DNA from: Malacoraja senta
Taxonomy: Eukaryota
Length of the DNA: 60,759 bases
Assembly (NCBI GenBank): GCA_038087875.1
Contig: JAXLNO010001148.1
Span: 127,242-188,000, forward strand
Direction: 5' to 3'
In this document: piece after piece, positions 1 to 60,759 of the stretch
Layout of the letters: every line of letters starts with the position of its first letter
Numbering within the stretch: position 1 is the first letter of the stretch
Translations under genes and position numbers: made by a program
The notes under the pieces: generated by a model
Seen by the model: the letters and a program-made list of their open reading frames with translations, nothing else
Database searches by the model: none
What the model was told of the DNA's origin: nothing

Positions 1-1476
1 CAAACAATAATGGTGCAACAATAACAATATATATATATACACACACACGAATATGGTCTCTATATATGTGTATTTGTGAGTATGCGTATATATACACACC
101 CAGATATTTTTATTTCTTGTTTCTTATATTGTTTACAGTGTACTATGTTTACATATTCTGTTGTGCTGCTGCAAGTAAGAATGTCATTGTTCTATCTAGG
201 ACATCTCTATATAACTAAAAGTCTTTGGCTTGTTTGTGCCCACAATGTGTCTCTGTGTGTGTCAATCTGGTTAATTCCTATCTTCTTCCTAATGCTAGGC
301 CACAGCCTTCCTATTTTCACAAATCTTACTCACATTTTTCCCGTGGTGGCGATAAACATCTTCCCGTCACATTTCCTCCTATATTTCCGAAGTTATTAAT
401 CGTTAAATTTTAAAAACAGTCTGATTTCTTCAAACTCTTCCATTTTGGAAACAAAATCTGAGTGACTTCACAATGCACTCGCAAGGCAGGACAGGGCCAC
501 TCCAGGAGGGATGGACACTCCAGTGCTCCAACCCTCCCTCCCCCCTCCCCACCCCCCTCCAGTGCACCAATCACAATGGGCTATCAAGCTGCCGAGTGCC
601 ACACCCCCTGCCCTCTCCCCCCACTGGGTTATTCATGATTAAAGTTTTTTTTTTAAAGCCAAACAGTTTGCGTTGGGGGACGGGTGAGTGCTGGAATATT
701 GCGTTGGGGAGCAGACCCAACGGGTCTGCACTTGGTCTGGTATGACAATAAAACAATATTGACTCTTGAATGTACATAAAGTATCTTTGGATTCTTCTTT
801 GTGTGACACCAAAATTGATAAGTATATTAGGTAATGATAATTGTTGTCTAGGATTACAAAATAATGTTGATCAACCGGAAAGGTATGGAGGTGAGGGGAT
901 GGGAGGTGAGGGGGGGGGGGGGGGGAAGGAATGCCAGTTGAAATCTAACTCAAACAAGTGTGATTTGATGCATTTGGGAAGTCAAATCAGGGCTGGCCAA
1001 ATCTATTGCAGGATTGTAAATGGAGCTGTACCTCGGTGTACAATTACATAGTTCCCTGAAAATGGCATCATAGTTTGATAGGGTAGTGAAGGGAATACAG
1101 TGGCTTGCAAAAGTATTCATACCCCTTGAACTTTTCCACATTTTTTCACGTTACAACCACAAACGTAAATGTATGTTATTGGGATTTTATGTGATAGACC
1201 AACACAAAGTGGTGCATAATTGTGAAGGGGAAGGAAAATCATACATGGTTTTCAAATTTTTTTACAAATAAAAAACTGAAAAGTGTGGCGTGCAAAAGTA
1301 TTCAGCCCCCTTTACTCCGATACTCCTAAATAAAATCAAGTGCAACCAATTGACTTCAGAAGTCACCTAATTAGTAAATAGAGTCCACTTGTGTGTAATC
1401 TAATCTCAGTATAAATACAGCTGTTCTGTGAAGGCCTCAGAGGTTTGTTAGAGAACATTAGTGAACAAACAGCATC

Positions 1477-3053
1477 ATGAAGCCCAAGGAACACACCAGA
1501 CAGTTCAGGGATAAAGCTGTGGAGAAGTTTAAAGCAGGGTTCGGTTATAAAAAAGCTAATTCTAAAATTTTGGATGAAGGCTCCAATACCAACTATAAAT
1601 ATGTGGATTTCAAATATGTTTGAAACATTACACCTAGAAGAGATAAGACTCCTCCTAGCAGGTAAACCAGATCACTTCCACCTGACGTGGTCTGCATTTA
1701 TAGAATTATTATAAACATAGGGTGCAAAAGTACTTTAAAAAAAATAGAGGTCAGGTAAGGGGGGATGATAGTTGAAGAGTTGGTATGTCCCATTAACGTA
1801 ATGCTCATAAAAATATTTGTTTCTCTCTTTTTCCTCTTTCTCTCTCTCTTTCTTTCCTAGGGTCTATTTCTTAACCCTTTTTCTTTTGTTTTTAATTTTG
1901 CTCTTATAGGGTCTTCGTCCTTTTTTGTTGTCACATTTTCTACACTTTCACTTTTTCCTTCACTTTCTTCTTTCTTTCAATCTTTTCCTTTTCTAGTGTA
2001 AAAAATAAATGGAGTACATTAATTGTAAGAAGATATAAATGACAAATACTAATGTATGTGGTTGTAATGTAATGTACTTCTAATAAAATAAAAATTAAAA
2101 AAAAAAAAAAAAACTATCCCAAGCTTTGAACATCTCACGGAGCACTGTTCAATCCATCATCCGAAAATGGAAAGAGTATGGCACAACTGCAAACCTACCA
2201 AGATATGGCCGTCCACCTAAACTGACAGGCCGGGCAAGGAGAGCATTGATTAGAGAAGCAGCCAAGAGGCCCATGGTAACTCTGGAGGAGCTGCAGACAT
2301 CCACAGCTCAGGTGGGAGAATCTGTCCACAGGACAACTATTAGTTGTGCACTCCACAAATCGGGCCTTTATGGAAGAGTGGCAAGAAGAAAGCCATTGTT
2401 GAAAAAAAGCCATAAGTCGTCCCGTTTGCAGTTTGCCACAAGCCATGTGGGGGACACAGCAAACATGTGGAGGAAGGTGCTCTAGTCAGATGAGACCAAA
2501 ATTGAAGTCTTTGGCCTAAATGCAAAACGTTATGTGTGGTGGAAAACTAACACTGCACATCACCCTGAACACACCATCCTCACTGTGAAACATGGTGGTG
2601 CCAGCATCATGCTGTGGGGATGCTTTTCTTCAGCAGGGACAGGGAAGCTGGTCAGAGTTGATGGGAAGATGGATGGAGCCAAATACAGGGCAATCTTGGA
2701 AGAAAACCTGTTAGGGTCTGCAAAAGACTTGAGACTGGGGCGGAGGTTCACCTTCCAGCAGGACAACGACCCTAAACATACAGCCAGAGCTACAATGGAA
2801 TGGTTTAGATCAAAGCATATTCATGTGTTAGAATGGCCCAGTCCAAGTCCAGACCTAAATCCAATTGAGAATCTGACAAGACTTGAAAATTGCTGTTCAC
2901 AGACGCTCTCCATCCAATCTGACTGAGCTTGAGCTATTTTGCAAAGAAGAATGGGCAAAAATGTCAGTCTCTAGATGTGCAAAGCTGGTAGAGACATACC
3001 CCAAAAGACTTGCAGCTGTAATTGCAGCGAAAGCTGGTTCCACAAAGTATTGA
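1477..3053 (+). pseudogene. Tc1 DD34E transposase pseudogene
   Basis: MKPKEH...GFGYKK [L1 insert] LSQALNISRSTV (HTH), GRPPKL, VL*SDETK (W to stop), [24 protein letters not shown]-to-E spacing counted as 34. Has a stop and frameshifts. Confidence 0.9.
1555..2113 (+). mobile_element. L1 3' fragment (ORF2 C-terminus, 3' UTR, poly-A) inserted in Tc1
   Basis: Encodes KLILKFWMKAPIPTINMWISNMFETLHLEEIRLLL, homologous to the end of the 35.4-38.9 kb ORF2. Pyrimidine-rich UTR, A-tail to 2113, inserted in an A-run of Tc1. Confidence 0.88.
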
Positions 3054-3984
3054 CTCAGGGGGGCTGAATACTTTTGCACGCCACACTTTTCAGTTTTTTA
3101 TTTGTAAAAAAATTTGAAAACCATTTGCAAGCCACTGTATATGTCTGAAGAATCGCCTCAATCCAAAACGTCACCCATTCCTTCTCTCCAGAAATATTGC
3201 CGCTGAGTCTCTCTAGCTTTTTATGTCTATCTTCGGTTTAAATTAGCATCTGCTGTTCATTCCTACACAGAGTATATGTTGTGCCTTGTTTCCTCAGCCA
3301 TGGTACTGAGGACTAGGGTTGGGGTGTCATGTTACAGTTGTACAGAATGTTGAACAGGCAACCATTAATCTGTCCAGGGGCTCAGCTGATTTGTTGCACA
3401 ATAGACTCTAATCCAAGGTCTGAACTCTGAAAAGAAAATCAAGAAATTCAAGTTGCCACTCATCCAGGGAATGAATAACAAAACACATCTTAGTTTTGCT
3501 TATCTGGCTTGAGAACTCTTAACTTTGATCTATTTTGCTTCATAGTGTAGTCCCTTTATAAAATGCCCATCCCCAGACATCCTGTGTCCACACTCTTTCC
3601 CAAGGGCACCTCACCTATTTTCAGCTCTGCTCTCAACAAGTATCAATCACATTATCCCTCTATCTATCATCTCTCTCCATCTCACTATATATCTCTCTCT
3701 CTCTATCTCCCTATCTCTCTCCATCTCTCATCCCTCAGCTCTATCTCTCCAAATTGAAATCATTAATCAGTCTGAGAGCACTGTGTGTGACTGAATGACA
3801 TCAGAGCATCAGTCCCCGAGGCATACCACTGGTCACAGGCTTCCTATGTAAAAAAAAACAACCCTGCACTACCATTCTCTGACTCCTACCACCAAGCCAA
3901 CTTTGTGTCCAATTGACTAGCTCACCCTGGATCCCATGTTTTCCAACCTAATGGACCAGCCACCCATGTGGGGCCTTGCTGAAG

Positions 3985-4297
3985 GATGGCATGGTGGCAT
4001 AGTCGTAAGGCTACTGCTTTACAGTGCCAGAGATCTGGGTTCAATCCTGACTACAAGTGCTTTTCTATATGGAGTTTGTACGTTCTCCCCGTGACCTGCG
4101 TAGGTTTTCTCCAAGATCTTCGGTTTCCTCCCACACTCCAAAGACGTACAGGTTTGTACGTTAATTGGCTTGGTATAAAAGGTAAAATTACCCCTAGTGT
4201 GTGTAGGGTAGCGTTAAAATGCGGGGATCGCTGGTCGGTGCAGGCCCGGTGGGCTGTAGGGTCTGTTTCCTCACTGTATCTCTATACTAAACTAAAC
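3985..4297 (+). mobile_element. tRNA-derived SINE (HE1/V-SINE-like)
   Basis: A-box-like TGGCATAGTCG and B-box GGTTCAATCC, conserved core (ggagtttgtacgttctccccgtgacc), CR1-like tail ending in ctaaa repeats. Confidence 0.8.
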
Positions 4298-4539
4298 ATA
4301 GACAACATCTGTCATCCAATCACACACTGGGCAATTTACAAAATTCAATTAACCAACCGACTCGCATGTCTTTGAGATATAGGAGGAACGGAGCATTTGG
4401 TGGAGATCCACGTGTCATAGGGAGAACAAAAAAATGATACACGTTGTACCCGAGATCAGGATTGAATCCAAGTTGCTGTAGCAGAGGGGCACCAATTCTG
4501 CCAGTTGCCTCAATGTACTGCCTTTTAAAAAGAAAATTC

Positions 4540-4823
4540 AAAGCCTGTCCCACTGTACGAGGTAATTCAAGAGTTCTCCCGAGTAAAAAAAAAAATTAAA
4601 CTCGTGGTAAGCACGTAGAATGTACGTAGCGGGTACGTCGGAACCCGGGACGTCTCCTAGCGGCTCGTAACGCTAACGGCAGGTACTCGGGAAACGCGGT
4701 AAGCTCGTGAAGACTCGTGAAGATTTTTCAACATGTTGAAAAAAGTCCACGAGAGCCCAAAGTACCTACGAGGGGAAACTCGGGAGAACTCTTGAATTAG
4801 CTCGTACAGTGGGACAGGGCCTT
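4540..4823. mobile_element. MITE with ~45-bp TIRs (PIF/Harbinger-like)
   Basis: Left CCTGTCCCACTGTACGAGGTAATTCAAGAGTTCTCCCGAGT is the reverse complement of the right end with one mismatch. TTA-like flank, non-coding interior. Confidence 0.75.
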
Positions 4824-4867
4824 TAAGCTGTGTCTGCGTTGTCCATGCACACACTCTCAGGGCAGAA

Positions 4868-5175
4868 TTAGTTTAGTTTAGTTTAGAGATACAGCATGGA
4901 AACAGGCCTTTCGGCCTACCAAGTTTGCCAAGACCAATGATCCCTTTACATTGACACTATCCTACACACACTAGGTACAAATTACAATTTACAAACCAAT
5001 TAACCTACAAACCTGTACGTCTTTGGAGTGTGGGAGGAAACTGGAGCACCCGGAGAAAACCCATGCGTTCACCCAACATACAAACTCCGTGCGGACCATA
5101 CCCATAGTCAGGATCGAACCCTGGTGTCTGGTGCTATAAGGCAGCAACTCTACCGCTGCGCCACCCTGCCGCCCC
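4868..5175 (-). mobile_element. tRNA-derived SINE (HE1/V-SINE-like)
   Basis: Reverse complement of the same SINE family, tail (tttag)n at 4868. Confidence 0.8.
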
Positions 5176-5580
5176 TAAGTATAGATATAGGGAAAGATAC
5201 AGCAGCCTGAAAACCGTGACAACCAGATTCAAGAATAGCCTCTTCTTAGCAAACATCAGGCTCTTCAACACCACACAAAACTAACTTCAGCATCTATGAT
5301 CATCTACAGACTGTTTTTGAATGTACTATGAATTTAGTTTTTTGCACTATTATGATAGTCCAGTATTACAGTTATTAATTTAATGTTATATTGGTTGTTT
5401 TATATTATCTCTGTGTTATTGCAGTTACATGCAGGTGAAGCTGCAGCAAGTAAGAATTTTGTTGTTCTATTGTTGATACATATGACAATTAAACGACTCT
5501 TACCTCACATTTGATTTTGGGTAAAGCTCACTCCATATTACCCCCACCATACACTCAGGAAAGTACAAGGAACAAGTACA

Positions 5581-7665
5581 TGTTTAAGAAAGAACTGCAG
5601 ATGCTGGAAAAATCCAAGGTAGACAAAAATGCTGGAGAAACTCAGCGGCGAGGCAGCATCTATTAGGTATGTTACAATACTTACCTTCAGTCGCGCTGTA
5701 ATTCTGCCACTGGCCGTGTGCGCGATTTTGGCGCCTTTAAGGGGGGGCGGGATTAAAACGCGGGTTTCTCCTCCCTTGTCCTAGTTAATATTGTGTTGGA
5801 GTACAAGCGTTGGCTGATGAATCGTTCCTAGTGGCGATTTGTGAATTTTTTATTTTTATTAAATCGTCAATGTCAGCGCTACAATAATTTTAAAATCAGC
5901 TCCTGAAGCGTCAACGCCGATAACGGGGACGGATTTCACGCATGGGACAGGTAAACGAAAGTGCTTTCTTTAAATGTATAAAAGTGCTTCTTAAGAAGCC
6001 TTTAATTCACATTTTCTCATGCGACACGGTGATTTTATTCCCCGAATTAACGGCAGTATTTTTCATGCCAATACGGGGTTGAATTCACCGCAAATCAACG
6101 TTCCAAAAGATCGCGTTCCAGAAAACCTCACTCACAAGATGAATTAAATCCCCATTAATTTACAGGTATTAAACATTCAATTCCTTCCATTTGGCCTGTA
6201 AATTCATGAAAATTAGATTTAAAAATTATGTTATATTGTGAATTATTGTGTGAATGTTATTTGGACACTTGGGCTATTTAAAAATGTTAATCTATTCTTA
6301 AGAAATTGATAGATGTTTAGATCTAGTAATTGAATTTTGTAATTAGCTACAATTAGGTAACTAACTAATTATATGCTTTACTTTCATGTCTTCGAAGTAA
6401 GATTGTTTCATATTTGTTTCAGAATGCTTCAATCTATAATAACTGAAAATTTCTTTCAGTTATCATAATTTTTAAGAAAGTTATGGGCTTTTAACTGTTC
6501 TCGATCACAGCTTTTGTGTTAAGTCAATGGAAAAGCAATAGGGAACTAGATGCTAATTTCTGAGTATGATAATGGCCATAATTTTATTAATACTGAAGAT
6601 ATGAAAGTGAATTAAGTGTCAAATTAAACTTCTTTTTATGCTTTATCTGATGGGATAAATTGCAGACTTTATTTTTTAAATCTCAAAATTTGTAACATTG
6701 CTACATCTATGGAGCAAAGGAATAGGTGATGTTTTGGGTCAAAACCCTTCTTCAGACTGATATGGGGGTGGGGGGCAGGAAGAAGAAAGGAAGAGGTGGA
6801 GATAGTAGGCTGTGGGAGAGCTTCGAAGGTGAGGGGAAGGAGGGAGAAAGCAAAGACTACCTGAAAATGGTGGTCAATGTTCATACCGCTGGGCTGTAAA
6901 CTACCCAAGCGAAAAATGATATGCTGCTCCTCCAATTTGCAGAGGGTCTTACTCTGGCCGTGGAGGAGACCCAGGACAGAAAGGTCGGACTCTGAATGGG
7001 AGGGGGAGTTGAAGTTGCTGAGCCACCGCGAGATCAGGTTGGTTAATGCGGACTGAGCGGATGTGTTGGGCGAAGCGATCGCCAAGCCTGCGCTTGGTCT
7101 CACCGATGTAGAGCAGTTGACACCTAGAGCAGCGGATGCAATAGATGAGGTTGGAGGAGGGGCAGGTGAACCTCTGCCTCACCTGGAAAGACTGCTTAGA
7201 TCCTTGGATGGAGTCAAGGGGGGAGATAAAGCGACAAGTGTAGCATTTCCTGCGGTTGCAAGGGAAAGTGCCGGGGAGGGGAAGGTTAGGGAACGGGGCT
7301 TCTTCTCTTCGACTATAGATGAGGCTCTCACCAGGGTCTCTTCTATATCTCGTTGCTCCGCTCTCACTCCCCATCCCTCCACTCGTGACAAGTCCCCCTT
7401 GTCCTCACATTCCACCCTACCAGCCGTCACATACAACAGATAATCCTCCGACATATTCGCCTCCTCCAACGGGATCCCATCACTGGCCACATCTTCTCAT
7501 CTTCTCCTCTTTCAGCTTTCTGCAGAGACTGCTCCCTCTGTAACTCCCTGGTCAATTTGTCCCTTCCCACCGAAACCACCCTCTCCCCTGGTACTTTCCC
7601 TTGCAACTGCAGGAAATGCTACACTTGTCGTTTTACCTCCCCCCTTGACTCCATCCAAGGACCTA
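5581..7665. mobile_element. Penelope-like element 3' part with 5' inversion (antisense pLTR + GIY-YIG, then a sense segment), interrupted by a TIR element
   Basis: Minus ORF 6949-7374 reads FPCNRRKCYTC...NLIYCIRCSRCQLLYIGETKRRLGDRF (Zn-finger linker plus GIY-YIG). About 7295-7665 is a + strand upstream segment overlapping ~85 bp as an inverted repeat. Confidence 0.85.
5664..6703. mobile_element. Non-autonomous TIR transposon (hAT-like) with a 7-bp TSD
   Basis: Ends TAGGTATGTTACAA / TTGTAACATTGCTA. CATCTAT is duplicated at 5657-5663 and 6704-6710, and removing the insert restores the PLE pLTR (gcagcatctatggagc). Confidence 0.75.
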
Positions 7666-8479
7666 GGCATGCCATGCTATCCAAACAGATTAGATATACT
7701 ATACATAGATATAATCAATTCAAAGGGGAATAATATCATGCAGCATAACGGTCTCAGCATTGTAGCGCATCAGTTCCAGTGCGAAAGACCAATGATCTCG
7801 GTGGATAGAGGTAAATCATACTTACCATAACCTACAGAAAAACTGTTCAGAAGCCAGATAACAGAGGGGAAGAAGCTGTCGCTGAGGCTGGTGGTACGCG
7901 TCTTCAATCTTCTGCACCTTCTGCCAGAAAGGAGCCAAACCTATCCATGCCTTTCATAATTTTACATACTTCTATCAGGGCTTCCCTCAACTATTTGGAG
8001 CAGGGAACCAATGTAAGGACTCAGTTTTGGCAATGATACAAAAATAGATGAAATGGCACGGTTTAATGAGGAAAGTATGATTTTACAACAGGATATAGAT
8101 AGCTTGAGTGATTAGTCAAAACGTGGCTAATGTGTTTAATGTGGGAAACTGAGGTCATGCTGAAGATAGACACAACATGCTGGGGTAACTCAGCAGGACA
8201 GGCAGCATCTCTGGATAGAAGGAATGGGTGACGTTTCAGGTCGAGACCCATTTTCAGACTGCAGAACTCTCATTGGAGAGAGGAGGAGAACTTCTTCAAA
8301 GTAGGCATACCTTGAGGAGATTTCTCAGTGGAGCTGCCAAATTGTGTAGGAAGGAACTGCAAATGCTGCTTCACACTGAAGATAGACACAAAATGCTGGA
8401 TTAACTTAGCAGGACAAGCAGCATCTCTAGGTAGAATTGGTGATGTTTCGAGTCATGCTCTTTGGCATAAGGAATCAAG

Positions 8480-9200
8480 TCAGCTTGCCCCAATCAGTAT
8501 CAATGGTGCCAAAGTAGAAATGGTTGAGAGTAAATATTATCAACGAACCTTGATGGACCAACCACATTGAAGAGACAGCCAAGAAGGCACACCAATGCCT
8601 CCATTTCCTCAGACGACTGAGGAAATTTGGTATGTGTCCAATGACTCTTACCAACTTCCATAGATGCACCATAGAAAGCATATAATCAGGTTATGTCACA
8701 GCTTGTTTTCAGAATAGCTCTGCCCAAGACCACAAGATATTGCAGAGAGGTATGGATGTAGCACAGTCCATCACACAGACCAGACTGCCCATCATTGTCT
8801 CCATTTACACTTCCTGCCTCTTCAGGAAGACAGCCAACATAGTCAAAGACCTTTCTCACACTAGTGATTCCTTTTTTCTCCACTTCCATCAGGCAGAAGA
8901 TGCAGAGCTTAAAGGTGTCGAGCACCAGACACAGGAACAGCTTCTTCTCTATTATCAGGCTTTTGAATGTTCCATGTGCCAGGACCTATTCCCAATTCTC
9001 CTTTACCTCAATATGGCCATTGGATTTTGTCTCTGGAACTGTTATACAATAATGTTGAGAGCTATATTCTTCACTCTGTATCTTATCCTTCAGTCTGCCT
9101 ATTGTACTTGCGTTTGGCTTGATAGTATTTATGTATACAACAGCAAAAACAATGCTTTTCACCGTACCTTGGTACACATCACAATAACAAACCTCAAGCT
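8480..9200 (+). mobile_element. Rex1/Babar-type LINE 3' fragment, degenerate
   Basis: Resembles the RT C-terminal region of the 59.5-60.5 kb element (atcaatggtgcc...gtagaaatggttgagag), with the characteristic tail tttcaccgtaccttggtacac. Confidence 0.6.
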
Positions 9201-9952
9201 AAAGCTTACATGGTGGAATATTGTCTAAATGGAGAGAGACTGTAACTGAGTGTAGTTCAGATGGGATCTTGGTAATCAAGTGCATGCATCAAATTAAGTT
9301 AGTAGCAGGCCCAGTAACCAATGGAAAAAATGCAGTTTTTACTGCAAAGGGGATGGAATTTAATAACAGGGAAGTTATATTGGAATTATGCAGGATGATA
9401 GTGAGTCAATAACTAGAAAACTGCACACAGTTTAACATTAAAAAGGGTATAGGAGCATTGGATGCAGACCAGGTGAAATTCACCAAACTAAGTCAAGAGA
9501 TGAAAAGGTTGTCCCATCAAGAGCGGTAAACACTTTAGGTCTGCATTCCTTGGAGTGTAGAAAGTGATGAGTGACCTTATTCACACATGCAATATCTTAA
9601 CGGGCTTTTCATGATAGATGTTGAGATGTTTCACTGGTGGGAAAGTCTAAAAACAATGGGAAACAACTACAGAATAAGGGACCAGTTGTTTAAAACTGAG
9701 GTACATAAAAATTACTTCTTTCAGAAGGGTGTGAATCGCTGGAATTCTGTGCCCAGAGGTGGTGGTGGCTAAGGCATTAGATATGCTTATGAACAGATAG
9801 AGAAATCTTTGAAAGATTCAGGCAATTGAGGGTTTTGGGGTGATGGAACAGAGGACGAGTAGTCCACTCCTGCTATTTTTACTTGTGTTGTTGACGATTA
9901 CCCTCATGAATAAAGTTAGAACTTGCAACCAACATTTCAATCAGAGGGGCCT

Positions 9953-10470
9953 CAGAGTGGCACAGCAGTGGAGTTACTTCCTTGCAGTAGCTGTGACTCA
10001 GGTTTGATCCTGACTAAGGGTGCTGTCTGTATCAACTTTGTATGTTCTCTCTGTGACTGCATGGGGTTTCCCCTGGTGCTTCGGTTTCCTCCCAGTTCCA
10101 AAGACCTGCAGGTTTATAGGTTAATTGACATCTGTAAATTGTCCCATGTGTATAGGATGGAACTGTGTAGGCAGCACGGTGATGCAAAGGGGTGGCATGG
10201 AGTGGCAGTGGTAGAGTTGCTACCTTGCAGTGGCAGAGACCCAGGTTTGATCCTGACCATGGATGCTGTTTGTATGGATTTTTTACGTTCTCCCCGTGAC
10301 CTGTGTGGGTTTTCTCTGGGGCTTCCAGCTTCTTCCCACACTCCAAAGACATGCAGGTTTGCAGGTTAATTGGCCCCAAGTGTGTGTAGGATAGTGTTAG
10401 TGTGTGGGGATCACTGGTCAGGGCAGACACAATGGGCCTAAGGACCTGTTTCAAGGCTGTACCTCTAAAC
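9953..10470 (+). mobile_element. Two tandem tRNA-derived SINE copies
   Basis: Two tRNA-like heads (~9953 and ~10190), each with B-box-like ggtttgatcc and the family core. The second has the tail. Confidence 0.7.
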
Positions 10471-11299
10471 CATTTTATTGAATGGTGGGACAAGTTTGGT
10501 GACTATTCTCAGGGGCTGATAGCCTACTACTGTTCTATTTCCTCCTGTTCTTGATAGTTCCCCTCATGGAGGAAACTAGACCTTGGAGGCCAAGGTTTCA
10601 AACTGAGGAGAAAAAAATGTTTTATTTTTATCCCAGATGATAACGAATCGTGGGAATTTTCAACTGCAGAGTGTAGATTCATTACGTTATTGAGAAGGAT
10701 GGATTTGTTTCTTTGGGAAGTTGTGGGTTACTGGTTACAGACTCTTCTGGTCAAGAGTAGATCAGTCATGACGTAATTGAGCTGCAGAATAGTAAGATTA
10801 AACAAGAACTTACCAAGTTTGAAGTTTGATCTTTTAAAAAAAAAATTATGAGGAGTTACGTTGGTGATTACGTGAAGAAGACCCGTCAAGGCGCATGCGC
10901 GTCAATCTTCAAAGCAGCGGTATAAAATCACAGATAACACAATATTTGAAGTAACATATTAAGATGAGCAACATGAGAACTACCATATGACCTTTTTTAT
11001 GAGACGGTTGGGCGTGGCGGGCACGTAATCACCAACGTAACTCCTCATAAAATAAAGATCAAACTTCAAACTTGGTAAGTTCTCGTTTAATCTTACTATT
11101 TTACTTCGGAGACACGTTTGTGACTACGTGAAGGGTTCAAAGCTCTGTGATTTTATGCCACAGATCCAAATCCCGGCTACTCACTGCATTGATTGACTTT
11201 CGATGAGAAACAATCAATAATGCGTTAAACATGAAATGTGAATATCATGCAGTAACAATTGATTTGAATAATCAAAACAACCAGTAACCCCTCTATCCC

Positions 11300-12250
11300 A
11301 GGGGAAACTAAACAGGACTTAATCCTGAATTTGCAAACAGCCTCTCTCCGATCGCCGATGGTAAAATAAAAAAAAAAGAAACATTCATTTGACCACCCGG
11401 CACCTATAAAAATATGGCCGCTGAGAACATCCATCGTCCTAGCCGATGACGTTGCTGCTGCACTAGTGGAAAAAAGGATATATACACTTCAGTGTTAATA
11501 CCTGCCTTAATCAACAATTGCTTTAAACCACATTGAGATAGTCTGCACTAACACTCTCCTGTGTGGCTTCATGTAACTGATAAACAATGCTGTTTCCACA
11601 TTTCTTAAGGTCTTTATAGCTTCAATATAATGAAAATAAATGTGCCATTACACATAAACATGGATCAGTAGGTTATGCTGAAACACAATATTAACAACCC
11701 TGTGACACCTGGCCTGCTCTGCTTAAACAGGACGCAATTATATAACATAACATTCTCTTCAGCAACTTCCATCCTGTCTAGCAGAAGCTTTTGCAAACTC
11801 TGCACTTGCTATGCTGAACCTATGCCAAGAGCATAACCACTTTCATGATTAGTTTGGCAAATTCAGAGACATGACAGGAACACACTGTCGAAGCATCTTG
11901 AGGACCTCACTTACATCCCAGATCGCCATATACCTGGGTTTAGGAGGTTTCGAGTTGAAATTCCTTTCATCAATCCAGCTATGATATGATGAAACTCAAT
12001 AGGATCTTTCCTGGCCCCATCAAAACCATACGATGACAAAGCACTTAAAGCTGTATTAATGGTGCTATAACTGAGCCCCTCATCATCGTAGAGTGTCAAC
12101 AGGAACTCTAAAATATCCACAATACCTGCAGCACTATAGTCAATATTATTTTGTACACAATATTGCTCCCATTTTTTACATAAGTAATATACCCCTTTTG
12201 AGTACTCTTTCTCCAGGCTACAGTGAGCATGTCCACCGTTCACCCAGACA
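11300..12250 (-). pseudogene. DIRS tyrosine recombinase, frameshifted
   Basis: ORF 11911-12243 (KWEQYC...ILEFL...GLSYSTINTALSALS) is an integrase N-terminal domain. The C-terminal box is in 11225-11434, and the HxxR motif is degenerate. Confidence 0.8.
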
Positions 12251-12379
12251 GTCCTTGCTTCAGGTATGGCCTTCTAAAACCTGCAAATTAACAAGTCAAT
12301 ACAATCACATAACAGATGACTTTCCCTTGTTAGCAGATGCTCCAGTCAATTCCTACGCTTGGGAACCATCAAAAAGAGC

Positions 12380-13860
12380 TTTGATCCCTAACTGTAACAT
12401 CAAAGGGAACCATGCTTGATTCGGCCAATTAGATATTACAAGCACCCCCAAAGCGGCATCCTGCTTGATTTCTTGCAGACTCCGACCTAATAGGCAAAAT
12501 GGTAGGAAAATATATAAAACATACCACCCCAATGTAACGTCAAAGTATCAATTGCAACTGCCACCTGGTCTGGTTTCCATGAAACCTATTTAGGCTGCTG
12601 ATGGTTGAACCTTGATGCAAACAAATCGATATCTGGCATTCATTTACAAGTACTATATTATTGAACACCTCCTGGTTCAACATCCAATCTATGTTGTCAT
12701 GGAACTTTCGTGACTGGGCGTCTGCTACTATGTAGAACCTACCTGGTAGATAAATAGCTGAAATATATTTTTCCATGCACCAAGCCCAAATGTGATTAGC
12801 CAATCTGTCACATTAATGTATATGCCACTTGCGTATTATTGTCAATCTGAAACTGAACATGCAGATTACATTTGTTAGAGCTATAAGCCTCTTTATAGTT
12901 AATTGCCCATGTCTGCACAAATGATGCCTCTTGCTCAGTCCATCTGCCTCCACAGCTGAAACTCGTATCCGTGACACCTCACCCGAGTGCACTGACATTC
13001 ATCTGCAAAATCATGGAATGCTGGTCAAGCATTACCTTGCTATAACTTCTGGACACATGGTGAATCCCATTGCAAATCAGAAATAGCCTTTACTGATAAC
13101 TGCATAGGTCTATTATAATGACCCGAATGTATCCTTAATGCCTCAATTAGCTTGGTACACCTGTCAATTAGCTCTACCCTTTTTTTCCCTGGGCAGAGTC
13201 ACTTAATTGAATCAATTGTGACTCAAATAGTCAGGTGTTAATTTGGATTCCTCTGGATGGATAATGCCCAATTTTTGAAAATTGGATTTAACAACTATCA
13301 CCTGTTAATTCAGCTGTTCTCTTGGATACCCCTGTAATCAAGATATGATCAAGATAAGCCATGAACACCTGTACCCTGGCCTTTCAGCATGCCTATTATA
13401 GGTTTTAACAATTTTGTTGCCATAGTTGATCCATCCAGGTGAATTTCAAATATCCTGCAAATAAACAGACATTGAGTAATGTGCATCTTTAAGCTCTAGA
13501 TTCGCCATATAGCATCCTCTTGCCCAGTTGCTTGGCAGTGACAATTCCATCTTACAATATCTATACGACATCCCCCATCCTTTTTTGGCCTGGGAAAATA
13601 TTACACAAATTGATGGGGTTGGTGAACAAACTTATAATTACACCTTTATCACATAAGCTTGCAAGCGCAGTCTGAACATCCATCTGTTCTGTTAATGAAA
13701 ACTAAATAGTTCTACCTAGAACATGCTGAATGTGCAAATCACAATCTGGATTGAAATCCATTCGAAACCTTTGAATAACACTCTGTATAAACAGAGCTAA
13801 GGTAATTTGCTTCCATTCATCCCAGAAACAGATGTAATGTACCCCAGTTTAAGTTGTGTC
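12380..13860 (-). pseudogene. DIRS RT-RNaseH-methyltransferase ORF, disrupted
   Basis: Motifs read by hand: ELKDAHYS (~13470-13497), AYLDHILI (~13340-13360), RNase H C-terminus in ORF 12540-12803, DLFAS (~12615-12630), YIFLPF (~12505-12525). Confidence 0.8.
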
Positions 13861-15899
13861 ACATTTGATATGTGCACCTGAGAACCAGGCCCACCTACCT
13901 CCTTGGTACCTGGTGGATGTTTGACCATGTTCCCGCTTCGTTTGTAGGGGTACTTTCTTTTTTGGAAACTTGCCGACTGCCGGTGGCTTGATCAAGCCCA
14001 CCGTCTTTGCCTCATCATCCATGTCCTTGACACTCTTGGCGAGGTCCTCTCCGAAGAGTAGGTTGGCCGGCTGTATGTTGCTAGGCTGGAAAAATACTGC
14101 AATCTTGGAATGGCACTTTCCCTGAGACAATTTATCTCAAAAATGGGTGCTACAAAGCAACCCTAGTACCTCTTGCTGCGTCTCCGACACGTGCCCTCAA
14201 TCCACCGTTCTCACGAACGCCGTGATTCCTGAGCCAAGTAATTTCAGGATTCTCTGCAGCTTCATCTCCTGGGCACTGCACGCCCTCGCCCATCTGGCTC
14301 CATATCACCTGGTTCACTGCTGGCACCTTCAGCAACTCGCAGTTACCCCGTCTCTTGGTGATTCCAGACTCTGACGGGACAGCGAATCGTGCTGCCAGCG
14401 AATGGACCTCTGACAACGGCCGTTCTTCGCTATTCAACAAAGTATCCGTCAGAATCGGGTCAGAACTGAGCTGACCCTTTCGTGGAGGCCAGCTCTTCTC
14501 CCGGTGCTACTCCATACTTTGACTGAACAGCGAATCGTGCTGCCAGAGAATGGACCTCTGACAACGGCCGTTCTTCGCTATTTCCAAGTCTCAGTCAGAG
14601 TCGGGGTCAGAACTTAGCTGACCCTCTGCACTCACCTCATGCATGAGGGTGCTTTAAGCAGCCCTCTACCAGGTGCTGCTGGCGTGGCCTTTCTGCAGCC
14701 TACCGCCCACACGACTCCTCCCCGGAGTGTGCATTTCTGGAGCAACCTCTGGATGAGCTGCTCCATTTGGGAGAACCGTTTAAATAACGTCTCCAGCCCT
14801 GTACAGGCTCGTTGTGGCCTGACTCAGTTGAGTCCAAGGGCCTCCCAGACTTCCCCGTGCCTTACGCCCGACAGGCGTTGGCTTTGGTGCTTTTTAGCAC
14901 TCAGTATGAAGTCGCCCCGCTCCTGGTCGGCGACTGTGCAGGGGTACGAGGCAGCCGCTGACAGACCGCATTCCTGTGGCTCTCCTATGTTTTACATGCG
15001 GCTGCCCTCCCCCTGGTCATCTTCATCATGGTGCTGCCTGTAATAAAAAACACAGAGCACCACAAAATCAACTTTCCCCTCCAGCTAAGCTTCCCACTTA
15101 GCTGGAGCTTTAAAACTATAAAAGTACTTTAAAAGTACCTTCTACAGGAGGAGCTCTATCCTACCCTGCTCGTCTTCACCATGGTGCTGCCTGTGACAAA
15201 ACACAGAGCACAGCACCACAGTCAAGGAACTTATTTTACTCCAGCTAAGTTTCTGACAAGTTTCAGACTTAGCTGGAGCTTTAAAACTCTTTAAAAATAC
15301 CCTAAAAGTACTTACATCGGGAGGAGCACTGTCGTCCCGCTGTCTGTGCGCCAATGCGACCGACGTAATGACGCACATGCGCCCTGACGGGTCTTCTTCA
15401 CGTAGTCACAAACGTGACTCCGAAGTAAAACAGACTTTACTCATGGCCAACAAATACTTAATTTTTCTTGTGATCTCTACAATTACCCACTACAATCATT
15501 GCACTCTTACTTGTTTATGATTGCCCTCACGTATGGTGTATTGTGACTGGATAGCATGCAAAACATGGTATTTCACCGTGTTTTTGTACACATTACAATA
15601 ATAAACTAAACTAAACTTCAGGTTAGGACTAATTCTGCCAGTGGCTTGTGGGCCTATTCTTGCTTCTCCTTTCTTGTGTTCATGTATTTGACGTCTCTTG
15701 CTTACTGTGGTCACTGCTGTGAGTTATAACTTCAGTAACATAAGCGAATTAGTTCAGCACTATCCGAGCAAAATTAAAAGCATTTTTAAAAATGCAGACT
15801 TAAATCTGGTGTAGTGAGGGAGAAACACAGACATCTTTGGGTTGATTGAAATGATTTTGGTTAAGAGCTGAAATTTAAATTAATAGAAATTAACATTTT

Positions 15900-16200
15900 T
15901 ACTTTAGACTTCAGAGGCACATCACGGAAGCAGGCCCTTCGGCCCACCGAGTCCTCGCTAACTCCCCGTACAATAGTACTATACCACAACAGGTGACAAT
16001 TTACAATTTTACCAAAGCAAATTAACCTAAAAACCTGTACTTCTTTGAGATGTGGGAGGAAACTGGAGCACCCAGAGAAAAACAATGCAGTCACGCATGG
16101 AGATGCAGGGAGAATGTACACACACTGTACAGACAGCACCGTTAGTCAGAATCGACCTGAGTCTCTGCTGCTATAGGCAGCAACTCTACCGTTGCAACAC
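15900..16200 (-). mobile_element. tRNA-derived SINE
   Basis: Antisense family core and tail (ggcccttcggcccaccgagtcc). Confidence 0.7.
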
Positions 16201-16819
16201 TGAGGATATCTTGAATTACAAAAGCAATATTTTGGGCTCATCACCAACCATACAAGCACCTGCATTCTTTATATGGTACATTAATATGGAGTTTATTGCA
16301 TTGAAACAGGCCCACAAGCCTGCCCTGTTGTTCAATACAATCCCTCAGTCATTCCTGATCTGGTTTGATTAGGATGCAAATAAAAGCTTTTCACTATATC
16401 ACAATACAAATGACAATAATAAACCAATACCAATGCTATTGTGTAAGTTCTCGACATATCTGATAGATAGATCCTTGATAAATTTGTAGACACCATCGCC
16501 GTCTATATCCACCACCATTTGCTTCTCAGTTTCAATGTCCAAACTAGCTTCCAATATAACTTTTTTACAGAATTCCATTTTGAGTTGAAAGATACAACAT
16601 GGAAACAGGCCCTTCAGCCCACCATGCTGACCACCAGTCACCCCTTCACACTAGTTCAATGTTATCCCACTTTTTTGTCCAATCCCCACACACGCTAGGG
16701 GAAATTTACAGATGTCAATTAACTGACAAACCCACACACCTGTGGAATGTGGGAGAAAACCAGAGCACCCGGGAAGAACCCAGATGGTCACAGGAAGAAG
16801 GAACACAATCTATACAGTA

Positions 16820-17022
16820 GCTAGACAAATATGCTGGAGAAACTCAGGGGGTGAGGAAGCATCTATGGAGCGATGGAATAATTTTGGGTCAAGACCCTTC
16901 TTGGAGGGTCTCGACCGGAAACGTCGCCTATTCCTTTGCTCCATAGATGCTCCCTCACCCGCTGAGTTTCTCCAACATTTTTGTCTACCTTCGATTTTTC
17001 CAGCATCTGCAGTTCTTTCTTA
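16820..17022. repeat. Fold-back pair of PLE terminal repeats nested in a SINE
   Basis: Arms tagacaaatatgctggagaaactcag...atctatggagc and gctccatagatgct...ctgagtttctccaacatttttgtcta are inverted copies. Confidence 0.8.
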
Positions 17023-17559
17023 AAGAAAATCTACACAGACAATACCAGCGGTCAGGATCTAACGCTGGTCTCTGGTGCTGTGAGGCAGCAGCTCTACCTG
17101 TTGTGGACAGTGTTTGGTTTCCTCCTTTTTGTTCTGCATTGTAATGATTCAAGTCAGGATAGGCATTGGATTTATGGGTCTCCTGAATCATAACATAAGC
17201 AGCAGTTAGCAGCATAAGAATGGAGAGTTATCTGAAACGTAATTACAGTCCCAGGCAACTACGCCCTGCCTTTCCATTCGCTATAGAGTGCGATAAAACC
17301 AAAGTGCTGGAGTAACTCAGCAGGTCGGGCAACATCTCTGGAGGACATTGACAGGTGCTGTTTCAGATTGGGACCCTACTTCAGACTGACAATAGTCACC
17401 TATCCTTTTTCTCCAAAGATGCTGCTCGACCCATTGAGTTACTCGAGCGCTTTGTGTCTATCGTCACCTATCTATGCCCTCCGGAGTTGCCACCTGACCT
17501 GTTGAGTTACACCAGCACTTTGTGTCTTTTGTTGTTGTAAATCGGCATCAGCTCCTCCT

Positions 17560-17723
17560 CATGTCTCCATTACAGTCAATTGTTTCCTGCTGGTTCAATG
17601 ACATCGCTCGACAACTGGTGTCGACCCGCCGTATTTTTATTCTGATTGCATGATGAGATCCTGCTTTGATGTTGGTGAAGTTTGGCTCAGTTGCTGCTGT
17701 TGATGCGTGAGGTTGTGCGTGAA
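17560..17723 (+). promoter_or_regulatory. Putative promoter/5' UTR of the class I-like gene, with a degenerate X-Y box-like module
   Basis: CpG-rich stretch just upstream of the leader ATG. CTCGACAACTGGTG (17607-17620) is followed by TATTTTT and CTGATTGC (17642-17649) at a spacing close to the HLA-DRA X1/Y module. Motif match is imperfect. Confidence 0.35.
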
Positions 17724-17775
17724 ATGATTCTGTTCATCTTGTTGAGTTTCTTCCGCGTACAAGGGGCTCAAGCAG
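17724..17775 (+). CDS. MHC class I-like heavy chain, exon 1 (signal peptide MILFILLSFFRVQGAQA + 1 nt)
   Basis: ATG at 17724 in a CpG-rich non-repeat patch. Hydrophobic core with an A-Q-A cleavage motif, perfect donor G|GTAAGT (17776), phase 1. G+CG gives Ala in frame with the alpha1 exon. Too short for the ORF track. Confidence 0.75.
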
Positions 17776-18099
17776 GTAAGTTAATGACTCATTTTATTCG
17801 CTACTGGCTAAAGCGTCTTGGCTTTATCTCAATCTTGACCGGAGGCGACTGAGTTTAAAAAAGCGCGCAATACACATTCAGTCTGGTTCATGGTTCATGC
17901 GGACGTTAAAAGGGTTTAATCTCCACTGTTTCAGAACAATCCAGACTGGAGTTTCTGCTTTGATTTGCACAATGCCCCGTTTCCTCTGTGGAAGAAGGAA
18001 CTGCAGATATTGGTTTAAACTGATTTTAACCCGTGTAAAACAAACAGGAGCGACGCGATTTGAAACAAAAACATCTTTGATTTCAAGTTGTTATTGTAA

Positions 18100-19510
18100 G
18101 AATGGGAATACAATGTGGGAGAGGCGGGAAAGGGCTGTGCCTGCCTCTTTGTTGCGTCCGTCGAACAATCACTGTTCCAGACGTACACTGGCCCGATCCC
18201 CGAACTCTATCTCCGCTACATTGACCACTGCATTGATGCTACTTCCTGCTCCCATGCAGAACTCACTGACTTCATCAACTTCACCACCAATTTCCATCCT
18301 GCACTCCAATTCACTTGGACCATCTCGGACATCTCCCTACCGTTTCTAGATCTCACCATCTCCATAACAGGAAACATACTATTGACCGACATCTACTACA
18401 AACCTACTGACTCCCATAGCTATCTGGACTACACTTCTTCCCACCCTGCTTCCTGTAAAGACTGTATCCCGACTACCACTTCCTCCGTCTACGCAGCATC
18501 TGCGCCCAGGATGAGGTTTTCTTTTCCAGGGCATCGGAGATGTCCTCATTCTTTAGGAAACTGGGGTTCCCTTCTTCCATTATAGATGAGGCACTCACTA
18601 GGGTTTCCTCGATGCTCCGCTCTTACTCTCTCTACCCCCCCCCCCATTCGTACCAAGGACAGAGTCCCCCTTGTCCTCACCTTCCACCCCATCAGCCGTC
18701 GCATACAGCATATAATCCTCCATCATTTTTGCCAACTCCAACGGGATCCCACTACTGGCCACATCTTCCCATCTCCTCCCCTTTCTGCTTTTCGTGGAGA
18801 CCGTTCCCTCGGAAATTCCCTCATCAACTCGTCCTTTTCCACCCAAACCACCCCCTCCCCAGGTACTTTCCCTGCAACCGCAGGAGATGCAACACCTGTC
18901 CCTTTCCCTCTCCCCTCAACTCCATCCAAGGACCCAAGCAGTCTTTCCAGGTGAGGCAGAGGTTCACTTGCACCTCCTCGAACCTCATCTACTGCATCTG
19001 CAGTTGCAGGAGCCAACTTCTCTACATCAGCGAGGCCAAGCACAGGCTCGGCAATCATTTCACTGAACTACTCCGCTCTGTCCATCTTAACCTACCTGAT
19101 CTCCTGGTTGCTCAGCACTTCAACTTCCCCTCCCATTCACAATCTGACCTTTCGGTCCTGGGCCTCCTCCATTGTCAGAGTGAGGCCCAGTGCAAATTGG
19201 AGGAATAGCACCTCATATTTCACTTGGGTAGTTTACACCCCAGCTGTATGAACATTGACTTCTCTAACTTTAAATAGCCCTTGCATTCCCTCTCTATCCC
19301 CTCCCCCATCCCAGTTCTCCCACCAGTCTTAATGTCTTCAACTACATTCTATCTTTGTCCCGTCAACTCCCCTGACATCAGTCTGAAGAAGGGTCTCGAC
19401 CCGATAGGTCACCCATTCCTTCTCTCCAGAGATGCTGCCTGCCTGCTGAGTTACTCCAGCATTTTGTGTCTACCTTTGAGTTAAACCAGCATCTGCAGTT
19501 CTTTCTTACA
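18100..19510 (+). mobile_element. Penelope-like element (Neptune-like), 5'-truncated: RT C-terminus, GIY-YIG and pLTR
   Basis: LYLRYIDHCI (YxDD-like), LPFLDL, DIYYKPTDSHSYLDYTSSHP, CNRRRCNTC, NLIYCICSC..LLYISE. Frameshifts present. The pLTR has a mutated hammerhead-like core at 19383-19410. Confidence 0.88.
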
Positions 19511-19994
19511 CAAAGTGCATTGTTTGACAGGTTCAAGTTTATGGCCAAATTCCTCGTATGTTGCAAAACATACTTGGCGAATAAAGTGTGATTCTGATTC
19601 TGATTGATCTGATTCTGAAATGTGGGAAGAGAGCGAGGCAGTAGTACAATGCAAAATCACTAAAAGATTAGCACACACTGTGGAATTTGCTATTGACTGA
19701 GTGACAACTCTTAGCTCCAAATGTGCGGTCGTCACGTTTATGTTGTTTAGTAGTGATTTGGATAACCATATAACCATAACAGCACGGAAACAGGCCATCT
19801 CGGCCCTTCAAGTCCGTGCCGAATGCTTTTTATTTATTATTTTGAAAAATTTTTTTTTATTAACTTCCCCCTAGTCCCATCTACCTGTACTCAGACCATA
19901 ACCCTGCATTCCTTTCCCGTCCATATACCCATCCAATCTATTTTTAAAGGATAACATCGAACCTGCCTCCACCACTTCCACTGGAAGGGGATTG

Positions 19995-21160
19995 AATGTT
20001 TTGTGGCCAAGTTTGCAGATGATGCTAAAATAGGTGGAGGGGCAGGCAGTGTAGAGGATGCAAGGACTTTGCAGAAGGACTTGTTCAGGTTAGGAGAGTG
20101 GGCAGAGAAGTGGCAGATGAAATTCAGTGTAGCAAAGTGTGGAGACATGCATTTGGTAATAAGAATAAAGGCGTAGATTATTTTACAAATGGAGAGAGAA
20201 TCCAGAAATCGGAGGCACACAGTGACATGGGAGTGCTGGTGCAGGACTCCCAAAAAGGTTAATTTGCAAATTGAATCGGTAGTCAGGAAGGTGATTTATA
20301 TCAAGAGGACTGGATTACAAAAACAGAAATGTCATTCTGAGGCTTCAAAAGCGCTGGTCAGGCCACATTTGGAGTACAGTGTGCAAATTTGGGCCCCCTA
20401 TCTGAGGAAGGATGTGCTGGCTCTGGTTCAGAGGAGGTTTACAAGAATAATTCCATGAATGAGTGGGTTAGCATATGATGATAGTTTGACAGGACTGTGC
20501 GTCTACTCGCTGGAGGTAAGAAGGTTGAGGGGGGAACCTCATTGAAACTGACAGAATAATGAAAGGCAAAGATAGAGTGGATGTGGAAAGGATGTTTCCA
20601 CTGGTGGGTGAGTCTAGGACCAGAGGTCATAGCCTCAGAATTAAAGGGTGCTCTTTTAGAAAGGAGGTGAGGAGGAATTTCTTTAGTCAGAGGGTAGTTA
20701 ATCTGTGGAACACATTGCCACAGAGGGCTGTGGAGGCCAAGTTGGTGGATATTTTTAAGGCAGAGATCGACAAATTCTTGATTAGAACGGGTTATCATGG
20801 GGAGAAGGCAGGAAAATGGGATTAGGAGGCACAGATCAGCCATAATGGAATGGTGGAGTAGACTCGATGGGCCGAATGGCCTAATTCTACTCGTGTAATG
20901 TGAACGTGTACAGGTTAGGAGAGTGGGCAGAGAAGTGGCAGATGAAATCCAGTATAGCAAAGTGTGGAGACATGCATTTTGGTAATAAGAATAAAGGCGT
21001 AGATTATTTTACAAATGGAGAGAGAATCCAGAAATCGGAGGCACATAGTGACATGGGAGTGCTGGTGCAGGACTCTCAAAAGGTTAATTTGCAAATTGAA
21101 TCGGTAGTCAGGAAGGTGATTTATATCAAGAGGACTGGAATACAAAAACAGAAAATGCCG
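19995..21160 (+). mobile_element. CR1-clade LINE 3' fragment followed by a partial local duplicate
   Basis: AKFADDAK-type motif, [32 protein letters not shown]...RRNFFSQRVVNLWN and a CR1 3' tail. 20086-20332 is repeated at 20910-21157. Confidence 0.85.
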
Positions 21161-22747
21161 CCCGATTTGTAAGAGTGTCAAAGGTCACAGGGAGATGACA
21201 GGAGAACGGCACTGAGAGGGAACGATAGGTCAGCCATGATTAAATTGTGGAGTAAACTCGATGGGTCGACCAACCAAATTCTGCACCTTTGACTTATGAA
21301 GTGAGTCAAAGTTCAGAACATGAGGGATGATCTTTTTATTTCTCCCCAGACTGGTGTGTCTGGAACCAAAATTCACAGTTTAAAAATAAGGCTTCAGACA
21401 TTCTTATGGCACCAAAACATGGTGACACCTGTGTGATGCCTAGGTTAGGTCTGCTATATGATTTTACCGAGTTGTATGTGAAACGAAGCATTTCACTGTA
21501 CCTAGGTGCATGTGACAATAAAATATCATTGAATCATTGAATTCAGTGTAGTAATGAGAAGATCTTTTCACCCAGAGGGTAATTAGTCTTTCAAATTCTC
21601 TGTCCAAGAAGGCTGTGGGCATTCAGTCAATCAGATGCTTGAGGCAGGGATAGGAAGATGCTTGGATACAAAAGGAATCCAGAATTCGGTAAAATGGTGG
21701 TCTGCTCGAGGATCGGTTATGATCTTATAGAATATCAGAGATTGGGAACAAAGGATGAATGGCAACATTTTGCTTATGTTAGGTTTGATCCCACTCCACA
21801 AGAGAATCCAGAAGGAAAGAGAGTATAGAATGTTCAATTGTCATATGTGCTGACTACAAAACAATCACATTCATGTAGCAGCTTAGCAGACCTGTAAGAC
21901 AATACAAATAGATAACATACTAAAAATTCAGTAAATTGATAATCCCAAAATCTGTGCAAAAACACCGCAAATGCTTAGTTTAACCAAAGACAGTCCATAG
22001 GTCTACAGGGTCCGACTCGACACTTTACCTATCCATTCTCACCAGCGATGCTGCCTGTTCTGCTGAGTTCAACACTTTTTCTTTATTTTGTTCATTAATC
22101 ATAGCTGAGTGTAGTGTAGTTCAGGGTTCAATATACGGGAAGATTTTAATGATCACATTCCAGCACGCATCTCCAGAGCCAAACAAAACAATGACATTCT
22201 CCTTTGATGGTAATAATCTAATTTGGTGAAAGGGGAAACAGGCTTAGATATAAAGAATAACATTTATAGCAGTTCCAATGTAGGAAAATGCTTCAATGAG
22301 ATTCGTAAGAATATTATTCTGTAACATTTTACTTCGAGCAGTATAATGGCATGACATGACAATTAGCAAAATAAACATTTAAGGTGCATCTTAAAGGAAG
22401 GGATATTTAGAGAGCAATTCTATGACTTAGGCCTGCTCTTCAGATGAAATACTTAAATTTGTGAATAATCAGGAAGTTATACTGCCCGGTTCATCGTGGG
22501 TTCTGACCTCAACACCATCGAAGGGATCCACACGAGACGCTGCCTCAAAAAGGAAGGCAACATCATCCCCCTGGCCACGCTTTCATTACCTCCCCCAATG
22601 GGGTGGAAAGTATAGGTGTTTGAAAACCATGACCTCCAGGTTCAAGAATAGCTTCTTCCCAACAACTATCACGCACTTGAACGCTACACAACGCTAACCT
22701 CAACTGTGAAATTGTATGGACTGTATGCATGCCGAGGGAGGAGCTGC

Positions 22748-23400
22748 GTAGGAAGGAACTGCAGATGCTGGTTTAAACCGAAGATAGACACAAAATGCTG
22801 GAGTAACTCAGCGGGTCCGACAGCGACTCTGGAGAAAAGGAATAGGTAGCGTTTCAGGTCGAGACCATTCTTCAGACATAGTCAGGGGAAAGGGAAACGA
22901 GAGATACAGGGGGTGATAGAGAGAGATATAAGAACAAATGATTGAAAGATATGTTTTGAATGAAAGAGCTGTTGGTCTTAGATATTTAAATACAATGATC
23001 AGAGTTTGAAATCTGAATATTTTTAAATCAGTAAGATGATGGGTGAATGGGATGGAGCAAGTTAGCACAATGATGACAAAGTCTGAAGAAGGGCCTCAAT
23101 CTGAAACATCACCCATTCCTTCTCTCTGGAGATTCTGCCTGTCCCACTGAGTTATTCCAGCATTTTGTGTCTATCGCTAAGTGCTGGAGTAACTCAGCTG
23201 GTCAGGCAGCATCTCCGGAGAATGTGGCTAGATGACGTTTAGGGTAAACACCCTTCCACAGAGTGAAGAAGGGGTCTTGACCCGAAACATCTATCCATCA
23301 TCACATATCCATGTTCTCCAAGGATGCTGCCGGACCCACTAAGGTGCTCCAGCACTTTGCAACTCTTTGTGAACCAACATTTGTAGTTCCTTGTTTCTAC
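22748..23400. repeat. Cluster of inverted PLE terminal-repeat pairs
   Basis: Two successive antisense/sense pLTR pairs (gatagacacaaaatgctggagtaactcag ... ctgagttattccagcattttgtgtctatc). Confidence 0.7.
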
Positions 23401-26389
23401 AGTGTAAATTGACTGTCATTTGTAGGTAAGTGTTAGAATCTGGAGAGAGATGATGGGAATTTGCAGAGAATAAGAATGAGTTGGTCCAGAGCAAGAGTTT
23501 AATTGTCATCTGTTCTGGCAATGGAATAATGAAATTCTTATACACATATTAAATATACAACAATCAATGGTACAATTAATTAATACTAGTTATACTAGGT
23601 AACCAGACCATAACAGTGGAAAAACAAAACGTCCTTACTGCAACCAAAATAAAGTCCATCACAGATCAGAGTTGTTGAGGTAAGGTTGTGGTTAGTGTTG
23701 TGCAGTGTTTAAATGTCTGCTGCTCATGAGAAAAAAGCTGCTCTTAAACCTGGAGCTAACAGTTCTCAGGCTCTCTAACCTCAGAGGCAGTTGATTGGTT
23801 CAATGGTATTTTATATGTGGCAAGTACCGAGGTACAGTGAAATTCATTATTGTATACAGTTTAGTACAAGTATCACTATATATAAGTCCTTAGATACATC
23901 TTAGATAAGCATCTCAGATACAGTACAAGTGTATAGCAGTAGTACGCTGAGACAGTATACAGTGTCGCCAGTTTATGGTGCCATATCCAAGTCCCTCAAG
24001 TTGTAAGTGAGGGTTCTTGGCCTGACCATGAGGCCCATTGTCCTGGTGTTGTTGCAGGGTTGACCTGTCCAATCGAAGCTGTGGTGTCCTCTACTGCTGC
24101 AGGGCGCAACTGGTCCATGTGCCCGGCCTCTTGGAGCAGCACCTGGAACAGCCAAGCCCCAGGCTGCTGCAGGGTCTCCAGCACCTACTCCACTGTTGAG
24201 GCAGTCCATTCCCTCCCGCAGCCTGTCTGCCTATAAGCCATCCATCTGACTCCTTCCACTCTGGGTGGGCGAGCTGGGCCTTCCAGGTGGGTCCTCCATC
24301 CACGGTCCACAGCGAGCAAGAACTCAGTCCGTGATGGATGGGCCAGATCTTCCGGGCGAATTCCTGGTCCAGGGTGGCCGGCCCTGAGAGTATGGCCAGG
24401 GTGGTGTAGGTCTCTGATGATATTAGCTGTCTTTCTGAGGCAGCACCTCCTGTAGATCAATGGTGGGATGAATAGTATGGAATGAGTGCTTCATGGTCAG
24501 TGGACTGTTGGCTGAAGGTTCTGTTTGTATGTCTCTGTGACTATATGTGTGGAGAAGGCTTCGAAAGAGTAGGTGAAGGGGGCATTCTAAATGATGGGAT
24601 GCACATATCATTGTAAACGGGGCCCTCAAAGTATTGATCTGTAAAATGCTAAATCTGCATTTTATTGCAGGGGACTAGTTTAATGGTAGACAATCCACAT
24701 AAACACTTGTTCTTGTCTATGGAGAGTTTTGCAGACTGCTCCAATTACAATAAATTAATATATAAAGAGAGTGGGGTACAAGAAGATACATTCCTTTTAT
24801 CCATAGATGCTGCCTGTTCCACTGCGTTACTCCAGTATTTTGTCTCTATCTTTGGTGTAAGCCAGCATCTGCAGTGCCTTCCTACACAGACACAAGAAGG
24901 ATCCCAACAATGGGTTCTGTTTGTATGGAGTTGATACGTTCTCCCTGTGACCGCTCGGGTTTCCTCTGGGTGCTCAGAGGGCAGTGGAGGCCGGTTCTCT
25001 GGATACTTTCAAGAGAGAGCTAGATGGGCCTCTTAAAGATAGCGGAGTCAGGGGATATGACAAGAAGGCAGGAACGGGGTACTGATTGGGGATGATCAGC
25101 CATGATCACATTGAATGGCGGTGCTGGCTCGAAGGGCCAAATGGCCTCCTCCTGCACCTATTGTCTATTCTCTATTGTCTATTGTTTCCTCCCATGTTCC
25201 AAAGACGTGTGGGTTTGTAGGTTTATTGGCCGCTGTAAATTGCCCTGAGTGTGTAGGATGTGAAACAGGGAAAACATAGAACTAGTGTATGGGTGATTGA
25301 TGGTCAGTGCAGACTCAGTGGGCAGAAAGGCCTGTTTCCATGCTGCATCTGCTAAAAAAGATTGGTGAGCATGATACCCGAATTCAAACGTCACAGAGAA
25401 ACCAACACATTTTAGTTTGTACAGACAAGAACACCCAAGAATGTTTGTATTCAAAGAGACCAACAAAGTAATAAAGGTTTGCAGGTACAAAGTCCAACAG
25501 TGAGCATTGCTTAATCTAATCTTATACTTAGAACATTGTAGACGTAGGGCATTCAGCACAGGGAGGCTGACCCATTAATAATAATAATAATACATTTTAT
25601 TTATAGGCGCCTTTCAAGAGTCTCAAGGACACCTTACAGTATTTAACAAGTAAAAAAACATATAATCGGAGTAAAATAAATAGTAAAGACATCACAAATA
25701 GACAAATTAAAGACAGAATTCGATCCAAAAAACAAACAAAATCAGAAACACAATGTAAAGAGAGAGCAGCGGCAGCTAAACCGCGCCAGCGTACACTCTC
25801 CCTTCCAGCAAAATCCCATTGAGGGGGACGAGAACAAATGGGGTAATGTAGGGATGGGGGCGCCACCAAGAATGAAGGGGGAACTGGTGGGGATGGGGTC
25901 TGCTGCCATTTGCGGCAACAGGCAGTGGATAGGACTGTTCGGTACTTTTGTAACTTTGTCTGCGCCAACACATGGCGACACTTTTGTACTGCCTAGGTTC
26001 AGTTTAGTTTATTGTCACGTGTACCGAGGTACAGTGAAAAGCTTTTTGTTGCTTACTAACCAGTCAGTAGAAAGACAATACATGATTACAATCAATGCAT
26101 TTACAATGTAGAGACACATGATAAAGGAATAATGTTTAGTGCAAGGTGAAGCCAGCAAAGTCCGGTCAAGGATAGACCGAGGTTGTATGGAAAACAAAGC
26201 ATTTCACTATACACAGATACCTTGGGTACATGTGACAATAGAGTATCATTCAATCATTCTTTCATTCATCAGTCCTATTCCTCACAATTTATTTTCCATA
26301 TAACACAGGCACCCATGGCCGCCAATGCTCCTTTGATTTTCTTTGCCATTTACGTGTGTTGATCTGGCTAATGGGTTTTGTGAAGTACA

Positions 26390-26700
26390 GCACAGTGGTG
26401 CAATGGTAGAGAGTTGCTGCCTCATAGCGCCAGAGACACAGGTTCAATCCTGACTTCAGGTCTGTCTATGTGGAGTTTGCACATTTTCACTGTGACCGAG
26501 TGGGTTTCCTCCAGGTGTTCCGGTTTCCTCCCACAACCCAAAGGCATGCAGGTTTGTAGGTTAATTGGCCTATGTAAATTGCCCCTAGTGTGTAAAGAGT
26601 GGACGAGAAAGTGGAATAACTAGAGTAAATGGTAGATCAATGGTCAGCATGGACACAGTGGGCCGAAGGGCCTGTTTCCGCTGTAACTCTAAACTAACCA
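26390..26700 (+). mobile_element. tRNA-derived SINE
   Basis: A-box TGGTGCAATGG, B-box GGTTCAATCC, core and tail. Confidence 0.8.
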
Positions 26701-27639
26701 TAAAAACCACTAAAATTACTGATTTATTGCAAGTAGCTAGATTCAAAACTATTTAAACTACTGAAGACGGGTCCTGACTCAAAACATTACCTGTCCATTC
26801 CAGCCACAGATGCTGCCTGACTCACTGAGTTCCTCCAGTATTTCATTGCTCAAGATTCCAACATGTCTCGATATTAACTACTTGTTTGAATAACACTGTT
26901 GTTTTGGTATTTTTATGATATTTTTACGGTAGAATTGCATGCTGAAATGTTCATACCTTGAACATAGTTGAAAAGGATAGTAATTCATTAATGCATGCAG
27001 GAATATTATTATTAAAATTGACTTTAGTAAAATACCAAAAACACTGGCAATATGCAGTAGGTCAGGCCACATCTGTGGGCAGGAAAGCAGAGCTAATGTT
27101 TCAGGCCAGAGACCCTTCAGGACTGGGAAGGAGGAGAAAGGAGGAACTGAAGATGATGGTTAACAAAATAAGACACAGTGTTGGAATAACTCAGTGGGAC
27201 AGGCAGCATTACTGGAGAGCGTTGGATGCTAAGGGTTTGGGTCTGGACCATTCTTCAAACTGATTGTAAGGGTAAATAAAGCTAGAAGAGAGGAGGGGCA
27301 GAACAAAGTATGGCAGATGATAGGTGATAAATACCAAAATGAGAGAGCAGTCCTGAACTACTATCTGCCTCATTGGTGACCCTCGGACTTTCTTTGATCG
27401 GACTTTACTGGCTTTACCTTGCACTAAATGTTATTCCCTCATCATGTATCTCTACACTGTAAATGGTTAGTTTGTAATCATGTATTGTCTTTACGCTGAC
27501 TGGTTAGCAGGCAACAAAAGCTTTTCACTGTACCTCGGTACACGTGACAATAAACTAATCTAAAATGTTGCAGAGAGGATTTTCCGACAGGCAAATGATT
27601 GGACAAAGGCCAGAGATGAAAAGACAAAAGGAATTAAAG

Positions 27640-28800
27640 AATGGTGAATTGTGAGAATAGAGGAATGTGAAGGTGACGGGGGAGGGCAGAAATAGATGCA
27701 AGTCCAGATGGGGCACAGGGGAGGGGAAGAAATGGGGGGGTTAGGTTACCTAAAATTCTCATCACTTCCCACCCAAACCATCGCATCCCAGGTAATCTCC
27801 CCTGCAACTGCGGATGTAACATCTGTTCCTGTACCTCCTCTGTGGTCTGCCTCGAGGGACCATAGCAGTCCTTCTAGGTGAGACAAGAGGTTCATGTACA
27901 CCTTCTCTAAACTGATCTATTGCATCCGGTGTTCCCAATGTGGCCTCCTGTATATCGACGAGACGAAGCATTGACTCCACGACCATTTCGCCAAAAATAT
28001 GCACTGGATCTGCCATGGACTTCAACACTGGATCTCCTGGTTGCTAACCATTTGAACTTCCTTTCCCATTGCCATATTGACCTTTCTGTCTTGGGCCTCC
28101 TCCATTGCCAGTGTGAGGTCACATGCAAACAGCCCCTAATATTCTTCTTGGGTAGCTTTCAACCTGATGGTGTGAATATTGAACTCGCCAATTTTAGGAA
28201 ACCTAAGCCCTACTCTCCTCCTCCTCCCCTTTCTCCCCCACACCCATATTTCTCCCCATATTTCTCCCCACCGTTGCCCCCTCCCCTGTAGCCCACCTGG
28301 ACTTGCACCTATTTCCCTCCTCTCCCCCTTCCTTCTAAATTTGCCATTTGCAACTTTTCAATTATTTTGTTGCGCACCTTCTATATTTTTATCTCTGGCC
28401 CTTGTCCAATAATCTCCCTATCAGCTCCCCCCATTACCGCCTCCTCACCTATGTTCACCTATTACCTGCCCCGCCTTTCATCCAGTTTCCTTCATCTCCC
28501 CCTCCCCCTCTACAATGCCCATACCACCCCCCCCCCCAACCTCCCACAATTAGTCTGAAGGATCCTGTTCCACAACACCACATATCCATGTTTTCCAATG
28601 ATACTGCCTGACCCGTCGAGTTGTCCCAGCACTTTGTGTCTTTCTAGGAGAAAAAAAAGAAGCATGTTAAGCTGCAGGAATTGTGGGGGAGGGAGAATGT
28701 CTTTCAATGATAGACACAGAAAGCTGGACAGGCAGCATCTCTGGAGAGAAGGAATGGGTGACGTTTTGGGTCGAGACCCCTTTTCAGACTTTCCAAGCCT
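27640..28800. mobile_element. Degenerate PLE 3' fragment (GIY-YIG) with pLTRs
   Basis: LIYCIRCSQCGLLYIDETK motif near 27915-27970 on the + strand, followed by degenerate pLTR copies. Confidence 0.7.
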
Positions 28801-29439
28801 TATCTGGTAGAATTTAATGAGATAGACATCTGTTTGTGGTCGAATGCATTATCTGAAAGCTGAATGTAAATTGTACTGTTAAGGCTTTACAATACGTCAT
28901 TGGTTAAAATGTGCATGGATTGAGCATATGGGCTTAATTGTCCTCCTTTGAAAGGAAGCTCACAGCATGTCTCAATTGCATGTCAACCTAGTATCATAAA
29001 AACAACTGCTGTAGGAACTCGGGTGGTAGAGGAATATCTTTGTAAGAAGGAACTGCAGATGCTGGTTTACACCGAAGATAGAAACAAAATGCTGGAGTAA
29101 CTCAGTGGGTCATGCAGCATTTCTGGCAAAAAGAAATAGGTGACATTTCAGGTTGAGACCCTTCCTCACATCTTCAAGAGTCAAGAGTATTTTATTGTCA
29201 TATGTCCCAGATAGGACAATGAAATTCTTACTTGCTGCACAACAGAAGGGAATGTAATTTGGAGGGAATTAAATTTTTCACAATGATTTTTAACTGGTAT
29301 AGTAAGTCACTTCTATTATTCATAAACCATTGTAGTAATATTTTCATAACAATATTTGAAATGGCATAAGACCAAGACTGCATGAGAAGTCATCTTCTGA
29401 TACAGTTTAGGATTTGGCAGGAAATGCTAAAAATATGGT

Positions 29440-29702
29440 TCAGCACGGTGGTTTTACAGCGCAAGGACCCGGGTTTGATCCTGACTACGGTTTCTGTCTG
29501 CATGGAGTTTGTACGTGCTTCCCATGACAGGCGCAGGTTTCCTCCGGGTGCTCCGGATTCCTCCCACATTCCAATGACATACCAATTGGCTTAGTAAAAT
29601 TCTAAATTGTCCCAAGTGATAGTGTGCGGGGATTGCTGGTCGGCGAGGATTCAGTGGGCTGAAGGACAGGTTTCTGCACTGTATCTCTAAATTAAACTAA
29701 AT
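29440..29702 (+). mobile_element. tRNA-derived SINE
   Basis: B-box gggtttgatcc, family core, tail actgtatctctaaattaaactaaa. Confidence 0.75.
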
Positions 29703-31097
29703 ACCCAGAAAGCAAGGAAAAGTTCAAACTTAAGGAGAGGAAATCTGAATTCACATTCTAGACCTTCATCATTTAATTTGGCAACTAAAATGTTGCAACT
29801 CTATTTACTTCCACAGATGCTGTTGGATCATTTCCAACATGTTATATTTCTGTGTCAAGTTTATAGCACCATGTCATTATTTTACCTTATTTTCCACTGA
29901 AAATGGAAAGGTTGTTTGGTAGTTTTGTAATGTAATCATACCCTAGAACATGGGTCTTTTGCTGATTAATATTGAAAGTCGAGTCCAGCAATACATTCCT
30001 CAGGGCTAGAGCAATTGTGCTCTTGACCTGCTGTGAATATATCAGAGAGAAGAGTAAGGATGTGTAAAAGTGTAGTTATGCCGGCTGAAGTATGTACATT
30101 TTTGAGATGGTAGAGAAAATGGGAAGATGAATCACTTCTGTTCAGAAGATATTTAACAAGGTTACACTTAAAGTGTTTATAAACATTTGTGAGGTAGGAT
30201 CAGGTTATTTGACTGGAAGGTAATTTTCCCCAAGTGAATGTGGGTGATGGGAAAATTGAGAGAGGAAATTAATTGGAATGTGAGATTTACATGGAAACAT
30301 AGAAAATACTGTAGGTGCAGGAGTAGGCATGTAAGCCAGACCCGTTTAACCCCCTGGAGATGGTCTGTAGTGATACCTTCTAACGAGGTTTTATGTAACT
30401 GACAATATTGCTAGTTCAGAGTCTATAAGGCTCTTAGGGACCTTAACATTCTGGTGTAGATGTGTGACCCCACACAACCCAAGGTCCATGGGATATGCAA
30501 ACATCTAGTTTGACCTTATGCCCCTGGTCTACTCTGCTTGACTAAGTCATAAACATAAAACCTTATTATTGCCCGCAGATCTTCCTATCCAGTGTTAACT
30601 TATGCAATGACTGGACCCGTTGCGCTGAACTCAGCGCCATGAGCATAATCACGAGTAAGTGAGTTTGACCAAGGACAGGGATGTAGCTGGAGCCCACCGG
30701 CGAATTGACGTAGCACAATGTTAACAACCCATATCTCCACGTCCCTAGGCCTGGGAGGTTATGAGTTGAAGATACCCTTCATAATCTAGATGTCAGAGGG
30801 TGAAGACCGCGCCAGCACGCATGCTGATCATCCAAAATCAGTACCCGTTCCTGCTTTTTACCCATATCCTTGATTCCATTAGCCCTAAGAGCTAAATCTA
30901 ACTCTATCTTGAAAACATCCAGTGAATTGGTCTCCACTGCCTTCTGTGGCAAAGAATACCACAGATATACAACTCTCTGGGTGAAAACGTTTTTCCTTAT
31001 CTCATTCCTAAATGGCCTACCCCTTATTTTTAAACTATGACGCATGTTTCTGTGTTCGATGACTTTATTCTTGTCAGTGATTTGGTACACACGTTAA

Positions 31098-31405
31098 TAG
31101 TTTAGTTTAGAGATATAGAGCAGAAACAGGCCCTTTGGCCCATCGAGTCTGCACCGGCCAGCGATTCACGCACCTTAACGCTACCCTACACACAAACTTG
31201 GGACAATTTAATATTTACACCAAGCCCATTACCTATAAACATGTACGTCTTTGTACGTGGGAGGAAATCGATGGTCTTGGAGAAAACCCATGCAGGTCAC
31301 AGGGAGAACGTACAAACTCCATACAGACAGCACCTATAGACAGGATCGAACCCGGGTCTCTGGCACTGTGAGGCAGTCACTCTACCTCTACTGCACCGTG
31401 CCACC
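31098..31405 (-). mobile_element. tRNA-derived SINE
   Basis: Antisense full-length family copy. Confidence 0.8.
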
Positions 31406-31429
31406 CATAATAGTGCTGCCCAAAAGTCA

Positions 31430-32345
31430 AGAGAGTTTTATTGTCATGTGTCCCAGATAGGACAATGAATTCTTGCCTGCTGCAGCACAACAGAATATGT
31501 AAACATAACACAGAGATAAACGTTCAGTGTGTCTATATACCATAGACCATATATATACACAATAAATAAACAGATAAAGTGCAATAGGCTGTTATTGTTC
31601 AGAGTTTGTTTGATGTCGTGTTTAATAGCCTGATGGCTGTGGGGAAGAAGCTGTTCTTGAACGTGGATGTTCCAGATTTCAAGCTCCTGCAGCTTCTTCC
31701 CGATGGCAATGGAGAGATGAGTGTGTGGCCAGGATGGTGTGGGTCGTTGATGATGTTGGCCGCCATTTTGAGGTAGCGACTGCGATGGATCCCTTCGATG
31801 CTGGGGAGGTCAGAGCCGAAGATGGACTGGGCAGTGTTTACAACTTTCTTCATTCTTTTCCGCTCCTGGACGTTCAAGTTGCCGAACCAAGCCACGATGC
31901 AACCAGTCAGTTTGCTCTCTACTGTGCACGTGTAGAAGTTCGAGAGAGTCCTCCATGACATACCAACTCTCCGTAATCTTCTCAGGAAGTAGAGGCGCTG
32001 ATGTGCCTTCTTTATAATTGCATCAGTGTGCTGGGACCTGGAAAGATCTTTGGAAATATGCACCCTCAGGAATTTGAAGTTCTTGACCCTTTCCACCATA
32101 TAAATTTGATATAAATGGGGTTGTGAGTCCCTATCCTACCCCTTCCAAAGTCCACAATCAGTTCCTTGGTTTTACTGGTGTTGTGGGCCAGGTTATTGTG
32201 CTCGTACCATTTGGTCAATCGGTCGATCTCACTAATATACTCTGACTCAACACCATCAGTGATTCGTCGCACAACAGTGGTGTCGTCGGCGAACTTGATG
32301 ATGGAGTTCGGACTTCGTCTGGCTACGCAGTCATGAGTGAGTACA
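31430..32345 (-). mobile_element. Rex1/Babar-type LINE 3' fragment
   Basis: SIIKFADDTTVV, KTKELIVDF, VERVKNFKFL, KKAHQRLYFLRRL, FKNSFFPTAIRLLN. One frameshift. Confidence 0.85.
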
Positions 32346-32714
32346 GTAGAACAGTTTTCTTGTTTTTCAATCATCAATTTTCTCACTAGAATGGGCCATA
32401 AAAAAGTACTTCCTGTGGAAAAAGTTCAGTAACTTGGGGGAAAAAAAGATTTAAACTAATTGGTCAACTAAATTGTAAAAGACTATGTGAAAAGAATACA
32501 AATGTGATCTATGAACTAGTTCAAAGAACTGCCTTGCATCGGGCACCATCCACTGAATGCTGCCGAGTGGTGTATTGTGGAATACTTTGTAGGATTGCAT
32601 GGAATAAAAATATACATCAATCATAATTAATTTAAATGGCACACAGGATGACAGGTTTTATTTACACTCTATTTGGAGACACAGAACAATGCTGCACAAG
32701 GCAGGATGTACAGG

Positions 32715-33145
32715 AAGGAACTGCTGATGCTGGTTAAAACCGAAGATAGACACAAAAAGCTGGAGTAACTTTGTGGGACAGGCAGCATCTCTGGAGAAAA
32801 GGAATGGGTGATGTTTCGGGCCGAGATCCTTCTTCAGACCCTTTGTCTCCTTTTCACCTCTAGCCGTTGCCACTTACTCCACCCGTCTACTTATCAAAAT
32901 CTGTTCTCTAGTCGCACCAGCTTCTCGTTTTCACCCAACAAATAAATAACAATGGCCTGTTTCCTTTATCATCATTACTTTTTTGCATATCTTTCATTCA
33001 TTGTTCTTTATCTTTCAACATCATTGTCTATATCTCTTGTTTCCCTTATCCCCAACTAGTCTGAAGAAGAATCTCGACCTAAAAAGGCACCCATTCCTTC
33101 TCTCCAGAGATGTTGCCTGGCCCGCTGAGTTACTCCAGCATTTTA
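32715..33145. repeat. Inverted PLE pLTR pair with spacer
   Basis: Antisense arm 32715-32840 and sense arm 33060-33145. Confidence 0.7.
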
Positions 33146-33649
33146 TGTCTTCTCACCTGTATCGCTTGCCAGGCTTTGTCCCAGCCCCACCTCTCTTTTT
33201 CAGCTTTCTATTACAATCAGTCTGAAGAAGTGTCTGACCCAAAACATCATCTGTCCATTCCAGATTGCAGGACTACGTGCTGAGGGACTCACTGGAGCTT
33301 GTTGCAGCCAACACCAAGGCTCAGTGGAGGTCTACAGTCTACGGTCCTTCGTGGTAATACATTGGGGGGCTGCAACTGGTGAAGACGCTCCTCAAACAAG
33401 TGAAGGGCTATTAACCCAGGAGGGCTATACGAGTGGCAAGGGTGCTTGATATAAGGATAGTTTGTGAACACAACCAAAAATAACCGTAATTAATCCATGT
33501 GTGGACACTGAGAATGGCAGAAACGTTTTTTTGCCCTGTTCTTATTTTGTATATATTTAATTATTCTGAATAATGTTTATCCTTGGTGGGGAAAAAATCC
33601 CTCCAGATATTACCTGACCTGCTGAGTCCCTGCAGCCCTTTGTGTTTTG

Positions 33650-34870
33650 CAGTGGATAGTATATATGACGTGGATGTGAATATTGGTGGTTTGATTAGTA
33701 GGTTTACAGATGACATGTACATTGAAGAAGGTTGTCTATGGATCCAGTGGGATACAGATTAGCTAGAGAGCTGGATGGAGCAATAGCAGAAGGAATGTAA
33801 TCCAGACATGTGTGAAGTTGTGCGTGTCGGGATGTCATGTTCTGGTAGGACATAAACGGTAAGAACCTGAGGGGTGTTAATATACAGCGAGTCCTTGGGT
33901 TGCAAGTTCATTGATACGTGAAAATGCCGACAAGGGTAGACAGAAAAGCAAAAAATGCACTTTGGCATGTTTGTCCACTTAGACATAGAAACATATAAAA
34001 TTGGTGCAGGAGTAGGCCATTTGGCCCTTCAAGCCAGCACCACCATTCAATATGGTCATGGGTGATCAACCAGAATCAGTACCCTTTTCCTGCTTTCTCC
34101 CCAATCCCTTGATTTCGTTAACCCTAAGAGCTAACTCTCTCTTGAATACATTCAGTGAATTGGTCTCCGCTGCCTTCTGTGGCAGAGAATTCCACAGATT
34201 CACAACACTCTGGGTGAAAAGGTTTTCCCCATCTCAATCCTAAATGGCCTACCCCTTATTCATAAACTGTGACCCCTGGTTCTGGACTCCCCCAACATTG
34301 AGAATATTTTTCCTGCATCTAGTCTGTCAAATCCCTTATTAGTATTCTATTTCTATCAGATCCCCTCTCATCCTTCTGAATTCCAGTGAATATAATCCCA
34401 GTCGATTCATTCTTTTATTATATGACAGTCCCCCCATCCCAGGAATTAACCTGGTGAACTTTGCTGCACTCCTTCAATAGCAAGAATGTCCTTCTTCAAA
34501 CTAGTCGACCAAGACTGCACAAAATACTCCAGGTGCAGTCTCACCAGGGCCCTGTATAACTGAATAGACTCTGGCATCAAGTATAAGAGTTGAGAAATCA
34601 AACAAAACATTGGTTAGGCTGCACATGGAGTATTGTGTAGATTTCTGGTCGCTCCACTACTAACGTTACTGTGTGGGGATCACTGGTTGGCGTGGGCCAA
34701 AGGGCCTGTTTCTGCAATGTATCTCTAAACTAAAAATGATGTGATGGCATCAAAAGTAGTGCAGAAGGGTTTTGCCAGGTTGTTGCCTGGAATAGAGGTC
34801 TGGTGTTATGTGAAGAGATTGGATAGGCTGCATTTATTCTCACTAGGATGCAGGAGTTAAATAATGAGGG
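33650..34870. mobile_element. CR1 fragments in mixed orientation
   Basis: RFTDDMY-type RT motif (+) near 33700, an antisense CR1 3' end at ~34000-34560, then a sense CR1 continuation. Confidence 0.65.
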
Positions 34871-35330
34871 CTATAGATAGTGTCAGAAGGGTCTGCAGAT
34901 GCAGGTTTAAACTGAAGAAAGACACAAAAAGCTGGAGTAACTCAGTGGGACACGCAGCATCATTGGAGAGAAGGAATGGGTGATATTTCGGGTCGAGACC
35001 TTTTTGGGTCGAAACCCTTCTTCAGGAAGGATCTACAGATGCTGATTTACACCGAAGACAGACATAAAATGCTGGAGTAACTCAGTGGGACAGGCAGTAT
35101 CACTGGAGAGAAGGAATGGGTGACATTTCGGGTCGACATCCTTCTTCAGGAAGGATTAACAGATGTTGGTTTACACCGAAGACAGACATAAAATGCTGGA
35201 GTAACTCAGCAGGACAGGCAGCATCTTTGGAGGGAAGGAATGAGTGACGTTTCTAAACATCATCCATTCCTTCTCTCCATAAATACTGCCTGCCCTGCTG
35301 AGTTACTCCAGCATTTTGTGTCTATCTTTG
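34870..35330. repeat. Three tandem PLE pLTR units plus one inverted arm
   Basis: The ~120-160-bp unit gcagatg..ggttta.ac.gaaga.agaca.aaaa.gctggagtaactcag..gaaggaatgggtga repeats at ~34897, ~35036 and ~35160. Inverted arm 35250-35330. Confidence 0.8.
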
Positions 35331-35402
35331 GGGTATAGATAGGATAGAGAGTAACTGTCTCTTTCCTGGGGCAGTAGAGACTAGAACTGGAGGTTTAAGG
35401 TG

Positions 35403-38400
35403 ATGGGAGGGAGATATCTTATAGTAGCAGGGGAGATCAATAATATGCCAATTACGCTGGTAAACATATATGCGCCCAACTTTGATAACCCTCAATTTTT
35501 TAATAAAATTCTGAATATAATTGCAGAATCTAATTATCAAAATGTTATAATCGGAGGAGATTTTAATTGTGTTTTAGATCCTTATTTAGATAAATCGATG
35601 CAAAAACAAAAAGGTCAGACGAAATCTAAAACCAGTGAACTCTTACACACATATATGGAAAACACAAATATAACAGATGTATGGAGGATTGCAAACCCGA
35701 CGGGAAGGGATTACTCATTTTATTCAATGGTGCATAAAACATATTCACGGATAGACTATTTTCTTGTGGATACAAAATTAATTCCGCAATCTCTGAATCC
35801 TAAATATCATATTAATGCGATCTCAGATCATTCTCCGTTAACTTTTGTTCTAAAACTAGAAGGAATGTCTATGAATAAACCGTTCTGGAGGTTTAACTCA
35901 CAAATTTTAAAAGACCCTCAAGGGAGTATCTATCTAAAAAAACAGATGGATCTATTTTTTGAGTTAAATGATACACCAGAGATATCCCCCACGTTATTAT
36001 GGGAATCCTTCAAAGCATTTATAAGAGGAGTCATTATTTCATTTCAAGCTTATCAAAATAAAAAGAATAAGAATGAACAAAGACACTTAGAAGATCAAAT
36101 AAAACAGTTAGATATAGATAATGCTAAAGACCCAACTATGGATAAACATAATAAAATACTACTACTGAAATTTCAGTTAAATAAATTACTGTCAGAGAAA
36201 GTTATAACATTATTTCAAATCACAAAACAAGAACACTTCGAATTCGGGGACAAACCCCACAAACTTCTAGCACGACAACTTAAAAAACGGGAAAAAGAGA
36301 ATGCAATATTAAAGATTAAATCAGATAGAGGGGAAGTATTAACACTACCCAAGGATATTAATAAAAGATTTGCTCAATTTTACCAGAATCTATACACATC
36401 TAAAACGTCAATAGACAATAATAAAATCTCAGAATTTTTAGATAATTGTAATCTACCACAATTAGAACGCAGGGAACAAGAGGAACTGGGAGCACAAATT
36501 ACTTCTAAGGAGATAGAAGACACAATAAAAACACTAAAAAATGGAAAAACACCAGGACCAGACGGATTCAGTAATGAATTTTATAAATCTTTTTATGATA
36601 TAGTTACTCCACGATTACAAAAAATGTATACATATGCTTATAAAGAGCAAAACCTACCTGAAACACTAGCGGAATCAACGATCATATTAATACTTAAAAA
36701 AGATAAAAATATAGAAGAACCAGGATCATATAGAGCTATTGCTTTGTTAAATACGGATCAGAAAATAATAGCAAAAACATTAGCCAATAGATTAAGCAAG
36801 TATGTTAGTAGACTAATACATGAGGATCAAACAGGATTTATACCTAAGAGACACTCATTTAATAATTTGAGACGTTTGCTTAACATAATGCATTCACATA
36901 AATCTTATGACCAAGAGTTAGCTATCATCTCACTGGACGCAGAAAAAGCGTTTGATCAAGTAGAATGGGACTATATGATCAAAGTATTGCAAAAATTCCA
37001 ATTGGGAGAAAATTTTATTGCATGGATAAAACTACTATATAACAAACCTACGGCTAGAATACTAACTAATAATATATTATCTTCAAAATTCGAATTATCT
37101 AGGGGCAACAGACAAGGATGTTCACTATCACCGCTGTTATTTGCTTTGGTAATTGAACCCCTTGCTGAAAAAATAAGAACACACTCGAATATTCACGGTT
37201 ATAACACAAAATATTCAAACAACAAACTATCCCTATATGCTGATGATGTACTACTGTACATCACAAAACCACAAATTAGTATACCAAATATATTAAACTT
37301 AATTGAGGACTTTGGATCCTTTTCAGGATATAGAATAAATTGGAACAAAAGTGAAATTATGTCGATTAAACCAAAAGACTCAACACATCTCAGGAAATTC
37401 CCTTTTAAAATAGCTATGGAAAAATTCAAATATTTAGGAATTGAGATTACTAGAAATTACCATGATATGTTTAAAGCTAATTATAATCCCTTACTTAAGA
37501 AATTAAATAATTTGATTAAATTTTGGAAAACACTTCCGATGTCCTTAATAGGTAGGATAAATGCTATAAAAATGATTTTCTTACCACAAATCCTTTACCT
37601 ATTTCAATCAATACCTATATATCTCCCAAAAAAGTTTTTCAAAAAACTGGACTCAGACATTACAAATTTTATATGGGATTACAAATCCCACAGAATACAA
37701 AGAACACACCTTAACAAACGAAAAGAGTTGGGGGGTCTAGCGCTCCCTAACTTTATGTATTATAACTGGGCAGTAAATATTAAAAATATGATTCACCTGC
37801 TGGACAATTCTGCCCAGCAGGTGGACTGGATTATAATGGAAAAAGGGGATTGCTCCCCGAATAATATAGGAGCGATTATTCTCTCTCCAATAAATTTGAA
37901 TAATAAAAATTATAATAAAAATCCAATTATATATAGCACTATTAGAACATGGAAGCAAATAAAACAGAATCTAAAATTAAGAAACCTATCTCTCTTAATA
38001 CCAATAGTCAATAACCCATCGTCTAAACCTTCAATCATAGATAAATCATTTATACAATGGGAAAGAATGGGAATCAAAACGCTCGAAGATCTGTATGAAT
38101 TAGAAAAATTAATATCATTTCAACAACTACAACTGAAATATAATTTGAAAAATAATCAATATTTTAAATATTTACAAATCTGTGACTATTTGAAAACACA
38201 CACAAAAGATTATTATAATATGCCTTCCGACTTACTAGATGAAGCAATGAAGACAAAGGCGGAATCAGTTAATTTAATATCATACTTATATAATATCATC
38301 TTAAACATAGAAATACCCACAACAGATGGAATTAGAAGAGATTGGGAACAAGATTTAGGTATAAAAATTTCAAAAGAGAGTTGGGATAATCATTTATTAC

Positions 38401-38906
38401 AGGTGCATAAATGTTCGATCAACGTACGACATACGCTTATCCAATTTAAAACATTACATAGATTATATTATTCAAAAACCAAACTAAATAAAATCTTTCC
38501 TAACGTCTCACCAATCTGTGATAAATGTATATGTCAAGAAGCTACCATAGCACATTCTTTTGTTTTTTGTACAAAAATCCAAAAATTCTGGTTTGAAATA
38601 TTTGATATTTTTTCAAAATTAATCAAAATAAAACTGGTACCAAAACCAGAATGGATTATTTTTGGAATATCGGAAGGTATTCCTGAATTAAATGTGTATC
38701 AGAAGAATTTACTCAATTATGGGCTAATAATGGGAAAAAAGCTTATACTTAAATTCTGGAAAAATGCGCCCACACCAACAATAAAAATGTGGACATCAAA
38801 TATGTTGGAAACATTACATCTGGAAGAGATGAGATTCCTCCTAGTAGGCAAAGTAGACCAATTTCAAAAGACGTGGTCTACGTTTTTGGACCTATTACAA
38901 GCATGA
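35403..38906 (+). CDS. L1 ORF2p (truncated APE endonuclease, RT, CCHC), uninterrupted ~1167 aa
   Basis: GGDFN, YSRIDYFL and SDHSP (APE C-half), KTPGPDG, SLDAEKAFD, QGCSLSP, LYADD (RT), CDKC...H...C knuckle. No internal stop. The start ATG lies in the TSD. Confidence 0.9.
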   Translation: MGGRYLIVAGEINNMPITLVNIYAPNFDNPQFFNKILNIIAESNYQNVIIGGDFNCVLDPYLDKSMQKQKGQTKSKTSELLHTYMENTNITDVWRIANPTGRDYSFYSMVHKTYSRIDYFLVDTKLIPQSLNPKYHINAISDHSPLTFVLKLEGMSMNKPFWRFNSQILKDPQGSIYLKKQMDLFFELNDTPEISPTLLWESFKAFIRGVIISFQAYQNKKNKNEQRHLEDQIKQLDIDNAKDPTMDKHNKILLLKFQLNKLLSEKVITLFQITKQEHFEFGDKPHKLLARQLKKREKENAILKIKSDRGEVLTLPKDINKRFAQFYQNLYTSKTSIDNNKISEFLDNCNLPQLERREQEELGAQITSKEIEDTIKTLKNGKTPGPDGFSNEFYKSFYDIVTPRLQKMYTYAYKEQNLPETLAESTIILILKKDKNIEEPGSYRAIALLNTDQKIIAKTLANRLSKYVSRLIHEDQTGFIPKRHSFNNLRRLLNIMHSHKSYDQELAIISLDAEKAFDQVEWDYMIKVLQKFQLGENFIAWIKLLYNKPTARILTNNILSSKFELSRGNRQGCSLSPLLFALVIEPLAEKIRTHSNIHGYNTKYSNNKLSLYADDVLLYITKPQISIPNILNLIEDFGSFSGYRINWNKSEIMSIKPKDSTHLRKFPFKIAMEKFKYLGIEITRNYHDMFKANYNPLLKKLNNLIKFWKTLPMSLIGRINAIKMIFLPQILYLFQSIPIYLPKKFFKKLDSDITNFIWDYKSHRIQRTHLNKRKELGGLALPNFMYYNWAVNIKNMIHLLDNSAQQVDWIIMEKGDCSPNNIGAIILSPINLNNKNYNKNPIIYSTIRTWKQIKQNLKLRNLSLLIPIVNNPSSKPSIIDKSFIQWERMGIKTLEDLYELEKLISFQQLQLKYNLKNNQYFKYLQICDYLKTHTKDYYNMPSDLLDEAMKTKAESVNLISYLYNIILNIEIPTTDGIRRDWEQDLGIKISKESWDNHLLQVHKCSINVRHTLIQFKTLHRLYYSKTKLNKIFPNVSPICDKCICQEATIAHSFVFCTKIQKFWFEIFDIFSKLIKIKLVPKPEWIIFGISEGIPELNVYQKNLLNYGLIMGKKLILKFWKNAPTPTIKMWTSNMLETLHLEEMRFLLVGKVDQFQKTWSTFLDLLQA

Positions 38907-39314
38907 GGTGCAATAGTAATTTAGAAAAACAAATAAATAAAGAAAAGGTATCTGGACCTGGTAATGGGAGGTAAAACAAAAACAGACTTGGTTGGTAGTT
39001 CCTTCTCTATGAAGTATGTTATAAGAGTTATAATAGAGCGATTGTTCCTTCTTTCTTTCTCTTTCTTTTCTAGGGTCTATTTTCTAACTTTACTTCCTTC
39101 TCTAACTTCTTTTCTAAGGGGCTTTCTTTTCCCAACACTCTTTTGCACTTCACAACCTTTGCGCACTTTCTTCACTTTTCTTACTTCTTTCTTTTTCTTT
39201 CTTAAAGTTTAAAAAAGTGAAGCGGTACAAAAAATGTATTAATATATACGTGTTGTACATTACTGTAATCTACCGTACTTCTATTAAAAAAATTATTAAA
39301 AAAAAAAAAAAAAA
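35410..39314 (+). mobile_element. Young L1 retrotransposon, 5'-truncated, with 14-bp TSD and poly-A
   Basis: TSD TAAGGTGATGGGAG at 35396-35409 and 39315-39328 (identical). Poly-A to 39314. Inserted within a CR1 tail. Confidence 0.95.
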
Positions 39315-39704
39315 TAAGGTGATGGGAGAGAAATGTCAAGGGGATCTGAGCAGACGTTTCTCACCGCAGTAGTTATCTGGAATGAGCTGCAGGGGAGATG
39401 GTAGAGGCAGATATAATCACAATGTCTAGAAAGCATTTGGACTTTTGGTAGGAAAGTCAGGGAGGGATAAGGGCGTAATTCATGTAATTGTAGATAAACA
39501 TCTCGGTCAGCATAGACAAGATTGGGCAAAAGGGCCTGTTTATATGCTGCATGATTCAGTTTATTTTAAGATTCTTTCTGTGGTTTTCATGTTGCTATCT
39601 CTATTAGCCAGAATAAGCACTGAAAATGGCTCAATCAGTCTACACCAGAGAGAACACTGCGTGAACCAAAGGAAGTGAGATATGTAAAATAGGTTCTTTA
39701 GTTT

Positions 39705-40018
39705 TTTAATTTAGATACACAGCGTGGAAACAGGCCTTTCGGCCCACCGAGTCTGCACCGGCCAGCGACTAACCCGCACACTAATACTATCCTATGTACA
39801 CGAGGGACAATTTGACACATGCATCAAGCCAATTCACCTACATTCCTGCACGTCTTTGGAGTGGGAGGAAATCGAAGATCTCGGTGAAAATCCACGCAGG
39901 TCACGGGGAGAACGTACTAACTCCGTACAGACAGCACCCATAGTCAGGATTGAAACCGGGTCTCTGGCACTGCAAACACTGTAAGGCAGCAACTCTACCA
40001 CTGTGCCACTGTGCCGCC
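39705..40018 (-). mobile_element. tRNA-derived SINE
   Basis: Antisense full-length family copy. Confidence 0.8.
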
Positions 40019-40104
40019 CTTATTGGTAACTTTGTGTGATCTTATTTTGTTAGGATGCAAATCCTATGGGAACGCTTTCTCAAAGAGATAGATAATGATG
40101 TAGA

Positions 40105-40390
40105 AACAACGAACTGCAGATGCTGGTTTGTACCAAAGAGAGTCACAAAGTGCTGGAGTAACTCAACGGGTCAGAGGTGTTCTACAGCATCTCTGTAGAA
40201 AAAGGATGGGTGATGCTGGGTGAAGCTTCAGGTTGGGATCCTTCTTCAGACTGATGTATCGGGTTGGGACCCTTCTTCAGACTAACCCTGCTTGAGACTG
40301 AAGTAGGGTCCCGACCCAAAGTGTCATCCAGCCTTTTTCTCCAGAGATGCTGCCGGTCTCGCTGAGTTACTTTAGCACTCTGTGTCTAAG
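40105..40390. repeat. Fold-back PLE pLTR pair
   Basis: Inverted arms acaaagtgctggagtaactca... and ...ctgagttactttagcactctgtgt. Confidence 0.7.
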
Positions 40391-40717
40391 GTTGATAATG
40401 AGTTATTCAATCCTGATTTTTTGTGCTGTTAATTTCTGCATGCTCACAGGGCAGACTGTGACCGTAAACAGTTGAAAAATGAGTCTAGCAGGAAATGTGT
40501 GGTATTTGAGTAAGTGTGAATGTGGGGCCTCTCCAGTGAGACGATTGGGGAACTCCCTGACAAAGGGGGATGTGGTGAACAAGTCACCAGGAGGTCATAT
40601 CAAAGCAGAAGTTAAATGTTACATTGATATTTTTAGTCTGCTCTTGATGTACTGGCATGATGCAATCCGATTTGGACAACTTACTGAATATTGCAGCTGA
40701 AGATGGTATAGATATAT

Positions 40718-40990
40718 AGCATTGGAACAGGCTCTTCAGCCCACCAAGTCCACGCTGAACAGCGATCACCATACAGTAGCAATATCCTATAGACTAGCAA
40801 CAATTTATAATCTTTACCAAACCCTATTAAACTACAAACTCATCTTTGGAGTGTGGGAGGAAGCTGGAGCACCCAGGGAAATCTCACAGGTAGAATGTAA
40901 AAACTCCATATAGACAGCACCCATGGTCAGGATTGAACCTGGCGGTCTCTTGAGCTGTAAGGCAGTAACTCTACCGCTGTTCCACCGTGT
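40718..40990 (-). mobile_element. tRNA-derived SINE
   Basis: Antisense family core and head. Confidence 0.7.
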
Positions 40991-41449
40991 CACCCTTTTG
41001 TGGGGGATCATGCAGAAGCCTCCTCGTGACGATCCACGGAACCGATGACACGATGCACTCTGAGACACGTCGGGCGACCAATTCTGTCAACATGTTGGAC
41101 GACGACAGAAGCCAACAGTGAGCTACACCTCATCTGACACACGAGCGAATGAACCCTTGTTAGACTAATCAACAAGTTTACGACATAAATATGATGTGAT
41201 GCAACTAATTGAGAGTGCAGCATGGAGAGTGCAGAACAGAAACAAGCCCTTTGACCCATCAAGTCCATACTAACTATTTTGGGACCTGATCTCTTTTTAT
41301 CTTCCTGATATTTCCAATACCTACCCCTAGATTTTACTCTTTAACGACACACGGAGCAATAAATGGTGGCCTGTGAACCAAATAACTGCCGTGACTTCCC
41401 TTTGTGGGTGGAATATCTGAATATCATATTTCCAAATGTTGATCAGTAA

Positions 41450-41745
41450 GGGCGACACGGTGGGGCAGCGATAGAGTTGCTGCCTTAAAGTGTCAGAGCC
41501 CCGGGTCCGATCCTGACTATGGCTGCTGTCTGTACGGAGTTTGTACATTCTCCCCATGACCAGTGGGTTTTCGCCAAGATCTTCGGTTTCCTCCCACACT
41601 CCAAAGACGTACAGGTTTGTAGGTTAATAGGCTTGATATAAATGTAAATTGTCCTTCGTGTGTAGGATAGTGTTAATGTGCGGGGATCTGTGCGGACTCG
41701 TGCTGAAGGGCCTGTTTCCACACTGTATCTCTAAACTAAACTAAA
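41450..41745 (+). mobile_element. tRNA-derived SINE, full length
   Basis: gggcgacacggtggggcagcg head, B-box-like gggtccgatcc, tail ctaaactaaactaaaa. Confidence 0.85.
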
Positions 41746-42110
41746 ATAATCTAAGCTTGACATTTAGAATCATATACAGCATAGAAACAGGCCCTTCAGC
41801 CCAGCTTATCTATGCCAGCCAAGATGCCCCATCTACCCTTGACCCACCTATCTATATTTTAGCTTAGTTTAATTTATTATTAATGTCACGTGTACTGTTT
41901 TACTGTGAAAATGTTTCTTGTGTGCTATCCAGTCAGTGAAAAGACTACATAACTATGAAGCCGTTCACAATCTATAGATACAGGGTAAATGATATCATGT
42001 TTAGTGCAATGTAAATCCAATTGGTGTTTTGCCGATTTCCCTCCAAACCTTTCCTATCCATAGAAATTCCTATTACTTGACAATAATTGTATTATATTCT
42101 TGGTGTCTAG

Positions 42111-42371
42111 CGCCTCACACACTGATCTATTACTACACCCTGAACCACGGGAGAACTCATCTACCAGAATATAGTGTCGTGGGTGTTGTGGACGGTTGTG
42201 AGATACAGTATTATGACAAAAACATGGTCATTACAGTTCCAAGACAGAAATGGATGGCGGCTGCATTTGACAGGAATTACTGGGTAACAAATACGGTCTG
42301 TGAAACTGGTTTCCATGGAATCATCAAAGGGCAAGTCGATGAATGGATGCGGAGGCAGAACAAAACAGCAA
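42111..42371 (+). CDS. MHC class I-like heavy chain, exon 2 (alpha1 domain)
   Basis: Acceptor tctag|CG at 42110/42111, donor A|GTTAGT at 42372, 261 nt. Encodes (A)PHTLIYYYT...PEYSVVGVVDG...YYD...PRQKWM...YW...RRQNKTA, with the class I alpha1 hallmarks H3, Y7, D29, W51, Y59/W60, R84 and N86 glycan sequon (HLA numbering). Confidence 0.93.
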
Positions 42372-44519
42372 GTTAGTTCATTCATTTCAATACATTTGGA
42401 GTGTGATCAATGTTCATAAAAAAACATCTCAAAGAAATTTCTCGCTGTGCCAGAGACCCAGGTTTGATCCTGACTACACGTTCTCCCTGTGACCACAGAT
42501 ATTTCCTCCAGGTGCTCCGGTTTCGTCCCATATCTTGAAAATGTGAGAGTTTGTAGGTTAATTGGGCTCTGTAAATTACTCTTGTGTGCTGAGAATGGGT
42601 GAGAAGGTGGGATTACATAGATGTGTTGGAAGGAACTGAAGATGCTGGTTTACAGCAAAGATAGGCACAATGTGCTGGAGTAACTCAGCGGGACAGGCAG
42701 CATCTCTGGATACAAGGAATGGATGACTTTTCAGGTCAAGACCCTTCCTCAGAGTGTTTCCCCTGACTTACTCCAGCATTTTGTGTCCATTTTGGGATAA
42801 CATAGAACTAGTGTGAAAGATGATCGATGGTTGGCTTGGAATTGGTGGGCAGAATGGCCCATTTCCATGCTAAGTCACTAACCTAAGAACTGCAGATGTT
42901 GCAAATGTGAAATAAAAACCAAAAATGCCATTGTCTGATGGCTTAATTGTCAGTTTATCACCAATGAAACCTGTCATTACCTTCATCAGTGATACTCCCT
43001 ATGTCCAACCATGCCTCCCACTCCTGTCTGTAACTTACACATTCTCACAATTCTGAAGCATTAATTTTGTTTCTCTTTCCATAGGTTCTGTTGAACCTGC
43101 TATGCTTCCAGCATTTTACAAATCATTGAAATGTTGGTGGCTTTTTGAATGGTTAAAATCCCTTGCGTACCTCACCAATCGTTTTTACTTTTATTGACAA
43201 ATTTTGAAAGAAAAGTAGTGTGAAATATTTAAAGGGTAACCTATATGGCATTGTGGTTCAGCCGTAGTGATGCTGCCGTAGTGCCAGAGACCCAGGGTTG
43301 ATCCTGGCCTCAGGTGCTGTCTGTACATAGTTTGTACGTACTCCCCGTGACCTGCGTGGGATTTCCCCGGATGCTCCGGTTTCCTCCCACACTCCAAGCC
43401 TGTATGCCAAAGGGGATCACTGGTCACTGTGGACTCTAAGGGCTGTTTTCGTGCTATATCTCTAAATTATCTTGGGCACCAATTGTAAAGTAAGCTGTCC
43501 AAATCCGTCTGCACCACGCTTGTATATCCATATAATTTGCAATTGGACATGTTTTATATTGTAAATCAATAAGTCCTATCACCATTACTGTGTTAATTCA
43601 ATGAAATTCGTAGTGTACCATTGAACAAAGCAGGACTAGGAGTGAGGGGACCATTGTGAGGTGGGGGGTGGGGGGTGGGGGGGGGGGGACAAAGGAGGAC
43701 CTGGTGTGGGAGACTTTATAACTTTGTCGGTGCCCTTTATGTGAAGAATCTTGACATACGTTGGGTTTACAAAACAAAGAATTTCACTGTGACTTGTCAC
43801 ATGTCACAATAAAGTGTCATTCATTCATGATTAATTATTTCTGAAAACATTGCTTTTTGTTACCTCTTTGGTTACACTTTAAACAAATTATATTATTAAT
43901 CTTTAACTGGACTAAAACAGGGTGAGGGTTCAAACAGGGAACAATACATCAAAATATTATGCACTGGGCATAATTTCTATCAATTTTCCACATCTTGCAA
44001 TATTTATTATTATTTTCATATTATATGTGATTACATGTGAATGACGTTTATTAGATTATCATCTGATTCATTGAACCATGTTTATTGAACCATATTGCCT
44101 TCAAAAATATATTTTTTTAATTTGCATTATTTATGGTGCACATATTATCTGCAACATTGTTGTGTTTATGAGATTTATGAGCATATTGTTGGGGCTCAAG
44201 GGTGTGAACAAGAGGGAGAGATTGGGCAAGCCAGGGCTTTATTCCATGGAGCACAGGAGGCTGAGGGGTGATCATATAGGGGTGTTTAAAATCATGAGGG
44301 GAATTGATAGAGTGTATGCCCAGAGCCTTTTACCCAGAGAAGGAGAATAAAATAACCAGAGGACATGGGTTTAATGTGAGAGGGGGAAGATTTAATTGGA
44401 ACTTGGGACAATCTTTGTGCTCAGAGAGTGGTCAGCATATGGAATGACCTGCCAGAGAATGGAGTTGCGGCAGGTACAATAACAATATTTAAAAGACACA
44501 TGGACAGGGACATGCATAG

Positions 44520-45005
44520 GTAGATAAAAGTGCTGGAGAAACTCAGCGGGTGAGGCAGCATCTATGGAGCGAAGGAAATAGGCAACGTTTCGGGCCGAAA
44601 ACCCTTCTTCAGACTGATGTGAGGGTGGGTGGGAGGGGGGGGGGTGGGGCGCAGGAAGAAGAAAGGAAAAGGTGGAGCCAGTGGGCTGAGGGAGAGCTGA
44701 GTAGGGGAGGAGAAAGTAAGGACTACCTGAAATTAAAGAAGTCAATGTTCATACCGTTGGGGTGCAAACTGCCCAAGCGAAATATGAGGTGCTGCTCCTC
44801 CAATTTACGGTGGTCCTCACTCTGGCCATGGAGGTGGCCGAGGGCAGAAAGGTCGGATTTGGAATGGGAGGGGGGAGTTGAAGTGCTGATCCACCGGGAG
44901 ATCAGGTTGGTTGTTGCGAACCGAGCGGAGGCGTTCGGCGAAACGATCGCCAAGCCTGCGCTTGGTCTCACCGATGTAGAGCAGCTGACATCTAGAGAGA
45001 AACGT
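44520..45005 (-). mobile_element. PLE 3' fragment with pLTR
   Basis: Minus ORF 44723-45025 ends HGQSEDHRKLEEQHLIFRLGSLHPNGMNIDFFNFR, the same C-terminus as the other PLE copies. pLTR at 44520-44620. Confidence 0.85.
44581..44616 (-). ncRNA. Minimal type I hammerhead ribozyme-like motif in a PLE pLTR
   Basis: Minus strand reads CAGU-CUGAAGA-A-GGGU-UUUCG-GCCC-GAAA-CGUU-GCC: core boxes, helix II and palindromic ACGU helix III. There is an extra A before helix II, and helix I is only ~2 bp. Confidence 0.55.
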
Positions 45006-45849
45006 TTTGAATGATGTCTACCCATTGCAGGGTAAATGGGACTAGCTTAAATGGGGTATCTTGATTAGCTTGGATAAGTTGGGCCAAAGGGCTTGTTTCC
45101 CAGCTGTGTGACTCTCTATGACTGCTTTATAGCAAAGAGCGCTGCTGTCTCACAGCTCCAGTGATCCGGGTTCAATCATCTCCAGTGCAGTCTGTGTGGA
45201 GTATAAGCATTCTCCCTATGACAATGTTTGTTCTCCAGTTTCCTCCCACATACCAAAATGTGCTGATTTAGTAGATTAAGCCACCGCTGAAAATAGGTGG
45301 ATTTGTGGCATTGATAGAAATGAGAAAGATCCGTTTTGGGGAAAATTAGTGTTGGAATGGTTTTGTTCTCTGGGCTAGAGTGGGCTCAGGAGGCTGAAAG
45401 GCCTCTTTCTCTGTCACATGGATTTATGGGCAGTTATTTATCCTTGAACTGCCTTCTTTCTCATTTTAGTCAACAGTGTAAAATTGAACTAATTGTCTGG
45501 ATTGAACTATTTAACAATTGTAGATGAAAGGAAGAGCAGAGGCTGCTTTCCTCCACACACAAAGTGCTGAGGAACTCAACGGGTCAAGTGGCATCTTTGG
45601 AGAACATGGGAAGGCAGATATTTCGGGTGAGGATCCTACTTCAGACTGAAGTTGGGTCACATTAGAACATGCTTTGTGCTCACACTCGCAGTCCAGTGTT
45701 AGTTTTCAAGGATTTTTTGTTATTCCCAGCTTGTAGTTGTTACATATTCAGCAGAGAGAAGACGAGACAAACTAAAGCACCTGCAAAACACAACTAAAAG
45801 ACCACAGAAAGAAGCTTGAAAAGAAGGCTCTTATCTAAACAACGTACTT

Positions 45850-47710
45850 TCAAGAGTGAGTTAGATTTAGCTCTTAAGGCTAAAGGAATCAAGGGATATG
45901 GGGGAAAAGATTAGTTAAAACAAATGTAGGTCCCTTGCAGTCAGAAACAGGTGAATTGATCATGGGGAACAAGGACATGGCAGACCAATTGAATAACTAC
46001 TTTGGTTCTGTCTTCACTAAGGAAGACTTAATTAACTGCCAAAAATAGCTGGGGACCGGGGGTCAAATGAGATGGAGGAACTGAGTGAAATCCAAGTTAG
46101 CCGGGAAGTGGTGTTAGGTAAATTGAATGGATTAAAGGCTGATAAATCCCCAGGGCCAGATAGGCTGCATCCCAGAGTACTTAAGGAAATAGCCCCAGAA
46201 ATAGTGGATGCATTAGTAATAATTTTTCAAAACTCTTTAGATTCTGGAGTAGTTCCTGAGGATTGGAGGGTACCTAATGTAACCCCACTTTTTAAAAAGG
46301 GAGGGAGAGAGAAAACGGGGAATTACAGACCAGTCAGTCTAACATCGGTAGTGGGGAAACTGCTAGAGTCAGTTATTAAAGATGGGATAGCAGCACATTA
46401 GGAAAATGGTGAAATCATTGGACAAAGTCAGCATGGATTTACGAAAGGTAAATCATGTCTGACGAATCTTATAAAAATTTTCGAGGATGTAACTAGTAGA
46501 GTGGATAAGGGAGAACCAGTGGATGTGTTATATCTGGACTTTCAGAAGACTTTCGACAAGGTCCCACATAAGAGATTAATATACAAACTTAAAGCACACG
46601 GTATTGGGGGTTCAGTATTGATGTGGATAGAGAACTGGCTGGCAGACAGGAAGCAAAGAGTAGGAGTAAACGGGTCCTTTTCACAAGCTGGGGGGCAGTG
46701 TTAGCTGTGAGGAGGGTACTAGGAGGCTGCAAGGTGACTTGGATAGGCTGGGTGAGTGGGCAAATGCATGGCAGATGTAGTATAATGTGGATAAATGTGT
46801 GGTTATCCACCTTGGTGGCAAAAACAGGAAAGTAGACTATTACCTGAATGGTGGCCGATTAGGAAAACGGGAGATGCAACGAGACCTGGGTGTCATGGTA
46901 CACCAGTCATTGAAAGTAGGCATGCTGGTGCAGCAGGCAGTGAAGAAAGCAAATGGTATGTTAGCATTCATAGCAAAAGGATTTGAGGAGCAGGGAGGTT
47001 CTACTGCAGTTGTTCAGGGTCTTGGTGAGACCACACCTGGAGTATTGCCTACAGTTTTGGTCTCCTAATCTGAGGAAGGACATTCTTGCCATAGAGGGAG
47101 TACAGAGAAGGTTCACCAGACTGATTCCTGGGATGTCAGGACTTTCATATGAAGAAAGACTGGATAGACTCGGCTTGTACTCGCTAGAATTTAGAAGATT
47201 GAGGGGGGATCTTATAGAAACTTACAAAATTCTTAAGGGGTTGGACAGGCTAGATGCAGGAAGATTGTTCCCGATTTTGGGGAAGTCCAGAACAAGGGCT
47301 CACAGTTTAAGGATAAAGGGGAAATCATTTAGGACTGAGATGAGAAAAACATTTTTTACACAGATAGTGCTGAATCTCTGGAATTCTCTGCCACAGAATG
47401 TAGTTGAGGCCCGTTCATTGGCTATATTTAAGAGGGAGTTAGATGTGGCCCTTGTGGCTAAAGGGATCAGGGGTTATGGAGAGAAGGCAGGTGCAGGATA
47501 CTGAGTTGGATGATCAGCCTTGATCATATTGAATGGCGGTGCAGGATCGAAGGGCCGAATGGCCTTCTCCTGCAACTATTTTCTGTGTTTCTATGTTTCT
47601 AAAAGCAGGAATGGGGTACTGATTCTAGATGCAGGCATGATCATATTGAATGGCGGTGCTGGCTCAAATGGCCGAATGGCCTACTCCTGTGCCTATTTTT
47701 CTATGTTTCT
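45850..47710 (+). mobile_element. CR1-clade LINE RT region, decayed
   Basis: [52 protein letters not shown] and a CR1 3' tail. Stops and an internal deletion across the catalytic motif. Confidence 0.9.
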
Positions 47711-48200
47711 ATAATTAGTATACATTCGGCTATTTGTGGTGTTTCTTGAAAACACGAAGACGAGAGAATGTAAAGGATCTGCAGAACAACTAAAAGACTG
47801 CAGAAATCAGCTTGAAAAGAAGGCTCTTCATCTATACAACATCATTATGTTTTATTCAGCTATCATTGTTTGTAGAGTTTCTTATTGGAATGAAAACATC
47901 ATCCAAGTTTTGACCCTTCCTTATTACGCCTGGTCCCAGGGGCATGGTTGGCATTAGCTCATTACCTTCATCCTAATAAAGGGTTGTTGTTCACAGTTGT
48001 GCCTAGGTTTTTATCAGTTATAACCTTGAGTTCACAAACTGTTCTTTGTCTCTGGGCTAAAGTTCACAGACTCTCCTTTTCAAGGAGTGAGCAGTTTTAA
48101 GCAAACTGACTTCAGCAAATCCTTACAAATTCCATCACCCCCCCCCCCCCCCCACTTTGATTCATCAATCAATGCCAGAGGGAATGAATCATCTAAGTAA

Positions 48201-48882
48201 AGGGGCCTGTCCCACTTACGTGTCCTTGGAACGCAAATTACGCGTTGAGCCGCGATGGTCCGGCGAAGGTCGGGCACGATTTCATGCGTACGCACAGCCG
48301 TCTGCAGCGCGTGATGTCATTTGAAGATGGACACAAAGCTGGAGTAACTCAGCGGGATCGGCAGCATCTCTGGAGAGAAGGAATGGATGACGTTTCATGT
48401 CGAGACTCTTCTTCAGTCTGAAAAGAAGGGTCTTGACCCGAAACATCACCCATTGCTTCTCTCCAGAGATGCTGCCGGTCCCGCTGAGTGACTCCTGCAT
48501 TTTGTGTCTATCTTCAATTTTCTTGGCCCCGCTCTGGGAGCAGAAGTGGGGGCGGATCCGGACCGCAACGGCCGTGAGCCCCAGGCCGAGTTCGGCGATC
48601 GTTTGCCTGCTTCTGCTGCTGTTGAAAGTGAGACGTTGCATCGCGCCAGGGTCTTGGGCCTGACCCACTTTGGCCGTCAGTTCCGCGACAGGCCGTTGGC
48701 GCGCGAAGATTTCATTCACTACAAAATTTTTGGAGCCCCGCGCAATGTCGCGCACAACTACATACCCTTCCGCGCTTCCAAGTGTGACCGGCCCCGCGCG
48801 GCCATACGATGCCCGTACGCCTCAACGCGACCACAAAGTCGCATAATTTGTGTGCCAAGGACACGTAAGTGGGATAGGCCCT
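48201..48882. mobile_element. Harbinger-like MITE with TAA TSD, carrying a nested pLTR palindrome
   Basis: TAA|AGGGGCCTGTCCCACTTACGTGTCCTTGG ... CCAAGGACACGTAAGTGGGATAGGCCCT|TAA, with ~45-bp imperfect TIRs. Confidence 0.8.
48321..48517. repeat. ~197-bp near-perfect palindrome of two PLE pLTRs
   Basis: TTGAAGATGGACACAAA...CTTCTTCAG T CTGAAAAGAAG...TTTGTGTCTATCTTCAA. Confidence 0.88.
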
Positions 48883-49842
48883 TAAAAATACCAAGGAAAG
48901 GTAGCGCAGCTACACATCACTGGATATCTTTAACCTGTTCAATGCCATCGCCAAGTACACTAGGGGTCATGGCCAATAGTGAAAAATAAACTTGGCAGTG
49001 AACAGCTTAATGGTCTCCATATTTTAGAGAAAGCCTTCAATGCCCATGATGGGTGAGCCTTATTATATCTATGTTTCTCTAAATATAGGAAGCACTTTTG
49101 TGGTAAAAGATGGGGCAGCTCGGGCCTCGAAAAGATCCAACCTTATGTGCAGCTTTACATTTGTTTATATGCAATAAGCAAAAAGAACACAATAGAAGAT
49201 AAAACATGATAATAATTATAAGCAAAGCCAAGAGATCGTGGCCTTACACGAGTTGCTGCCTTGCAGCACCAGAGACCCAGGTTTGAACCCGACTACGAGT
49301 GGTGACTGTACGGAGTTTGCATGTTCTCCCCGTAACCTGCGTGGCTTTTCTCTGAGATGTAGGTAAATTGGCTTGGTGTAAATGTAAATTGTCCCTAGTG
49401 TGGGCTGAAGGGCCTGTTTCAGCACTGTATCTCCAAAGCAGTGGTTCTTAACCTGGGGGTCGTTTGTGGTTTTTCTGGGGGGTCATGAATGGGTTGAAAA
49501 GAACATCAATTTGTTGAGCCTATTTTTAGGAACCTAACAAAGGTACATACCACACACAGTATTTTGTTCACGAATGCGCGTACGTATAAACAGGGCCTAT
49601 GAGAGGGGGGTGCAGGGGGTACATCGTACCCGGGAGCTGAAGGAGGGGGGACGGGAATTTCCTGAAATCTCAGAAAATGTTTGCATATATTTTGTGAAGA
49701 CTAGCATTCACTATTTGTGTGAGCCGACAGAGTTTTATATATCGTAATTCGTAGAAATTGTGATCCATAATATAGCAGGGAATTTTAACTGGCGAGTGTG
49801 TGGTCGGGGGAACCTGATTAAAAGAGGGGGAAGGGGAAGAAC

Positions 49843-50335
49843 CATCACTACTGATGGGTCTTCCCTGCAGGAGGGGGGGGGGGTGCAGCATTAGGACCCA
49901 ACAGAGTCATCACTACTGATGGATCTTCCCTGTAGGAGGAGGGGGGATGCAGCACTAGGACCCAACAGAGTCATCACTACTGATGGGTCTTCCCTGTAGG
50001 AGAAGGGAGAGCATGAGGACCCCACAGAGTCATCACTACTGATGGGTCTTCCCTGCAGGAGGGGGGGAGCACTAGAACCCAGCAGAGTCATCACTACTGA
50101 TGGATCTTCCCTGCAGGAGGGGGGGGGGGGGGGTGCAGCACTAGGACCCAACAGAATCATCACTACTGATGGATCTTCCCTGCAGGAGGAGGGAGAGCAT
50201 GAGGACCCCACAGAGTCATCACTACTGATGGATCTTCCCTGTAGGAGAAGGAGGGGAGAGCACTAGAACCCAGCAGAGTCATCACTACTGATATATCTTC
50301 CCTGTAGGAGGGGGGGAGCACTAGGAGCCAGCAAT
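49843..50335 (+). repeat. Minisatellite, 8 units of 58-69 bp
   Basis: Units begin CATCACTACTGATGG at 49843, 49908, 49972, 50031, 50089, 50158, 50217 and 50280, with variable G-runs. Confidence 0.95.
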
Positions 50336-50619
50336 CAGACCATGTGCTGTCTGCATGGTTTAGGTTGTGGGCCTGGTGCTATGCCGGGAACTCTGCTGAG
50401 GTGATGGCTCTGGCCCGCTGGTGGCCGGTGGAGAGGCGAGGGTCGGCAGAGTCGCTGGTGGAGGCCCGTGGGGAGCTGGAGTAGAGATATGGGCAGCAGC
50501 ATCATTGGCTTTCTGAAGACAGTGAAGGTCGGCGACAGTGGCTGCGGTGGCCTCGCCTGGGGAGGTGGTGAGAGTCAGGAGCCGCAGCTGTTTGAGTGGT
50601 CCGGGCCTGGGTTTGGGTC

Positions 50620-50730
50620 AGTGTGTGGATGGGTGGGTGTGAGTGAGTGGGTGAGGGTGTGTGTGTGTGGATGTGTGTGGGTGTATGTGAGTAGGTGAGT
50701 GAGTGTGTGTCTGAGTGTATGTGTGTGTTA
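50620..50730 (+). repeat. GT-rich compound microsatellite
   Basis: Imperfect (GT)n/(GAGT)n tract. Confidence 0.85.
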
Positions 50731-52128
50731 GTGGGAGGGTGAATTCTATAAATGAAGTTAAAACCATTAGATCTGTTGAACTTGTTAACAGACTATTGAC
50801 TTGGTAACCTGTTTCCAAATGTTTGTGTTAGCTTCAGAATACTATTAACAATTCCAGCAACAGTAGCTTCTGCAGAGGTCATTTAGCAAACTCAAGCTGA
50901 TTAAGAATTATTTAAGGTCGACATTGTCTCATGAATGTCTTGTGGATTTGGCCAGGCTAAGTATTCAAAGTCAGTTTTATTCATCACATACACCCGAAGG
51001 TGCAGTGAAGTGAATTTGCCAGCAGTGATACACGTAAAAAGAACACACAATACACAATAAAATTGAACACAAACATCCACTACAGCATTCTTCACTGTGG
51101 AAGGCAACAAGTTTCAGCCAGTCCTCCTCCTTTGTTCACCTGTGTTCGGGGCCATAACCCCTCCGTAGTCGCATCTAGGGACGGACCGATGTACAAGGCC
51201 CTCTCGTCGGGATGATCCAAACTCTGACGTTGGGACGGACAAACACACTCTGCGGCTTGGAGGTCCCGACTCGGCACTTTCCTAGTGGAGACCGCAGCTT
51301 CAGGATGTTATAGGCCGCAGGCCAGCGGTTCGAGCTCATCTCTGGTGATCCCCGGCAAGGGATCCCAGACTCCGGATGGTAAGTCCACGCCATGCCCGCG
51401 GCTAGAAGCTCCGCAGACCACAGCTCCACGGTGTCAACGTATTGAATCAATAGTATTGAATCATACATTGCCAGAACAATACATTTTCATGCTGTGATTT
51501 GACATTTTTCACACAAAAAAGGCCAGGAAAGCTCTTTATATAAAGTAAATTTATATAATAAAAGTAAATCTTTTACTTTTTACTAATAATTATGTCTTTT
51601 GATGATATGATCTGCATTGAAACATAAAAGGATGTTTCAATGTGAATTCTTTCTCCTTATCTGTATTGTAGCATAAACAAAGATGTTCAAAACAAAGGTA
51701 GATAAAATGCTAGAGAAACTCAACGGGTGAGGCCGCATGTATAGAGTGAAGGAAAACAAATGTGCTTTCTGATCCTTTTATGTTATTTATATTTATTTAT
51801 ATATATCATGGAGGGTGTATAGAGACATAAGGCCTCAAATGCAGAAAATCAACAGAGTGCCCCATTCCACCCATCTCTCAACTTCCATACCCCTTTTTGC
51901 CGTGCAGGCTACAGCTCATGGCATAAAACTGTAGCATAGTGGATAAAAACAGGATGACTAATGGAGAAGGGAAGGGGGCCCAAAATAAACTTTGTACCCA
52001 CTGATAAAATTCCTCTCAGGCCCTGCGTATACACACAAACAGTGTGTGTTGTGAACCATGTCTTCCAAGACGCGCACGTATAGTGAAACATTTCTCAAGT
52101 TGGGCTTCACAAGCATTGTTCAAAATCC

Positions 52129-53749
52129 GTGGTCAAGCCGCAATGTGTTCTCTGTGCCAAGGTTTTGAGTCACGAGAGCATGAAGCCCAGCAAACTGAAG
52201 ATCCATTTGGAGTCTTGTCACAGCAACCTGGCGGGGAAGAGCGTGGACTATTTCAAACGAAAAGAAGCCATAACTCAAGGGATCCCGCATCTATTCAACG
52301 GGTCATTGCGCTCATCAAAATGAAGCAGCGTTAGAGGCTTCATACCGGATTGCTTATCGAATCGCACAGACTAAGAAACCTCACAGCATCGGTGAAGAGC
52401 TTATCAAGCCATGCCTTCTCGAAGCAGCGAAGTTGGTGCTGGAATCTCGGATATGAGTAATGATATTCTGCTGCAAGTAGTGAGGGCTGTGAAGAGCAGT
52501 CCAGTGTATTCACTGCAACTGGGCGAGTCAACAGATGTTGCCTCATGTTCCCAACTGCTAGTCTACATTCGTTACCTCGATGGAGTAGCCATGACGGAGG
52601 TGTACATGTTCTCGGAGCCATTGGCTACTACCACTCGGGGAGAAGATGTGTTCAGAATGCTGGAAGCCTTCCTCATCAAACATGAGCTTGGCTGGGAACG
52701 CCTTGTCGGGATGTGTACAGATGGGGCACCTTCCATGGTCAGTTGCAGATCCGGTTTCCAAGACTTCGTGAATGATGTCGCTCCACATGTCTCCTTCCCC
52801 CACTGCATGATACATCGCCATGCTTTAGCGATGAAGACTCTCCCTCTTGGTCTTCGAGAAGTGCTTTCAGATGTGGTGAAGATTGTGAACCACATCCGAG
52901 AGAGTGCAACAAACTCAAGAATCTTCAAGCGATGTGTGAAGAAATGGGCGCCGATTTCACTATTCTGTTATTCCACACAGAGGTGCGCTGGCTTTTGCGT
53001 GGTAAAGTTCTCAATCATGTGATTCGACTTCGAGTGGAAATAGCGCTGTTCTTGGAGAGAAGGGGTACTGAGAAGGAGAATCAGCTTCATGAAAAGATGC
53101 GTTGAACTGTTCGTGATGAAGGTTGCTTACTTGGCTGACTTCTTCGCTGAGGTGAATTCCTTGAACCTGTCGCTTCAAGGAATCCTCCCAATGGCATTCA
53201 GGAGGAACCTTTACCAGAGAACAGTCCAGGACGGTGACATGGCTATCTTCCCTGAGATGACGACTCTCCTGGATGCTACGCCTGATGCTGAATGCCACTT
53301 CCACGAGGAGATCTCAACCCACCTTCTGGCAATTAGTGAAGCCATCGAACGTTACTTCCCCAGACTGGACGACCGCTCTCGTGATGAGTGGATGCTCTGA
53401 CCCTTTTCCGTTGAAGACGGTGGCATCAGCGATACTGACGTGACCGAAGGTTGAATTTTACTGAATTCGTGAAGATGCGCAACTCAAGAGTGACTTCATG
53501 GAACAAGAGCTCGCCACGTTTTGGCTGAAAGTGAAGGAATGTCCTGCTCTTTCGAAGAGGGCCCTGACCCTATTGGTCCATTCCCCCTCAACCTCTCACT
53601 GTGAGGGTGGATTCTCAACTATGGTAACTCTGAAAACGAAGGTACGCAATAGGCTTGTGATCGACACTGACATGAGGTGCTGCCTGTCGAGCATTTGTCC
53701 ACGTTTTGATTGCCTGATGACTGCGAAGCAATTTCAGCCATCCCATTGA
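52129..53749 (+). pseudogene. Buster-type hAT transposase pseudogene
   Basis: BED finger CVLC...HLESCH, LQLGESTDVA (catalytic D to G), CTDGAPSM, HCMIHRHAL, RWLLRG, CEGGFS..KTKVRNRL. Split over several frames. Confidence 0.88.
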
Positions 53750-54779
53750 CTGAGCAATGGCAGACATGTTTTAATAAATCGGGCTGTTTTTTTTCAAATT
53801 TTGTTTCAGAGGTCACGGTACTGATCAAGAATGCCTGATGGGGTCGTGTGGCCAAAAAGGTTAAGAACCACTGCTCTAAAGCTTAAAACTAAAGGGGCTA
53901 ATAAAGGCCACAAAGTGGCTTTAGTGAGTCGGATTACAGAAAATCCCACATCTTTTTCAAGGTTTCATGGTTAGTTTATTGTCACATATACCAATTAAGG
54001 TACATTGAAATGCAGACTACCATACACCATACTAAAAAAAAGCAACAAGACACACAATAACATAAAAGTTAACATAAACATCCACAACAGAGGAGACCGC
54101 ACGTTCCTTACTGTGATGGAAGGCAATAAAGTCTAATCTCCTTCCTCTTTATCTCCCGCAGTCGGGGCAGTCAAACAATCTGCAGTCGGTGGTCGAAACC
54201 CCCCGTTGAGGAATCGAAACTCCCACGTCGGAGCGGTCGAAACTCTTGCGGCTTGGAGATCCCGGATGTCGGTCTCGACCGTAGACCACAGGCTCCGCGA
54301 TGTTAAAGTCTTGCAGGCTCTCACAGTTGGAGCCCTAAAGTCGATCCCCGACAGGGATCGCGAGCTCCATGATGGTAAGTCCACAGGCTCCTGCGATGGA
54401 TCTCCCAGTCGATCTCTAGCAAAAGGCCGCCATTCATCAATGTTAGGCCGCATTGTGGACGGAGATACGATACAGAAAATATCGCATCTACGTCGAGGTA
54501 AGAGATTAGGAAAAGTTTCCCACAACTCCCCCAACCCCCCCCCCCCCTCCCCACCCCCAAAACAAGCTAAAGAACACTAAAGAATATACATTTAACACGT
54601 ACAAAACAGACACAAAGAAGGAAGGGACAGACGACTTTTGGCGAGGCAACCATTGCAGCAAAAGGTGGATTGCTTAAGGATATAGAAGGGAATATGTGCT
54701 TGGAGTTTGGCGAGGTTTGGTTTCACCAAGGAAGACATGTAGAATAGTAAGGACTATTAATAGTAAGTACATCATAAAA

Positions 54780-55565
54780 TCCTCCAACATTTTTGCCACC
54801 TCCAACGGGATCCCACTACTGATCACATCTTCCCATCTCCACCCGTTTCTGCTTTCCGCAGAGACCGTTCCCTCCGAAACTCCCTGGTCAACTCGTCCCT
54901 TCACACCCAAACCACCCGCTCCCCGGATACTTTCTCCTGCAACTGCAGGAGATGCAACACCTGTCCCTTTATGTCCCCCCCTCGACTCCGTCCAAGGACC
55001 TAAAGTCTTTCCAGGTGAGGCAGAAGTTCACTTGCACCTCTTCCAACCTCATCTACTGTATCCGCTGTTTCAGTTGTCAACTTCTCTACATCAGTGAGAC
55101 CAAGCGCAGGCTCGGCGATCGTTTTGTTGAACACTTCCCCTCAGTCCGTCTTACCCTACCCGATCTCCCGGTGGCTCAGCACTTCAACTCCCCCTCCCAT
55201 TCCCAATCTGACCTTTCTGTCCTGGGCCTCCTCCATTGTCAGAGTGAGGCCCAGCCCAAATTGGATGAACAGCACCTCATATTTCGCTTGGGTAGTCTAT
55301 ACTCCAGCGGTATGAACATTGACTTCTATTACTTTCGATAGCCCTTGATTTCTCTCTCCATCCCCTCCCCCTTCCCAATTCTGCCACCAGTCTTACTGTC
55401 TCCGCCCACATTCTATCTTTGTCCCTCCCCTGACATCAGTCTGAAGAAGGGTCTCGACCCAAAACGATGCCCATTCCTTCTCTCCAGGGAAGCTCCCTGA
55501 CCCGCTGAGTTACGCCAGCATTTTGTGTCTCTCTACGATTTTAACATCTGCAGCATCTGCAGTTC
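54780..55565 (+). mobile_element. PLE 3' fragment (GIY-YIG) with pLTR
   Basis: FTCTSSNLIYCIRCFSCQLLYISETKRRLGDRF...GMNIDFYYFR, with a pLTR carrying a G12A-mutated hammerhead-like core at 55441-55468. Confidence 0.88.
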
Positions 55566-55569
55566 TTTC

Positions 55570-56130
55570 TTACACATGGAGAATCAATGTGGAGAATGCT
55601 AACATGCAGGGACACTTTGAAGTTAAGCAAGAAGGAGATGTTGGATCACTTGAAGAGAAATGTGGATAAATCCCCAGGATAGAGGGGTGTAGTGGATGAT
55701 AATAATAATCGTTGAAAACATTAGTGCCGTGCTGGTTTCCGACGGGCACGGTGACGGACGCACCACACATCTCTGTCCTCCATGCAACTGGCAAGCTCCT
55801 CTTTTGTCTCTACACATGCGTCTTCCATCAACGTCTTCAGCATCATCTTGATTGGCCGTCCTGGGTCAAGTCTTCCATGGGTGGGTTCCCACAGCACAAC
55901 CTTGTTTGCTGGCATTTCTGGGTGGCGGAGCCAGTGACCTGCGAGCCTCATCCTTCTCAACGTGATCTTCTCGGTCAGAGGTGGATTCTCACCATAGAGC
56001 TGGGCGTTGGTGATGTGGTCCCTCCATCTGACATTTTGAACTTTTCCGAGCATTCGGGTGTAGGTACCATCGAGAGACTAGGACAGTGCTGGAGTGAGAG
56101 TCCATGCCTCACACCCGTACAATAATATGG
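55570..56130 (-). mobile_element. RTE-clade LINE 3' fragment
   Basis: VRWRDHITN...RRMRLAGHWLRH...LWEPTHG...GRP...EDRDVW C-terminal signature, with an (ATT)n-like tail near 55700. Confidence 0.75.
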
Positions 56131-56311
56131 TGTCTACAGTTGTACGGAAGGCCAAATATTCAAGCTGTAGTTCAGTGACAAGTAGAGTTCTGCAGGGATC
56201 TGTGCTGTGACCCTTGCTACTTGTGACATATATAAATAACTTGGACCCTGGTGTTCAGAAATTACCCAGTCATAACAATTAATCAAATAATGATTTTTAT
56301 TTTTATTTCAG

Positions 56312-56587
56312 ATTATCACTACGTTCAAGGACAGTTTGGTTGTGAGGTGAACGATCACAGTCCCACTGTAGGGATATTGAAGTTGGCTTTTGATGGAAGA
56401 TATGCATTTAGTTTTGATAAGGACAAACTAAAGTGGACGGTGCATGATCCAATAGCTGAGCCCTTCAAAGAGAAATGGGACAAGAATGAAAAAATGAACC
56501 GTTATTTCAAGAGCTTGTTAGAACATGACTGTGTGGATCTATGGCTTACATACTATGCAATTGGAAAGACATACCTGACCAGAAAAG
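56312..56587 (+). CDS. MHC class I-like heavy chain, exon 3 (alpha2 domain)
   Basis: Polypyrimidine tract ending tttcag|AT at 56311/56312, donor G|GTGAGT at 56588, 276 nt, phase 1 at both ends. Encodes (N)YHYVQGQFGCE...AFDG...W...KWD...C...YY..GK..L.RK, with H93, Q96, G100-C101, D119-G120, W133, K146-W147, C164 and Y171. Confidence 0.95.
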
Positions 56588-56899
56588 GTGAGTTCAGAAC
56601 AAAGGATGTTGTTTTGTGATGGTAGGCAATGAGTAATATTTCACTCTGAGGCAATGAGTAATATTATCTCTGACCCAATCATGACAGAGGGAAAGGTCAT
56701 TCGGCCCATTGATTCTATGCTAGTTTTCTATGCAATGTCGACAAACTGTTCCACAGCTCTCTCTCACAGCTTGCACTCAGCTCCCTCGGATTCTCCTTGC
56801 ATTCAGCTCCATGACGGATAATTTGCAATGTCCAACTAACTCACCGGCACGTCTTTGGTATACGGGACAAAACTGGAGCACATGGAGGAAGCCAACTGA

Positions 56900-58880
56900 G
56901 TCATAAGGTCATAAGTGATGGGTGCAGCATTAGAACATTCGGCCCATCAAGTCGACTTCGCCAGTAAATCATGGCTGATCTATCTCTCCCTCCTAACCCC
57001 ATTCTCCTGCCTTCTCCCCATAACCCCTGATGTGCATACTAATCAAGAATTCAAAATATCCATTGACGGACTCCACAGCCTTCTGTGGCAAATAATCCCA
57101 CAGAATCACCACCCTCTGACAAAATAAATTCCTCCTCATCTCTTTCCTAAAGGAATGTCCTTTAATATTGAGACTATGACCTCTCGTCGTAGACTCTCCC
57201 ACCATTGCAGACATCCTCTCCACATCCACATCTATCCAAGCCTTTCACTATTTGTTTTTTTTAAATATTGTTATTAGAAGCATGTGCATATCATAATACA
57301 AACATTTCTTATATATCAATCCTACTTTGCTAATAGGTGGGAGTCCAACTATCAAAATAATAGTGGTCCTCCTTTATCAATTGTATATTAAATCTGCTTC
57401 TATTTAGTTTTTTTTTATAGATCGAAAGTGAGAAATTAAAAAAAAAAAAAGGCATGATAAAGAAGAATGGAATAATTTACCAATAATACAACTTTGGAGA
57501 TGGGTCCGTAGGTTATAAAGCATAACTATTCATCTAATCCTGAGCTTGGATTTCAGTCAGATTCCCATGCTGAACCAATTTACCCTTTCAAAAAATCAAT
57601 AAATGGAGACCATATTCCATTAAATTATTCATGTTTGTCAATTAAGACAAGTCTAGTTCTTTCCAAATGTAAGGTCTCTGACATTTCCATAATCCACATT
57701 TTAATTGTGGGGGTTATAGGACCTTTCCAAAATTTTAATATTAATTTTTTCCCAATTATTATACTATAATCAAGAAAGTTTCTTTGGTTTATTGTAAGTC
57801 TTAGGCTTTGTTCTGATATCCCTAATATTATTAGTTTTGAGTCGGGATCCAATTGACTAATTCAGAAATTATTCTGAAAATGTCCGTCCAGAATTTTTTG
57901 ATTTTTATACAATTTACAAAGGTATGAGTTAAGTTAGCCTCTAAATGCTGGCATTTATCACAAATAGGAGAGATATGTGGGAAGATTCTATTTAATTTTG
58001 TTTTAGAGTAATGTAATCTATGTAATACTTTAAATTGTATTAAGGCATGTCTGGCATTTAACGAGCATTGATGTATATATTGTAGACTTTCGTCCCAAAT
58101 ATCTTTCGTTATGGGTTGGCCTAATTCATTTTCCCACGTGTGTCTATATAAATCCGTCGGCGGGACCTCACTATCTAAGAGGGTGTTATAAATATGAGAT
58201 ATTAATTTTTCTGTATTAGGATGTTTATTCAAACATTCATCAAGGATTTCTGGTTCCCTAGTTCTGTAATCTTGTGTATTTGATTTAATGTAATCTTTAA
58301 GTTGTAAATATCTGAAAAAGTTATTTGAATGTAGTCCGTAAATCTGTTGTGAATCCTGAAATGAAAGAAAAGTGCCTTTCCTATAAAGATGTCCCATCTT
58401 TTTAATTCCATTTTTTTTCCATTGTGTAAAGCCTTTATCCAACATGGAAGGTTTGAATAAAGGGTTGTTTATAATGGGGAGACAGAGTGATAAATTATCC
58501 AATTTTAAAGTCTTTTTTAATTGTTTCCAAATTCGTATACCACTATATATTATAGGATTTTCACTATATGTTTTTTAATGCAATTTTGTGGGAGCAAACA
58601 TAATCGAACCAATTTCAAAAGGCAAACAGTCTTTCACTATTTTGTATGATTCAATGAGGTCCCCCCTTATTCTTCTAAATCCAGCGAGTACAGGCCCACT
58701 GCCATCAAATGGTCATCATATGTTAACCCATTCATTCCTGGGATCATTCTTGTACACCTCCTCTGGACCCTCTCCAGAGCCAGCACATCCTTCCTCAGAT
58801 ATGGTGCCCAAAATTGCTCACAATGCTCCAAATGTGGCTTGACCGGCGCCTTATAGAACCTCAGCATTACATCCCTGTTT
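56900..58880 (-). mobile_element. CR1 3' fragment split by the L1
   Basis: Antisense CR1 tail (56900-57253) continues after the L1 (58631-58880): [26 protein letters not shown]. Confidence 0.75.
57254..58630 (-). mobile_element. Antisense L1 3' fragment with 12-bp TSD, inserted in CR1
   Basis: TSD CTTTCACTATTT at 57242-57253 and 58631-58642, T-run at 57255-57262. ORFs 57831-58502 and 57625-57852 are homologous to the ORF2 C-terminus (CDKCQHLEANLTHTFVNC). Confidence 0.9.
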
Positions 58881-59204
58881 GACAGGGAGAAAGTGTAATT
58901 GATGTCTTTCATATTAGTTAACCATGGATTTTCTTGACCACAGTTGAGAGCCCCTAATGGGATTGCATGTCTGTCACACATCTCAAAAGAGCACAGCGTT
59001 AAGCTTCGATGGGCAAAATTTATATGAGATGTGCAGGTCAAGTGTTTTTTTTCACAGAGAGAGCTTGATACCTAGAATGCGCTACCAGGAGTGGTGGTAG
59101 AGGAGGACATGATAATGGTGCTTAAGAAGGTTTTGGACAGGCTTGTGAATGTGCAGTGAATACAAGGATATGGATCACATGCAGGCAGTGGAAATTAGTT
59201 TTGG

Positions 59205-59500
59205 TTTAGTTTAGAGATAGAGTATGGAAACAGGAACTTTGGGCCACTGCGTCCACACTGACCAGCAATTGTCCATTCACTATTTCTGTCCTTCAAGCTA
59301 GGGACAATTTACAGAAGCCAATTAACCTACAAACCTGCACGTCTTTTGTATTTGGGAGGAAACCGAAGCCCCCAGAGAAAACCCACAGGGTGACAGAGAG
59401 AACGTACAAACTCCATCCAGACAGCACTCGAGTCAGGATCGAACCCGGGTCTCTAATGCTGTAAGACAGCCACTCTATCACTGTGCCTCTGTGTTGCCTT
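59205..59500 (-). mobile_element. tRNA-derived SINE
   Basis: Antisense family copy. Confidence 0.75.
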
Positions 59501-59516
59501 AGTTTAACTTGATATC

Positions 59517-60458
59517 CTGTTGCTCTTACTTCAACTGTTGCTCTTACTTCAACTGTGATGAAGTGTTTTGAGAGGCTGGTCCTGGCCCACATTAAATCCT
59601 CACTCCCATCCACCCTGGATCAGCATCAGTTTGCATACAGAGCTAACAGGTCAACAGAGGACGCCATCAACATAGCTCTACATTCTGCACTGACTCACCT
59701 GGAGCGCCCCAGCTCATATGTGAGGATGTTGTTTGTAGATTTTAGTTCTGCATTCAATACCATCATCCCCAGCAGAATGGTGGACAAACTGGGTGTAAAT
59801 GCCAACACATGCAGATGGATCAAGGACTTCTGAACAGATCGCCCACTGACTGTCAGGATGGGGTCCAATCACTCCCCAGTCCTGCCGCTCAGCACAGGAG
59901 CGCCACAAGGTTGTGTGCTGAGTCCCATTCTCTACACAATATACACCCATGACTACACACCTACACACAGCACAAACCGGATCATTAAGTTTGCAGATGA
60001 CACGACTGTGGTGGGGCTGATAAATAACAACGACGAGTCTGCCTACAGAGATGAAGTCCAAAAACTGACTGTCTGGTGCACTAACAATAACCTGGTACTC
60101 AACTCAACCAAAACAAAAGAACTGGTTATTGACTTCAGGAGGAGGAGAGGGGAACCTGCTCCTCTCTACATCAAAGGAGACATGGTGGAGAGAGTCACTG
60201 ACTTTAAGTTCCTGGGCACATACATATCCCAGGACCTTACATGGACAGTGAACACCATCACTCTCGTAAAGAAGTTTCAGCAGCGGCTATATTTCCTGAG
60301 GTCTCTGCGGAGAGCAAACGTCTCACAGCAGCTGCTGCTGTCCTTCTACCGGTGCGCCGTGGAAAGCATCCTCTCCTATGGCATCCTGGTGTGGTTTGCT
60401 AGCTGCACTGTGGCTGGAAGGAAGGCACTACAGAGAGTTATTAAAACAGCACAGAGCA
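59517..60458 (+). mobile_element. Rex1/Babar-type LINE RT fragment
   Basis: [48 protein letters not shown]. Stop at ~59833, ends abruptly at AQSI. Confidence 0.88.
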
Positions 60459-60596
60459 TTCCTTCCACTTCACAATTATGCACCACTTTGTGTTGGTCTA
60501 TCACATAAAATCCCAATAAAATACATTTACGTTTGTGGTTGTAATGTGACAAAATGTGGAAAAGTTCAAGGGGTATGAAAACTTTTGCAAGCCACT
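60459..60596 (+). mobile_element. Orphan right-TIR fragment of the same Tc1 family as 1098-3137
   Basis: Reverse complement of ~1099-1236 with few mismatches, ending TTTTGCAAGCCACT. Confidence 0.85.
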
Positions 60597-60759
60597 TGGT
60601 TTATCATTGCCATTTCCTGCTTGCTGTGTAAACTTCATCTGAATAAGGAAATGAATTGCAACCTATATATATATATAACCGTAAACTAATCTGAATTTGA
60701 CATTTATTATTTTGACATAAAATGGCATAACCTCTGTACTCTCTTACACAACTAGATAT

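Follow-up and report, generated by a model that had tools for sequence, protein, structure and literature searches.

Leader, alpha1 and alpha2 exons of a probable UGA class Ib gene in the skate Malacoraja senta

The window analyzed in this work is a stretch of 60,759 nt from contig JAXLNO010001148.1 of Malacoraja senta. Joining three exons on the + strand of this window gives a stop-free frame of 196 codons that covers a leader, an alpha1 domain, and an alpha2 domain of an MHC class I-like protein (Table 1). All exon borders follow the GT/AG rule, and every intron is in phase 1. Of about 6 coding exons, the window contains 3, which make up the front half of the gene. The initial annotation had proposed the same three exons, their common phase, and the open frame from the letters of the sequence, and the coordinates, the borders, and an mRNA of a related skate all agree with that proposal. 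Its remark that the leader exon is hidden from lists of open reading frames and lies a very long intron away from alpha1 also holds. The strength of the domain matches to the alpha1 and alpha2 exons places the gene model far beyond chance.

Table 1. Features of the class I locus in the 60,759-nt window.
Feature	Position	Length	Strand	Sequence or evidence
Conserved proximal CCAAT box position, TCAAT in this copy	17595..17599		+	Comparison with five other skate UGA copies
5' untranslated region, minimum extent	17631..17723		+	mRNA contig L001 aligns from 17631; includes an in-frame ATG at 17703 that is not conserved, as well as short upstream ORFs
Exon 1: start codon and signal peptide, 17 codons plus 1 nt	17724..17775	52 nt	+	ATG; donor CAG/gtaagt
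Intron 1, rich in retroelement sequence	17776..42110	24,335 nt	+	
Exon 2: alpha1 domain	42111..42371	261 nt	+	Acceptor tctag/; donor CAA/gttagt; PDB 9ch4_A, E 6e-37; mRNA block 42109-42371
Intron 2	42372..56311	13,940 nt	+	
Exon 3: alpha2 domain, including the Cys pair C101-C164	56312..56587	276 nt	+	Acceptor tttcag/; donor AAG/gtgagt; Pfam MHC_I, E 2e-13; PDB 9ch4_A, E 4e-35; mRNA block 56314-56587
Start of intron 3; alpha3, transmembrane, and tail exons predicted past the 3' end of the window	56588..60759		+	

The evidence for splicing comes from L001, a 3,455-nt mRNA contig of a related skate that aligns to the window in three abutting blocks (17631-17776, 42109-42371, and 56314-56587) and departs from the genomic sequence precisely at the exon 1 donor (17775). 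Because these blocks abut at the exon borders, both predicted junctions (17775-42111 and 42371-56312) are confirmed as spliced in a relative. In a search of sequencing runs, no run carried the exact sequence of the window (best share of words 0.46), and no RNA run of the same species was found. Four runs were mapped onto positions 41611-42871 and gave mostly repeat-driven joints and no junction evidence. Two of these look like DNA of relatives, with contigs that cross the exon-intron borders. Another is probably an RNA run of a relative; its shallow coverage is confined to the exon and drops to zero in the bins 41955-41997 and 42385-42427; such exon-confined coverage lends weak support to the exon and is not junction evidence.

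Searches of positions 56588-60759 by stop-to-stop frames and tblastn did not find an alpha3 exon. The gene of Amblyraja radiata spans 77.7 kb, with a distance of 20.4 kb from alpha2 to the downstream alpha3. The annotated UGA paralogues of Rhinoraja are full-length, with 334 aa. A GPR139-like gene that is fused to UGA in some Leucoraja erinacea models has no match in the window.

Upstream of the coding region, A. radiata and four Rhinoraja UGA loci all carry the segment GCTGGTCCAATGAC unchanged, where the window instead has GCTGGTTCAATGAC. The resulting TCAAT in place of CCAAT may weaken the promoter. For the start codon, ATG 17724 is kept across skates; the in-frame upstream ATG at 17703 is used as the start in RefSeq models of two skates and is missing in Rhinoraja. 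The evidence from these comparisons favors ATG 17724 as the conserved start.

For the lineage of this gene, we consider it very likely that the promoter and the three exons in the window (leader, alpha1, and alpha2) belong to one skate copy of UGA. UGA is an old class Ib lineage of sharks and rays. The closest solved structure is chain A of PDB 9ch4, titled 'Crystal structure of shark nonclassical MHC CLASS I, UGA' and released on 2026-03-18, which leads the next PDB match by about 90 bits for alpha1 and about 70 bits for alpha2. The trees were built without the 9ch4 sequence itself; a close relative, the Stegostoma protein P0176, served as the stand-in (568 bits to 9ch4_A across all 268 residues) and groups with the window protein in one clade. 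The first tree recovered the UGA clade, a batoid subclade, and a skate subclade that includes the window protein, each with support of 100/99. A sister lineage was separated at 100/100, and UGA plus this sister received 100/97. In a broader tree of 83 proteins, the window protein was again placed in the UGA clade (SH-aLRT 99), among its skate members. The UGA clade is internally divided into sharks and batoids, and in both trees the window protein lies outside the clades of the other sampled shark and ray class I genes.

The gene had been described in the initial annotation as a spliced non-classical MHC class I-like gene that could not be assigned and might represent an undescribed lineage. 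The former part of that description stands; the latter does not, as the protein clusters with high support in a described lineage. Some observations could be read in favor of novelty, namely, that the alpha1 exon alone has no Pfam match and that RefSeq lists the orthologues under generic or misleading names, such as 'F10 alpha chain-like' and 'MR1-like'. However, the strong match to the solved UGA structure and the well-supported UGA clade, with sharks split from batoids inside it, leave an undescribed lineage with virtually no probability, and we regard this candidate as refuted by the 9ch4 match, the P0176 link, and both trees. UGA orthologues of many sharks and rays are present in RefSeq under generic names.

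The closest relatives of the window gene are found in other skates. The proteins of A. radiata (XP_032898133.1, named 'class I histocompatibility antigen, F10 alpha chain-like' in RefSeq) and L. erinacea (LOC129716032, with the same 'F10 alpha chain-like' name) have 92% and 88-90% identity, respectively, over 196 residues; their genes share the exon plan of the window gene and differ from it by 16-23 amino acids. At the A. radiata locus, the non-coding DNA is in the same order as in the window with about 89% identity, and exon 2 reaches 94% nucleotide identity. The two loci differ in the length of intron 1 (about 31.8 kb in A. radiata vs 24.3 kb in the window) and in the CCAAT box, which is intact in A. 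radiata. Compared with shark UGA 9ch4, alpha1 and alpha2 align without gaps, and F143, L159, the GFHGIIKGQ motif in the alpha1 helix, and the conserved Cys in DGCE are all shared, whereas the identity counted from the alignments is about 65%, position 84 is Lys in the shark protein and Arg in the skate window gene, and an additional Cys is present in the alpha1 helix of the window copy. The next clade out is the elasmobranch sister lineage of UGA (L. erinacea XP_055486430.1, 'MR1-like' in RefSeq), which has 41% identity to the window protein and shares the FHG..KG motif of the alpha1 helix.

Pfam MHC_I (PF00129) matches the alpha2 exon with 50.7 bits against a cut-off of 28.3 and matches the full orthologue P0154 with 73.9 bits. 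For the alpha1 exon, the PDB search gave class I chains of fish, amphibians, or birds at E 1e-9. The fold and beta2m-contact residues named in the initial annotation (H3, D29, H93, Q96, D119, and G120) are present in HLA numbering, and the spacing of C101 and C164 is 63 residues. The orthologues further carry an alpha3 C1-set domain (64.2 bits), a transmembrane segment, and, in 12 of the 15 aligned, a Tyr-x-x-Ile/Val sorting motif in the tail (YQNI, YENI, YNAV, and similar). The AlphaFold model of P0154 has a mean pLDDT of 68.7, with 44-60 in alpha1.

A classical peptide-presenting gene is another reading of these residues, since 6 of the 8 peptide-end anchors are kept (Y7, Y59, R84, K146, W147, and Y171); this count concerns landmark anchors only, mapped by gapless alignment to a manta class I protein with all eight. 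Yet the remaining two are replaced across the aligned UGA members shown (T143 by Phe and Y159 by Leu), such that the eight anchors of classical Ia genes are incomplete. Together with the placement outside the clades of other shark and ray class I genes and the endosomal YxxI/V motif in the orthologue tail, these replacements make a classical gene very improbable. Such tail motifs are typical of CD1-type trafficking. Because of Phe at 143 and Leu at 159, and despite the six anchors kept, the groove sequence agrees with a non-peptide ligand.

A more serious alternative, which we consider unlikely but worth weighing, is that the window copy of UGA is a dead or silent duplicate, broken downstream or untranscribed, with its front three exons still open. 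Recent whole-gene duplications have given skates multiple UGA copies, and this copy has TCAAT where five other skate copies have CCAAT. Its private changes include the additional Cys of the alpha1 helix and a Val at a family-invariant Leu position. The dN/dS against A. radiata is 0.85 for alpha1, a figure derived from few changes, and 0.29 for alpha2. From these comparisons, purifying selection acts on alpha2 and alpha1 is the faster-evolving domain, and the alpha1 value would also fit relaxed constraint. The low alpha2 ratio nonetheless argues against decay, as do the 196 codons without a stop or frameshift and the canonical splice sites throughout. Moreover, annotated full-length Rhinoraja paralogues also have high alpha1 turnover (pN/pS 0.86), which makes it a trait of the family rather than a sign of decay.

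If the window gene is an intact UGA copy, the orthologues suggest that its part beyond the window would encode an alpha3 C1-set Ig domain, a transmembrane segment, and a short tail with the Tyr-x-x-Ile/Val motif, each in an exon of its own. Such a heavy chain would be expected, again from the orthologues, to associate with beta2-microglobulin and to traffic through endosomes. The UGA groove may bind lipids in the manner of CD1. CD1-like lipid binding has been stated for UFA and UGA in a review that cites a personal communication (PMC12562908) and for UFA in a 2023 MHC paper (PMC10751288). A primary paper for PDB 9CH4 or UGA lipid binding was not found in our literature search, in which the lineages were mentioned only by PMC12562908 and PMC10751288.

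The likeness between UGA and CD1 would be one of function; by sequence, the two have no specific relationship. The two have in common the reported lipid binding (PMC12562908), the endosomal tail motif in UGA orthologues, and the hydrophobic replacements at two peptide anchors. By sequence, UGA is nearer to class I, MR1, and ZAG than to CD1. Pfam MHC_I_3 (PF16497) reached 17.2 bits against a cut-off of 35, and a comparison of this profile with P0154 gave no match at E below 0.01. CD1 chains were absent from the best PDB sequence matches and from the top 50 fold matches obtained with the AlphaFold model of P0154 as the query.

As a gene discovery, the locus adds little, because UGA has been named, a crystal structure has been solved, and skate orthologues are present in RefSeq. 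The gains are the exact exon coordinates, the support for the start codon, and a correct lineage label in place of the "F10 alpha chain-like" or "MR1-like" of automatic annotation. In the literature consulted, UGA is described as single- or low-copy. We tentatively suggest, as a possibility somewhat short of even, that skates, unlike sharks, recently amplified CD1-like UGA by whole-gene segmental duplication, with copies that diversify mainly in alpha1 and keep an identical alpha3, into a lipid-presenting family that includes the window gene. If true, the skate UGA family would be comparable to the expansions of CD1 isoforms in mammals. Skate UGA duplicates with a fast alpha1 bear on the antiquity of diversification in lipid-type antigen presentation.

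UGA has been named as an MHC-linked class Ib gene of CD1-like character (PMC12562908). UGA and other class I genes are located on one chromosome-scale contig in Stegostoma, Pristis, Cetorhinus, and Mustelus; no MHC marker gene was found within the window. A single 127-kb contig of L. erinacea carries a gene of the UGA clade together with one of the sister lineage. Rhinoraja longicauda has at least 10 distinct UGA proteins, and its four placed UGA loci are whole-gene duplicates that are 95-97% identical.

The three exons on the forward strand of the window encode the front end of an MHC class I heavy chain, namely, the signal peptide, alpha1, and alpha2. When joined, they give 196 codons with zero stops, and both introns (24,335 and 13,940 nt) are in phase 1. 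The initial annotation had proposed this layout from the sequence alone, and its exon coordinates, lengths, phase, and open frame were all borne out, as was its C101-C164 pair, which matches the 63-residue spacing of the alpha2 cysteines. The RefSeq models of two skates start seven codons upstream (MREVVRE-), which corresponds to an ATG at 17703 in the window. This ATG is absent from all four Rhinoraja loci examined, whereas the ATG at 17724 is conserved; therefore, the originally proposed start at 17724 is preferred.

Features of the window and of the UGA locus of Amblyraja radiata (L002), each in its own coordinates
Sequence	Feature	Position	Strand	Details
Window	Exon 1, ATG and 17-codon hydrophobic leader	17724-17775	+	52 nt; donor CAG|gtaagt
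Window	Exon 2 (alpha1)	42111-42371	+	261 nt; acceptor tctag|, donor CAA|gttagt
Window	Exon 3 (alpha2)	56312-56587	+	276 nt; acceptor tttcag|, donor AAG|gtgagt
Window	LINE ORF2, open 1,168 codons (endonuclease and reverse transcriptase)	35400-38906	+	RVT_1 E 3e-41
Window	Reverse transcriptase fragment	59513-60505	+	
Window	Reverse transcriptase fragment	31599-32099	-	
L002	Leader exon	10022		
L002	Alpha1 exon	41881		
L002	Alpha2 exon	53464		
L002	Alpha3 exon	74155		
L002	Tail exon	87707		

For splicing evidence, no sequencing run from the same organism was found (the top run contained 0.46 of the exon's 31-mers), and four runs aligned to the window region gave no usable junctions. A related skate's public run yielded an mRNA contig of 3,455 nt (L001) that codes for a full-length protein of 334 aa. 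Its alignment to the window consists of three blocks that abut one another (mRNA 6-154 to 17631-17776, 152-414 to 42109-42371, and 417-690 to 56314-56587). Both proposed junctions (17775-42111 and 42371-56312) are thus used in a close relative. In a three-way alignment, the mRNA follows the genome up to the exon 1 donor, departs from it at precisely that point, and resumes in exon 2.

At the sequence level, the window exons resemble MHC class I to a degree far above chance. By itself, the alpha2 exon reaches 50.7 bits against Pfam MHC_I (cut-off 28.3), and the alpha1 and alpha2 exons each match class I chains in PDB. The best match of both is 9ch4 chain A (E 6e-37 and 4e-35; ~65% identity, counted from the printed alignments), which leads the next chain by ~90 bits for alpha1 and ~70 bits for alpha2. 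This entry, whose title we obtained through a fold search with the A. radiata orthologue model, is "Crystal structure of shark nonclassical MHC CLASS I, UGA" (released 2026-03-18). Searches with the alpha2 exon against 1.84 billion representative proteins and with the A. radiata orthologue against a word index together recovered one coherent family, found in skates (Amblyraja, Leucoraja, and Rhinoraja), other batoids (sawfish, manta, and stingray), and sharks (Heptranchias, Heterodontus, Pristiophorus, Stegostoma, Scyliorhinus, Cetorhinus, and Mustelus). The RefSeq names of all members are generic. The UGA name is anchored to this family by the Stegostoma member, which matches 9ch4 chain A with 568 bits across all 268 residues. 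Sequence identity of the window protein is 92% with A. radiata XP_032898133.1 and 88-90% with the Leucoraja erinacea proteins.

In a tree of 67 sequences (178 alpha1-alpha2 columns; IQ-TREE, LG+C20), the window protein is nested in a skate subclade, a batoid subclade, and the UGA clade (each 100/99). The shark/batoid split within UGA mirrors the species tree, and a chimaera clade falls outside UGA, as does a separate sister lineage (100/100). In a second tree of 83 sequences, of which 62 are other vertebrate class I representatives, UGA is one clade (SH-aLRT 99) that includes the window protein. The initial annotation is therefore supported in part: the gene is a non-classical class I gene, but its clustering within a described lineage with high support in both trees means that it is not the novel, undescribed lineage that had been suggested as a possibility.

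The window and the A. radiata locus are collinear through introns and flanks (~89% identity). The A. radiata gene spans 77.7 kb with 20.4 kb between alpha2 and alpha3, whereas the window stops 4.2 kb after alpha2; neither open frames nor tblastn identified alpha3 in these last 4.2 kb. It is the window edge that cuts the gene here. The LINE ORF2 lies within intron 1 and reads in the direction of the gene. In L002, a second, gapped tblastn match of A. radiata protein residues 206-328 (alpha3 to TM; 44% identity) was found at 80478-80861, 6 kb further downstream than the true alpha3 exon. In L. erinacea, several RefSeq isoforms of LOC129716032 (P0152, P0153, P0155, and P0173) contain UGA joined to a GPR139-like receptor that lies downstream, probably as a result of read-through or of faulty model joining; no GPR139-like sequence was found within the window.

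Based on 15 aligned orthologues, the rest of the protein would comprise a C1-set alpha3, a single membrane-spanning helix, and a short tail. Of these orthologues, 12 have a tail that terminates in Tyr-x-x-Ile/Val (YQNI, YENI, YNAV, and others), and this motif class routes CD1b, CD1c, and CD1d through endosomes. When aligned without gaps to a manta class I protein with all eight peptide-end anchors, the window protein retains six (Y7, Y59, R84, K146, W147, and Y171), while T143 is replaced by Phe and Y159 by Leu both in it and in those UGA members displayed in the alignment. According to a personal communication cited in a review (PMC12562908), UFA and UGA bind lipids like CD1d, as seen in crystal structures and by mass spectrometry, and UFA was termed CD1-like in an earlier paper (PMC10751288). 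In sequence and fold rankings, CD1 is more distant from UGA than are class I, MR1, and ZAG, and the Pfam CD1-type model scores UGA below threshold; "CD1-like" is thus a label of function and not of family membership. The Cys sites of note in alpha1 are mature residues 30 and 64. Almost all UGA members (at least 90% of 15 sequences) have the Cys of the DGCE motif in alpha1, for which no partner is evident.

Based on small counts, dN/dS between the window and A. radiata is 0.85 for alpha1 and 0.29 for alpha2 (0.53 and 0.22 against L. erinacea; alpha3 is outside the window), and pN/pS among the four Rhinoraja paralogues is 0.86 and 0.24, with zero nucleotide differences in alpha3. It seems rather unlikely that the window copy is dead or silent, although it has TCAAT at 17595-17599 where other skate copies have a CCAAT box; this box, within GCTGGTCCAATGAC, does not differ between A. 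radiata and the four Rhinoraja loci and lies ~35 nt upstream of the conserved TATTTTTAT. Private changes also speak for a dead or silent copy, namely, a Val replacing a family-invariant Leu and, in the alpha1 helix, an additional Cys (in TVCETG) that skate orthologues lack. In contrast, a fast alpha1 with a constrained alpha2 is shared with the Rhinoraja paralogues; it characterizes the family and does not signal decay of this copy.

In Rhinoraja longicauda, no fewer than 10 distinct UGA proteins are annotated (91-99% mutual identity), none marked as isoforms. Four of its loci (L003-L006), located at 26.4, 30.3, 34.1, and 41.4 Mb on one 41.5-Mb chromosome (CM130181.1), are whole-gene duplicates that are 95-97% identical including introns, across 15 Mb. 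Elsewhere, there are one or two UGA loci in sharks and three in sawfish. In contig sets from related skates, the alpha1 exon with its intron flanks (41611-42871) was assembled at depth 170-290 in X2, beside a divergent contig of 289 nt whose depth was 3.6, and at depth 11 in X3, a very small set of 108 Mb; these depths, which have no single-copy baseline, suggest many near-identical copies of this exon and its flanks. Because UGA is called single- or low-copy in the review (PMC12562908), amplification in skates may be unreported so far, the primary UGA paper aside.
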